DNA of 24,000 bases from an uncultured Acetivibrio sp. GTDB lineage: Bacteria > Bacillota > Clostridia > Lachnospirales > Lachnospiraceae. Within the stretch, counting starts at the first letter, position 1. The number at the start of each line of letters is the position of its first letter. The stretch covers positions 25,357 through 49,356 of the forward strand of contig CATKYY010000002.1 of assembly GCA_949841225.1 (NCBI GenBank), in the 5' to 3' direction. A program made the position numbers and the translations under genes. Of this stretch, positions 1 through 24,000 are shown piece after piece. The notes beneath the pieces were generated by a model. It had not been told where the DNA came from, made no database searches, and was given only the letters and a program-made list of their open reading frames with translations.

Positions 1-555
1 ACATAAATCCTGTATCAGGGTACAAATAGCTACAATAAAATTCTCTCCATTTCCCATGTCAATAATCGACTGGATAATTTCCTGGTAATAATATTCCTTG
101 TCAATATCGCGATCCGCATGCAGCAATTCATCCAAAATATAGGCGTACTCCGCCGGCATTTTCTTTCGCACCTTAGAACGGGTATATTTTGTAGAACATT
201 CTTTACATACCTGTATCAAACGGTATATAATAAGTTTCTGCCACTCTTCTCCATCTTTTCCAGAAAGTTCCCTGCCCTTTACAATCTCCTCTGGATAATA
301 AATAAGCTCCGCTAAAGAATCCCTTTCCTCCTCTGTAATCACATGGCCGAATAAACCCTCAATTTTTCTCCTGATAACCCCGGAAGCGCTTCGCAGCAAA
401 TGCAAAAAACTTTCATATTCCCCATGCAGGTCGCTAAAAAAATATTCCGTCCCCTTAGGAAGGCATTTTATTGCATTAAGGTTAATTACCTCCGCCGCTG
501 CCGCTTGTTCATTTGGATATTCCTTAGCTAAAAGCTCCAAGCTCCTCATTTCCAT
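1..555 (-). CDS. fbp: Fructose-1,6-bisphosphatase class 3 (Firmicute Fbp/YydE type); N-terminal 185 codons only, 3' end runs off the window
   Basis: Absent from the ORF track because it is open at the window edge. Hand translation from ATG 555-553 gives MEMRSLELLAKEYPNEQAAAAEVINLNAIKCLPKGTEYFFSDLHGEYESFLHLLRSASG...CSTKYTRSKVRKKMPAEYAYILDELL, in frame to base 1 with no stop. These blocks match remembered B. subtilis Fbp blocks ([43 protein letters not shown]). An SD-like AAGGAGAAG lies upstream. Confidence 0.85.
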   Translation of the reverse strand, partial: MEMRSLELLAKEYPNEQAAAAEVINLNAIKCLPKGTEYFFSDLHGEYESFLHLLRSASGVIRRKIEGLFGHVITEEERDSLAELIYYPEEIVKGRELSGKDGEEWQKLIIYRLIQVCKECSTKYTRSKVRKKMPAEYAYILDELLHADRDIDKEYYYQEIIQSIIDMGNGENFIVAICTLIQDLC

Positions 556-582
556 AATACCGCTTCTCCTTATTCCTTCTCT

Positions 583-2103
583 TTATATATATTTATTAAA
601 TACCTCTGCCAGGCTGTTAATATGCATAAAAATTTGATATGCCTGTTCTGCATTCTGAACGTTTTCTCCACTGCGTTCCTCCGCCATAGTAGTATTCGCT
701 GTAATCTCTTCACTTACCGCCGACAGCTGGCTTATGCTGTCTACAATCGTATCGTTCGCGTCTGCAAGGCCTCCTATCTTACTATCTACCGTAGATATAT
801 TCGTCGTAAGCACGCCGATGTTATCCCCAACGCCCTCAAACTCTACCGTCGCGCTTCCAATCAGCTCATTTTGGTGCTTCACGGCATTCATAGAATCCTG
901 TACATTTTCTACAGCTTCCCGGGCATTTTCACTTAATTCCTCAATAATGGTTTTAATATTTTCCGTTGCTTTCCTTGTCTCCTCCGCCAAACTGCGTATC
1001 TGGTTTGCCACAACTGCAAAGCCCTTTCCGGCCTCTCCTGCCCGTGCGCTTTCAATGGAAGCATTTAAAGCAAGAAGGTTCGTCTGGCTGGAAATATTGA
1101 AGATCATTCCTGCTATATTCTGAACCTCCTGCATCTTTGTCTGAAGTCTTTCCATGGAAGCCGCCACCTGCTCATTCGCCTTTCCAATATAAGTAGATTG
1201 ATCTTCAACCTCCTCCATCATCTGTATGCTGTTTCTCATAGCCGTTCCAGATTTCTGCGCCATATCAACCATTTCTCTGGAAAGCTCTACCGTATCATTA
1301 ATAGCCTCCTGGATACTATGAGTCATGATTGTCTGGTCCTGAACGCTTTCTGCCGACATCTGGCTGCTGCTTGTAATCTCAGATAAAGAAGAATTTACGA
1401 TTTCCGAAGAACTCTTTAACATATCAATAATTTCAACCGAATCTTTAATATCCTGCTGCAGGCTGGCCGCCGTTGTAAGCATATCGTCCAGCATTTCCTT
1501 TTGAGCCGTCTGCTCCCTTTCCATAGCCGCCGCCGTATGGCTGTCAAAAAGTATAGTCAGCTTCGTAGCTTCCGATATAACAAGAGTTAAAATAATGGAT
1601 AGAGCGCAGCCTGTAAAAACGGCATTATCCATAACCCCCGCTATCAACAGCCGCGCCAGATTTGCCGTAACAATTCCAATAGCCGATAAATTAATCAGCC
1701 TTTTATCAAAAAACAAAATATCGCTGATAAAGCTTGGAAAAATATAAAATGGAATAAATTCATTTTTTCCAGCCAACAATAAAAAAAGATAACCAGTGAA
1801 AAAACTTGCCATCATAAAATACCTAAGATTTTCACTATCCCTGTTTTTCAAAAAAATACCCCAGTCCACAAACAAACCGGCCGCAATTATAAAAATGGGA
1901 ATATACTGTAATTTCCCCATAGACGAGCTTCCATCCTTTACCTGAACTCCCAGCGCCAGAAGTAAAAGAGCGGACATTAACGTAGTTGAAAGAATAACTG
2001 TAAAATTAACCCTTCCGGTTCTGGCGCTCCGCTCTGCAAACCTCTCTACTTTTCTTCTCACGTCGTTCCGTACTTCATTCCTCAATTCACTTATTTTTGC
2101 CAT
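583..2103 (-). CDS. Methyl-accepting chemotaxis protein with a six-helix membrane-embedded N-terminal module
   Basis: The C-terminal half carries the conserved MCP signalling hairpin [35 protein letters not shown]. The N-terminal ~190 aa consist of six hydrophobic segments with no sizeable extracytoplasmic domain. I moved the start from 2109 to ATG 2103 (MAKISEL) because the AAGGAAG SD lies 6 nt upstream of it and abuts the 2109 ATG. Confidence 0.9.
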
Positions 2104-2162
2104 ATGCATCTTCCTTTACATCATAATATTTTCCTTGCCTGCTTCCCTCCTAACTATTTTCT

Positions 2163-2191
2163 ATTATATAAAAAAAATATATTTTTAGCAA
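2163..2191 (-). promoter_or_regulatory. Candidate sigma-A promoter for the chemotaxis-receptor gene (TTGCTA-17 nt-TATAAT)
   Basis: On the minus-strand sense, the -35 TTGCTA is the complement of 2186-2191 and the -10 TATAAT is the complement of 2163-2168, with a 17-nt spacer. It sits ~55 nt upstream of the start codon. Identified by eye only. Confidence 0.4.
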
Positions 2192-2267
2192 TATGAAACA
2201 AATATTAACAGATAAGGATTCATTTTTTGCATATAAGTACCAATAACTGTACCTTGTATTTAAAGCA

Positions 2268-2297
2268 TTGCAGATTCTCAAACATATATGCTATAAT
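2268..2297 (+). promoter_or_regulatory. Candidate extended -10 sigma-A promoter for the DtxR-family gene (TTGCAG-18 nt-TGcTATAAT)
   Basis: TTGCAG at 2268-2273, TG at 2289-2290 and TATAAT at 2292-2297. It lies inside the N-terminal extension of track ORF 2227-2700, which supports the downstream start. Confidence 0.45.
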
Positions 2298-2337
2298 GCC
2301 TAATATAAAAAACAAAGAAATATACCGAGGTACTATT

Positions 2338-2700
2338 ATGATTATAAATGAATCTGCTGAAAACTATTTAGAAACTATATTAATTCTTAGCCTGGAGCGT
2401 CCCGTAGTCCGCTCCGTAGACATTGCCGAATACCTGGGCTTCAAAAAATCCAGCGTCAGCGTCGCTATGAAAAACCTTCGGGAGAAAAAACACATTACTG
2501 TAACAAAAGAAGGGTTTATTTATCTTACGGAATCAGGAAAAGAGATTGCAGAAATGATTTATGAACGCCACCAGCTTCTCTCTTCATGGCTGGAACGCCT
2601 GGGCGTAAGCAAAAAGACGGCCGCCGAGGATGCCTGCCGTATGGAGCATGTGATTAGCAAAGAAAGCTTTGAAGCTATAAAAAAACAAATTATGATTTAA
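2338..2700 (+). CDS. DtxR/MntR-family metal-dependent transcriptional regulator (120 aa)
   Basis: MIINESAENYLETILILS...VRSVDIAEYLGFKKSSVSVAMKNLREKKHI is a typical DtxR N-terminal winged HTH, followed by a dimerisation/metal region (ERHQLLSSWLERLGV...AAEDACRMEHVIS). I chose the start at ATG 2338 because GAGG lies 7-8 nt upstream. The longer track ORF start (2227) would place the promoter inside the gene. Confidence 0.8.
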   Translation: MIINESAENYLETILILSLERPVVRSVDIAEYLGFKKSSVSVAMKNLREKKHITVTKEGFIYLTESGKEIAEMIYERHQLLSSWLERLGVSKKTAAEDACRMEHVISKESFEAIKKQIMI

Positions 2701-2707
2701 TTGTAAA

Positions 2708-2762
2708 TTTTACCCTTCTGTATCCAATTTTATATTTATATCCTACATACAGAAGGGTAAAA
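2708..2762. terminator. 16-bp perfect stem-loop between convergent genes; probable bidirectional terminator
   Basis: TTTTACCCTTCTGTAT (2708-2723) is the exact reverse complement of ATACAGAAGGGTAAAA (2747-2762), with a 23-nt AT-rich loop. There is no clean U-tract directly after the GC core on either strand, so termination efficiency is uncertain. Confidence 0.5.
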
Positions 2763-2769
2763 CCGTAAT

Positions 2770-3645
2770 TTAAAAAAACTCCTCTACTCCAGCCACAATT
2801 CCATCCGCCAGCCGTTTTAAGGTTTTTTCTGAATAATCCGACGCCCTGTCGCCAACCTCTAAATCTACCGAAGGTATCGTGGAATAAGAGGTCTGCGTCA
2901 AATCCATAGCCATAGCGCCATTAGAAAAGATTTTTACCTTCTTTTCCTTCAAACCTTTTATCAAAGCCTTTCCAAGCTTTTCATGGCTTTTCCAGTTGGA
3001 AGCTACAGGTTCCATCTTCCGGTAAGAATCTACTTTAGGCACGCTCATATAAAAAGCCCCTTTATCCTTCTTTGTGGAATCGTAATGGAGCGCAATATGG
3101 CAGTCCGCATTGTTATTTGCCATTACTGTCCTGGCAATATTATCCAACTGTACATCGTCTTTTTCCCGTATCATTAGTACGTCGTAACCTGCCGCCAACA
3201 GCTTATCCTTTAAAACAAGAGCCAGCTTAAGCGTTACCTTGTACTCCGGCGTTCCGTCCTCCATGGTAGTTCCATAAGCAACCGCCGTGGCTTTTTTAGC
3301 TCCCTTTGCCGTACTTCCGCTCGTAACCTTTGCTGACCCATCTGGATGACAGAGAGTTTTTACTCCAGCCCCGCCCTTTGTACCATGTCCTGCATTAATA
3401 CAAACTACCTTATCCTTCCGCTTTTTTTGCGCGTAGTAAAGCTTGGCCTTTCCACTGTGGATAGCCGATTTATCTGCATATTTCCACTTAGTATTCCACT
3501 TTACCGTCTTTGTTTTTTTCCCGGCAGCCCTTACATAGGCAGGCGTTGGTCCTGTACCCAAGCTCCCGGCAAGCAGGCAAATAACTGCTAATATTGCCAA
3601 AGCCGCCGTTAAATACTCCCTCTTACCTCTATTCCTGATTTTCAT
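2770..3645 (-). CDS. N-acetylmuramoyl-L-alanine amidase (Amidase_3-like), membrane-anchored or secreted
   Basis: The N-terminal hydrophobic anchor is LTAALAILAVICLLAGSLG. Zn-ligand-like blocks are CINAGHG, E in PEYKVTLKLA, and CHIALHYDS. The start ATG at 3645 overlaps the fructokinase 3' end by 17 nt. Confidence 0.6.
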   Translation of the reverse strand: MKIRNRGKREYLTAALAILAVICLLAGSLGTGPTPAYVRAAGKKTKTVKWNTKWKYADKSAIHSGKAKLYYAQKKRKDKVVCINAGHGTKGGAGVKTLCHPDGSAKVTSGSTAKGAKKATAVAYGTTMEDGTPEYKVTLKLALVLKDKLLAAGYDVLMIREKDDVQLDNIARTVMANNNADCHIALHYDSTKKDKGAFYMSVPKVDSYRKMEPVASNWKSHEKLGKALIKGLKEKKVKIFSNGAMAMDLTQTSYSTIPSVDLEVGDRASDYSEKTLKRLADGIVAGVEEFF

Positions 3646-4606
3646 ATTCTTTTCTCACCATTTCGATTTCTTCTGCCGTAGGCATCACGCGCAGCGCGCC
3701 CTTCCGGGTTGTAATAACCGCCGCCGCTGCATTGGCAAAAGCCAGCATACTGTTCAATTCCTCTTCTGAATAATCCTTCCAGCCATTTTTTAAAACGTAA
3801 TGCAGAACGCAGCCGCAGAAGGTATCGCCGGCTCCGGTGGTTTCTACGGTGTTCTTTTGTATACACGCCTTCCGGCTTGCTTTGCAATTACCTAAAAAGG
3901 CCATACTGCCTTCTTTTCCCAGCGAAACTAAAATTAATTTTATAGAATACTTTTCCTGTAAAAATCTGACGCCCGCCTCATAATCCTCTTCTTTTGTAAA
4001 CCACTGGATTTCATTGTCAGAAATTTTCAAAATATCGCATTGGCTCATCCCATAGGCAATTTGCTCCTTTGCCTCCTCTAAGGATTCCCATAAAGGCTCC
4101 CTTAAATTAGGGTCAAAGGAAATAACAGCTCCAGATTCTTTTGCAATCTGAACCGCCTCCTTTGTGGCCTGCCTGCAACCGCTGTCCGTCATAGACAAAG
4201 AACCAAAATGAAAAATACGGCAGTTCTGAATTAAAGTCTTATTCAATTCGTCTGCCCGAAGCATCATATCTGCTCCTGGATTTCGATAAAAGGAAAAATC
4301 CCTGTCGCCATCTGGAAAGGTATGTACAAACGCCAAAGTCGTATGTACCTCAGAGTCTTTTACCAGCCCCTCCGTACCTATTCCCGTTTCTTTTAAAGCT
4401 TCCTCTAATTGACTTCCAAACATATCCTCCCCAACCTTGCCAATAAAAGCGGTTTTATGGCCTAAGCGGTTGAGCATCGCCAATACGTTGCATGGAGCCC
4501 CTCCCGGATTTGCCTCTAAAACCGGATTACCCTGCTGACTTTGGCCGTTTTCAGTAAAATCAATCAGCAGCTCTCCCAAAGCAACTACATCATATTGTTT
4601 TTCCAT
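3629..4606 (-). CDS. Fructokinase (PfkB/ribokinase-family carbohydrate kinase)
   Basis: Fructokinase-type blocks are present: VVALGELLIDF, NPGGAPCNVLAMLNRLG, FDPNLREPLW, TGAGDTFCG. I set the start at ATG 4606 (MEKQYDV) because GAGGAGGAAT lies immediately upstream. The track ORF extension to 4645 covers the SD and leader. Confidence 0.8.
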   Translation of the reverse strand: MEKQYDVVALGELLIDFTENGQSQQGNPVLEANPGGAPCNVLAMLNRLGHKTAFIGKVGEDMFGSQLEEALKETGIGTEGLVKDSEVHTTLAFVHTFPDGDRDFSFYRNPGADMMLRADELNKTLIQNCRIFHFGSLSMTDSGCRQATKEAVQIAKESGAVISFDPNLREPLWESLEEAKEQIAYGMSQCDILKISDNEIQWFTKEEDYEAGVRFLQEKYSIKLILVSLGKEGSMAFLGNCKASRKACIQKNTVETTGAGDTFCGCVLHYVLKNGWKDYSEEELNSMLAFANAAAAVITTRKGALRVMPTAEEIEMVRKEYENQE

Positions 4607-4648
4607 ATTCCTCCTCATTTCTGCGCGGCTTTTCACGCGTAACAAGTT
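4607..4648 (-). repeat. Conserved pre-start leader element, copy D (upstream of fructokinase)
   Basis: Sense strand: AACTTGTTACGCGTGAAAAGCCGCGCAGAAATGAGGAGGAAT|ATG. It shares the block GCMGYGCRGAAATRRGG at -23..-7 from the ATG with copies A-C. Confidence 0.55.
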
Positions 4649-4713
4649 CTATCCTAAGACGCGTTTGAAAGTCGCCTTCTAAAAAGCGCCCTCCAAACAC
4701 GTCTCTACATCCT

Positions 4714-4742
4714 ATTATATCTTAAATTACCCGACCTTGCAA
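4714..4742 (-). promoter_or_regulatory. Candidate internal sigma-A promoter (TTGCAA-17 nt-TATAAT) inside the 3' end of the alpha-galactosidase gene, driving fructokinase and amidase
   Basis: On the minus-strand sense, the -35 TTGCAA is at 4737-4742 and the -10 TATAAT is the complement of 4714-4719, with a 17-nt spacer. A 10-bp stem follows almost immediately (4694-4703 pairs with 4658-4667, one G-U pair). Confidence 0.5.
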
Positions 4743-6925
4743 AACCGAAATTGAATTGGCGTAAAATCCCCTTGCTTTACAGGCAGCGGCATACCAGCCT
4801 TCATAAGGGCGGCTCCCGTATATAATTTCTCTGTTTCCATGTCCTTATATACTGCTTCCGATTCCAGTCCCCTTAAATAAATCAGGTGGATATGCGGATT
4901 GGCTTCATTGCGGAGCATTACCCCATGGACAATAGTTTCTTTTTTATCTTTCGACACAAATTGCCATACCACATAATCCCTGTTTTTAAATGGACTTGAC
5001 AAACGATGATAATCTCCTGTCTGCACAAGATGCTCCATTGCCTTATATTCCTGAATTTGCTTTTTAGCCAGCTCCTTTTCCTCTGCCGACATATGCTCTA
5101 AATCCAGTTCAAAGCCAAAGGTTCCCGCGCTGGCCACAATACCCCTGGTTTCCTGTGGGGTTGTCCGTCCTGTCTGATGATTCGGGCAGACGCTTAAATG
5201 AGCCCCCATAGTACTGATTGGGTATCCAAAGGAAGTGCCGTATTGTATTTTTAAACGATCTATCGCATCCGTATTATCGCTGCACCAAATCTGCGGAGAA
5301 TAATAAAGCATCCCCGCGTCAAACCTTCCGCCTCCGCCAGAACAGTTTTCAAACAGTATATCCGGGTATCTTTGGACCAAAGCCTCCATCATTTCGTAAA
5401 CCCCAAGAACATACCTGTGAAATACTTCTCCCTGACGCTCCTTTGGAAGAGCCAGCGAATATACATTGTCCACGCTTCGGTTCATATCCCATTTCACATA
5501 ATCTACGCTACAGCTGTCTAAAACTTTGAAAATCTGTCCCATTACATATTCTCGGACTTCTTTTCTTGTAATATCCAGGTTGAGCTGATGGCGGCTGCGG
5601 TTCATATGCCTCTCCGGGATGCGAAGACACCAGTCAGGATGCTTGCGGTAAAGTTCGCTGTCCTCAGAAATCATTTCCGGCTCAATCCAAATGCCAAATT
5701 TCATGCCGATTCCTTTAATCTTCTTGACAAGCTTTGGAAGACCGCCCCGAATTTTCTCTTCATTTACGGTCCAGTCGCCAAGTCCAGAATAATCCGAATC
5801 CCGTTTCCCAAACCATCCATCATCTAAAACAAACATGTCCAGACCAATCTCTTTTGCCTCTTTTGCAATATTAAATAACTTCTCCTCATTAAAGTCAAAA
5901 TAGGTCGCTTCCCAATTATTCACAAGAATCGGCCGCGGCGTATTAACATATTTACTGCGGATTAAATTCGAGCGGTAAGCATCATGGTAAATATGAGACA
6001 GTCTTCCAAGACCTTCTGCCGAATAGGCTATAATTACCTCTGGAGTCTCAAACATATCCCCCTGATTCAGCCGATAGGAAAAATGATATGGATGAATTCC
6101 CATAACAAGCCTCGTCTGCTCCATCTGGTCCACTTCAATCTCACAACGGTAATTTCCGCTGTATACCAGTGCAAACCCATAGCAATCCCCATGGGTTTCC
6201 GTTGTTTTCTTATCGCAGAGAATTACAAATGGGTTATGCTGGTGGCTGGAGGTTCCTCTCTTGCTTTCCACAGATTGTACTCCATGATGCAGAGGAAGAC
6301 GTTCTTTTAGCCTTTCCATACAGTGCCTTCCATAAAAATGAATCAAATCCATATTTTTATTTGGATAATCCATTTCCATAGACATAGCGCGCTGGATTGT
6401 TATCTGCTTTTCTCCTTCATTTTTAATACGAACTGCTCTTGTAATAACATCCAGCTTTGGGAATACCCCATACAATAAATGCACCTTCAAGTTACTAATA
6501 TTGTCGCATAAAACAATTTCCAGAGTCTCCGCCTCATCTTCATCTCCATACATTGCCGGAAGCCCGGAAAGAGAATATTTTCCCTTCCTAATCTGATGCG
6601 ATTCATAGCATAAGCGTACCGCATCGCTTCCATCCTCGTGCTCTACCTCCATTCCGTTAATCCGGTAATCGCCGTTTCCATACCCGGAATATTCCTGAGG
6701 CAGCACGTCTAAGGAAAAGGTTCTGTCTTCTCCTGCTTCATACGGATTCCCTGAAAATCCTCTGTCCAGGGAAATAATGCGGTGAGTAACCTCCGTATCC
6801 CCTACATTTGCTCCATAATATAAATGTACCAAAGTTGCATGTTCTCTCACCTGCATTTGGTATGAACTGTTATTCGTGTTCAAACGAAATACTTTTGTCT
6901 CTTCATTGTAAGTAATATGCTTCAT
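4727..6925 (-). CDS. aga: Alpha-galactosidase, glycoside hydrolase family 36
   Basis: 732 aa. GH36 hallmarks are present: YVKWDMNR, ENCSGGGGRFD and LFVLDDGWFGKRD. The length and N-terminal beta-domain are typical of AgaA/RafA-type enzymes. Confidence 0.92.
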   Translation of the reverse strand: MKHITYNEETKVFRLNTNNSSYQMQVREHATLVHLYYGANVGDTEVTHRIISLDRGFSGNPYEAGEDRTFSLDVLPQEYSGYGNGDYRINGMEVEHEDGSDAVRLCYESHQIRKGKYSLSGLPAMYGDEDEAETLEIVLCDNISNLKVHLLYGVFPKLDVITRAVRIKNEGEKQITIQRAMSMEMDYPNKNMDLIHFYGRHCMERLKERLPLHHGVQSVESKRGTSSHQHNPFVILCDKKTTETHGDCYGFALVYSGNYRCEIEVDQMEQTRLVMGIHPYHFSYRLNQGDMFETPEVIIAYSAEGLGRLSHIYHDAYRSNLIRSKYVNTPRPILVNNWEATYFDFNEEKLFNIAKEAKEIGLDMFVLDDGWFGKRDSDYSGLGDWTVNEEKIRGGLPKLVKKIKGIGMKFGIWIEPEMISEDSELYRKHPDWCLRIPERHMNRSRHQLNLDITRKEVREYVMGQIFKVLDSCSVDYVKWDMNRSVDNVYSLALPKERQGEVFHRYVLGVYEMMEALVQRYPDILFENCSGGGGRFDAGMLYYSPQIWCSDNTDAIDRLKIQYGTSFGYPISTMGAHLSVCPNHQTGRTTPQETRGIVASAGTFGFELDLEHMSAEEKELAKKQIQEYKAMEHLVQTGDYHRLSSPFKNRDYVVWQFVSKDKKETIVHGVMLRNEANPHIHLIYLRGLESEAVYKDMETEKLYTGAALMKAGMPLPVKQGDFTPIQFRFCKVG

Positions 6926-6955
6926 ACTTTGTCCTCTCTACATTCATATTTTATA

Positions 6956-6991
6956 CAAAAACACCCCTACGAATCCGCAGAGGCGTTTTTA
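6956..6991 (-). terminator. Rho-independent terminator or attenuator between the DUF624 gene and the alpha-galactosidase gene
   Basis: Minus-strand sense: AAAAACGCCTCT-gcggattcgt-AGGGGTGTTTTT gtat. The stem is 8 bp with two G-U pairs on the minus-strand RNA; the same positions are A-C mismatches on the plus-strand RNA. It is flanked by an A-tract and a U-tract. Confidence 0.5.
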
Positions 6992-6997
6992 AGTTTA

Positions 6998-7675
6998 TTA
7001 GAACACATATTGGTCGGTTCCAAATTCCAGCCTTTTTTCTTCCTCTACAGAAAAATATGGTCTAAACAATTTCCACATAAACCATGCATCTGCATACGCA
7101 GTGAGGGAAAATCCACACATCATCCAAATTAACAGATAGACCGGGAATAGCTGGGCATCCACCAATGTAAAGTACATCGGCGCAATGGTAATGGCTGCTA
7201 CAGCCAGGGCATAAAATATTTTCTTAACTGCAAAATAAAATGCATTCGTAATCAATTTCCTAATCTTATTTTCAAAGGCCGCAAGAGTGGGAAACACATA
7301 CAGCGCTATCAAAATCAGAGGAATACATATAGCCGTAACTATATATGAGAAAATCTGAGGCATCATTCCCGGCATTGTTAGAACCGCCTTTCTTTCCATA
7401 TAGATACATCCTGCGGAAAGAAGAAGAATCAGCCAAATTACCGTTGCCTGTAAAAAATTCTGCTTAAAGCTCCTGAAAAAATCCTTAAACACACTACAAT
7501 CCCCATTCTTATGCATCCTAAGAGTACAATAAAACAGCGATGTAGTCGCTGCTCCGGCCGTTATGACCGGAAGCGAGCATACAATCCATAACAGATTCAG
7601 CGCAATCAGCTGCCCCAAGAAAATGAAAATCCTTTGAAATAGACTGTTCTCATTTGTAAACAGACCCATATACAT
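6998..7675 (-). CDS. YesL/DUF624-family integral membrane protein
   Basis: MGLFTNENSLFQRIFIFLGQLIALNLLWIVCSLPVITAGAATTSLFYCTLRM is the characteristic DUF624 N-terminus, and there are ~6 TM segments. I set the start at ATG 7675 (or 7669). The track ORF start at 7750 would overlap the upstream permease by 35 nt. Confidence 0.7.
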   Translation of the reverse strand: MYMGLFTNENSLFQRIFIFLGQLIALNLLWIVCSLPVITAGAATTSLFYCTLRMHKNGDCSVFKDFFRSFKQNFLQATVIWLILLLSAGCIYMERKAVLTMPGMMPQIFSYIVTAICIPLILIALYVFPTLAAFENKIRKLITNAFYFAVKKIFYALAVAAITIAPMYFTLVDAQLFPVYLLIWMMCGFSLTAYADAWFMWKLFRPYFSVEEEKRLEFGTDQYVF

Positions 7676-7715
7676 TCCCCTTTTCCTTCTATATAGCTTT
7701 CCTGTTTTCCACCTT

Positions 7716-8540
7716 TTACAGTTTTCCACCTGATGTTGCAATACCTTCAATGAACTGTTTCTGGAAAATCAAATACAGAACAATCATTGGAATACATGCT
7801 AAAAGGGATGCCGCCATCAACTGCGGATAGTTATTCGTATACTGTCCCTGCATTTTAGCAAGAGCCGCCGACAATGGCATAAGGTCTCTGTTACAAATCA
7901 AAGGCCACATCAGGTCTTTGTATGCAAATACTGCAGTAAAGATACCCAGCGCTACCATAGAAGACCTTGTCAGAGGCGCCATAATGAATAAAAACGTCTG
8001 GCCAATATTACAGCCGTCAAGCCTTGCCGCTTCTTCCAAATCCCTTGGCAGCCCCATATATGCCTGCCTTAACAAGAAAGTACCAAAAGCAGTTACAAGT
8101 CCTGGGAATATCAATGCAAACATGGTATTTAACATTCCCATATTACTTACCATCAAATACTGTGGAATGATAAAAATCTGGCCCGGCACCATCATCTGGA
8201 ATAAAACCAGCGAGAACATCAAGTTCTTTCCCCGAAACTCCAGACGAGCAAAGGCATATCCCGCCAGGGTAGCTGTTAAAACAGCGGCTACCACACGTCC
8301 CAGAATAAGGAGCAGCGTATTAATATACAGGCCTATGAAATCCATGTTATTGATTACCGTTTCAAAGTTTGTCGTCAGCCACTTTGAAGGAAAAATTACA
8401 AACGGATCTACCGATGTAGACTCTGTAACCGTCTTAAATGCAGTCAAAATCATCCATAAAAATGGCACTAACATAGTGATAGATACCAGAACCAAAACGA
8501 CATGGATGATGATATTCATCATTTTTTCTCTCGCTTCCAT
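7716..8540 (-). CDS. Carbohydrate ABC transporter permease (CUT1 family, MsmG/MalG-like)
   Basis: 274 aa with six TM segments and the EAA loop LEEAARLDGCNIGQTFLFIMAPL. A strong SD (AAGGAGGG) precedes ATG 8540. Confidence 0.9.
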   Translation of the reverse strand: MEAREKMMNIIIHVVLVLVSITMLVPFLWMILTAFKTVTESTSVDPFVIFPSKWLTTNFETVINNMDFIGLYINTLLLILGRVVAAVLTATLAGYAFARLEFRGKNLMFSLVLFQMMVPGQIFIIPQYLMVSNMGMLNTMFALIFPGLVTAFGTFLLRQAYMGLPRDLEEAARLDGCNIGQTFLFIMAPLTRSSMVALGIFTAVFAYKDLMWPLICNRDLMPLSAALAKMQGQYTNNYPQLMAASLLACIPMIVLYLIFQKQFIEGIATSGGKL

Positions 8541-8552
8541 ATCTATCCCTCC

Positions 8553-9455
8553 TTAATTATAGTGAACCCATTTTTTCTGCGCAATCATCTGGAATACTGT
8601 AATAATCATAATAATCGCTAACAGAAGAACTACGATTGTGGAACCATATCCTTTATTATTCTCTACAAAAGAATTCTGATAGAACAGGTATACCAGAGAC
8701 TGGGTTTTGTAAAGCGCCGGATTGTTCCGGTCCATTACCATAAAAATCAAGTCGAATACCTGAAGGCCGCCAATAACCCTTGTAATTGTAACAAAGAAAA
8801 TCGTTGGTGACAAGAGGGGTATTGTAATATGGAAAAATTGCTTGATTCCAGTAGCTCCGTCAATACTTGCCGCTTCATAATAATCTCCCGGAATCTCCTG
8901 AAGGCCTGAAATAAACAATACCATATTGTAACCAATAATAGACCAGATTCCAATCACTGCAATAGAAAATACAGCGATTTTCGGGTCGGAAACCCACTTA
9001 ATACTTGTTCCAAAAATATGATTCAAAAGACCGAACTCTGCGTTAAATAACCATCTCCATACCATAGCAATCGCCGCTGGAGCTGCAACCATTGGCAGGA
9101 AAAAGATTGTACGGTAAGCAGAACGTCCAAACATCTTGCGGTTTAAAAGAACTGCAAGAACCAGGGAAATCGCAATAGAGAATGGAACCTCTACGATCGC
9201 ATACTTAAAAGTATTGATAACCGCCTGCCAGATTTCCGCATCTTTGAACATAGTTATGTAATTCTGAAAACCAATAAAAACATTGCCTCGACCAAAATCT
9301 CCGGTTTTAAAGAAACTTTCATATATTGTTTTAAAAATTGGATAAATATTCAGAATAATCAAGCCAATCATCGTTGGAAGGATAAACGCCCATCCCCAGA
9401 TAAACTCATTACGTTCCTGGCTTGTTCCTTTTTTTGGTTTTGCCAAAGTTCTCAC
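8553..9455 (-). CDS. Carbohydrate ABC transporter permease (CUT1 family, MsmF/MalF-like)
   Basis: 300 aa with six TM segments and the EAA loop YYEAASIDGATGIKQFFHITIPLL. The start is uncertain. The track start at 9455 is GTG directly abutting AAAGGGAG, and TTG at 9446 has better SD spacing. Confidence 0.88.
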   Translation of the reverse strand: MRTLAKPKKGTSQERNEFIWGWAFILPTMIGLIILNIYPIFKTIYESFFKTGDFGRGNVFIGFQNYITMFKDAEIWQAVINTFKYAIVEVPFSIAISLVLAVLLNRKMFGRSAYRTIFFLPMVAAPAAIAMVWRWLFNAEFGLLNHIFGTSIKWVSDPKIAVFSIAVIGIWSIIGYNMVLFISGLQEIPGDYYEAASIDGATGIKQFFHITIPLLSPTIFFVTITRVIGGLQVFDLIFMVMDRNNPALYKTQSLVYLFYQNSFVENNKGYGSTIVVLLLAIIMIITVFQMIAQKKWVHYN

Positions 9456-9477
9456 TCCCTTTCATTAACCGACCGAT

Positions 9478-10767
9478 TTAGTTTGCCTCCTGTGCAATGG
9501 TATCATTCATCTGCTTTGTAATATTTGCACATGCATCCGCCATACTCTCTTCGTTATTCCATGGTTTCTTAAGCTCTTCTACCATTGGATTCCACCAGGA
9601 TAAGGTAGCGTTGGTATGTGGTCTGAACACGATATTATCCATAGTATCCAGATATGGCTGAAGGTTAAATACATCGGTATTCTTAATCCATGCATCAGAT
9701 ACGCCGTCATAAGCCGCCATTGTTACGCCAAGCTCTGCCTGTTTTGTCTGCATTTCTTTCGTTCCGAACCACTCAATTAACTGGAACGCTTCCTCTGGCA
9801 TAGAGGTAGTAGCAGAAGCCGCCCATCCAAGCCCGTTATATAAAGATACGCTCTGACCTGTTGTTGCATCCTTTGGAAGTCTTGCAACATCGCAGTTCTC
9901 TACCAGATAATCATTTGCCTTAAAGCCTGCTACCATCCAGGAGCCCTGAGAAATCATAGCAACCCTTCCAGACTGGAATAATACGTCGGTACCTGTCTCA
10001 GACATGGTATTTGCATCCGGCATTACATTTTTAATACACTTATCAAGAAATTCCATTGCTTTAATTGTGTTAGGGTCGTCGAATCCAGATGTGTTATCAT
10101 CCTTTAAAATAGTTCCGCCCATAGAATATACAATGTTCATCCATGTATCCTGCTCGTTTGACGGGTTACATGCGAAACCGTACTGGCTTCCGTCTTCCTT
10201 TGTCAGCTTCTGTGCAATCTCATAAAACTCATCCCATGTCCAGCTTCCATCCGGATAAGGAATACCAGCCTCGTCAAACATCGTCTTGTTATACCACATA
10301 GCGATGGTATCCACATCCTTTGGCACAGCGTAAACCTTTCCGTCCCACTCGTACATTTCCTTAATATCCGCCGGGAATTTGTCCATTTCAAGCTTCTCGC
10401 TTGCGCTAATCTTATCTGTTAAGTCTAACAAAATACCATTAGACATATATCTAACAGCTTCGTTAGAATGCATCCAGAATACATCCGGCATGTCTCCGCC
10501 GGAAGCGCCCGCCTCTAAAAGAGTCCAGTACTGATCCCATGTAATAACCTGAAGCTCAGTCTTGATACCCGTTTCAGCTGTAAAATCGTTCATGATTTCC
10601 TGAAGGCCCGCCTGCTGTGAATTATCCCAGATAGCAACTGTCAGTTTACCGCTTCCGCCTGAACCTGAATTTGAGTCGGAGCCGCTCTTGCTGCCGCACG
10701 CTGTGAGCATTGTCGCCATCATTACAAGAACAAGCCCCAATGAGATAAATTTTTTCATATTCTTCAT
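9478..10767 (-). CDS. ABC transporter extracellular sugar-binding lipoprotein (CUT1, MsmE-like)
   Basis: 429 aa. A signal peptide with lipobox MLTAC-GS is followed by a Ser/Gly linker. The solute-binding protein family 1 architecture is present. A strong SD (AAAGGAGGAAAC) precedes the ATG. Confidence 0.9.
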   Translation of the reverse strand: MKNMKKFISLGLVLVMMATMLTACGSKSGSDSNSGSGGSGKLTVAIWDNSQQAGLQEIMNDFTAETGIKTELQVITWDQYWTLLEAGASGGDMPDVFWMHSNEAVRYMSNGILLDLTDKISASEKLEMDKFPADIKEMYEWDGKVYAVPKDVDTIAMWYNKTMFDEAGIPYPDGSWTWDEFYEIAQKLTKEDGSQYGFACNPSNEQDTWMNIVYSMGGTILKDDNTSGFDDPNTIKAMEFLDKCIKNVMPDANTMSETGTDVLFQSGRVAMISQGSWMVAGFKANDYLVENCDVARLPKDATTGQSVSLYNGLGWAASATTSMPEEAFQLIEWFGTKEMQTKQAELGVTMAAYDGVSDAWIKNTDVFNLQPYLDTMDNIVFRPHTNATLSWWNPMVEELKKPWNNEESMADACANITKQMNDTIAQEAN

Positions 10768-10894
10768 AGTTTCCTCCTTTTCGTCATAACGACATGTTTT
10801 TTCTGTGATTATTTTATCGTTTTATACAAATTTCATAAATGGAATAAAAAACTAACTTTATGGTTTTTTGAATATAGAAAAATGATTTTTTTTA

Positions 10895-10923
10895 TGGCAA
10901 AATGTCCTGCCTTGGGTTATAAT
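10895..10923 (+). promoter_or_regulatory. Candidate sigma-A promoter for the AraC-family regulator (TGGCAA-17 nt-TATAAT)
   Basis: TGGCAA at 10895-10900 and TATAAT at 10918-10923, ~35 nt upstream of ATG 10958, which has the SD AGGAGAA. Identified by eye only. Confidence 0.4.
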
Positions 10924-10957
10924 CAAAATATACTATAAAAAGAAGAAGGAGAATCGT

Positions 10958-11887
10958 ATGAACAATATCAAGTACACTGACAGCGCACAGTTTAAATGCT
11001 TGGAACATTTGCGGCAGACTTCTCTTGACTTATACCTGATACACTGTGGCAAAGAACAATGCCCCCCGTCGCATATATGCCCCGGGCGGCGGGACGAATA
11101 TATCATCCACTTTGTACTATCGGGAAAAGGAACCTATCTGGCAAACGGGAGTATATGGGAGGTTAAACCAGGCCAGATGTTCCTTATATATCCCAACGAA
11201 CCAGTAACCTATGCTTCAGATTCTGAGGACCCCTGGAGCTATGCATGGATTGGATTTAACGGCATTCAGGCAGACCGAATCATTAAAAACTGCGGGTTCT
11301 CAAAAAAGCGCTTAGTACAGCAATACAGAAATGCTGATACCATTATACATAATGTTGATAAAATCCTGGAAGCACGACAGCTTTCTTATACAAATGATCT
11401 AAAACGAAAATCTTATTTGTTTATGCTACTTTCTGAACTGGTAGACAGCTACCTGGCCCTTGAACCAAAAAAAGCTATTGGCAAATATGATTACCGCAGC
11501 AATGTATATGTAGAGCATGCCATCGAATATATTAGATTTTCATATCAGGAAGGCATTAATGTATCTGACATTTCTGATTACATCGGTATCAGCAGAACCT
11601 ATTTAAACCATACCTTTCAAAAAGAACTTGGCATCTCTGTTCAAAAATTTTTAATAGATTTTCGCCTTCACAAAGCTGCAAATATGCTGACCAGTTCAGA
11701 TAAAACAGTAAATGAAGTCGCAAAATCTGTCGGATATGAAGACCCTCTTGCTTTTTCAAAAGCATTCAAGAAAAAATTCGAAATAAGCCCAAAACACTAC
11801 CGGGCCCATCAAGATAAAATGGAGAAATTCTCCGAAAAACAAATCGATCCAGTTCCACCTAGTATTCATATTGAAGCCATAAAATAA
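10958..11887 (+). CDS. AraC-family transcriptional regulator (cupin sugar-sensing domain plus two HTH motifs), MsmR/RafR-like
   Basis: The N-terminal cupin-like block is YIIHFVLSGKGTY...GQMFLIYPNEP. The C-terminal AraC HTH pair is ISDYIGISRTYLNHTFQKELG and VNEVAKSVGYEDPLAFSKAFKKKF. It is divergent from the sugar ABC operon. Confidence 0.88.
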   Translation: MNNIKYTDSAQFKCLEHLRQTSLDLYLIHCGKEQCPPSHICPGRRDEYIIHFVLSGKGTYLANGSIWEVKPGQMFLIYPNEPVTYASDSEDPWSYAWIGFNGIQADRIIKNCGFSKKRLVQQYRNADTIIHNVDKILEARQLSYTNDLKRKSYLFMLLSELVDSYLALEPKKAIGKYDYRSNVYVEHAIEYIRFSYQEGINVSDISDYIGISRTYLNHTFQKELGISVQKFLIDFRLHKAANMLTSSDKTVNEVAKSVGYEDPLAFSKAFKKKFEISPKHYRAHQDKMEKFSEKQIDPVPPSIHIEAIK

Positions 11888-11927
11888 GAACTCAGGGAGC
11901 TGCAGCTTCATGCCACAACTCCCTGAG
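11881..11927 (-). terminator. Rho-independent terminator closing the long minus-strand operon; also sits after the convergent AraC gene
   Basis: CTCAGGGAG (11891-11899) pairs with CTCCCTGAG (11919-11927), a 9-bp GC-rich stem. On the minus-strand RNA the stem is followed by UUCUUAUUUU (complement of 11881-11890). On the plus strand no U-tract follows. Confidence 0.6.
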
Positions 11928-11941
11928 CCCGATAACCTTAG

Positions 11942-12820
11942 CTATTCTATTGGTTTAAGATAAAAGCCTCCATAAAAATCTTCCGACTTAAAGGTATTGA
12001 TAATCGCATGGGGATCAACGTCCCTCATAAGCTTTGCAATATCCTGAATTTCATAACTGGACACTACCGTATGCAAAAGGCTTACGCTCTTTCCGCTGTA
12101 CCCTCCAATTCCATCCACTCTGGAAATACCATGCCGGTATTCTGCCACATACGCCTTGATAATATCGTCCGCTTTGCTTGTCGTCACCTGCATTGTCATA
12201 CGCTCATACCTGTGATAGAAGGAATCTATGGTTTTTGTAGAAATAAACTGGAATAAAATAGAATATCCCGCATACTCCCAGCCAAACATAAATCCGAAAA
12301 TAGTAATCAACGTCGCATTAAATACAAATACATAACTCCAAATGGATTTTCCCAGCTTATTGGAAATAAACAAAGCGACAAAGTCTACGCCTCCTGTGGA
12401 TGCATTTCCCTTCAGGGCGATTACCGTCATGATTCCGTAAGAAAAGCCTCCAAAAATAACATTCAGCAAAACATCGTCAAATAAAGGCTCAAAGCTTAAT
12501 ACCTTTAAAAAGAAGCTGGCAAAAAATACCTGGAGCAGAGAGAAAAATGTAAATCTTTTACTAATGCTCTTACTGCATAATATAGCTACTGGAATATTCA
12601 AAACCAACATTCCCAGAGAGGTAGAAAAAGAAAAACCAAAAAAGGTGGAAGTAATCTTTTCTATCAAAATAGCTACCCCTGTGAACCCGCTAGAAAGCAA
12701 ATTAATCGGGTTCATAAAAATTTTCATAATGGCCGCCTGTAAAAAGCCCGCCAATAAAACGCTCAGGAACGTATATAAATACCTTAATTTTTCATTATTT
12801 CTTATTATATGAATGTTCAT
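11942..12820 (-). CDS. YitT-family membrane protein with a C-terminal DUF2179-like domain
   Basis: 292 aa. There are ~5-6 TM segments including STGGVDFVALFISNK. The soluble C-terminal domain is ISRVDGIGGYSGKSVSLLHTVVSSYEIQDIAKLMRDVDPHAIINTF. The start ATG overlaps the CutC stop (ATGA at 12817-12820). Confidence 0.7.
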   Translation of the reverse strand: MNIHIIRNNEKLRYLYTFLSVLLAGFLQAAIMKIFMNPINLLSSGFTGVAILIEKITSTFFGFSFSTSLGMLVLNIPVAILCSKSISKRFTFFSLLQVFFASFFLKVLSFEPLFDDVLLNVIFGGFSYGIMTVIALKGNASTGGVDFVALFISNKLGKSIWSYVFVFNATLITIFGFMFGWEYAGYSILFQFISTKTIDSFYHRYERMTMQVTTSKADDIIKAYVAEYRHGISRVDGIGGYSGKSVSLLHTVVSSYEIQDIAKLMRDVDPHAIINTFKSEDFYGGFYLKPIE

Positions 12821-13557
12821 ATCCTTGCAACCAGCTTCTTAACTAAATTTTCATCGACCACATCGTAATCATTTTCATGAGGCTCCGCCGCATAAGCATA
12901 GGATACCTCCGGGCCTGTCGTGGTAGGATCGCACAGCCAGCCCTTACAGGAGCTGTGAACCTGTGAGATTCCCGTCTTTTCCATCATTTCCTTTGCATTA
13001 TCTGCATTCATGCCGCTGCCTGCCAACAGCTCAATGCGGTCCCCGTATTTCTTCTGTAAATCGGCAATCAGCTCCATTCCGTCCATGGCCTTGGCCTTCT
13101 GACCGCTGGTCAGCACGCGGGTAACTCCCATTTCTATTAGCTTTTCCATTGTCTGATATGGGTCCTGCACACAATCAAAAGCACGATGGAAAACAGCCTC
13201 GCCTTTATACTCTTTAATAATATCAATAATTTCCTGGGTTTGGGACTCATCCACATTACCCTCTTTGTCAAGACATCCAAAAGCAAGACCGTCCGCCCCA
13301 TTTTCCATTAGCAGCCTGGCATCCGCTTTCATAACCTCAAATTCAGCGGCGCTATAGCAGAATCCAGCTCCTCTTGGCCTTACCATGGCAATGACCCTCA
13401 GCTCTGTATTTTTCTTTGTTAAAAGCAAAGTTCCCAGAGATGGAGTCAGGCCTCCCAGATGTAACGCGCTGTTTAATTCAATACGGCCTGCTCCTCCATG
13501 GTACGCCGCCAGTGCATCCTCATAGCTTCCGCAGCATATTTCTATTACTTTTTCCAT
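12817..13557 (-). CDS. cutC: CutC-family TIM-barrel protein (annotated copper homeostasis protein; true function unclear)
   Basis: [42 protein letters not shown] matches the remembered E. coli CutC N-terminus ([38 protein letters not shown]). I chose the start at ATG 13557 over 13569 because it puts the gene in the same register relative to the conserved leader element as copies B-D. Confidence 0.85.
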   Translation of the reverse strand: [246 protein letters not shown]

Positions 13558-13599
13558 ATTAATCCCCATTTCCGCACTGCCTTTTATGCATAGCAGTCT
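13558..13599 (-). repeat. Conserved pre-start leader element, copy A (upstream of cutC)
   Basis: Sense strand: AGACTGCTATGCATAAAAGGCAGTGCGGAAATGGGGATTAAT|ATG. ACTGC can pair with GCAGT to form a short hairpin ending just 5' of the GGAAATGGGG SD region. Confidence 0.55.
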
Positions 13600-13611
13600 T
13601 ATATAAAGCGC

Positions 13612-14703
13612 TTATCGAATCATTAAAGTAAAGCTGTTGCTTGGCTTAATACAATCTAAAATCAACTGCTCGCCTGTATTGATATGCCCTACATAGTTAT
13701 ATTCATCGCTTGCTTTAATCTCATCTAAAACAACCATCAGCTCGCCTGCATAATGCTTCAAATTATCATTTACAATAATTACGTCTCCCTTTGTGAAAAC
13801 ATCCTTGACATTTTCACGAGGAGCGATGGTCTCTCCCTTATATTTTATCCTTGGGAAGCTGGACCTTACTACCAACTCATTACAGTCGTCCCTGGAAGCA
13901 TGCATATCGCAGATAATAATTTCCTTTTCAATATCAGAAACTCCCTCTGCCAAATCAACCTTCATGGAGATTTTATTCAGGTTTACCTCCGCCATAGCCT
14001 TTAACTCTTCTTCGCTTGCAAAAGCGTTTCCAACCATAAAGTCGTTGCAGAAGCCCAAAGCGTTCAAATGCCTTACCTGCACATCAATTGGAAGATCTCT
14101 GTGAATTTCCAGCGTTGGCAATCCGTCATAGACCTCCCACGGACCATGGGTATGTTCTTCCTGGCTTGTTACAAAAGCCGCGTTATTGAGGCCTAAAGGC
14201 TGGTATTTGCTGTTTAATTCTTTAAAACGAGCAAGACCCATGCCTGTATTCCTCTGTGGATAGAAATTGCTGCAAATGCACATATTCGTCCGATTGGCGC
14301 CCTTTTCTAACATCATAGCCAGCGCCATATTACCGGATGCATTGTACTCAATCAAAATATTATGCGGATTCTTGGTAATCTCAATATCCTCTAATTCTCC
14401 AAAGTGGCCGTCCAAACGAATCACGTCTACGCCCATCTGAGCGAAAACAGACAAATCCCTTGGAGTTGCCCCAAGCCTTTCAAAAACCTCCGGGTTCGTA
14501 TCTACAGATACCATCAAGCCGCTCTCATGAGCAACGTTGCAAAACTCTGTAAACTCCTCTACAATCTTTTCCTTACTTTCCTTCACGGATAATAAACAGG
14601 TAAATACTCTTTTGAAACCATACTTTCCAGCCAACCTCATATAGTTATAGCATTCTTCCTTTGAAGCATGCTCTGGATAAACAGAAATTCCAAGTCTTTT
14701 CAA
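13612..14703 (-). CDS. DUF871/MupG-family protein (putative 6-phospho-beta-glycosidase; family prototype is 6-phospho-N-acetylmuramidase)
   Basis: 363 aa. The N-terminus MKRLGISVYPEH...YGFKRVFTCLL...GLMVSVDTNPEVFERLG...GVDVIRLDGHFG follows the remembered S. aureus MupG pattern (LGFSVY...GF..IFTSL...VDIS...GLRMDYG). The start is TTG 14703, with GGAGG 7 nt upstream overlapping the stop of the preceding gene. Confidence 0.7.
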   Translation of the reverse strand: MKRLGISVYPEHASKEECYNYMRLAGKYGFKRVFTCLLSVKESKEKIVEEFTEFCNVAHESGLMVSVDTNPEVFERLGATPRDLSVFAQMGVDVIRLDGHFGELEDIEITKNPHNILIEYNASGNMALAMMLEKGANRTNMCICSNFYPQRNTGMGLARFKELNSKYQPLGLNNAAFVTSQEEHTHGPWEVYDGLPTLEIHRDLPIDVQVRHLNALGFCNDFMVGNAFASEEELKAMAEVNLNKISMKVDLAEGVSDIEKEIIICDMHASRDDCNELVVRSSFPRIKYKGETIAPRENVKDVFTKGDVIIVNDNLKHYAGELMVVLDEIKASDEYNYVGHINTGEQLILDCIKPSNSFTLMIR

Positions 14704-14714
14704 AATAATTCCTC

Positions 14715-15830
14715 CTATAAACCTTTTAGCATTTCATACAATGCATAGGCATAAATCTGTGCATTTTTTTCAATGTCGCAAATCCGCATCCACTCGTTCG
14801 GCAGATGCCCGATTCCTTTTTGTCCCTTAAAACTCGGTCCAAAAGGAACAATGTTTTTAACTACCTTAGCATAGGTGCCGCCGGTCGTTGTAACCGCGCT
14901 GCCGTCCTCGCCCATAATTTCTTCATAGGCCTTTTCCAGGGTCTTAATCAAATAAGTATCCTTCTCAAAAAATACCGGATTAATATTAGAATCCAAGGTA
15001 AGCGTCATATGCTCGCTGCAAAGCTTTCCAAGCTTTTCTTCCATGGTTTCCAGCTTATAAGAAGCCGGATAGCTGGAAACCAGCGTTAAACCGCAGGTCT
15101 CTTCATCCTGGAACAGCTCTACCTTCCTTACCTGGTTCTTTCCAAATTCCTCGTCTGAATAATCAACCCCAAGACTGACGGACAAATCGCTCTGGTTCAA
15201 AATATACTGGTTCATAAAGGAAACCAGTTCGTCCAGATTATCCTTTGGAAGGCTGTATTTATATACTGCCCGTCCTCTCTCGGCATAAATAACCGGATAT
15301 TTGCAGTCCGGCGTCCAGCCCATAAGCGGATATTTATGGTCCTTAAAGTACCATTTCATATCCTCCATCCCGGTTTCTTCATTTGTTCCAAAAATAATCT
15401 TAACCTTTAAAGGAAATTCATAGCCAAGATCTGCCAACGCCTTCATTGCATATAAGCAGCAAAACATTGGTCCTTTATTATCCAGTACTCCCCTTGCATA
15501 CAGAGTTCCATCGATCTCTGTACATACAAAAGGGTCCGTCTTCCAGGCGCCGTTAATATCTACAACATCTAAATGCCCAACACAGGCAATATAATCCTCC
15601 GTATCTGGTCCATAAGAAGCAATACCAATCTGATTTCCTACATTTTCTGTTTCAAATCCCAGCCTCTCTGCAATTTCCAGGGCTTTATTCAGGCAGTCGG
15701 TAACTCTTTTTCCGAAAGGATGCTCTGGCGTAGCCGTATCCTGACGAGAATCCATGTTACACACTGTTTTAATATCCTCTACTAAAGCCGGAAGCAATTC
15801 GCTGACATGATTAATAATCTTTTCTTTCAT
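14715..15830 (-). CDS. M20-family metallopeptidase (PepV/dipeptidase-like catalytic blocks)
   Basis: 371 aa with intact M20 ligand blocks: CVGHLDVVD, YARGVLDNKGP, FGTNEETG, WTPDCKYPVIYAERG, GIGHLPNE. No signal peptide. Confidence 0.8.
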   Translation of the reverse strand: MKEKIINHVSELLPALVEDIKTVCNMDSRQDTATPEHPFGKRVTDCLNKALEIAERLGFETENVGNQIGIASYGPDTEDYIACVGHLDVVDINGAWKTDPFVCTEIDGTLYARGVLDNKGPMFCCLYAMKALADLGYEFPLKVKIIFGTNEETGMEDMKWYFKDHKYPLMGWTPDCKYPVIYAERGRAVYKYSLPKDNLDELVSFMNQYILNQSDLSVSLGVDYSDEEFGKNQVRKVELFQDEETCGLTLVSSYPASYKLETMEEKLGKLCSEHMTLTLDSNINPVFFEKDTYLIKTLEKAYEEIMGEDGSAVTTTGGTYAKVVKNIVPFGPSFKGQKGIGHLPNEWMRICDIEKNAQIYAYALYEMLKGL

Positions 15831-15873
15831 AATTTACCCTATTTCTGCACTGCTATTTGTGCATTACAAGTTT
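15831..15873 (-). repeat. Conserved pre-start leader element, copy B (upstream of the M20 peptidase)
   Basis: Sense strand: AAACTTGTAATGCACAAATAGCAGTGCAGAAATAGGGTAAATT|ATG. It is identical to copy C at 34 of 43 positions by hand alignment. TGCAC can pair with GTGCA. Confidence 0.6.
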
Positions 15874-15878
15874 ACTTG

Positions 15879-16832
15879 TTATTCCTCAACTGGCGCCATA
15901 CGCACGCGCATATACTCTTCCAGCCATTCCTGGCTTGCTACCTCAAAGGTGCAATGGCCATCTTCCTGCCTAGTTACAAGATAGACGGTAGGCTCCAGCT
16001 CTTCTGTAGCGACACTAAAGGAAAAGCCTGCAATATTTGTAGCGCAGCCAAACTCTCCCTTATTATTCATTGCAACAACAGAAAGGTCTCCGGCTGCTCC
16101 TCTTTTTTCCTTCAGCTTCTTATCCAGGTCGTTTACTGCTTTTTCACAAGCCTCTTGCGGCGTCAGGCCTTCCTTCATTAAACGAACAATTTCATAAGAA
16201 ATACAGCCCTTCATTAAATCCTCTCCTAAACCGGTAGCTGTAGCGCCGCCGACTTCAGAATCTGCGTAAAATCCAGAACCAACAATTGGAGAATCTCCAA
16301 CACGGCCGCTTCTCTTCATAAATAAACCGCTTGTGCTGGTAGCCGCCGTCACTGTCCCGGAATTGTCCAGGCAAACCATACCTACCGTATCATGTCCGTC
16401 ATAAGGCTTTAATTCCTGGCTAAGTTCTTTTTTCTTTTTCCTGTAAAATGCTTTTGCCCGGTCAGTAAGCATTTCTTTTTCTTCAAATTTAAACTCATGG
16501 GCATATTTTTCTGCTCCAGCTCCTACCAGAACATTATTTACCTTTTCCTCGCTAAGCTTCTTTGCAATACTGATTGGATTTGCAAAATCCTTGATGGCTC
16601 CAATCGCGCCTACGCTCATTGTGTCCCCATCCATATAGCCTGCGTCCAGCTCAACCACCTGTTCTTCGTTTGGCAATCCGCCGTAGCCTACAGACTTATA
16701 ATATGGGAAATCCTCTACCGCGCGAATTGCGGCCTCAATCGCCTTACCTGATGTTTCTCCGTCCTTTAATAACCCTTCTGCAAGCTCAATTCCTTCTTTT
16801 GCCATTCTCCATGTGGCTATAATCCCATGCAT
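15879..16832 (-). CDS. Ntn-hydrolase of the asparaginase_2 family, glycosylasparaginase (aspartylglucosaminidase) type; cytoplasmic
   Basis: 317 aa. The autoprocessing and nucleophile block DGHDTVGMVCLD resembles human AGA RGHDTIGMVVI. GRVGDSPIVGSGFYAD resembles AGA GRVGDSPIPGAGAYAD. The N-terminus IIATWRMAKEG resembles AGA VVNTWPF, whereas isoaspartyl peptidases start with IHGGAG. SVGYGGLPNE...ELDAGYMDG is also present. The protein starts directly at the conserved core with no signal peptide. Confidence 0.75.
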   Translation of the reverse strand: MHGIIATWRMAKEGIELAEGLLKDGETSGKAIEAAIRAVEDFPYYKSVGYGGLPNEEQVVELDAGYMDGDTMSVGAIGAIKDFANPISIAKKLSEEKVNNVLVGAGAEKYAHEFKFEEKEMLTDRAKAFYRKKKKELSQELKPYDGHDTVGMVCLDNSGTVTAATSTSGLFMKRSGRVGDSPIVGSGFYADSEVGGATATGLGEDLMKGCISYEIVRLMKEGLTPQEACEKAVNDLDKKLKEKRGAAGDLSVVAMNNKGEFGCATNIAGFSFSVATEELEPTVYLVTRQEDGHCTFEVASQEWLEEYMRVRMAPVEE

Positions 16833-16843
16833 AAACCTTCCTC

Positions 16844-17908
16844 CTAATATTCTAATATTTCCCCATAAACCTTTTCATTCATATCCTTAGCAAGCTCACA
16901 AATCAGGCGGATACACGCCTCTACGTCATCTGCGTGAATAATGCTGTGATTTGTATGCATATACCTGATAGGAATTGACAAAGTCATATTCACAACTCCC
17001 TCAAATGCCTTATGGATATTTCCAGAATCCGTTCCGCCCATATTAAATATTGCATATTGATGCTCAATATCATTCTTTTTGCAAATCGACTCAACATACC
17101 TGACAAGTCCCCGCGGGGCAATAGAGTTAGAATCAATCATTGACAGCACTACGCCTTTGCCCAAAGAGCAAATATTATGGTTCATCGGCGTATCGCCAGC
17201 TAAAGTAGTATCAATAGCAAAGGCAATATCTGGATACACCGTCTCTACAGCCGTCCTGGCTCCGCGAAGCCCCGGCTCTTCCTGAACTGTATTCGCCAGG
17301 TACAGCGGCGTATGCTCTTCCTTTTCCAGTCTTTTAGCGGCCTCTATCATAATATAATTGCCAATACGGTCGTCAAAGGCCTTACAGGAGATATATTTCT
17401 GATTGTTCATAACCTCAAAATGGGCTAATGGGGCTACCATATCCCCAACCTGAATTCCCAGGTCCAGCGCCTCCTGCTTGCTTCCAACGCCCAAATCCAG
17501 ATACACGTCTTCAATAGAAACCGTTTTGTTCCTGGTTTCCGCAGGCAGCCCATGCGTTGCCATGCTGCCCATCAGAGCATGGTATTCCCTTTTATCTCTT
17601 GTTACAATAGTATACCACTGCCCTAAAACCATATGGCTCCACCAGCTACCGATTGTCTGTACCTTAATAAATCCATGGTCGTCAATGCTTTTTACCATAA
17701 ACCCAACTTCATCCATATGGGCTGCAACCATCATCTTAGGTCCGCTGTGATTGGTACATTTACTAGCGATTACACTGCCCAACCCATCTCTTTCACATGG
17801 AAGGTTAAGAGCCTTATATTCTTCCTCCAGAATATTTCCAATTTCCTGTTCAAAAGAGGAAATACCATAGGCAGAACATATTTTATCTAATTTTTCTAAA
17901 TTAATCAT
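16844..17908 (-). CDS. M42-family (TET/FrvX-like) aminopeptidase with an intact metal site
   Basis: All five M42 ligand blocks are present: AAHMDEVG, KAFDDRIGN, VQEEPGLRGA, AFAIDTT, RYMHTNHS. I set the start at ATG 17908 (MINLEKLDKICSAYGISSFE). It aligns with the N-terminus of the upstream paralogue, lies 1 nt after that gene's TGA, and has GGTGAT upstream. The track start at 17935 would overlap by 26 nt. Confidence 0.85.
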   Translation of the reverse strand: MINLEKLDKICSAYGISSFEQEIGNILEEEYKALNLPCERDGLGSVIASKCTNHSGPKMMVAAHMDEVGFMVKSIDDHGFIKVQTIGSWWSHMVLGQWYTIVTRDKREYHALMGSMATHGLPAETRNKTVSIEDVYLDLGVGSKQEALDLGIQVGDMVAPLAHFEVMNNQKYISCKAFDDRIGNYIMIEAAKRLEKEEHTPLYLANTVQEEPGLRGARTAVETVYPDIAFAIDTTLAGDTPMNHNICSLGKGVVLSMIDSNSIAPRGLVRYVESICKKNDIEHQYAIFNMGGTDSGNIHKAFEGVVNMTLSIPIRYMHTNHSIIHADDVEACIRLICELAKDMNEKVYGEILEY

Positions 17909-17909
17909 T

Positions 17910-18926
17910 TCAATCACCAAACCCAAATTCAGCAAGCTTTTTAGAATTTATTGTTTCTAAATAAGCGGCCAATGCATTAACTAAAGCATCCACGTCCTCT
18001 GCCCTGCAGATTTCATTTGCGCTTCCCATATTATCTACTGCAATGCCCACGCTGATTGCAGGGGTTCCCTTTAACGTCTTATGAATAAAAGAACCGTCGT
18101 TTCCAGTCAGACCAAAATAAGCCTTTGTTTCCACTTCTTTTGCAAAATCCTTTAAAAATACCTGGGACGGCAACATCTGGCGGTCATAATAACCAAGAAC
18201 AACGCCGTCTCCCGGATGCACCTTTTTCTGCGCTGTATCAAAGCCTGTCAGAGCAATAGCGGCATCCGGCTTAATTACATAGGTTGCCGTTTTCGTTCCT
18301 CTGTACCCAATAACAGACTGTCCAATACACCCGGCAGCAATATGGAAATCAAATTCTTTATCTTTTATCTTTTCCATAAGCTCCAGCGTAACCTCATTGA
18401 AAACACGAGGGAAAAGAGCCTTTGACATAATAATTCCGTTATTTTCATTGAAATTATTTCCATAAGCTACCAGGTCTCCCGGATGAAGCAGCTCCTTCAT
18501 CTCATCATACTTCAAACCGCACTCAATTACCAAGTCGTCTGCGCTCTTGATTTCACACTTATCTTCCAGCGCCTTTTTCCCCGTAGTAATTACGCCGTCT
18601 ACATAGGTATTCTCTCTTGTCAGTATCCGCACGCGCTGATGCAAAAGAGAGCTTGGCGAAACGCTTTCCAACTGAATGAATGCAAGAGTTCCATTGTCCT
18701 TTACTTCTGAAACCATAAGCCCTACTTCGTCCAATGCAGAAGCGATCATCAATGTCTGCGCCGTTTCATTCTTTGACCTTTTGAATGCAAAAACCGAGCC
18801 CAGCCGATCGCATTTTATTTCATCGCATAAAGGCTCATAATCTTTTTGAAGCGTTCTTCCAATCATATGCTCCGCGCTGCTGACCCCAAAACTATTACAT
18901 AATTTTTCTAATCTCTTGGTATCCAT
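17910..18926 (-). CDS. M42-family paralogue with all five metal-ligand positions substituted (probable pseudo-peptidase subunit)
   Basis: 338 aa, colinear with the downstream M42 (MDTKRLEKLCNSFGVSSAE vs MINLEKLDKICSAYGISSFE). The ligand blocks read ASALDEVG (H to A), KALFPRVFN (DD to FP), GQSVIGYRG (EE to SV), AIALTGF (D to T) and VDNMGSANE (H to G). The SD AAAGGAG precedes ATG 18926. Confidence 0.75.
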   Translation of the reverse strand: MDTKRLEKLCNSFGVSSAEHMIGRTLQKDYEPLCDEIKCDRLGSVFAFKRSKNETAQTLMIASALDEVGLMVSEVKDNGTLAFIQLESVSPSSLLHQRVRILTRENTYVDGVITTGKKALEDKCEIKSADDLVIECGLKYDEMKELLHPGDLVAYGNNFNENNGIIMSKALFPRVFNEVTLELMEKIKDKEFDFHIAAGCIGQSVIGYRGTKTATYVIKPDAAIALTGFDTAQKKVHPGDGVVLGYYDRQMLPSQVFLKDFAKEVETKAYFGLTGNDGSFIHKTLKGTPAISVGIAVDNMGSANEICRAEDVDALVNALAAYLETINSKKLAEFGFGD

Positions 18927-18941
18927 AATTCTCCTTTTTTT

Positions 18942-18970
18942 AAAAGGCCTTATTAAAAATAAGGCCTTTT
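18942..18970 (-). terminator. Intra-operon 11-bp perfect hairpin; weak terminator, attenuator or processing/stability element
   Basis: AAAAGGCCTTA (18942-18952) is the exact reverse complement of TAAGGCCTTTT (18960-18970), with a 7-nt loop. It lies between the GrdB-like gene stop (18975) and the SD of the first M42 gene. Only a 4-U tract is available on the sense RNA. Confidence 0.4.
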
Positions 18971-18974
18971 ACAT

Positions 18975-19499
18975 TTAATAACAAACTCGGTTTTTAATGC
19001 TCTCAAGATCGCTCGAATTTTCAACCATGCCTGTAATAAGGTCGCATAAATCTGAGAAACTGTCATTTAAGCCGGTTCCTCCCTTTTTCGGCATTTTAAC
19101 AATAGGAGTTTTGTCTTTATAATTTTCAATTGTGTCTGCATTTTCAACCGACATCATAGCGCAGGACTTAAGATCCGTGTTCTCTGAAATGGACGCGGAA
19201 ATCATAGCCGCCATTTTAGCATAATCAGGGAAGTTAAAGCATGGGCCGCATACAACAAAGTCAGGGTTTACCTTCTTTGCCATAGCTGTCATTTTCTTTA
19301 TAACCTCTTCCTGGTTGTTTAAGAAATATTCATTACCGCAATATAAAGTAGCAGCAACTGTAGCTCCGATTTTAGCAAAATGGGATTCCAGCATCAACGC
19401 TGAACCAATACCGCCCTTTACAGCAGTCAATCCAACATTTGGATTTGTTTTTCCTCCGGCTCCAGCTAAGCCTTGATCAAAAATCAATACTATTTTCAT
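18975..19499 (-). CDS. Stand-alone homologue of the N-terminal domain of glycine/sarcosine/betaine reductase component B (GrdB-like); function unknown
   Basis: 174 aa. MKIVLIFDQGLAGAGGKTNPN...GIGSALMLESHF...ATVAATLYCGNEYFLNNQEEVIKKM...NPDFVVCGPCFNFPDYAKMAAMISASI parallels my recollection of GrdB N-termini (VVHYINQFFAGIGGEEKAD...GPGMALQ...IVATVICGDSYFNEN...PDLFIAGPAFNAGRYG). There is no in-frame TGA. I set the start at ATG 19499, 2 nt after the EIIC TGA; the track uses TTG 19505. Confidence 0.45.
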   Translation of the reverse strand: MKIVLIFDQGLAGAGGKTNPNVGLTAVKGGIGSALMLESHFAKIGATVAATLYCGNEYFLNNQEEVIKKMTAMAKKVNPDFVVCGPCFNFPDYAKMAAMISASISENTDLKSCAMMSVENADTIENYKDKTPIVKMPKKGGTGLNDSFSDLCDLITGMVENSSDLESIKNRVCY

Positions 19500-19501
19500 A
19501 A

Positions 19502-20854
19502 TCAATCCAACCCCAAATCATCAAATGATAAATCGTCAATTTCGTCTGTCTGTCCTTCCAGCGCACTTTCCTCATCTAAATACTTCTTATCCAGCAGCTT
19601 GAAGAATGGGTAGTAAACTAAAATATCTACTACTAACTGAACAATCTGGACAAGAGAGCCCATTACGCTTCCTGTTACCAGGAAACCGGATGCGATGATA
19701 GGAGTCGTCCATGGAAGCTGAACGCCTAATGTGATTGGCATAATACCTACAACAGTAGCTAAATATGCAATAATTGTGTTAATAACTGGCACCAGGATAA
19801 ACGGAATTGCCATCAATGGGTTTAATACCATTGGCAGACCGAAAATAATCGGCTCATTAATTCCGAAGATACCTGCCGGCAATGACAGCTTTCCAAGAGT
19901 TTTCATACGGTTTGACTTTCCTAAGAACGCCATCATGATAACCAGGCCCAGAGTACTTCCGCCGCCGCCAAAGTTACAGAAGAAATCTGAGAAACCAGCT
20001 GTAAAGATGTTGGTCATTTCCAAACCAGCCTGAGCTGCTTCATAGTTTTCAACTGTCAGTACCTTATGTATAGGAGCGAAAATTGTATTGGTTACGGCTG
20101 GTCCGTTAATACCGAAAAACCAGAACAAGGTGGATAAGAACTGATAGATTACTTCAAATCCTGCCAACTTACCTAAACCAACCAATGGAGCCTGCAGTAC
20201 CTGATAAATAAAGTAATGTACATATTTGTAGCTTGTGTGGTCGAATATAATACCAATCGCAAAGAAGATAACCATTGCAATCGCAGATGGTATCAATGCT
20301 GCTAAAGATTCCATTACTGCAGGAGGCACGCCTTCTGGCAATTTAATAATCAATTTCTTCTTAATAGCCCAGGCATAAATCTCAACAGATATAATTGCAG
20401 TAATCATCGCAAGGAACATACCTGCAGTTCCTAAGAAAGTGAAAGTAAATCCACTAACAGAGCCTGCTTCTGCAGCGCCTTCTAATTCTACGATAGTTTT
20501 CTGTGGAGTAATAATCAAGAAACATACTAAAGCTACAACTCCGCCGCCGATTCTGTTTTCCAAGCCTTTTTCACGGGCATAACAATAACCAATACTCAAT
20601 ACGCCCAGCAGAGCAACGCAGTCAAAAGCAATCGCTGTTACCCTTCCCATGTAAGCGTCCCAGCCTTCTCCAAAAATAGAGGTCATGAAGTTTAAAAAGC
20701 CCTCTATTGGGAAGTTAGAAATTAACAGGAAAATAGAACCAACAATGGTAATTGGGACAGTAATCAAAAATCCGTCTCTAATCGCAGATAATACCTTATT
20801 CTTTGACAGAATATTTGCAACAGGCATTAAAAGCTTTTCAAGTTTCTGCATCAT
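19502..20854 (-). CDS. PTS EIIC, lactose/cellobiose/chitobiose (Lac) family
   Basis: 450 aa and polytopic. The Lac-family EIIC signature GINEPIIFGLPMVLNP resembles ChbC/CelB ITEPVIFGLPIVMNP. An acidic C-terminal tail (DEESALEGQTDEIDDLSFDDLGLD) is present. Confidence 0.9.
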   Translation of the reverse strand: MMQKLEKLLMPVANILSKNKVLSAIRDGFLITVPITIVGSIFLLISNFPIEGFLNFMTSIFGEGWDAYMGRVTAIAFDCVALLGVLSIGYCYAREKGLENRIGGGVVALVCFLIITPQKTIVELEGAAEAGSVSGFTFTFLGTAGMFLAMITAIISVEIYAWAIKKKLIIKLPEGVPPAVMESLAALIPSAIAMVIFFAIGIIFDHTSYKYVHYFIYQVLQAPLVGLGKLAGFEVIYQFLSTLFWFFGINGPAVTNTIFAPIHKVLTVENYEAAQAGLEMTNIFTAGFSDFFCNFGGGGSTLGLVIMMAFLGKSNRMKTLGKLSLPAGIFGINEPIIFGLPMVLNPLMAIPFILVPVINTIIAYLATVVGIMPITLGVQLPWTTPIIASGFLVTGSVMGSLVQIVQLVVDILVYYPFFKLLDKKYLDEESALEGQTDEIDDLSFDDLGLD

Positions 20855-20857
20855 AAA

Positions 20858-21181
20858 TTAATTCCCTCTACTTTCTTTGTAAATCTTCAGTGCCTTTTTC
20901 AGAACTCTCTCGCCGTCTACGTTACCATAGTCAACGCTATCAATAACGGTAACAACATGGTCCTTACTATATCTTTCAGCAACCTTCTCATAAAGATGCT
21001 TTACCTGCGGCCCTAACAGAATTACTTCTGGATTGAATTCATTTACAATATCACCCATGTTGGCCTCAGAAAATGCCTTTACCTCCAAATCCAGCTTATG
21101 CGCGTCAGCAACTTTCTGCATTTTGCTTGCTAACAAACTTGTAGACATTCCAGCGCTGCAAAATAAATAGAATCTTTTCAT
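20858..21181 (-). CDS. PTS EIIB, chitobiose/cellobiose type
   Basis: MKRFYLFCSAGMSTSLLASKM matches E. coli ChbB HIYLFCSAGMSTSLLVSKM, including the phospho-Cys. LLGPQV and VIDSVDYGNVDGERVLK also parallel ChbB. Confidence 0.92.
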   Translation of the reverse strand: MKRFYLFCSAGMSTSLLASKMQKVADAHKLDLEVKAFSEANMGDIVNEFNPEVILLGPQVKHLYEKVAERYSKDHVVTVIDSVDYGNVDGERVLKKALKIYKESRGN

Positions 21182-21200
21182 TGCTCTCTCCCTCCTTCCC

Positions 21201-21509
21201 TTAATTTTTATTTTTGTATAACTCGATCAACTCTGCAACTAACAGCTTTGCTGTTTCTGCAGCCATTAATTGATCTTCCGCGTGCATTAACAGCAGGCAC
21301 ATTTCTGTTTTCTCTCCGCCTGCCTCTTTAGAAATCAAATCCGCATGCTGCTTATGTCCGTTTGCATAGCATTCATCTCCATGCTTCATTGTTTCCGCAG
21401 CCTTCTCAAAATCTCCTTTCTTAGCGCATTCCAGGGCGTTGATATAATCGCTCTTCGCCTCCCCGACAGCGGAAATAATTTTAAAGCAAATTAATTCCAT
21501 TTCTTCCAT
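21201..21509 (-). CDS. PTS EIIA, lactose/cellobiose/chitobiose type
   Basis: 102 aa of helical-bundle type. ...AKKGDFEKAAETMK...LLLMHAEDQLMAAE...AELIELYK parallels E. coli ChbA (QAKQGDFAAAKAMM...LVLVHAQDHLMTS...TELIELHEK), including the phospho-His. Confidence 0.9.
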   Translation of the reverse strand: MEEMELICFKIISAVGEAKSDYINALECAKKGDFEKAAETMKHGDECYANGHKQHADLISKEAGGEKTEMCLLLMHAEDQLMAAETAKLLVAELIELYKNKN

Positions 21510-21523
21510 AAGTATATACCTCC

Positions 21524-22084
21524 TTAAATTTTTTTATTTTCAATTACTTTACTGCGCGCCAAATAATCATGGACCGCCATATTGCTTTTAAATACCAGGA
21601 TCGCCGACACCGTCAACATTCCTGAGCTTATATAGTTTAATGCTTTTCCAGCCATGTCGAAGGTCAGCATAGAAACTATCTGCGTAAAATAATTACCGGT
21701 AAGCATAAAAGCTCCCTCTAAAAGCATAACTCCTGCAAGCTGTCGTATAGCAAGCTTTCCAGTGGAAAGCGGCTGGCCATTCTCATCAACAATCTTAATA
21801 CCCATAAGTTTTTTCCCTACTGTCTGGCCTTCCCATGCCCATAAAGGAATAATATAATAGTATACAGCGCCAAACAATAGTCCCAACAAGCCCGCCAACA
21901 ATCCATAAGGACTTTTAAATAAAGTAAGATCCGTATTGATTGCCTCTTCTCCTGTCAGCATATTCCATAAAAGACCCGCCGGTATTGTACTGAAAGCAGA
22001 CCCCAGATACCAGTCGATTAAAAATGCAAAGCCCCTTTTATTCCACGGCGCAAATGCTGCTTTCAATTTCGTTTGTTTTTTCAT
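21524..22084 (-). CDS. RDD-family membrane protein; first gene after the regulator
   Basis: 186 aa. WNKRGFAFLIDWYLGS and GQTVGKKLMGIKIVDENG are typical RDD-domain blocks, and there are 3-4 TM segments. Confidence 0.65.
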   Translation of the reverse strand: MKKQTKLKAAFAPWNKRGFAFLIDWYLGSAFSTIPAGLLWNMLTGEEAINTDLTLFKSPYGLLAGLLGLLFGAVYYYIIPLWAWEGQTVGKKLMGIKIVDENGQPLSTGKLAIRQLAGVMLLEGAFMLTGNYFTQIVSMLTFDMAGKALNYISSGMLTVSAILVFKSNMAVHDYLARSKVIENKKI

Positions 22085-22127
22085 ATTTTACCCTATTTCT
22101 GCGCTGCTTTCTGAACACGACGAGTTT
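22085..22127 (-). repeat. Conserved pre-start leader element, copy C (upstream of the RDD gene, i.e. of the PTS operon)
   Basis: Sense strand: AAACTCGTCGTGTTCAGAAAGCAGCGCAGAAATAGGGTAAAAT|ATG. The AAGCAGCGC part (complement of 22101-22109) pairs perfectly with GCGCTGCTT (complement of 22133-22141), giving a 9-bp stem with a 23-nt loop. Confidence 0.6.
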
Positions 22128-22157
22128 GTAGCAAGCAGCGCGTAGCACAAATCTCGG

Positions 22158-22180
22158 GATTGAAAATTAAATTTTCAATC
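22158..22180. promoter_or_regulatory. Perfect 23-bp palindrome GATTGAAAAT-TAA-ATTTTCAATC between the regulator and the PTS operon; candidate operator
   Basis: The 10-bp arms are exact reverse complements (22158-22167 and 22171-22180) with a 3-bp spacer. On the minus strand it contains TTGAAA, which with a 17-nt spacer and GAGATT (complement of 22150-22155) forms at best a weak, activator-dependent-looking promoter. Confidence 0.4.
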
Positions 22181-22191
22181 TTAGCCTTATT

Positions 22192-24000
22192 TCAGCACTT
22201 AATAATTAAATCAATGAACTCTTTTGCGCTTTGCGCTTTCATAATATTTGATAAAAGCAGGGTATCATCGCAGATATTTCCAAACCATTCAAAAAAAATC
22301 TTTAATAAATCTCTTTCATCCTCCCGAATAGCCAGAAGTAATACCAACCTGACCTGATAACCCCCCCATTGCACAGGTTTCTTTAAAATAGCAATACCCA
22401 TAGTAGACTTAACCGCCGAATAATTTAACGCATGCGGAATAGCATAACCATAGCTAAAAGAGGTATACGCCATATTTTCCCTTTCAAAGGTAGACTCCTT
22501 AAAGGATTCCTCAACCCGGCCGCCTTCATACATCTTATCACATAAATATTCAATAACATTTTCATAGCTACTGCAATCCAGGTTATAAAAATAATAATCG
22601 TCTAAAATCAGGCCTCTGATGGATTTATCAAATTCCATCCTATAGTGCTTTTTATCAAGTTCTGTAATCGCCTGAAAAATCTTATATTCATCGCTGGTGT
22701 TTACAAACATACTTATGTGGACTGTCGGAATGTTCAATTTATGCGTAAGCGCTATCGTCGTAATAATCAAATCAGGATGAAGCCTTTCTATCACCGGCGC
22801 TTCATAATAGGACAAAACTGTATCAACAACTATTCTTTCACCAAAATGCTCTGCTATCTTATCTTTACAAATATCTGATAAGGTACTGCTGTTTGGCTGA
22901 ATCAAAACAGCATGGTAAAAAGATTTAATATTTAACCTGTCATAAGCCGCCCCAATATGGATAGCTAAAAAACCAATCTCATCTTCCGAAACCGGACTGT
23001 TCACATATTCCTCAATAATAGAGCCAACAAAAACTCCTACCTCAAATACCAGCGGATAATTCTTTTTAATTTCTGCCAAACAAACATTCGAAACGCCAAT
23101 TTTATAATTTATCCTCTCCAGGAGGTTCTGCAAATGCAGGACAATACCGTCTTTAAAAACAATATCGCCGGAAAAATCAATATCATATCTTTGCTTAACC
23201 ATATCTATAATTTTAAGCATTAACTCTTCCGCCTGCAGCGAATGTTCTTCTTTATCAAGAAAAGCGTTCCTTCGCCTGTCAACCAGCAAATTTGCAAATA
23301 AAATAATTTCATTCTCATTTAACTCAAAATGAAGAAAAGATGTTACCTTCTCAAAAAATTCTATTGCAATCTCATATTCCTGCGTTTCCTTAATTTCGCA
23401 GTAATTTTTTTTCGTCTCAATATAGTTGCAGTTCATCATTCTTTGGATAGCTACGCCTACATGTATAATCAGCATCGGAAAAGTTTCTTCACGAACTTTA
23501 TAATTATGCTTTTCAAAAATTTCTTCCAAAAAATTCTTTACTTTAACTAAATCAAAATTGGAAAATAACTGAGCAATCTTATTTACATTAATAAAATTAC
23601 CTCTCGTCTCACTGGCAAGCAAATCCTTATAAACAAACCGCTTGCTCTCCTCTCTACCCTTTAGATAAAGATAATTTCCATTTTTAACCAGCTCGACATC
23701 ATCGTACTTTTCCAACATTTCCATAAGCCTTTTGATGTCGTTTTTAATTGTGGATTCACTAACATAAATATCATACTGCAAATCAAAAATATTCAGCTTC
23801 GGTTTATAAAAAAGCAGCTTTTCAATAATATACTTACATCTCTCTTCTGAAGTATGGGGAATATTTCTCCTAACTTCTAAGTTACTTTTTTCAAAAACCT
23901 CTTGATTAATCCTGTAGCCATAACGAACGCTGGATTCGACAATTCCTTCATATAGCTTTCCCAACTGGTCTATATCGTTGCGAATTGTCCGGTCAGAAAC
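22192..24000 (-). CDS. PRD-domain transcriptional regulator of the LicR/MtlR/ManR class (HTH, HTH, PRD1, PRD2, EIIB-like, EIIA(Mtl/Fru)-like); 5' end off the window
   Basis: The track ORF starts at an internal TTG (23964). The frame stays open to base 24000 and reads VSDRTIRNDIDQLGKLYEG..., a typical HTH_11 helix, so the gene is 5'-truncated by the window. A second HTH is VSESTIKNDIKRLMEML. PRD histidines occur in MLIIHVGVAIQRM and FLAIHIGAAYDR. The C-terminal EIIA type-2 block is YGYAIPHALN...VRLVLLLAI. Confidence 0.8.
   Translation of the reverse strand, partial: VSDRTIRNDIDQLGKLYEGIVESSVRYGYRINQEVFEKSNLEVRRNIPHTSEERCKYIIEKLLFYKPKLNIFDLQYDIYVSESTIKNDIKRLMEMLEKYDDVELVKNGNYLYLKGREESKRFVYKDLLASETRGNFINVNKIAQLFSNFDLVKVKNFLEEIFEKHNYKVREETFPMLIIHVGVAIQRMMNCNYIETKKNYCEIKETQEYEIAIEFFEKVTSFLHFELNENEIILFANLLVDRRRNAFLDKEEHSLQAEELMLKIIDMVKQRYDIDFSGDIVFKDGIVLHLQNLLERINYKIGVSNVCLAEIKKNYPLVFEVGVFVGSIIEEYVNSPVSEDEIGFLAIHIGAAYDRLNIKSFYHAVLIQPNSSTLSDICKDKIAEHFGERIVVDTVLSYYEAPVIERLHPDLIITTIALTHKLNIPTVHISMFVNTSDEYKIFQAITELDKKHYRMEFDKSIRGLILDDYYFYNLDCSSYENVIEYLCDKMYEGGRVEESFKESTFERENMAYTSFSYGYAIPHALNYSAVKSTMGIAILKKPVQWGGYQVRLVLLLAIREDERDLLKIFFEWFGNICDDTLLLSNIMKAQSAKEFIDLIIKC

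Follow-up and report, generated by a model that had tools for sequence, protein, structure and literature searches.

The conserved leaders that abut four minus-strand genes in the stretch of DNA analysed here (24,000 nucleotides from an uncultured Acetivibrio sp.; the window) are probably the 3′ ends of a non-autonomous, proliferating Lachnospiraceae repeat of translation-initiation regions. As far as the Rfam and literature searches show, this element is undescribed, and it may best be read as functionally analogous to the REP2 repeats of Neisseria and to MIRUs. A small dispersed intergenic repeat was one of the roles proposed in the initial annotation, and this proposal is borne out by 189 copies, empty orthologous sites and the presence of the element in many genera.

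Leaders in the window and the full element

Each of the four leaders runs up to an ATG, and each contains the 17-nt core GCMGYGCRGAAATRRGG, whose four exact matches in the window are all on the minus strand at positions -23 to -7 from the ATG; shuffled sequences gave an expectation of 0.06 matches, and none of 100 shuffles reached four. A recount confirmed that copies B and C are identical at 34/43 positions, and the other genes in the window indeed have ordinary GGAGG/AGGAG-type SDs. The motif is not confined to the four genes: the genome to which the window belongs (G000; a gut Lachnospiraceae, 2.4 Mb, a draft of 237 contigs that is 89% complete) contains 60, 120 and 208 core matches at zero, at most one and at most two mismatches, respectively. 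A chance similarity of SD and AT-rich sequence, or a local duplication within the operon region, has nothing in its favour beyond the SD in the motif. We give practically no credence to either: four matches were found against 0.06 expected, core matches with up to two mismatches amount to hundreds of copies on more than 100 contigs, and covarying helices lie upstream of the SD. These observations refute this explanation.

The 43-nt leader recognized initially is real, but it constitutes only the 3′ half of an element of 90–100 nt (∼88–100 nt for the full unit). Hairpin H1 forms the 5′ end of the element and is followed by two helices, P2 and P3, that are interleaved with each other, and then by an A-run and the tail GCAGAAAU; an SD and a spacer of 6 nt lead to the ATG of the gene. 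H1 is AT-rich and its first triplet is GTG or TTG. P2 comprises ∼10 bp and P3 ∼8 bp, and the 5′ arm of P3 lies within the loop of P2, which is a pseudoknot topology. The SD of the element has four nucleotides (GAGG, GGAG or GGGG), and the ATG is located in a fixed register 10 nt past the GAAAU of the tail. Alignment of 189 copies with an nhmmer profile showed that the 3′ end is fixed and the 5′ end variable; truncated copies keep exactly the last hairpin and the tail, and H1 is absent altogether from many functional-looking copies. In other species, an insert of variable length or an extra hairpin is present between the 3′ arms of P2 and P3.

Copy C is nearly full-length and belongs to the type-2 subfamily; from H1 to the last spacer base it occupies positions 22085..22180 (minus strand, as are all features of the copies given here). 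H1 (GATTGAAAAT...ATTTTCAATC, 22158..22180), the arms of which are paired in the MFE fold, contains the TTG of the element (22178-22176), and an SD-like AAGG ahead of this triplet (22188-22185) lies just after the stop codon of the upstream gene (22194-22192). The 5′ arm of P2 (CGAGATTTG, 22148..22156) pairs with CAAACTCG (22121..22128) in a helix that is supported family-wide. This 3′ arm of P2 corresponds to the AAACTYGT block that was described initially. The 9-bp pairing GCGCTGCTT/AAGCAGCGC reported for copy C is helix P3; its 5′ arm (22133..22141) lies within the P2 loop and pairs with the 3′ arm at 22101..22109. The invariant tail AGAAAT, an SD-like AGGG and the 6-nt spacer TAAAAT follow (22085..22100), up to the ATG (22084-22082) of a gene of the RDD family (Pfam RDD), the first of a PTS IIA/IIB/IIC block.

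The other three copies are 5′-truncated remnants. Copy B (15831..15873), which is also a match of the covariance model (G000:C2:41187-41237), retains the 3′ arm of P2, a hairpin P4, the tail, the SD and the spacer. It starts 5 nt past the stop codon (15881-15879) of an upstream asparaginase_2 gene and ends at the ATG (15830-15828) of an M20 peptidase gene. Copy A (13558..13599) ends at the cutC ATG (13557-13555), the MupG gene upstream of it ending at 13612, and copy D (4607..4648) ends at the ATG (4606-4604) of a gene for a PfkB-family sugar kinase. Copy D is located in a 5′ UTR, with a promoter-like site upstream and outside the element (4743-4714). No sigma-70-like site was found inside any copy in the window, and no terminator-like site at any of them. 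The local pairings noted initially are real, that of TGCAC (15863-15859) with GTGCA (15850-15846) in copy B being helix P4, and a hairpin was correctly placed directly 5′ of the SD. The caveat that the pairing registers differ, without clean covariation, is valid for the copies in the window, because three of the four are truncated remnants; for full-length copies it does not hold, and their covariation is clean.

In the whole genome the nhmmer profile identified 189 copies and the covariance model 119 matches. A start codon is present exactly 6 nt past the core in 138/202 matches, and the 6-nt spacer is found in 82% of copies, versus a native mode of 18% with spacers spread over 3–12 nt. An ORF of at least 60 aa is adjoined by 153/189 copies, and most of the others are upstream members of tandem arrays, which occur as pairs or triplets ∼97 nt apart; in other species 37/39 copies adjoin an ORF, and in genome G072 all 20 do so. 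The element is present essentially only in sense orientation and is mostly intercistronic, a co-directional upstream ORF ending within 400 nt of 148/189 copies and within 60 nt of 87/189. The carrier genes are functionally unrelated, and the element precedes ∼8% of the genes of the genome; co-regulation of the four genes, or of a polycistron, by the leader is therefore unsupported.

This mostly intercistronic position in co-directional arrays would suit an mRNA processing and 5′-stabilising module, in which an endonuclease cuts upstream, so that the hairpin or pseudoknot comes to lie at the newly formed 5′ end, where it blocks a 5′-exonuclease and sets differential stability among cistrons. 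In Firmicute mRNAs, 5′ stem-loops and SD-bound ribosomes stabilise against RNase J1 (ermC, aprE, cryIIIA STAB-SD). The stable, compact fold directly 5′ of the SD and the retention of exactly the last hairpin and tail by truncated copies are in line with such a role. It explains neither the fixed ATG register nor the lineage-specific bursts described below, however, and we consider it unlikely. The metatranscriptome contigs examined do not extend into any copy.

Covariation and readings of the fold

The helices are maintained by covariation. Columns of P3 pairs alternate between A-T (48 copies) and G-C (44), and between G-C (45) and T-A (52). P2 comprises 820 Watson-Crick, 52 GU and 7 AC pairs, and at an unbiased position of P3 G·T exceeds A·C 10 to 1; this large excess of G·U over A·C indicates that it is the sense strand that folds. 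Helix cells are paired in 96% of cases, compared with 24–40% when the partners are slid. Among 92 diverged copies, 135/184 non-consensus cells of P2 and 119/185 of P3 retain pairing, and double compensations number 81 and 61, respectively. Nothing in these copies varies less than the unpaired A-run and the GCAGAAAU tail. Type-1 copies have fold z-scores of about -5 to -7.

Conserved structure with covariation is a property of riboswitches and cis-regulatory leaders, and the element could be a cis-regulatory RNA: a pseudoknotted site beside the SD for a global RNA-binding protein, an sRNA or a ligand, which co-regulates ∼190 genes and owes its spread to selective recruitment. We regard this as rather unlikely. 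It would account for helices kept by compensatory changes among copies that differ from each other by 20–40%, for the invariance of the A-run and tail, and for the variable insert or extra hairpin between the 3′ arms of P2 and P3, which resembles the variable stem of a functional RNA. Also, of six genes with a copy in other genera, two have G000 homologs (37% and 52% identical) that carry one too. Against it, the carrier genes have unrelated functions and there is no expression platform: no terminator is present, and a possible anti-SD pairing does not covary (3.23 observed versus 3.25 in shuffled sequences). The coherent gene association and the platform of a riboswitch or cis-regulatory leader were thus not found. 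Nor is there a matching Rfam family, whether the window was searched at the gathering threshold or full-length copies and 20 isolated elements were used, and Rfam ribozyme models gave no family at E ≤ 1 in full-length copies.

The GTG or TTG (RTG) at the 5′ end raises the question of whether the element is itself translated. According to this explanation, ribosomes use the former native SD to start at the RTG and then read through the fold, with one of two outcomes: the fold is melted and the downstream SD becomes active, as in the relay of a bicistronic design with coupling kept, or translation continues in frame into the gene as an N-terminal extension. A purine-rich, SD-like tract is found 4–8 nt ahead of the RTG in all full-length copies; this is a strong native SD in 14/38 copies, versus 5% in the background, and the SD of a preceding copy in another 14/38. 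The element can be read through in the RTG frame in 34/38 copies while the other frames are closed in 38/38 and 28/38, although the open frames of related copies do not count as independent observations. The young G072 family has an RTG-to-ATG distance of 96 nt, in frame and open, and one gene is annotated publicly as starting at the GTG of the element (430 versus 397 aa). Nevertheless, we find this reading quite improbable. No peptide is conserved, since the RTG-to-ATG distance ranges from 92 to 98 nt over all three phases (18, 12 and 8 copies) and indels of a single base in the H1 loop shift the frame. In addition, the frame is closed in 4/12 clear cross-species cases, the RTG is itself part of the H1 stem, no Pfam family was matched by the translated 32-mers, and H1 is missing from many copies that otherwise look functional.

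Gain and spread of copies

Syntenic HSPs between G000 and its relative G002 break exactly at copies of the element. In G002, junctions J1–J3 lack a copy and have native SDs; the same is true of J2 and J3 in G001, and one G072 site is empty in six congeners. That orthologous sites within the genus are empty and have ordinary SDs indicates that this lineage acquired its copies; at the sites examined, strains showed no insertion polymorphism. The family is present in 21/151 Lachnospiraceae genera sampled, with independent bursts in G072, G118, G088, G149 and G116. Orthologs in congeners that have normal SDs and no element, a copy number of 0 to ∼190 among related genomes and a near-identical burst in one of them all argue against a cis-regulatory RNA and fit the proliferating repeat that we favor.

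The G072 copies are young, with interiors diverged by 2.8% and flanks by 25–50%. Those of G000 are old: their median pairwise identity is 62%, nearest neighbours share ∼80%, and the helices are still kept. Such old copies with kept helices are explained by an RNA function at each locus at least as well as by pure selfishness.

Searches for mobility machinery gave the following results. No Y1 (HUH) transposase, RAYT or TnpA (PF01797) was matched in the 237-contig draft of G000, while control genomes were positive; REP/REPIN with a RAYT and an IS200/IS605-derived PATE were rejected on the absence of this transposase. The flanks of seven TnpB genes have no similarity to the element profile, the ends of TnpB elements being unrelated, and no transposase is linked to the element. 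No split copies enclosing a gene were seen among the copies of this 89% complete genome, and in this incomplete assembly no autonomous IS with the same ends, as expected for a MITE, was found. Terminal inverted repeats are absent: for three subfamily consensuses, the 5′ end and the reverse complement of the 3′ end are identical at 5–8/22 positions, and their longest common word is 4–6 nt. A target-site duplication was not evident in 20 young G072 copies (4.65/8 matches between own flanks versus 4.52/8 with flanks of other copies, p = 0.31); both flanks are SD-like, and a few copies do have copy-specific direct repeats of 8–9 nt.

Related repeats and a proposed mode of action

REP2 of Neisseria, and similarly IR-A/IR-B of Borrelia, lies directly upstream of ORFs and supplies the RBS/start context; REP2 is 120–150 bp long, numbers ∼25 copies and contains a promoter, and the genes downstream of it form a co-regulated set (PMC3184786). 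Like such RBS-bearing upstream repeats, the element described here is dispersed, adjoins ORF starts in an RBS/ATG context, has internal stem-loops and has no terminal inverted repeats. Unlike REP2, it is 88–100 nt long, has up to ∼190 copies, lacks a promoter-like site, is mostly intercistronic, contains interleaved pseudoknot-type helices and precedes heterogeneous, unrelated genes; the phyla differ as well, and the comparison is one of described features. MIRUs are gene-oriented repeats of 40–100 bp within operons, present in 40–50 copies and co-transcribed, with filled and empty sites and short tandem arrays; their open frames reach the neighbouring genes, they couple stop and start codons, and they are reported to have short direct repeats and imperfect terminal inverted repeats (PMC3184786). 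The intercistronic position, shared orientation with genes, filled and empty orthologous sites and tandem arrays all recur here. The element differs from MIRUs in having no terminal inverted repeats or significant duplication, in its fixed 10-nt tail-to-ATG register and in its covarying pseudoknot-type fold.

ERIC/IRU, Correia/NEMIS, BOX/RUP and REP/BIME are likewise small and non-autonomous, are transcribed with their neighbours, can fold in mRNA and vary in copy number between lineages. These insert at varied intergenic positions in both orientations, whereas the present element is essentially confined to the sense orientation and abuts the start codon. One full-length alignment to drum RNA (RF02958), found at a single tandem locus and with a hairpin, a GUUGUG...ACCACAAAC interleaved segment, a small hairpin and a GAAA-rich tail, was below threshold (20.2 bits and E = 0.67, where gathering requires 43 bits); this family had no match in the window at gathering and none in 20 isolated elements at E ≤ 1. 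Drum RNAs are followed by a Rho-independent terminator, are rarely found in 5′ UTRs and are linked to particular proteins (PMC5737381). Here there is no such link, and an SD, 6 nt and an ATG follow instead in ∼150/189 copies, so the element was not assigned to drum. Synthetic RBS insulators (bicistronic designs, ribozyme or hairpin insulators) likewise put a standard structured module immediately ahead of the SD, in some cases with a short cistron upstream. Those are engineered; the likeness lies in uniform initiation, and an insulating effect of the natural element is putative.

We propose that the element inserts or is copied into translation-initiation regions, where it would replace or displace the ribosome-binding site of the gene. 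New copies would be tolerated because the gene, still with a functional SD at a suitable distance from its ATG, continues to be expressed. This SD may be brought by the element or may be a native SD adjoining the landing site, given that SD and spacer are far more variable than the interior in the young G072 copies. Once a copy is in place, its dispensable 5′ part and the former native SD would decay, giving remnants such as window copies A, B and D. Within the transcript, the element would fold as a hairpin and an H-type pseudoknot immediately ahead of an exposed SD and may act as a uniform, insulated initiation module, the fold being kept either because propagation needs it or because the downstream cistron benefits.

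A repeat in fixed register with start codons

The initial annotation had described a conserved leader before four minus-strand genes of the window, and all four sequences were found where it placed them, each with an ATG at its 3′ end: copy A at 13599-13558 (cutC), copy B at 15873-15831 (M20 peptidase), copy C at 22127-22085 (RDD gene/PTS operon) and copy D at 4648-4607 (PfkB kinase). Copies B and C are indeed identical at 34 of 43 positions. The 17-nt core, GCMGYGCRGAAATRRGG, has four exact matches in the window, every one at -23 to -7; dinucleotide-preserving shuffles of the window gave a mean of 0.06 matches and never reached four. As had also been reported, the remaining window genes have ordinary Shine-Dalgarno sequences (SDs) of the GGAGG/AGGAG type at variable spacing. 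The leader is nevertheless not confined to the window genes. The core occurs throughout the genome that includes the window, which lies on contig C2 (G000; a 2.42 Mb draft of 237 contigs, 42.6% G+C, 89% complete), with 60 exact occurrences, 120 with at most one mismatch and 208 with at most two.

A profile made from long copies identified 189 copies in G000, nearly all of which reach the 3′ end of the model, the 5′ end being variable. Directly after 153 of these lies an ORF of at least 60 aa (143 starting with ATG, 6 with TTG and 4 with GTG), and the other 36 are mostly upstream members of tandem pairs or triplets (∼97 nt apart) or copies at contig ends. A start codon lies exactly 6 nt past the core in 138 of 202 core copies. 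The spacer measures 6 nt at 82% of the element-associated starts, whereas the commonest SD spacing of native genes in G000 accounts for only 18% and the range is spread over 3-12 nt. Copies lie in the sense orientation relative to the genes. A co-directional upstream ORF ends within 400 nt of 148 of the 189 copies, and within 60 nt of 87, and therefore the element is mostly intercistronic. With a gene total of ∼2,300, which is an estimate from genome size, about 1 gene in 12 (∼8%) is preceded by a copy. The carrier genes encode, among others, PfkB kinase, CutC, M20 peptidase, an RDD protein, GDPD, a histidine kinase, 4-alpha-glucanotransferase, an aminotransferase, an AI-2E transporter and an SNF symporter. 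Since these genes are functionally unrelated, a pathway regulon is unlikely, which argues against the co-regulated gene set that had been suggested. Together, these results show that the repeat is dispersed and structured, lies in the sense orientation and keeps a fixed register with start codons.

Alignment of long copies gives a unit of ∼92-98 nt from its first triplet to the ATG. Its 5′-most part is an AT-rich hairpin, H1, the first triplet of which is GTG or TTG. H1 is followed by the 5′ arm of helix P2 (consensus AAGUUUGUG) and, 2 bases further on, by that of helix P3 (UGCACGGC, with variants). Next come the P2 3′ arm (CACAAACUU), a stretch of variable sequence, an invariant A-run and the P3 3′ arm (GCCGUGCA). 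By pairing with the beginning of the arm that comes next, the variable stretch can give a small hairpin, P4. The 3′ end consists of the invariant tail GAAAU, a 4-nt SD (GAGG, GGAG or GGGG) and a 6-nt A/U-rich spacer. Two main subfamilies, which differ in H1 and in stem sequences, are present in G000. Copy C (22085-22180, minus strand) is a near-complete type-2 copy, and copies A, B and D retain only the P2 3′ arm, P4, the tail and the SD. Because only this 3′ portion is left in A, B and D, the pairing registers noted earlier for the four leaders differ. No promoter-like or terminator-like sites were found inside the window copies.

The minus-strand cluster at 12817-24000, which includes copies A-C, resembles a PTS-dependent amino-sugar or muropeptide utilisation locus. 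Pfam matches identify a PRD/Mga-type regulator with an EIIA domain, an RDD protein, PTS IIA, IIB and IIC, M42 and M20 peptidases, an asparaginase_2/isoaspartyl peptidase, MupG (6-phospho-N-acetylmuramidase family) and CutC.

Covariation and folding

The helices are kept through compensation. In a 17-sequence alignment, 96% of the cells are paired versus 24-40% with slid partners, and five pairs have changes on both sides. Among 92 profile-aligned copies, in which unpaired columns are 26% off consensus and the A-run and GCAGAAAUG tail are near-invariant, non-consensus cells are still paired in 135 of 184 cases for P2 and 119 of 185 for P3, with 81 and 61 double changes, respectively. Two P3 positions swap in step (A-T 48 / G-C 44, and G-C 45 / T-A 52), and P2 cells comprise 820 Watson-Crick pairs, 52 G·U and 7 A·C; several variants of the P2 arms are compensated. 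At a P3 position free of ascertainment bias the G·T:A·C ratio is 10:1. P3 is absent from the structure of the covariance model, yet it is kept via different bases in the copies of other species. These comparisons show that selection acts on the fold of the sense strand.

P2 and P3 are interleaved and are predicted to form either an H-type pseudoknot or alternative folds. The candidate pseudoknot would have loops of 2 nt, 3 nt and ∼13 nt (the last with an A-rich 3′ part), lengths that we take to be compatible with a pseudoknot by the usual geometric rules. Copies in some other Lachnospiraceae species (L136, L068, L101, L098 and other loci) contain an extra GC-rich hairpin or a longer insert (up to ∼70 nt) between the P2 3′ and P3 3′ arms, and retain P2, P3 and the tail; in this respect the extra segment is like the variable stems of structured RNAs. 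Type-1 copies fold at about -32 kcal/mol (z = -5 to -7 versus shuffles), and the fold energy of type-2 copies and of the truncated window copies is not distinct from that of shuffles. The nested minimum-energy fold partly masks the SD with the ACC directly past H1 (AACC with GGUU). Sequestration of the SD by this pairing was rejected, as covariation is absent (3.23 observed versus 3.25 shuffled).

Gain of copies and a young family

In 40 related genomes there is essentially no exact core; a covariance model search detected diverged copies in about a quarter of them. With this model 5 copies were found in the congener G002, none in the congener G001 and 19 in the relative G011. When one genome was sampled per genus, copies were present in 21 of 151 Lachnospiraceae genera, with separate expansions in G072 (at least 32 copies), G118 (20), G088 (11), G149 (10) and G116 (9). 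The carriers are Lachnospiraceae, mostly mouse and other animal gut genomes according to record titles, and a real ORF adjoins 37 of 39 copies in other species. Isolates in which matches were obtained include Lachnospiraceae bacterium IMSAGC_002, 'Bacterium D16-51' and Lachnospiraceae bacterium strain 526-35.

No DNA match to the window junctions was found in G001 or G002, and hence the sugar/peptide-utilisation loci are not common to the congeners. Site comparisons were therefore made on other G000 contigs. Synteny links contig C22 of G000 to a G002 contig (70-74% identity), with BLAST segments that stop exactly at the copies. At three junctions G002 has 6-33 nt, including its own SD, versus 91-186 nt of element in G000, and G001 is empty at both junctions that could be located there. 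Parsimony thus places the gain of these copies in the G000 lineage. Two of the three G000 junctions have lost the native SD, and there a 5′-truncated element begins directly past the stop codon of the upstream gene; the third retains, upstream of the element, a purine-rich tract that is homologous to the native SD. Copies have therefore been gained at sites that are empty in congeners and have been amplified independently in several genera, which, together with the 189 profile copies, bears out the dispersed repeat that had been one of the initial suggestions. With a median pairwise identity of 62% (∼80% to the nearest neighbour), the G000 copies are old. No strain-level empty sites were found: by exact-protein look-ups, the window sites are filled in all other assemblies of the species that were found. 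Two other short stretches of G000, L056:9301-9429 (contig C11) and L057:17065-17149 (contig C22), match the congeners in many places with 74-99% identity. Probably they have no relation to the element and represent tRNA genes or else some conserved small RNA or repeat.

The Lachnospiraceae genome G072 holds a young burst of copies. Divergence is 2.8% in their 88-nt interior, which runs from GTGTGAAAG to CAGAAAT, and rises to 25-50% outside it on both sides, the exceptions being a TA that precedes the element and two G's of the SD that do not vary. The ATG lies exactly 10 nt past GAAAT in 15 of 20 copies. At one examined site, six congeners of G072 lack the copy and have AGGAGG-type SDs instead, and one further strain of the G072 species carries it too. 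The element is flanked by SD-like sequence on both sides, and a few copies have copy-specific direct repeats of 8-9 nt. These few copies hint at a target-site duplication of the SD and spacer, but the signal is not significant: the two flanks of one copy resemble each other no more than they resemble the flanks of other copies (p = 0.31). Two congeners of G072 (G169 and G174; loci L210 and L211) have, before a gene paralogous or homologous to the G072 cysteine desulfurase gene, GTAGAAATGGAG followed by 7-8 nt and an ATG. This sequence resembles the element tail on its own and could be a tiny vestige of an earlier copy at the site.

In every full-length copy the GTG or TTG that starts the element (RTG) lies 4-8 nt past a purine-rich SD-like tract. 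Of 38 copies, 14 show a strong, native-looking SD here (background 5%) and 14 the SD of the copy before them. The RTG frame is open through the element in 34 of the 38, the other two frames being closed in 38 and 28. The tract and the open frame, and likewise the G072 unit, in which the RTG is 96 nt from the ATG, in frame and open, would suit a leader-cistron relay with translation from the RTG. This is a minority possibility, as the RTG-to-ATG phase varies among copies, indels in the H1 loop shift the frame, the frame is closed in 4 of 12 clear cross-species copies, and the RTG is predicted to be buried within the H1 stem. A conserved leader peptide was rejected, since the frame is not conserved and the translated peptides matched no Pfam family.

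The RTG is also a hazard for annotation. In G072 (contig C9, GCA_964602475.1; L222:1198-2490) a cysteine desulfurase-like gene (Aminotran_5) is called from the GTG of the element, which gives a 430 aa protein in the public annotation versus 397 aa from the downstream ATG. Gene callers that begin at this GTG, of which this is one public case, produce spurious N-terminal extensions of ∼32-33 residues, and many database proteins probably carry them. In another strain (L223) the contig begins inside an element, a typical repeat assembly break, and such breaks at copies are part of the hazard.

Relation to known elements, propagation and significance

Rfam searches yielded no accepted family for the window at the gathering threshold, nor for the tandem loci and 20 bare elements at E <= 1. 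Matches to the glutamine riboswitch and mir-981 were noise. An alignment to drum was sub-threshold (20 of 43 bits) and was not reproduced; drum is described as having a 3′ terminator and as rarely found in 5′ UTRs (PMC5737381). Terminal inverted repeats are absent, which rules against a classical MITE. The phage and plasmid collections contained nothing similar to the element, and metatranscriptome contigs from the organism end short of every copy. An integron attC origin seems unlikely, as filled sites have no added cassettes and the order of GTT/AAC-type boxes does not match. IS110 gave a sub-threshold fragment only. No Y1 transposase was found in G000 (a draft, 89% complete), and an IS200/IS605 origin was rejected in view of this and of TnpB ends unrelated to the element. 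The genome does contain one reverse transcriptase and seven TnpB-like ORFs of 385-452 aa (contigs C32, C85, C107, C10, C20, C14 and C11; loci L184-L186). The latter have a conserved structured 3′ flank of the omega-RNA/reRNA type, and the TnpB ORF on C107 is followed by an AT-rich hairpin that resembles H1.

Among described systems, the closest are Neisseria REP2 and Borrelia IR-A/B, which directly precede genes, supply an RBS and ATG and contain stem-loops internally but no terminal inverted repeats (PMC3184786). Mycobacterial MIRUs are close too; they lie between cistrons, occur at sites that may be filled or empty, and contain open frames (PMC3184786). The element resembles these in the way it works, but it is far more numerous, has no promoter, combines an interleaved covarying fold with an exact ATG register and occurs in a different phylum. 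We found no description in the literature of the Lachnospiraceae element or of RBS-bearing repeats of such type, and it is a candidate new structured-RNA family for Rfam.

We infer that a non-autonomous element is inserted or copied into translation-initiation regions, and that the host tolerates insertions because they leave an SD at 6 nt from the ATG. In the mRNA, a hairpin and pseudoknot beside an exposed SD would provide a uniform, insulated initiation context. The superfluous 5′ part and the old SD would then decay, leaving remnants such as A, B and D. The fold might persist either because propagation needs it or because the host mRNA gains from it (in stability, processing or protein binding). 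The graded conservation of the young copies and the SD on either side would fit copy-choice or recombination via SD microhomology, which we offer as conjecture. We consider it improbable, if worth stating, that the element is a mobile RNA-structured module of a new kind whose integration is referenced to the start codon itself, an idea that stems from the tail lying exactly 10 nt from the ATG though the intervening sequence varies. The element would then have to be copied or inserted by a mechanism able to read translation-initiation regions, possibly template switching on mRNA by a polymerase or reverse transcriptase at SD microhomology, then recombination; the pseudoknot and leader RTG would in that case be a natural 'RBS cassette' rewiring the initiation regions of up to ∼8% of genes.

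Should the main reading hold, the ∼190 copies would amount to natural replicates of one standard structured 5′ context before different genes, useful for relating upstream structure to initiation. If insertion or copying into initiation regions is indeed what occurred, its ending in exact start-codon register would be without a described mechanism. The native ribosome-binding region of about 1 gene in 12 would have been replaced or displaced by one small element, such replacement would have arisen independently in several Lachnospiraceae genera, and the family would provide a clear natural case of repeat-driven, genome-wide turnover of translation-initiation regions.

Follow-up and report, generated by a model that had tools for sequence, protein, structure and literature searches.

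A thirteen-gene PTS and peptidase block from an uncultured Acetivibrio sp. as a probable expanded ega-type locus for GlcNAc-asparagine salvage

PTS-dependent use of GlcNAc-Asn is described for the ega (enterococcal glycosylasparaginase) locus of Enterococcus faecalis (Combret et al. 2023, cited in PMC11976118 and PMC11549559). According to these two citing articles, the locus is arranged as egaRP and egaGBC(D) and its substrate is the free glycoamino acid. PMC11549559 lists the following genes: a GntR regulator, a dipeptidase, EgaG, EIIB and EIIC of the lactose/cellobiose (lac/cel) family, and a GrdB-type 'oxidoreductase' ORF. The claim of an earlier sequence-only reading, that no characterised PTS-dependent glyco-asparagine pathway was known, is on this account outdated.

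Other described systems were compared with the window, the whole stretch of 24,000 nucleotides that was analysed. The alf-2 cluster of L. casei (AlfH, AlfC, AsdA, PepV, AsnA2, SugK; PMC6960285) also links an intracellular glycosylasparaginase to a PepV-type peptidase, and it catabolises an N-glycan core glycoamino acid, as proposed here for the window. Its uptake is by an MFS permease and the sugar is unphosphorylated at entry, so that a sugar kinase is needed, whereas the window encodes a PTS; it additionally encodes a fucosidase and an aspartate decarboxylase, and it lacks the M42, CutC, GrdB-like and DUF871 genes, all of which the window has (PMC6960285). The mupG-murQ-murP-murR genes of S. 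aureus (PMC6262408) resemble the window in coupling PTS uptake to the action of a cytoplasmic DUF871 enzyme on a 6-phospho-glycoside, but their PTS is of a different family (MurP); the MurQ etherase is missing from the window, where DUF871 is only an accessory. The chbBCARFG genes of E. coli share EIIA, EIIB and EIIC of the lac/cel family with the window; the window lacks ChbF (GH4) and ChbG (deacetylase), falls short of the Chb equivalog models, and has unlike regulator and hydrolase sets.

The block consists of 13 co-oriented, tightly spaced minus-strand genes that run from beyond position 24000 to 11942, as an ORF check bore out. Profile searches, together with the M42 active-site positions, confirmed all of the family assignments made beforehand from sequence, including a dead and a live M42 gene. 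In block order, followed by two hairpins, the features are:

22192..24000, minus strand: regulator with Mga/HTH_11 HTH, two PRD and an EIIA(Mtl/Fru-type) domain (Pfam PRD 3.8e-27, PTS_EIIA_2 3.1e-22, Mga 8e-09)
21524..22084, minus strand: RDD-family small membrane protein (Pfam RDD 3.4e-20)
21201..21509, minus strand: PTS EIIA, lac/cel family (Pfam PTS_IIA 2.1e-32)
20858..21181, minus strand: PTS EIIB, lac/cel family (Pfam PTS_IIB 1.8e-12; YLFCSAGMSTS motif with the phospho-Cys)
19502..20854, minus strand: PTS EIIC, lac/cel family, ega-type subfamily (Pfam PTS_EIIC 5.5e-51)
18975..19499, minus strand: GrdB-like protein without selenocysteine, 174 aa (NCBIfam NF041545 232.6 bits, cut-off 175)
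17910..18926, minus strand: M42-family pseudo-peptidase (M42a), metal and catalytic residues lost (Pfam Peptidase_M42 5.4e-38)
16844..17908, minus strand: M42 aminopeptidase (M42b), complete active site (Pfam 1.7e-92)
15879..16832, minus strand: cytoplasmic Ntn-hydrolase, glycosylasparaginase type, EgaG/AsnA2-like (best PDB matches Elizabethkingia glycosylasparaginase)
14715..15830, minus strand: M20 peptidase, Sapep/PepV lineage, shortened lid, 371 aa (TIGR01887 303 bits, cut-off 208)
13612..14703, minus strand: DUF871/MupG-family putative 6-phospho-beta-glycosidase (Pfam MupG_N 2.6e-75, MupG_C 2.7e-30)
12817..13557, minus strand: CutC-family TIM-barrel protein (Pfam CutC 4.4e-59)
11942..12820, minus strand: YitT-family membrane protein with DUF2179 domain (Pfam YitT_membrane 3.2e-44, DUF2179 8e-12)
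18941..18971, minus strand: hairpin between the GrdB-like gene and M42a, 14-bp stem then UUUU (-19.9 kcal/mol, z = -3.78)
11888..11930, minus strand: intrinsic terminator at the block end, 19-bp stem with 10 GC pairs (-35.9 kcal/mol, z = -6.56)

We consider it fairly likely that these genes form an expanded ega-type locus for PTS-driven salvage of GlcNAc-beta-Asn and, probably, of short peptides carrying it. GlcNAc-beta-Asn is the stub of N-glycoproteins after endo-beta-N-acetylglucosaminidase and protease action.

Stop-to-next-start gaps were, in block order, 107, 14, 19, 3, 2, 48, 1, 11, 48, 11, 42 and -4 nt. All of the junction signatures named in the sequence-only reading held: an ATGA overlap of CutC and YitT (12817-12820), a 1-nt gap between the M42a stop (17910-17912) and the next ATG at 17908, a 2-nt gap between the EIIC stop (19502-19504) and the next ATG at 19499, and TAGGAGG, a stop codon overlapping the SD, 5' of the TTG start of DUF871 at 14703. 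The likely CutC start is ATG 13557 rather than 13569. The block end at 11942 stood as given, but the regulator gene, formerly begun at 24000, is cut by the window end; it is 636 aa at full length on identical contigs (L001), which places the block start about 100 nt beyond 24000. Likewise, a strong terminator does lie at the far end, but the internal hairpin at 18941-18971 had been missed. The terminator is bidirectional and common to the block and a convergent AraC gene. The hairpin lies at the boundary of the transport and hydrolase modules, a junction whose intergenic gap is longer and more variable in relatives than any other, and is possibly an internal attenuator or RNA stabiliser; it counts against the ega-type reading. 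Promoter-like and terminator-like matches across the window were at chance level, so co-transcription of the block is something we infer.

The 13-gene arrangement exceeds chance because the identical order was seen again, next to other flanking genes, in at least 15 Lachnospiraceae genomes, and also in Erysipelotrichaceae. That the block relocates as a unit counts for the ega-type reading. A survey set of 51 species-level loci was anchored on the GrdB-like gene. EIIC was found in 100%, EIIB in 96%, M20 in 96% and Ntn in 94% of these loci. The M42 pair, in every case a dead copy together with an intact one, was present in 82%, RDD in 80%, CutC in 73%, YitT in 49% and DUF871 in 47%. RDD mostly lay just 5' of EIIB and was duplicated in some loci, and a homologous regulator was found in 67% of related loci. 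Further points for the ega-type reading are that the gene set is kept under three regulator types and in several gene orders, and that an Erysipelotrichaceae relative has nagA and a nagE-like PTS directly upstream. Against it, the operon has neither an endo-glycosidase nor a fucosidase nor a GlcNAc kinase.

Like ega, the window encodes a cytoplasmic glycosylasparaginase, lac/cel EIIB and EIIC, a GrdB-like ORF after EIIC, and an M20 peptidase of the Sapep/PepV lineage. This match to the ega core agrees with the predicted uptake, through a PTS, of a compound with Asn-linked GlcNAc, a route suggested for the window by homology. Enterococcus and Vagococcus loci of ega layout were also found directly; their proteins are homologous to those of the window, at only 31-56% identity. 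The window differs in having its own EIIA, whereas E. faecalis ega borrows CelA1, and in adding RDD, the dead/live M42 pair, DUF871, CutC and YitT, with a shortened M20 lid. Its PRD/EIIA activator, as opposed to the GntR/UTRA repressor EgaR, counts against the ega-type reading.

The Ntn protein scored 181 bits to the Elizabethkingia glycosylasparaginase in the PDB and 123 bits to isoaspartyl peptidases, in keeping with its initial assignment as glycosylasparaginase-type. It is 55-56% identical to Ntn of Enterococcaceae ega-type loci, and 89%-identical proteins are named N(4)-(beta-N-acetylglucosaminyl)-L-asparaginase by NCBI. All of its catalytic residues are conserved, which, with the PDB match, counts for the ega-type reading: W8, H147-D148-T149, T167, R177, D180, T200 and G201 were kept in 62-63 of 63 homologues. 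PTS-linked Ntn proteins have conserved basic residues (R9, R125, K/R174) that are absent from the periplasmic enzyme, and R9 adjoins the sugar-stacking Trp; these residues are weak candidates for 6-phosphate ligands. For EgaG, Combret et al. reportedly found activity on the 6-phospho form. No hydrophobic N-terminus was found in any of the block's hydrolases, which upholds the absence of signal peptides.

EIIC scored 395 bits against TIGR00410 (cut-off 236) and 182 against the chitobiose IIC equivalog (cut-off 760), and EIIA was under the cut-off of the Chb/Cel equivalog models; a 'chitobiose-type' label is thus unsupported at the equivalog level, Chb-specific NCBIfam models being far under cut-offs. 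The identity of EIIC to EIICs adjoining GrdB-like genes is 51-88%; to the ega-type EIICs of Enterococcaceae it is 44-53%, and to other EIICs of the lac family in the same loci 30-42%. The 44% shared with Enterococcus barely exceeds the 42% of some non-ega EIICs, which counts against the ega-type reading. The RDD protein is a candidate accessory transporter subunit; there is a precedent in CelGHI, where small accessory proteins allow a lac-family EIIC larger substrates, and this counts in favour.

The GrdB-like gene lies directly 3' of EIIC in 79 of 80 loci, with invariant motifs DQGLAGAGGK, TLYCG, CGPC and MPKKGGxGL. The family comprises just 24 clusters at E<=1e-30, and the AF2 model of the protein (pLDDT 91.8) gave no fold match in the PDB. 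In E. faecalis OG1RF, where ega was named and studied (PMC11549559), this gene is present as a pseudogene; the protein is therefore probably dispensable for the basic pathway, a point against the ega-type reading.

At the seven metal/catalytic positions, M42a has ADFSVTG where HDDEEDH is expected. The first M42 gene was degenerate in 52/52 pairs and HDDEEDH was intact in 52/52 second genes; M42b matches B. subtilis YsdC (1vhe) at E = 6e-82. The M20 protein aligns with PepV residues 14-200 and 316-466, about 115 lid residues being absent, and all seven metal/catalytic residues were kept in 67-68 of 68 homologues; the short length recurs in 64/67 best M20 matches of related loci. Its identity to the Enterococcaceae dipeptidase is only 31-33%, which, with the shortened lid, counts against the ega-type reading, and the three peptidase types in a C. 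cadaveris cluster count for it. Together, the peptidases suggest short GlcNAc-Asn peptides as substrates, short of proof.

DUF871 (E = 3e-83 to 1x7f) is accessory and not a central step, because only 47% of related loci carry it. One relative whose Ntn gene is 85% identical is syntenic except that it has no DUF871. An obligatory release of the 6-phospho sugar by DUF871 before Ntn, as first proposed, is unlikely, since neither the Enterococcus loci nor about half of the homologous loci carry it. DUF871 is probably a lineage-specific add-on, a 6-phospho-beta-N-acetylhexosaminidase for chitobiosyl forms or chitobiose. CutC (E = 6e-45 to human CUTC, 3iwp) has a parallel in Hymenobacter and other Bacteroidota, in which it lies directly 3' of an Ntn glycosylasparaginase gene, often with a 4-nt overlap; no description of these pairs was found in the literature searched. 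The Bacteroidota Ntn, with its twin-arginine signal peptide, is a periplasmic enzyme, unlike the cytoplasmic one of the window, and the pairs have no PTS, M42 or M20 genes. Their neighbours include GH92, GH20, GH2, ROK, NagB and MFS genes. The recurrence of this pair in N-glycan clusters without a PTS points to a role of the orphan CutC family in the glyco-asparagine pathway. YitT (five TM-like segments) is kept alongside Ntn, M20 and CutC in a PTS-deletion variant and, speculatively, may export a product.

In the proposed pathway, the PRD/EIIA-type activator would, judging from its domains, tie expression to the PTS phosphorylation state. By homology to E. faecalis EgaBC, EIIA-EIIB-EIIC would import the compound and phosphorylate GlcNAc O6, with RDD and the GrdB-like protein, more speculatively, as accessory subunits. 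A dead/live M42 hetero-oligomer and the short-lid M20 would remove flanking residues, freeing the Asn alpha-amino and alpha-carboxyl groups. The glycosylasparaginase, with an activity predicted from EgaG and AsnA2, would convert (6-P-)GlcNAc-Asn to aspartate and (6-P-)GlcNAc glycosylamine. CutC may act downstream of this step, as gene linkage suggests, glycosylamine hydrolysis being one guess, and GlcNAc-6P would pass to NagA/NagB catabolism.

It is possible, if rather unlikely, that only free GlcNAc-Asn is handled, and that the M42 pair and M20 act on peptides or glyco-peptides entering by another route (e.g., Opp) or have a non-peptidase role such as deacylation. We know of no PTS that imports a peptide-bearing sugar, which speaks for free GlcNAc-Asn and against glycopeptide uptake; minimal Enterococcus loci function without M42 genes, Opp genes adjoin the Vagococcus cluster, and E. 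faecalis takes the free glycoamino acid as its substrate. The pepV gene of L. casei, although linked genetically to asnA2, is dispensable for the free glycoamino acid (PMC6960285), which favours the same alternative and also fits a role on peptides. What stands against it is the retention of M20 in 96% of loci and of the M42 pair in 82%, despite many rearrangements, with up to three peptidase types in one cluster. Since glycosylasparaginases require free alpha-amino and alpha-carboxyl groups (PMC6960285), the peptidases are sensible only with entry of peptide-linked forms into the cytoplasm.

A PTS for chitobiose/chito-oligosaccharides or for MurNAc-GlcNAc from peptidoglycan turnover, with DUF871 as key 6-phospho-glycosidase and Ntn and the peptidases acting on stem peptides or iso-Asx cross-bridges, is improbable. 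Its basis is that the DUF871 prototype MupG cleaves PTS-imported MurNAc-6P-GlcNAc (PMC6262408), that DUF871 genes occur in other lac-family PTS operons, and that the lac/cel EIIC family includes chitobiose transporters; but DUF871 is missing from 53% of homologous loci, profile searches of the block found no homologue of MurQ, MurP, ChbG or ChbF, the Chb models are far under cut-off, and the Ntn, which clearly resembles glycosylasparaginases more than isoaspartyl peptidases, is a near-universal EIIC partner (94%). Least probable of all is a substrate other than an N-glycan remnant, namely asparagine glycated in an Amadori or another form, for example fructose-asparagine. Asparaginase-type enzymes participate in Salmonella fructose-Asn use, and E. 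coli has M42-containing PTS operons with unknown substrates, as the sequence-only reading pointed out; against this, no deglycase, SIS-domain or kinase genes were found in the block by profile searches, lac/cel-family PTSs take beta-glycosides, the homologous Enterococcus system uses GlcNAc-Asn, and the Bacteroidota Ntn-CutC pair sits in an N-glycan context (GH92, GH20, GH2, NagB, ROK).

Overall, PTS uptake and cytoplasmic cleavage of a glyco-asparagine compound had been read largely correctly from the sequence, but the system is not new and DUF871 is not central to it. The block, from a gut bacterium, is probably a larger, peptidase-rich variant of the ega system, the PTS glyco-asparagine route itself being already known. 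It would tie several proteins annotated without a function, above all CutC, to the glyco-asparagine pathway.

The 13 open reading frames of the block lie on the minus strand, and Pfam and NCBIfam supported every family assignment made by the sequence-only reading. The regulator gene has no start in the window; identical metagenome contigs carry it in full, encoding 636 aa. The hydrolases all lack an N-terminus resembling a signal peptide, as that reading had also claimed.

Features of the window (gene strand in brackets)
22192 to beyond 24000 (-): regulator gene, Mga-HTH/PRD/EIIA2 architecture
Transport-side genes (-): RDD; EIIA, EIIB and EIIC of the lac/cel family
18975-19499 (-): GrdB-like gene
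18941-18971 (-): 14-bp hairpin followed by UUUU
Hydrolase-side genes (-): two M42, Asparaginase_2, Sapep/PepV-lineage M20, MupG_N + MupG_C (DUF871), CutC, YitT + DUF2179
17910-18926 (-): first M42 gene (M42a)
16844-17908 (-): second M42 gene (M42b)
15879-16832 (-): Ntn hydrolase gene (Asparaginase_2)
12817-13557 (-): CutC gene
11888-11930: terminator closing the block, 19-bp stem
22076-22127, 15822-15873, 13549-13600: direct repeat of about 50 nt, right before the RDD, M20 and CutC start codons
4613-4629: fourth repeat copy, 2 mismatches, ahead of the PfkB start
2770-11887: unrelated alpha-galactoside/raffinose-type cluster, downstream of the block

Stop-to-start gaps were 107, 14, 19, 3, 2, 48, 1, 11, 48, 11, 42 and -4 nt, taking ATG 19499 as the start of the GrdB-like gene and ATG 17908 as that of the second M42 gene. 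The tight junctions claimed earlier were all present, namely an ATGA overlap at 12817-12820, 1-2-nt junctions at 17908-17912 and 19499-19504, and TAGGAGG before the DUF871 start, as was the closing terminator. A scan of the window for promoter-like and terminator-like sequences gave matches at chance frequency, so transcription units cannot be assigned from it; from spacing and conservation we infer that the block is an operon. An Rfam search of the window returned no matches. The hairpin separating the GrdB-like gene from the first M42 gene (z = -3.8), overlooked at first, is a possible internal attenuator parting the transport module from the hydrolase module. This junction was the longest and most variable gap among relatives.

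The direct repeat has the core GCAGYGCRGAAATRGGG-N6-ATGRAAAAA, with four matches in the window against 0.04 expected, and includes a small stem with compensatory changes. The 17-nt motif ahead of the four starts was rejected as an operon-specific regulatory site because it is not conserved in related loci; the absence of the repeat from the orthologous loci of related species marks the repeat as species-specific. The raffinose-type cluster contains a convergent AraC regulator, an ABC sugar-binding protein, two permeases, GH36 and a PfkB kinase, and is followed by an Amidase_3 cell-wall amidase gene.

A PTS-dependent glyco-asparagine pathway had been thought unprecedented; this does not hold, as the concept was published in 2023 for ega, the GlcNAc-Asn locus of Enterococcus faecalis (Combret et al., Res Microbiol 175:104169). 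As outlined in two papers that cite the original work, ega unit 1 consists of a GntR regulator and a dipeptidase, and unit 2 of the glycosylasparaginase EgaG, lac/cel EIIB and EIIC, and a putative oxidoreductase ORF (PMC11549559, PMC11976118). In the same outlines, GlcNAc-Asn transport requires the PTS EIIA CelA1 (PMC11549559, PMC11976118) and the oxidoreductase ORF is a pseudogene in strain OG1RF (PMC11549559). The block likewise combines a predicted cytoplasmic glycosylasparaginase with lac/cel EIIB and EIIC, a GrdB-like ORF (egaD) after EIIC, and a Sapep/PepV dipeptidase. Its regulator differs: EgaR is a GntR/UTRA repressor sensing GlcNAc-Asn, whereas that of the window is of the Mga-HTH/PRD/EIIA type. 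Among the loci compared, GntR/UTRA regulators occurred only in Enterococcaceae. Identities between window and Enterococcaceae proteins were 55-56% for Ntn, 44-53% for EIIC, 46-48% for EIIB, 47% for the GrdB-like protein and 31-33% for M20. Literature searches combining M42, PTS and asparaginase found no earlier description of the expanded cluster.

Layouts of ega-like clusters in Enterococcaceae
Enterococcus CP023074.1: GntR/UTRA - M20 (431 aa) - Ntn - EIIB - EIIC
E. gilvus: CP023074.1 layout plus EIIA
Vagococcus fluvialis: M20 - GntR - Ntn - EIIB - EIIC - GrdB-like - M42 - M42

The M42 pair of Vagococcus fluvialis is adjoined by the genes of an Opp-type oligopeptide ABC transporter (OppBCDF; locus L086, 12824-16817), which may be an alternative route of glycopeptide uptake.

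The Ntn hydrolase is a predicted glycosylasparaginase (EC 3.5.1.26), nearer to characterised glycosylasparaginases than to isoaspartyl peptidases. Its bit scores were 181 to the Elizabethkingia glycosylasparaginase, 123 to isoaspartyl peptidase/L-asparaginase and 70 to taspase, and the NCBIfam beta-aspartyl-peptidase equivalog scored 115 (cut-off 567). Residues H147-D148-T149, T167, R177, D180, T200, G201 and W8 align to T152, T170, R180, D183, T203, G204 and W11 of the Elizabethkingia enzyme and are kept in 62-63 of 63 homologues. In that enzyme they make up the autoprocessing site with its Thr nucleophile, an Arg and an Asp binding the free alpha-carboxyl and alpha-amino groups, the oxyanion Thr and Gly, and the N-terminal Trp. 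The basic residues R9, R125 and K/R174, common to PTS-linked members and absent from the periplasmic enzyme, would fit a phosphorylated sugar, though they are no proof of one.

A scan with the GrdB-like alignment, taking one genome per species, found 158 relatives, and 80 loci from these were retained. Presence rates come from tblastn of the 13 window proteins against 51 of the loci, those flanked by 8 kb or more on each side. The gene set recurred, with a core of EIIC, EIIB, M20 and Ntn in 94-100% of loci.

Presence of block genes in 51 related loci
EIIC: 100%
EIIB: 96%
M20: 96%
Ntn: 94%
M42 pair: 82%
RDD: 80%
EIIA: 80%
CutC: 73%
PRD regulator: 67%
YitT: 49%
DUF871: 47%

Of the 80 loci, 79 had EIIC immediately 5' of the GrdB-like gene. 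At least 15 genomes of Lachnospiraceae, as well as Erysipelotrichaceae, share all 13 genes in exactly this order. Block proteins were 70-85% identical between the two families (Erysipelotrichaceae and Lachnospiraceae; loci L025, L026, L029 and L046 against the window), a high value for taxa so far apart, suggesting that the whole block was transferred horizontally among gut Firmicutes. Flanks vary (pyruvate-ferredoxin oxidoreductase, PFOR, with a LytTR two-component system in locus L010; the AraC/raffinose cluster in the window), marking the block as a discrete unit. The cluster was abundant among Firmicutes of the human and mouse gut; for the Ntn of one relative, the contig collection lists 422 contigs and indexes 639 blocks. 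Clostridium versions carry a sigma54/PRD (LevR-like) regulator and an extra full-length PepV.

One relative, a very abundant member of the Erysipelotrichaceae, carries two RDD genes and no DUF871. Directly upstream of its block (918-2057 in loci L005-L007) is nagA, with TIGR00221 over its cut-off, and equally close upstream are a glucose-family EIICB (nagE-like PTS), EIIA-Glc and a CAT/PRD antiterminator; this neighbourhood ties the block to GlcNAc-6P catabolism. In one strain (L004 compared with L005-L007) a deletion joins a 180-aa stump of the regulator to Ntn-M20-CutC-YitT. The PTS, GrdB-like and M42 genes are lost in this variant, so the hydrolase half is able to persist alone.

M42b has the two-metal and catalytic Glu positions of M42 (TET) aminopeptidases intact (HDDEEDH). 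The same seven positions in M42a read ADFSVTG; the M42 fold is retained and the protein is a pseudo-enzyme. In all 52 M42 pairs of related loci the second gene was intact (HDDEEDH) and the first degenerate, and this conserved pairing of enzyme and pseudo-enzyme implies that the dead and live subunits would form a hetero-oligomer. The M20 peptidase scored over the cut-off of TIGR01887 and has all seven catalytic and metal residues. It lacks the region matching PepV residues 200-316, about 115 residues of a full PepV lid of about 200 residues in two lobes; the short lid is the rule among related loci.

The GrdB-like protein scored over the cut-off of NF041545 (GrdB_like_no_Se). A true GrdB (selenoprotein B of glycine/sarcosine/betaine reductase) has about 430 aa and a Sec in its C-terminal part; the GrdB-like protein has neither, being 174 aa long and matching the 347-position Pfam GrdB model only at positions 2-160. 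Members of its small family share an invariant Gly-rich motif and a CGPC motif like that of thioredoxins; in a 24-sequence alignment C84 was invariant and the conservation of C87 was at least 90%. The Gly-rich loop GLAGAGGK is disordered. A comparison of its confident AF2 model (pLDDT 91.8) with solved PDB structures gave no informative neighbour.

Gene content, active-site integrity, homology to ega-type loci and conserved linkage were observed directly, and the block is probably an ega-type system for GlcNAc-Asn or its peptides. By homology, the PTS would import and phosphorylate GlcNAc-Asn, which would then be cleaved to Asp and (6-P-)GlcNAc-amine. EgaG reportedly yields aspartate and 6-P-GlcNAc-amine. 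Judged from gene context, the peptidases would trim GlcNAc-Asn peptides, RDD and the GrdB-like protein could be accessory transporter parts by analogy with CelGHI, DUF871 might act on chitobiosyl forms and YitT might be an exporter. Restriction of the same pathway to the free glycoamino acid is possible, if unlikely. L. casei alf-2, the non-PTS counterpart, shows genetic linkage between pepV and the gene of the glycosylasparaginase AsnA2, and the free glycoamino acid can be used without PepV (PMC6960285).

Chitobiose, muropeptides and Amadori compounds were considered as substrates of the block and rejected. The sequence-only reading had called the PTS chitobiose-type, a label that proved too specific: the chitobiose equivalogs scored far under their cut-offs (IIC 182/760, IIA 66/148, IIB 80/157), and neither GH4 (ChbF) nor YdjC (ChbG) genes were found in the block. 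A muropeptide substrate would draw on DUF871, which has the MupG_N + MupG_C architecture and matches its closest structure, B. cereus 1x7f, at E = 3e-83. MupG itself acts on MurNAc-6P-GlcNAc in the context of MurQ and MurP, in contrast to the block, where a search found neither the MurQ etherase nor the MurP transporter gene. The DUF871 family also holds paralogues differing in specificity, and its presence in just 47% of related loci makes it accessory in the block and not the core step it had been taken for. Chitobiose or a muropeptide is an improbable substrate, and an Amadori compound a highly improbable one.

CutC is a full-length family member (Pfam PF03932, 4.4e-59; 3iwp, 6e-45; 1twd, 7e-44); of its proposed Cu-binding Cys pair, the second residue is replaced (ELN vs ELC). 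The "copper" annotation of CutC is undermined by work that traced the E. coli phenotype behind the name to the MicL sRNA instead of the protein (PMC4102768). Among 46 rearranged Firmicute loci, CutC adjoins Ntn in 14 and lies at most two genes away in 24. On three of three Hymenobacter megaplasmids, glycosylasparaginase is followed by CutC with a 4-nt overlap, beside GH92, GH2, ROK, NagB and MFS genes; the Ntn there bears a twin-arginine signal peptide, whereas CutC lacks a signal peptide. The pair recurs in Bacteroidota N-glycan clusters without a PTS, frequently with the 4-nt overlap.

Ntn-CutC pairs, Ntn upstream
Window: 15879-16832 + 12817-13557 (-)
Locus L090: 6878-8631
Locus L092: 4884-6664
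Locus L093: 4884-6622
Loci L096-L175: CutC-anchored metagenome loci, 24 of 80 with Ntn

The CutC-anchored metagenome scan used a narrower alignment (A4) of the Bacteroidota CutC type, the broad one (A3) being too divergent. Among the 80 loci obtained, 24 had an Ntn gene, upstream and on the same strand in 24/24; where enough upstream sequence was available the figure was 20 of 55, and neighbours included GH20. A literature search found no description of a link between CutC and glycosylasparaginase. Together, the Firmicute linkage and the independent Bacteroidota pairs make it very probable that CutC acts in GlcNAc-Asn catabolism, after the amidase step; as a guess, it might hydrolyse the glycosylamine product.

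A fuller scheme, speculative and fairly unlikely as a whole, is PTS-driven N-glycopeptide salvage. RDD and the GrdB-like protein would adapt EIIC to peptide-bearing GlcNAc-Asn, the M42 complex and the short-lid M20 would free 6-P-GlcNAc-Asn, and CutC would process the glycosylasparaginase product, e.g., by hydrolysing GlcNAc glycosylamine. The Bacteroidota Ntn-CutC pairs lend the CutC part independent support.

When N-glycoproteins of the host or its diet are stripped by gut microbes, GlcNAc-Asn and its peptides inevitably remain. What is new here is an expanded, widely distributed architecture, with leads for orphan families, chiefly CutC and the M42 pseudo-enzyme pair. The block offers testable functions for the M42 peptidases of PTS operons, a question that extends to E. 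coli frvX, sgcX and ypdE, and further leads for the pseudo-M42 partner, the GrdB-like protein, RDD and the DUF871 paralogues. The foremost lead is CutC, whose gene is coupled with glycosylasparaginase in two phyla. The CutC family is conserved from bacteria to humans and, if the N-glycopeptide scheme is true, would gain its first biochemical function.

Follow-up and report, generated by a model that had tools for sequence, protein, structure and literature searches.

A predicted cytoplasmic glycosylasparaginase encoded in a PTS operon of a gut Clostridia-type bacterium, most likely serving the use of GlcNAc-asparagine

The 24,000-nucleotide stretch of DNA analysed here (the window), from the assembled genome of an uncultured gut bacterium of the Clostridia type, codes for a glycosylasparaginase (GA) proenzyme within a phosphotransferase system (PTS) operon. 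This operon most likely lets a gut Firmicute consume the GlcNAc-asparagine (GlcNAc-Asn) stubs of digested glycoproteins. GlcNAc-Asn is the universal stub of N-glycoprotein degradation, and a PTS route for its uptake would allow gut Firmicutes to draw on host and dietary glycoproteins for a sugar as well as for aspartate. The GA proenzyme is very probably a cytoplasmic, self-processing Ntn-hydrolase orthologous in kind to EgaG of Enterococcus faecalis and AsnA2 of Lactobacillaceae, an orthology that we draw from named congeners and a published gene list. Systems of this kind are already known: a cytoplasmic GA from Lacticaseibacillus casei (2020) and a PTS-dependent GlcNAc-Asn locus from E. faecalis (2023). 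The present analysis indicates the GlcNAc-Asn PTS route to be widespread among gut Clostridia and Erysipelotrichia, where it takes the form of an enlarged and strongly conserved operon.

The GA gene (15879..16832) is on the minus strand, which the preliminary description had left unstated, and encodes 317 residues from an ATG start codon. The motifs singled out in that description are all present, namely HDTVGM (residues 147-152; 16377..16394, minus strand), ATW (residues 6-8; 16809..16817, minus strand) and GRVGDSPIVGSGFYAD (residues 176-191). A strong Shine-Dalgarno sequence, AGGAGG, is found 7 nt 5' of the ATG, the stop codon of the upstream M42 gene lies 11 nt before it, and the open reading frame begins at the first start codon past an in-frame stop. 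Moreover, W8 aligns to W11 of the mature Flavobacterium enzyme, and the N-terminus is devoid of a hydrophobic stretch, with a maximal 12-residue Kyte-Doolittle mean of 0.68 versus 1.3-1.9 for exported relatives with RRxF leaders. The proposal that the protein is leaderless and cytoplasmic is thus well supported, there being no room for a signal peptide. The novelty that this proposal implied for a Firmicute is outdated, however: leaderless forms are common among the library representatives, and both AsnA2 (PMC6960285) and EgaG (cited in PMC11549559 and PMC11976118) precede it.

In the alignment, H147-D148-T149 correspond to H150-D151-T152 of the Flavobacterium GA, and T149, T167, R177, D180, T200 and G201 correspond to its T152, T170, R180, D183, T203 and G204. 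The scissile bond is predicted from sequence to be that between D148 and T149, with T149 as the N-terminal nucleophile; the predicted alpha (residues 1-148) and beta (residues 149-317) subunits have masses of 16.3 and 18.1 kDa, respectively. We take R177 and D180 to be the aspartate-binding Arg/Asp pair and T200-G201 the oxyanion Thr-Gly, as at Flavobacterium R180, D183, T203 and G204, with T170 alongside. Residues H147, D148, T149, R177, D180, T200, G201, T7 and W8 are invariant over 45 sequences.

The sugar site departs from the classical pair. In the aromatic pair W11/F13 of classical enzymes, the Trp is retained as W8, but the position of F13 is occupied by Met10 throughout the leaderless clade of the query; in the window protein, R9 and M10 follow W8 in place of N12 and F13. 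The sugar pocket therefore appears to differ from those of the solved GAs. The N-terminal Trp had been proposed to contact the sugar as in the human enzyme. Its match to W11 of the human and Flavobacterium proteins holds, but W11 also matters for autoprocessing, since PDB entry 9gaf is a W11F mutant trapped as the precursor; conservation of the Trp may thus serve autoprocessing as much as sugar contact. At the other end of the protein, an extension of about 40 residues (approximately residues 277-317; 15879..16004, minus strand) is not found in exported GAs. It is modelled as two strands and one helix, and its W303 and Y307 are conserved across the cytoplasmic clade.

We considered whether the protein might instead be an isoaspartyl peptidase or plant-type L-asparaginase (IaaA/EcAIII or ASRGL1 type), clearing beta-aspartyl dipeptides or asparagine released by the neighbouring peptidases without sugar specificity. 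Both subfamilies belong to the same Pfam family, Asparaginase_2, which the protein matches well beyond chance (E = 7e-64); they share the aspartate-binding pair R177/D180, the GA gene is flanked by three genes of peptidase families, and some sources call the homologues 'isoaspartyl peptidase/L-asparaginase'. The only NCBIfam match is also a beta-aspartyl-peptidase model, but its 114.9 bits are far under the cut-off of 567. In phmmer searches, precursors of the Flavobacterium GA rank first among PDB sequences (181 bits, E = 2.6e-52), with the alignment starting at residue 4, versus 123-128 bits for ASRGL1 and 115 bits for EcAIII, with alignments that begin only at residues 15-17. The AF2 model (pLDDT 95.5) gave the same picture, the best ten Foldseek matches in the PDB all being GA precursors, with target-normalised TM values of 0.88-0.92 and identities of 33-35%. 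In a tree of 148 rows, with E. coli IaaA as the root, 143 GA-like rows are set apart from the IaaA-like ones by a branch of SH-aLRT support 100; the IaaA-like rows have neither the HDT motif nor the N-terminal TW segment. An isoaspartyl peptidase would have a G-T-V-G-A nucleophile context and an N-terminal HGGAG strand; in the window protein, the nucleophile context is HDT, not GT, and the Pfam alignment opens at profile position 30. The conserved partners of the gene, a sugar PTS and GlcNAc-related genes (GH20, GH170, ROK), also argue against an isoaspartyl peptidase, as does the ega-type context of the named relatives. We consequently regard this alternative as very improbable and rejected it on score, fold, tree and motifs. 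Judged from sequence and modelled structure, the window protein is of the GA type and not of the IaaA/EcAIII type, as the preliminary description had it; the clustering with IaaA/EcAIII that would have spoken against its assignment was not seen in the tree.

Within the GA-like rows, the query belongs to an entirely leaderless clade of 53 rows (support 99), whose hallmarks are an N-terminal 'TWxM' motif and the C-terminal extension of ~40 residues. A representative of the exported clade is anchored to the Elizabethkingia GA at 328 bits. The assignment of the enzyme is in itself routine, and close homologues are already correctly annotated by NCBI. The name used there is N(4)-(beta-N-acetylglucosaminyl)-L-asparaginase.

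The GA gene is the ninth of a 13-gene operon on the minus strand. The operon starts with a transcriptional regulator of the LicR/MtlR class with Mga-HTH, PRD and EIIA(2) domains (22192..23964), followed by an RDD-family membrane protein (21524..22084) and by the EIIA (21201..21509), EIIB (20858..21181) and EIIC (19502..20854; TIGR00410, 395 bits) components of a PTS of the lactose/cellobiose family. Next come a GrdB-related protein without selenocysteine (18975..19505; NF041545), which corresponds to the pseudogene described as a 'putative oxidoreductase' in the ega locus of E. faecalis, and two M42 proteins. The first of these has lost its metal-ligand residues and, from its sequence, is probably a non-catalytic partner (17910..18926); the second is an aminopeptidase of the TET/FrvX type with intact ligands (16844..17935). 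Downstream of the GA gene are coded an M20 dipeptidase similar to PepV/Sapep (14715..15830), corresponding to pepV of L. casei and to the dipeptidase of the ega locus in E. faecalis; a GH170 protein composed of MupG_N and MupG_C, a putative 6-phospho-beta-N-acetylhexosaminidase similar to ChbE (13612..14703); a CutC-family TIM-barrel protein (12817..13569), whose gene is tightly linked to that of GA across genomes; and a YitT-family membrane protein with a DUF2179 domain (11942..12820). An intrinsic terminator with a 19-bp stem, 10 G-C pairs and a T tract (11888..11930, minus strand) closes the operon. As it is the first strong terminator, located past yitT, and as the EIIA, EIIB and EIIC genes are upstream on the same strand, the earlier placement of the GA gene inside a PTS operon is borne out.

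This gene content might also be read as a system for peptidoglycan recycling, in which MurNAc-6P-GlcNAc would be the target of the GH170 protein, as a MupG, stem peptides that of the peptidases, and beta-linked D-Asp or D-Asn remnants of cross-bridges that of the Ntn-hydrolase. The operon does contain several exopeptidases, and the only GH170 enzyme characterised biochemically, as cited in PMC12791066, is the 6-phospho-N-acetylmuramidase of Staphylococcus aureus. However, the window contains neither murQ nor murP, a separate and better-scoring MupG paralogue is encoded 5 kb away from murQ, on a different contig (C26) of the same genome, and GH170 is dispensable in many GA loci. The known substrate of the relatives (PMC6960285 and PMC11976118) is moreover GlcNAc-Asn. 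With the MupG-murQ pair located elsewhere and no MurNAc genes in the window, we rejected this reading, to which we attach almost no probability.

The use of GlcNAc-Asn is also the reading that fits the loci of other genomes. The set composed of PRD regulator, IIA, IIB, IIC, GrdB-like protein, GA, M20, CutC and YitT was found in approximately 60 of 80 loci, in genomes of Lachnospiraceae, Enterocloster, Hungatella, Clostridium and Erysipelotrichaceae. Named relatives with 52-55% identity to the window GA are found in ega-type loci. Thus, Latilactobacillus sakei (GA P0396, 52% identity) has the order GA-GntR-IIC-GrdB-like-M42-M42-M20, Enterococcus gallinarum has YitT-GntR-M20-GA-IIC-GrdB-like-M42-M42, and an enterococcal-type contig (GA 55% identical over the full length) has GntR-M20-GA-IIB-IIC-IIA. 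Our homologue search returned L. sakei and enterococci other than E. faecalis, a name carried by none of the records returned. GntR regulators were found only in the loci of Lactobacillales; in the window and in the Clostridia loci, the PRD/Mga/EIIA2 regulator takes their place. In the minimal locus (L137), only M20 and GA accompany the PTS, and the GH170 and M42 genes are missing or variable in many of the 80 loci. This variability makes the imported species uncertain among GlcNAc-Asn, chitobiosyl-Asn and a glycopeptide. As for CutC, the idea that it depends strictly on GA was rejected because 27 of the 32 CutC-bearing genomes of a phylum sample have no Asparaginase_2 gene.

We propose the following pathway. 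N-glycoproteins would be broken down by proteases and endo-beta-N-acetylglucosaminidases to GlcNAc-Asn, to short peptides carrying GlcNAc-Asn and possibly to chitobiosyl-Asn. PTS permeases phosphorylate their sugar during import, and the lactose/cellobiose-family EIIA, EIIB and EIIC proteins would take up these GlcNAc-Asn remnants with O6 of the non-reducing GlcNAc phosphorylated. The GA proenzyme, after self-cleavage between D148 and T149, would use T149 to attack the N4 amide, yielding L-aspartate and 1-amino-GlcNAc(-6P), and the latter would decay to GlcNAc(-6P) and ammonium. The GH170 enzyme may take 6-phospho-GlcNAc off disaccharide substrates. GlcNAc-6P would then enter glycolysis via NagA, whose gene we found elsewhere in the genome from which the window comes. 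What the present analysis shows is the enzyme subfamily, the conserved catalytic residues, the lack of a leader, the place in the operon and the recurrent gene set; which substrate is used in the source organism, whether it bears a 6-phosphate and in what order the steps follow are inferred. The suggestion of a PTS-delivered and possibly phosphorylated substrate stands as far as delivery is concerned, given the PTS operon. The 6-phosphate, which belongs to the inferred part, is favoured by the confinement of ROK kinase genes to loci without a detected PTS (L133-136, L115 and L128; none of the PTS loci), by the minimal locus L137 and by the presence of nagA in the genome.

GA might alternatively act on unphosphorylated GlcNAc-Asn. 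In that case, the PTS would phosphorylate the distal sugar of a conjugate such as chitobiosyl-Asn, GH170 would release GlcNAc-6P and GA would cleave the remainder as AsnA2 does. The presence of GH170 in the operon is in line with this scheme, L. paracasei having a genetic requirement for the related ChbE when it uses N,N'-diacetylchitobiose imported by its PTS (PMC12791066). So is the fact that clade members with 57% identity and the same pocket residues occur beside a ROK kinase in loci without a detected PTS; the genome of the window also has one ROK gene elsewhere. No alignment column splits the PTS-linked from the ROK-linked enzymes, and the clade-specific columns are common to both groups. 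Consequently, sequence cannot decide on phosphorylation, nor does it reveal a site dedicated to phosphate. On the other hand, many PTS loci have no GH170 gene inside 10 kb (e.g. L137-L139), and the sole PTS product available to GA there would thus be a 6-phospho-GlcNAc-Asn species. The E. faecalis PTS imports the monosaccharide conjugate GlcNAc-Asn (PMC11976118), and a kinase for GlcNAc released in this way is missing from every PTS locus. Taken together, these points make an unphosphorylated substrate rather unlikely.

A phosphorylated substrate opens a more specific possibility, which we advance tentatively. The leaderless clade with the 'TWxM' motif may be adapted specifically to 6-O-substituted substrates, the GA of PTS loci being a 6-phospho-glycosylasparaginase that acts on GlcNAc-6P-Asn, and CutC might process the glycosylamine-6-phosphate so formed, or some other amino-sugar intermediate, at the neutral pH of the cytoplasm. 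We know of no in vitro demonstration of a 6-phospho-glycosylasparaginase activity on GlcNAc-6P-Asn. Our literature search returned nothing on CutC together with glycosylasparaginase or glycosylamine, nor on a glycosylasparaginase with Trp11. If true, the proposal would provide an enzymatic function for the 'copper homeostasis' CutC family.

Among known systems, the GA of Elizabethkingia (Flavobacterium) meningoseptica and human AGA (PDB 1p4k, 9gaa, 2gl9 and 1apy) share with the window protein the fold (target-normalised TM ~0.90), the HDT site, the Thr nucleophile, the Arg/Asp aspartate clamp, the oxyanion Thr-Gly and the N-terminal Trp. In contrast, they have leaders, are exported or lysosomal, belong to another clade, harbour Phe at the position of Met10 and are devoid of the 40-residue C-terminal extension. 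Another ~30 alignment columns are conserved among the cytoplasmic sequences of the comparison but differ in the exported ones.

AsnA2, encoded in the alf-2 cluster of L. casei BL23, hydrolyses GlcNAc-Asn and 6'-fucosyl-GlcNAc-Asn (Becerra et al. 2020, PMC6960285). It has no signal peptide and yields self-cleaved bands of 18.2 and 17.8 kDa, against the 16.3 and 18.1 kDa predicted for the window protein; asnA2 of L. sakei was named as its homologue in the same paper. The two systems share a cytoplasmic GA, predicted in the window to self-cleave like AsnA2 into two subunits of about 18 kDa, and a genetic linkage to a pepV-type M20 peptidase. They differ in that alf-2 has the MFS permease AlfH, an alpha-L-fucosidase and the ROK kinase SugK, whereas the window has a PTS and neither kinase nor fucosidase. 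As alf-2 relies on AlfH and SugK, the substrate of AsnA2 is unphosphorylated. The chb cluster of L. paracasei (PTS ChbABC, the DUF3284 protein ChbD and the GH170 protein ChbE; PMC12791066) resembles the window operon in its cellobiose-type PTS, its GH170 proposed to be a phospho-beta-N-acetylglucosaminidase and a small accessory protein encoded right 3' of EIIC. It has no GA or peptidases, however, its accessory protein is DUF3284 rather than GrdB-like and its substrate is N,N'-diacetylchitobiose.

The ega (enterococcal glycosylasparaginase) locus of E. faecalis consists of egaRP and egaGBCD1D2 (Combret et al., Res Microbiol 175:104169, 2023/24, as cited in PMC11549559 and PMC11976118). PMC11549559 describes a GntR regulator, a dipeptidase, EgaG, EIIB, EIIC and a GrdB-type oxidoreductase pseudogene. 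Growth of E. faecalis on GlcNAc-Asn depends on the PTS and GA and requires the cellobiose-type EIIA CelA1 (PMC11976118), and the title of Combret et al. reports a contribution of this route to infection. The window operon differs in having a PRD/EIIA-domain activator instead of the GntR repressor EgaR, its own EIIA where E. faecalis borrows CelA1, the additional RDD, M42 pair, GH170, CutC and YitT genes, and a host that is a gut Clostridia-type bacterium and not a member of the Lactobacillales. Nevertheless, the two loci have the same core (PMC11549559): a leaderless GA whose gene is accompanied by those of an M20-type dipeptidase, of lactose/cellobiose-family EIIB and EIIC, and of a GrdB-type 'oxidoreductase'.

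The glycosylasparaginase (GA) gene is an ORF on the minus strand (window 15879-16832) coding for a protein of 317 residues that matches Pfam Asparaginase_2 (E = 7e-64). All the motifs listed in the preliminary description are present, namely HDTVGM (residues 147-152), ATW (6-8) and GRVGDSPIVGSGFYAD (176-191). No other Asparaginase_2 gene was found in this 2.4-Mb, 89%-complete genome. The ORF begins at the first start codon past an in-frame stop, with the sequence AGGAGG 7 nt upstream and the stop codon of the preceding M42 gene 11 nt upstream. In alignment with the mature Flavobacterium enzyme, W8 is opposite W11, and a hydrophobic segment is absent from the N-terminus. The well-supported start, this alignment and the absence of such a segment thus indicate that the protein is indeed leaderless, as had been proposed. 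Its exported relatives have RRxF-type leaders of 35-70 residues.

The alternative to a GA is an isoaspartyl peptidase or plant-type asparaginase. The sole NCBIfam match of the protein is the beta-aspartyl-peptidase equivalog, at 114.9 bits vs a cut-off of 567. Among solved structures, the closest in sequence are the Flavobacterium/Elizabethkingia GA precursors (181 bits, E = 2.6e-52, query residues 4-276). The human and guinea-pig ASRGL1 proteins score 123-128 bits and Escherichia coli EcAIII 115 bits, in alignments that begin only at residues 15-17. An AlphaFold2 model computed from a 45-sequence alignment (pLDDT 95.5, pTM 0.93) is of lower confidence only in the pre-cleavage linker, approximately residues 131-148. 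GA precursors account for all ten of the top Foldseek matches of this model in the PDB (target-normalised TM 0.88-0.92, 33-35% identity), and ASRGL1, plant asparaginase, EcAIII and Taspase come next. Residues T149, T167, R177, D180, T200 and G201 align with Flavobacterium T152, T170, R180, D183, T203 and G204, whose roles we take to be those described in the GA literature. T7, W8, H147, D148, T149, R177, D180, T200 and G201 are invariant in all 45 leaderless and exported homologues. The sequence comparisons, the predicted fold and the residues therefore agree in assigning the protein to the GA subfamily, in line with the initial proposal.

Phylogeny gave the same answer. We computed a maximum-likelihood phylogeny (IQ-TREE, LG+G4, SH-aLRT support) for 148 rows, consisting of 124 library representatives of 270-430 residues, taken from the 150 best matches after exclusion of fragments and multi-domain proteins, 22 GA genes from loci of known context, the query, and E. 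coli IaaA (NC_000913) as the root. A branch with a support of 100 separates 143 GA-like rows, including the query, from IaaA and four GT-type rows, so the protein does not cluster with the IaaA/EcAIII peptidases. The query belongs to a 53-row clade (support 99) in which all rows were scored as leaderless except P0147, a library representative that reads as an over-extended start call because its first 40 residues are devoid of a signal-peptide h-region. Leader-bearing rows are almost entirely in a separate 59-row group (support 91), which includes P0240, a representative scoring 328 bits with the Elizabethkingia enzyme that serves as the anchor. A 'TWxM' motif, with Met at the F13 position, is found throughout the query clade, save that the basal row reads TWRF, another row reads TWYF, and the TW of two more could not be scored. 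The cytoplasmic sequences compared, all drawn from this clade, show ~35 conserved differences with the exported GAs, including M10, A11, K46, N99, R133, Y144, F171 and N266. Another feature common to them is a C-terminal extension (~40 residues) in which W303 and Y307 are conserved and which is predicted, in the model of the window protein, to form two strands and a helix.

The GA gene is the ninth of 13 co-oriented genes. They code, in order, for an Mga/PRD/EIIA2 regulator, an RDD membrane protein, the EIIA, EIIB and EIIC proteins of a lactose/cellobiose-family PTS (genes 3-5), a 176-residue GrdB-related protein without selenocysteine (18975-19505, minus strand; NF041545, 232 bits), an M42 paralogue without metal ligands (17910-18926, minus), an intact M42 aminopeptidase (16844-17935, minus), the GA, a PepV-like M20 dipeptidase, a GH170 MupG-like enzyme, CutC (12817-13569, minus) and a YitT/DUF2179 membrane protein (11942-12820, minus). 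A terminator with a 19-bp stem is found 3' of yitT. The gene is thus located within a PTS operon, as first described. Downstream of it (2770-10767 and 10958-11887) lies an unrelated sugar locus led by a divergently transcribed AraC regulator and coding for an ABC sugar transporter (a binding protein and two permeases), DUF624, a GH36 alpha-galactosidase and a PfkB kinase. The probable role of this locus is raffinose- or melibiose-type utilization.

We compared 80 genome loci whose GAs are 70-91% identical to the window protein, from Lachnospiraceae, Enterocloster, Hungatella, Clostridium, Faecalibacillus and other Erysipelotrichaceae. The core regulator-IIA-IIB-IIC-GrdB-like-GA-M20-CutC-YitT is kept in ~60 of them, only the closest relatives have the M42 pair, and the GH170 gene varies in place or is missing. 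Among 400 sampled Bacilli genomes, 30 code for homologues at 36-85% identity, with EIIC, an M19 dipeptidase, aspartate ammonia-lyase and fumarase, GH20 hexosaminidases and CutC as neighbours. Among such Bacilli loci (L123, 8176-14034; L124; L126), some join EIIC-GA with aspartate ammonia-lyase/class II fumarase, CutC and class I fumarase, a linkage by which aspartate set free by the GA would be converted to fumarate and malate, and others have an M19 dipeptidase as a non-homologous substitute in the M20 slot.

The two M42 paralogues align colinearly (27% identity), and the metal-ligand motifs HMDE, FDDR, QEE and YMHT of the intact enzyme are ALDE, LFPR, QSV and NMGS in the upstream one; they possibly form a catalytic/non-catalytic hetero-oligomer. 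Such a pair follows the GrdB-like gene in Enterococcus gallinarum and Latilactobacillus sakei too. In these two species, the window and most related loci, the gene for the GrdB N-terminal domain is directly 3' of that of EIIC; by analogy with DUF3284 ChbD/CelI (PMC12791066), its product may be a PTS accessory.

YitT is encoded beside the GA in PTS loci and also in four kinase-type loci (L133-L136), where no other membrane protein adjoins M20-GA; it may transport a substrate or product of the pathway. The GH170 gene has a parallel in the Lacticaseibacillus paracasei chb cluster, whose ChbE is a phospho-beta-N-acetylglucosaminidase with genetic support (PMC12791066). A role as the MurNAc enzyme of this genome was ruled out, since a better-scoring MupG paralogue (MupG_N, 319 bits) is located at a distance of 5 kb from murQ (393 bits) on another contig, C26 (3450-4157 and 8912-9781); these two presumably are the real MurNAc-6P-GlcNAc recycling pair.

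CutC is nearly always encoded at most a few kb away from the GA (L001-L080, L122, L123, L126 and L140-L148), including in loci where no PTS was found and in divergent Bacilli. In a 301-genome phylum sample, cutC is <5 kb from a GA-type gene in five of six GA-bearing genomes, and an Asparaginase_2 gene is missing from 27 of the 32 genomes that have cutC; cutC neighbours in those 27 code for a ROK kinase, a NagA-like amidohydrolase, GH1, a GH29 fucosidase, and M17 or C69 peptidases. In Xanthomonas, cutC (XAC3091) adjoins an asparaginase gene (XAC3092) near the nix N-glycan cluster (PMC6718126, PMC5700972). Together, these linkages point to an amino-sugar or glycopeptide role of CutC rather than copper handling.

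The operon most likely serves a six-step GlcNAc-Asn pathway. The PTS would import GlcNAc-Asn or short glycopeptides and phosphorylate O6 of the sugar, and the M42 and M20 peptidases would trim the peptide, exposing the alpha-amino and alpha-carboxyl groups of Asn. Self-cleavage of the GA proenzyme at D148|T149 would yield subunits of 16.3 and 18.1 kDa, and the mature enzyme would hydrolyse the N4 amide to aspartate and a glycosylamine, the latter decaying to GlcNAc(-6P) and ammonium. GlcNAc-6P would then proceed via NagA, whose gene was found in this genome. ROK kinase genes are present solely in loci where no PTS was found (L133-L136, L115 and L128). No PTS locus has one, and minimal PTS loci contain, beside the PTS, nothing except the dipeptidase and GA genes. 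Lacticaseibacillus casei AsnA2 tolerates a 6-O-fucosyl group, by which the human enzyme is blocked (PMC6960285), so that tolerance of O6 substitution may by analogy be a property of the clade. From these three indirect observations, we infer that the substrate of the window GA is probably 6-phosphorylated. No alignment column separates PTS-linked from kinase-linked GAs, which argues against a dedicated phosphate site.

Combret et al. (2023/24) reportedly defined the ega locus of Enterococcus faecalis. It is described as having genes for a GntR regulator and a dipeptidase followed by those for EgaG, EIIB and EIIC and a GrdB-type oxidoreductase pseudogene (PMC11549559), of which, on that description, the window GrdB-like protein is the counterpart. 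GlcNAc-L-Asn uptake involves the ega PTS with the cellobiose-type EIIA CelA1 (PMC11976118). The window GA shares 55% identity with an enterococcal-type protein encoded in a GntR-M20-GA-IIB-IIC-IIA locus and, over its full length, 52% with the L. sakei GA (GA-GntR-IIC-GrdB-like-M42-M42-M20), and the E. gallinarum order is YitT-GntR-M20-GA-IIC-GrdB-like-M42-M42. Given these loci and the published gene set, the window operon is an ega-type system. It differs from that of E. faecalis by its regulator, its own EIIA and its extra genes. AsnA2 of the L. casei alf-2 cluster (Becerra et al. 2020), encoded next to pepV, is also a GA that lacks a signal peptide; its self-cleavage gives 18.2- and 17.8-kDa bands, and it acts on GlcNAc-Asn and 6'-fucosyl-GlcNAc-Asn, and an asnA2 homologue was named in L. 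sakei (PMC6960285). Close homologues already bear the NCBI name N(4)-(beta-N-acetylglucosaminyl)-L-asparaginase. The original observation is thus confirmed and its interpretation supported, but the idea is already covered by two published systems, AsnA2 and ega, and the locus type itself was already known.

Follow-up and report, generated by a model that had tools for sequence, protein, structure and literature searches.

An M42-family protein that has lost its metal site was found to be a conserved, full-length pseudo-peptidase retained under purifying selection and with an intact predicted fold, and its gene to be strictly co-inherited and translationally coupled with that of a live M42 aminopeptidase in an operon that also encodes a sugar PTS and a glycosylasparaginase-like enzyme. 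The most likely function of this dead copy is as a partner subunit, a non-catalytic role not yet described for the M42 family, and we consider it moderately probable that it co-assembles with the live copy, in a complex whose presence, stoichiometry and architecture are inferred. The pair is encoded on the minus strand of the window, meaning the whole 24,000-nucleotide stretch of DNA that was analyzed, as follows:

18931-18935, minus strand: AGGAG Shine-Dalgarno sequence of the dead M42 gene (sequence read)
17910-18926, minus strand: dead M42 paralogue P0001, 338 aa (Pfam PF05343, alignments, AF2, Foldseek, dN/dS)
17906-17912, minus strand: coupled dead/live junction (TGA 17910-17912, 1 nt, ATG 17906-17908)
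16844-17908, minus strand: live M42 aminopeptidase P0002, 354 aa (Pfam PF05343, invariant site residues)

In the ORF reading the dead gene runs from an ATG at 18924-18926 to the TGA at 17910-17912, and the live gene, downstream of it and co-linear, from the ATG at 17906-17908 to its end at 16844. The adjacent, co-linear arrangement with stop and start 1 nt apart that had been described in a sequence-only reading of this DNA was seen both in the ORFs and in the sequence, and the full-length upstream ORF with a good Shine-Dalgarno sequence described there corresponds to the 338 aa product and the AGGAG at 18931-18935, which is followed by a 4 nt spacer (18927-18930). RNA-labelled runs contained 5–6% of words and no usable RNA covering the dead gene, the single RNA contig (248 nt) lying inside the live gene.

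The live copy retains H64, D66, D179, E210, E211, D233 and H318, all invariant in 18 orthologues, and as judged by its profile match, complete ligands and catalytic Glu it is an M42 aminopeptidase. The dead copy was aligned to PhTET2 (1y0r) and YsdC (1vhe) by HMMER and to the live copy by BLASTP, with PhTET2 as the reference for the ligands (H68, D182, E213, D235 and H323) and the general-base Glu (E212). In the BLASTP and HMMER alignments the dead copy has A, D, F, S, V, (L/T) and G at the columns corresponding to H64/D66/D179/E210/E211/D233/H318. None of the five binuclear-site ligands (His, Asp, Glu, Asp, His) is present. The catalytic Glu column is occupied by Ser204, and by Ser in 114/116 aligned relatives; the ligands are likewise missing in 114/116 of these relatives, and their loss also holds in 50%-identity cluster representatives. 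The motifs listed in the sequence-only reading (SALDE, LFPR, QSV, ALTG and NMGS in the dead copy against HMDE, FDDR, QEE, AIDTT and YMHT in the live copy) are present as given, with the correction that the ligand Asp within FDDR is the first D. Its statement that every metal ligand had been replaced holds for the five ligands and the catalytic Glu but not for the Asp of HxDE, D66, which is kept in the dead copy and is invariant family-wide.

Two near-invariant motifs of the dead family, QS(V/T)IG(F/Y)RGTKT and GNDGSFIHKT, lie at the old site. Residues D40, S44, D66, R209, G210, T213, H282, K283 and D277 are invariant in dead and live copies alike, and since they are invariant in the live copy they represent general M42 structural residues. 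The loop xD(G/A)(S/A)(F/W)IHK already occurs in P0135, a relative with a full set of ligands, and in relatives with a partial set, and is therefore not a new invention of the dead family, and few of the invariant residues unique to this family have catalytic chemistry. A new catalytic triad consisting of D66/S204/H282 was considered and rejected, as the live partner shows the same invariance at D66 and H282.

Family membership is supported by matches to Pfam PF05343 (Peptidase_M42; cut-off 23.2) of 131.1 bits for the dead copy, covering profile positions 1-290 of 292, and 310.1 bits for the live copy, the two proteins sharing 27% identity (BLASTP, E 5e-33). Both copies fall under the cut-off of every NCBIfam M42 equivalog (PRK09961, glu_aminopep, lys_aminopep_Arch and PRK09864), with the best-scoring models, PRK09961 and PRK09864, giving 138 bits for the dead and 270 bits for the live copy against a cut-off of 412. 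The AF2 model of the dead copy (pLDDT 88.8, pTM 0.89) predicts a two-domain M42 fold composed of a catalytic domain and an inserted PDZ-like dimerization domain, and Foldseek aligned this model with 1vhe, 5ds0, 1y0r, 3kl9 and 9a5r (TM 0.85-0.92, E down to 1e-31), 9a5r being the top match. Loops 201-210 and 271-290, the two most family-specific loops of the dead copy, have the lowest model confidence. An ESM Atlas search returned generic M42 clusters only. Database entries name dead-family proteins 'M42 glutamyl aminopeptidase' or 'hypothetical', names that are misleading for dead M42 proteins.

The dead gene is directly followed by the live gene in 39/39 genome loci from three classes of Bacillota, comprising loci from Lachnospiraceae, Erysipelotrichaceae, Anaerococcus and Helcococcus, and these 39 genomes share a fixed core order of IIB-IIC-GrdB-like-dead M42-live M42-M20. 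At the dead/live junction in 37 related loci the genes overlap by 1-14 nt (32 loci) or are separated by 0-1 nt (5 loci). Seven more distant clusters occupy the same slot after the GrdB-like gene, a second M42 gene coming next in each of the five with contigs long enough to show it, and the distant relatives in this slot display a graded loss of ligands. Sub-clade topologies agree between the tree of the dead copies and that of the live copies. In a quick, midpoint-rooted tree with long branches and an unsure deep order the two clades do not group as sisters, and on this ground a recent tandem duplication was rejected.

The remaining features of the operon are:

22192-23964, minus strand: PRD/Mga/EIIA2 regulator, operon head (Pfam)
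21524-22084, minus strand: RDD-family membrane protein (Pfam)
19502-21509, minus strand: lactose/cellobiose-family PTS IIA (21201-21509), IIB (20858-21181) and IIC (19502-20854) (Pfam, NCBIfam)
18975-19499, minus strand: GrdB-like protein without selenocysteine, NF041545, 174 aa, ATG at 19499 (NCBIfam)
15879-16832, minus strand: Asparaginase_2 Ntn-hydrolase, best match glycosylasparaginase (PF01112, 216 bits)
14715-15830, minus strand: short PepV/Sapep-like M20 dipeptidase, 371 aa (TIGR01887, 303 bits, two stretches)
13612-14703, minus strand: MupG-family 6-phospho-glycosidase (Pfam)
12817-13569, minus strand: CutC (Pfam)
11942-12820, minus strand: YitT-family membrane protein (Pfam)
11888-11930, minus strand: strong terminator-like hairpin of 19 pairs plus T run, closing the operon (sequence)

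The GrdB-like gene, whose product matches NF041545 with 232.6 bits (cut-off 175), directly precedes the dead M42 gene in 38/38 loci reaching that far and is also present in the distant cassette loci L045-L052, excepting L050, which represents an unrelated stand-alone context. Mean column identity of the GrdB-like protein is 73%, and a sequence search identified no solved relative. The IIB-IIC genes directly precede it in all loci extending there, and wherever a locus extends that far the M20 gene comes after either the Asparaginase_2 gene or the live M42 gene. The RDD-family and PRD/Mga/EIIA2 genes are conserved upstream in most loci, whilst the MupG, CutC and YitT-family genes are found near the cassette in most loci at variable positions, with MupG absent in about a third. 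Among solved relatives of the Asparaginase_2 protein, glycosylasparaginases matched with E 2.6e-52 compared with 1e-34 for isoaspartyl peptidases. Glycosylasparaginase requires that both the alpha-amino and the alpha-carboxyl group be free, and genetic linkage between asnA2 and a pepV gene is described for L. casei (PMC6960285). One related locus contains additional malic enzyme and Lyase_1/FumaraseC genes, which fits use of released aspartate. Judged by gene content alone, the operon probably catabolizes PTS-imported GlcNAc-Asn glycopeptides, and the earlier suggestion of a glycan as the recognized substrate is compatible with the presence of a glycosylasparaginase and a PTS. A muropeptide substrate, as might be read from MupG, M20 and an isoaspartyl peptidase, is less likely than GlcNAc-Asn, because the Asparaginase_2 protein resembles glycosylasparaginases far more closely and approximately one third of loci have no MupG.

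In the explanation that we favor, the dead subunit would be synthesized in step with the live M42, whose gene lies directly downstream, and the two would co-assemble as a mixed oligomer in which cutting is carried out by the live subunits alone. The dead subunits retain the M42 fold and, on this explanation, both faces of subunit contact, and would probably shape or restrict the catalytic chamber. Such a mixed particle would trim GlcNAc-Asn glycopeptides, imported and phosphorylated on the sugar by the PTS, from their N-terminus, with the C-terminal side removed by the short M20 dipeptidase. The product, (6-P-)GlcNAc-Asn in which the amino and carboxyl groups are both free, would pass to the glycosylasparaginase. 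Adjacent genes, coupled translation signals and a shared operon suggest that the two paralogues are produced together, as they would have to be for a mixed TET particle. Complex prediction for the 1:1 dead and live pair gave an ipSAE of 0.59 against 0.01 for the best control, a value in the tool's 'weak support' band; any two M42 paralogues may be expected to score through family memory. The predicted interface is head-to-tail, involving residues 257-306 on the live side and 16-20, 40-42, 71-74, 84-86, 102-104, 148-152 and 203-217 on the dead side. Interface residues of the dead copy are conserved above the rest of the protein (0.82 vs 0.62, permutation p<1e-4), M71, L86 and R104 being conserved in the dead family only, and both contact faces show above-average conservation (0.82 and 0.73 vs 0.63). 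It counts against co-assembly that the two clades do not group as sisters, since only a recent tandem duplicate would keep its interfaces by default, and that the most family-specific loops are modelled with the lowest confidence. A three-chain prediction with the GrdB-like protein as third partner of the dead and live copies scored 0.00, equal to controls, which is neither support for nor evidence against such a partnership.

The metal dependence of M42 assembly also counts against this explanation. According to PMC7948507, citing Dutoit 2019, and to PDB entry titles, characterized M42 enzymes need metals for the dimer to dodecamer step, and metal-ligand mutants of TmPep1050 crystallize as dimers (PDB titles 5ne6-5ne9; PMC7948507); PhTET2/3 was re-oligomerized using Co2+ (PMC4220976). 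Given that metal drives assembly, a metal-free subunit may be unable to form the standard apex contacts, and its incorporation into a standard particle should not be taken for granted.

That the dead copy is an ordinary pseudogene or decaying duplicate would agree with the loss of all its catalytic residues, but this reading is refuted by the remaining evidence and its probability is negligible. Approximately 115 database homologues (38-74% identity) are full length without frameshifts, the reading frame is intact in 39/39 genome loci, and in a near-identical strain (run X4) the dead gene has no indels. Median NG86 pairwise dN/dS was 0.110 for the dead gene (81 pairs) compared with 0.094 for the live gene, indicating purifying selection, and the confident predicted fold, strong Shine-Dalgarno sequence and conserved coupling to the next gene also argue against decay, so that the sequence-only view of 'not simple decay' was well founded. 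Retention of D66 and of the IHK loop could be taken to indicate a still active peptidase using shifted or alternative ligands; this too is very improbable, as the three independent alignments, including the formal ones to PhTET2 and YsdC, place non-ligand residues at all five columns and show no shifted ligand and no compensating His/Asp/Glu nearby. Moreover, the former ligand columns vary freely across the dead family (P/S/A, F/S/N/Y, V/T/I, T/C/S and G/S), a degree of variation incompatible with a metal site.

An unlikely but less easily dismissed alternative is that the dead protein works alone, its metal-free old cleft binding or processing the imported phospho-sugar part, either as a 6-P-GlcNAc-Asn binding protein or carrier or as a metal-free hydrolase, with no need for assembly with the live M42. 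The family's own near-invariant motifs, the Ser in 114/116 relatives at the catalytic Glu column, selection equal to that on true operon enzymes and an old lineage that is not sister to its partner are all consistent with this. However, most invariant residues are shared with the live partner as general M42 structure, the IHK loop already exists in P0135 and in partly liganded relatives, dead-specific residues with catalytic chemistry are few, and the strict adjacency or overlap with the live M42 gene in every genome is left unexplained. Somewhat more doubtful still is a role as assembly limiter or chaperone, in which the metal-free subunit caps or redirects oligomerization of the live M42 to give a smaller open hetero-oligomer or a transient complex admitting glycopeptides too bulky for TET pores. 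The metal-driven dimer-to-dodecamer step of characterized M42 enzymes, a predicted contact that is head-to-tail rather than of the two-fold dimer type, and the bulky phospho-sugar of the presumed substrate would suit a limiter, whereas conservation of both dead-subunit faces suits a ring or closed contact over a cap; limitation is in any case a sub-variant of the mixed oligomer and does not exclude it.

Within the mixed-oligomer explanation, a more specific and rather speculative proposal is that the dead subunit acts as a dedicated specificity module by which a general TET aminopeptidase becomes a machine for trimming glycopeptides, and that the lineage occupying the slot records the stepwise birth of a pseudoenzyme. 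In mixed apices the dead metal-free site and its invariant loops would adjoin a live catalytic center and hold 6-phospho-GlcNAc-Asn, such that trimming would run up to the glycosylated Asn and halt there. The stepwise series would lead from a fully liganded stand-alone relative via cassette members without the catalytic Glu to ligand-free members, and cassette members that have lost the catalytic Glu only (E to K, pattern HDEKEDH) were observed.

Hetero-oligomeric M42 complexes do exist, those of archaea having been noted in the sequence-only reading. In the PhTET2/PhTET3 heterododecamer of Pyrococcus horikoshii homodimers meet at mixed apices (PMC4220976, Appolaire et al. 2014), and in B. subtilis heteromeric YtoP-YsdC crosslinks were found in cells by crosslinking MS with an AlphaFold model (PMC10090944; PDB 9a5r). 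Two M42 paralogues of a single organism co-assemble in the archaeal particle, and the predicted head-to-tail contact resembles the PhTET2/PhTET3 inter-dimer contact. Assembly of that particle is metal-induced and both of its subunits are active with complementary specificities, whilst here one subunit is without a metal site and hence an active site; a coupled tandem gene pair is not reported for PhTET2/PhTET3 but is present here. YtoP-YsdC is likewise a complex of two M42 paralogues, from Bacillota and forming the top structural match of the dead model, but YsdC (1vhe) aligns with canonical motifs and a dead subunit is not reported there. To our knowledge ytoP and ysdC do not lie side by side in a PTS operon. 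In E. coli the PTS-linked M42 genes frvX, sgcX and ypdE are single and apparently ligand-complete; they share with the present operon an M42 peptidase encoded within a sugar-PTS operon, but both proteins here score far below the PRK09961/PRK09864 equivalog cut-offs (138 and 270 vs 412 bits). Dead paralogues are retained by selection as structural parts of other self-compartmentalizing, hetero-oligomeric proteases, for example ClpR in the plastid ClpP/R ring and inactive beta subunits in the eukaryotic 20S proteasome, although their folds, catalytic classes and lineages are unrelated to M42 and the analogy is one of principle only. For the pathway, the closest parallel is alf-2 of Lacticaseibacillus casei (fucosyl-GlcNAc-Asn), in which the glycosylasparaginase AsnA2 is linked to an M20 PepV-like peptidase in catabolism of an N-glycan core glyco-amino acid; uptake there is by an MFS permease rather than a PTS, PepV is dispensable, and the M42 pair, GrdB-like gene, CutC and MupG are lacking (PMC6960285).

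The literature searched contained no description of a dead M42 subunit or of this cassette. Work on M42/TET peptidases has treated them as homo-oligomeric machines of half a megadalton, the one mixed case, from archaea, combining two active subunits. If the mixed-oligomer explanation is true, an obligate, selected pseudo-subunit would represent a new way to build or tune TET particles, paralleling ClpR and inactive proteasome subunits, and would bear on how a metal-free subunit assembles when metal drives known assembly. It would also offer a specific hypothesis for the long-standing, unexplained association of M42 peptidases with sugar PTS genes, namely glycopeptide trimming that enables a glycosylasparaginase, and would be relevant to the scavenging of host and dietary N-glycoproteins by gut Bacillota.

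The two M42 genes lie in tandem on the minus strand, as do all the genes of interest, in the following arrangement:

18931-18935, minus strand: Shine-Dalgarno sequence AGGAG, directly ahead of the upstream start
17910-18926, minus strand: dead M42 paralogue P0001, 338 aa, TGA stop at 17910-17912
16844-17908, minus strand: live M42 aminopeptidase P0002, 354 aa, ATG at 17906-17908, one base past the stop of the dead gene

These coordinates and the AGGAG read in the sequence bear out the tandem genes, 1-nt spacing between stop and start and good Shine-Dalgarno sequence described in the sequence-only reading. Both proteins matched Pfam Peptidase_M42 over its full length (131 bits for P0001, 310 bits for P0002), and every NCBIfam equivalog cut-off lay far above the scores of both. 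One further M42, a canonical one, is encoded elsewhere in the genome. The stretch separating the GrdB-like stop codon (18975-18977) from the Shine-Dalgarno sequence of the dead gene contains an inverted repeat (18942-18970, minus strand) whose 12-bp arms (18959-18970 and 18942-18953) pair perfectly around a 5-nt loop. As an A run rather than a T run follows it on the coding strand, it is not a classic terminator, and it may be an intra-operon hairpin for RNA processing or stability.

P0001 and P0002 share 27% identity (BLASTP, E 5e-33), and HMMER alignment of P0001 to the solved M42 enzymes YsdC (1vhe) and PhTET2 (1y0r/1xfo) gave the same column assignments throughout. P0002 retains H64, D66, D179, E210, E211, D233 and H318, columns that in P0001 read A, D, F, S, V, a gap or L/T, and G, respectively. 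P0001 has thus lost the general-base Glu as well as all five metal ligands, which confirms the ligand loss previously proposed from a hand alignment; of the site residues it keeps the HxD Asp, a second-shell residue, and no other. A word-indexed search returned approximately 115 full-length relatives of P0001 at 38-74% identity. When P0001 and 115 matches were aligned, the metal site was absent, and Ser occupied the catalytic-Glu column, in the same 114 of 116 sequences, the remaining two being ordinary M42s. The ligand columns of the dead family vary freely (P/S/A; F/S/N/Y; V/T/I; T/C/S; G/S) and D66 is invariant across its aligned sequences.

Pairwise Nei-Gojobori analysis, limited to pairs with dS of 0.05-1.5, gave median dN/dS values of 0.110 for the dead M42 (81 pairs), 0.094 for the live M42 (71 pairs), 0.057 for the GrdB-like gene (61 pairs) and 0.050 for IIC (151 pairs). 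In a public run, a near-identical strain carried substitutions but no indels in the dead M42 gene. An AlphaFold2 model of P0001 from a 20-sequence alignment had pLDDT 88.8 and pTM 0.89, and Foldseek matched it to M42 structures only (TM 0.85-0.92). The full-length relatives, the dN/dS value close to that of the live gene and the confident fold rule out decay, in agreement with the original view that the upstream copy is not simply degenerating.

With one genome scanned per species, 39 cassette loci were identified in Lachnospiraceae, Erysipelotrichaceae (Dielma, Allobaculum, Bulleidia/Solobacterium), Anaerococcus and Helcococcus. The order IIB-IIC-GrdB-like-dead M42-live M42-M20 was identical in all loci extending far enough, with Asparaginase_2 sometimes between live M42 and M20; Asparaginase_2, CutC, MupG, RDD, IIA, YitT and PRD regulator genes were close by in variable positions. 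The dead and live genes overlapped by 1-14 nt in 32 loci and were separated by 0-1 nt in 5. Some Erysipelotrichaceae cassettes (L017-L021) clustered with those of Lachnospiraceae (L001-L016) for dead and live genes alike, with identities to the window of 57-60% and 69-70%, respectively, which suggests that the whole cassette moved between classes of Bacillota. The GrdB-like protein (NF041545; 174 aa; 18975-19499, minus strand), always encoded with IIC on one side and the dead M42 on the other, is among the better-conserved cassette products, with a mean column identity of 73%; FDxGLxGxGG, MPKKGxxGL and a Cys-Gly-Pro-Cys-Phe segment are among its invariant motifs, and no solved relative was found by sequence.

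Ligand typing of the matches to a profile search across 1.8 billion cluster representatives yielded 13 core clusters without any ligand, and more distant clusters with partial sets such as HDEKEDH, HDEKEDY, HDNEQDN, FDRNQDD, NDSSIDG and SDDAKQK. Contigs were inspected for seven distant clusters (P0128, P0137, P0145, P0156, P0132, P0133 and P0136); a GrdB-like gene lay directly ahead of the M42 in all seven, in the same PTS context, and a second M42 was the next gene in 5/5 contigs long enough. At two distant loci, L047 and L052, the following gene was cut by the contig end and had no Pfam call. P0135, a fully liganded protein grouping with P0132 and P0133, is encoded singly and in an unrelated context. 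A quick maximum-likelihood tree placed the core dead family in one group (SH-aLRT 99), with partial-ligand forms branching between it and canonical M42s; the live partners formed a clade of their own (99), nested within the canonical M42s, and dead and live sub-clades corresponded to each other. The deep branching order is not secure owing to the quick method, long branches and midpoint root. These data suggest a slot-specific paralogue of single old origin whose lineage lost the catalytic Glu early and the metal site progressively, in a cassette inherited or transferred as a unit.

Prediction of a 1:1 dead-live complex from custom alignments gave ipSAE 0.59 in three concordant runs (best control 0.01), a value in the tool's 'weak support' band and of a kind that family memory can produce. 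The predicted interface is asymmetric, head-to-tail rather than a two-fold dimer contact, and comprises, on the live side, residues 246-306 and 352-354, among them the GGTDSGNIHK loop, and, on the dead side, residues 16-20, 40-42, 71-74, 84-86, 102-104, 148-152 and 203-217, among them the QSVIGYRGTKT segment found in place of the QEE motif. Conservation of the dead-protein interface was 0.82 against 0.62 elsewhere (reached by 0/10,000 permutations), and that of the homologous opposite face 0.73 against 0.63 overall, values that are supportive only, as all M42s conserve residues that are buried or close to the site. Addition of the GrdB-like protein to the complex prediction scored 0.00. In the searchable literature, which covers few subscription journals, we found no description of a dead M42 subunit, of an obligate coupled dead/live M42 pair or of this PTS cassette. 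Inactive paralogue subunits occur in other protease chambers. M42 paralogues are known to form mixed complexes in P. horikoshii (PMC4220976), and such complexes are indicated in B. subtilis (PMC10090944). PhTET2/PhTET3 particles consist of homodimers joined at mixed apices (PMC4220976), inter-dimer contacts that the predicted head-to-tail arrangement recalls.

The dead M42 is probably a non-catalytic subunit in a mixed oligomer with the live M42, and the earlier proposal of such a role is partly supported. According to PMC7948507, which cites Dutoit et al. 2019, metal binding drives the dimer-to-dodecamer transition of characterised M42 enzymes, TmPep1050 ligand mutants and apo form are dimers according to their entry titles (5ne6-5ne9), and PhTET2/3 were reassembled with Co2+ (PMC4220976). 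It follows that a subunit lacking the metal site has to imitate the metal-bound conformation or else alter the oligomer. A variant of the mixed oligomer in which the dead M42, lacking the metal site on which this step depends in characterised M42s, caps the live M42 into a smaller assembly would be a considerably less likely alternative.

A second tandem M42 pair, apparently independent of the cassette pair, occurs in a non-PTS context at L053 (4976-7023) and L054 (1143-3190), beside a MurD-like ligase and a Met gamma-lyase-like gene; here an apparently canonical copy is upstream and the degenerate P0194 (TDDSKDH) downstream, 2 nt apart. Single chains of approximately 700 aa with two M42 units (P0134, P0148, P0155, P0161, P0185, P0228, P0196 and P0250) have both sites complete in most, with the last Asp replaced by Glu in some and a degenerate second unit in P0196 (GDSKRN-) and P0250 (HDSELDL). 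They may be artefacts of gene calling, or natural fusions in support of the idea that M42 units pair. Elsewhere in the window, 2770-11887 resembles an ordinary alpha-galactoside utilisation locus, which also carries DUF624 and PfkB kinase genes:

2770-3645: Amidase_3 gene
4727-6925: GH36 melibiase
7716-10767: ABC sugar transporter
10958-11887: divergent AraC regulator

Glycosylasparaginases matched the Asparaginase_2 protein far better (E 2.6e-52) than isoaspartyl peptidases did (1e-34). Glycosylasparaginase requires free alpha-amino and alpha-carboxyl groups, and the validated L. casei enzyme AsnA2 shows genetic linkage to an M20 PepV gene (PMC6960285). The PepV/Sapep-like M20 dipeptidase of the window (14715-15830, minus strand) has 371 aa against approximately 450-466 in family models, a short form conserved across loci; it matches these models in two stretches, suggesting that part of the lid domain is absent. 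At the more distant locus L045, malic enzyme and Lyase_1/FumaraseC (aspartase or fumarase) genes are inserted between M20 and CutC (11434-14054). The cassette combines a chitobiose-type PTS, the aminopeptidase pair, a dipeptidase and a glycosylasparaginase-like protein, with a MupG-family 6-phospho-glycosidase in many loci, a gene content that would suit the uptake and degradation of glycopeptides of the GlcNAc-Asn or chitobiosyl-Asn type; the additional L045 genes fit aspartate being released as a pathway product and then used.
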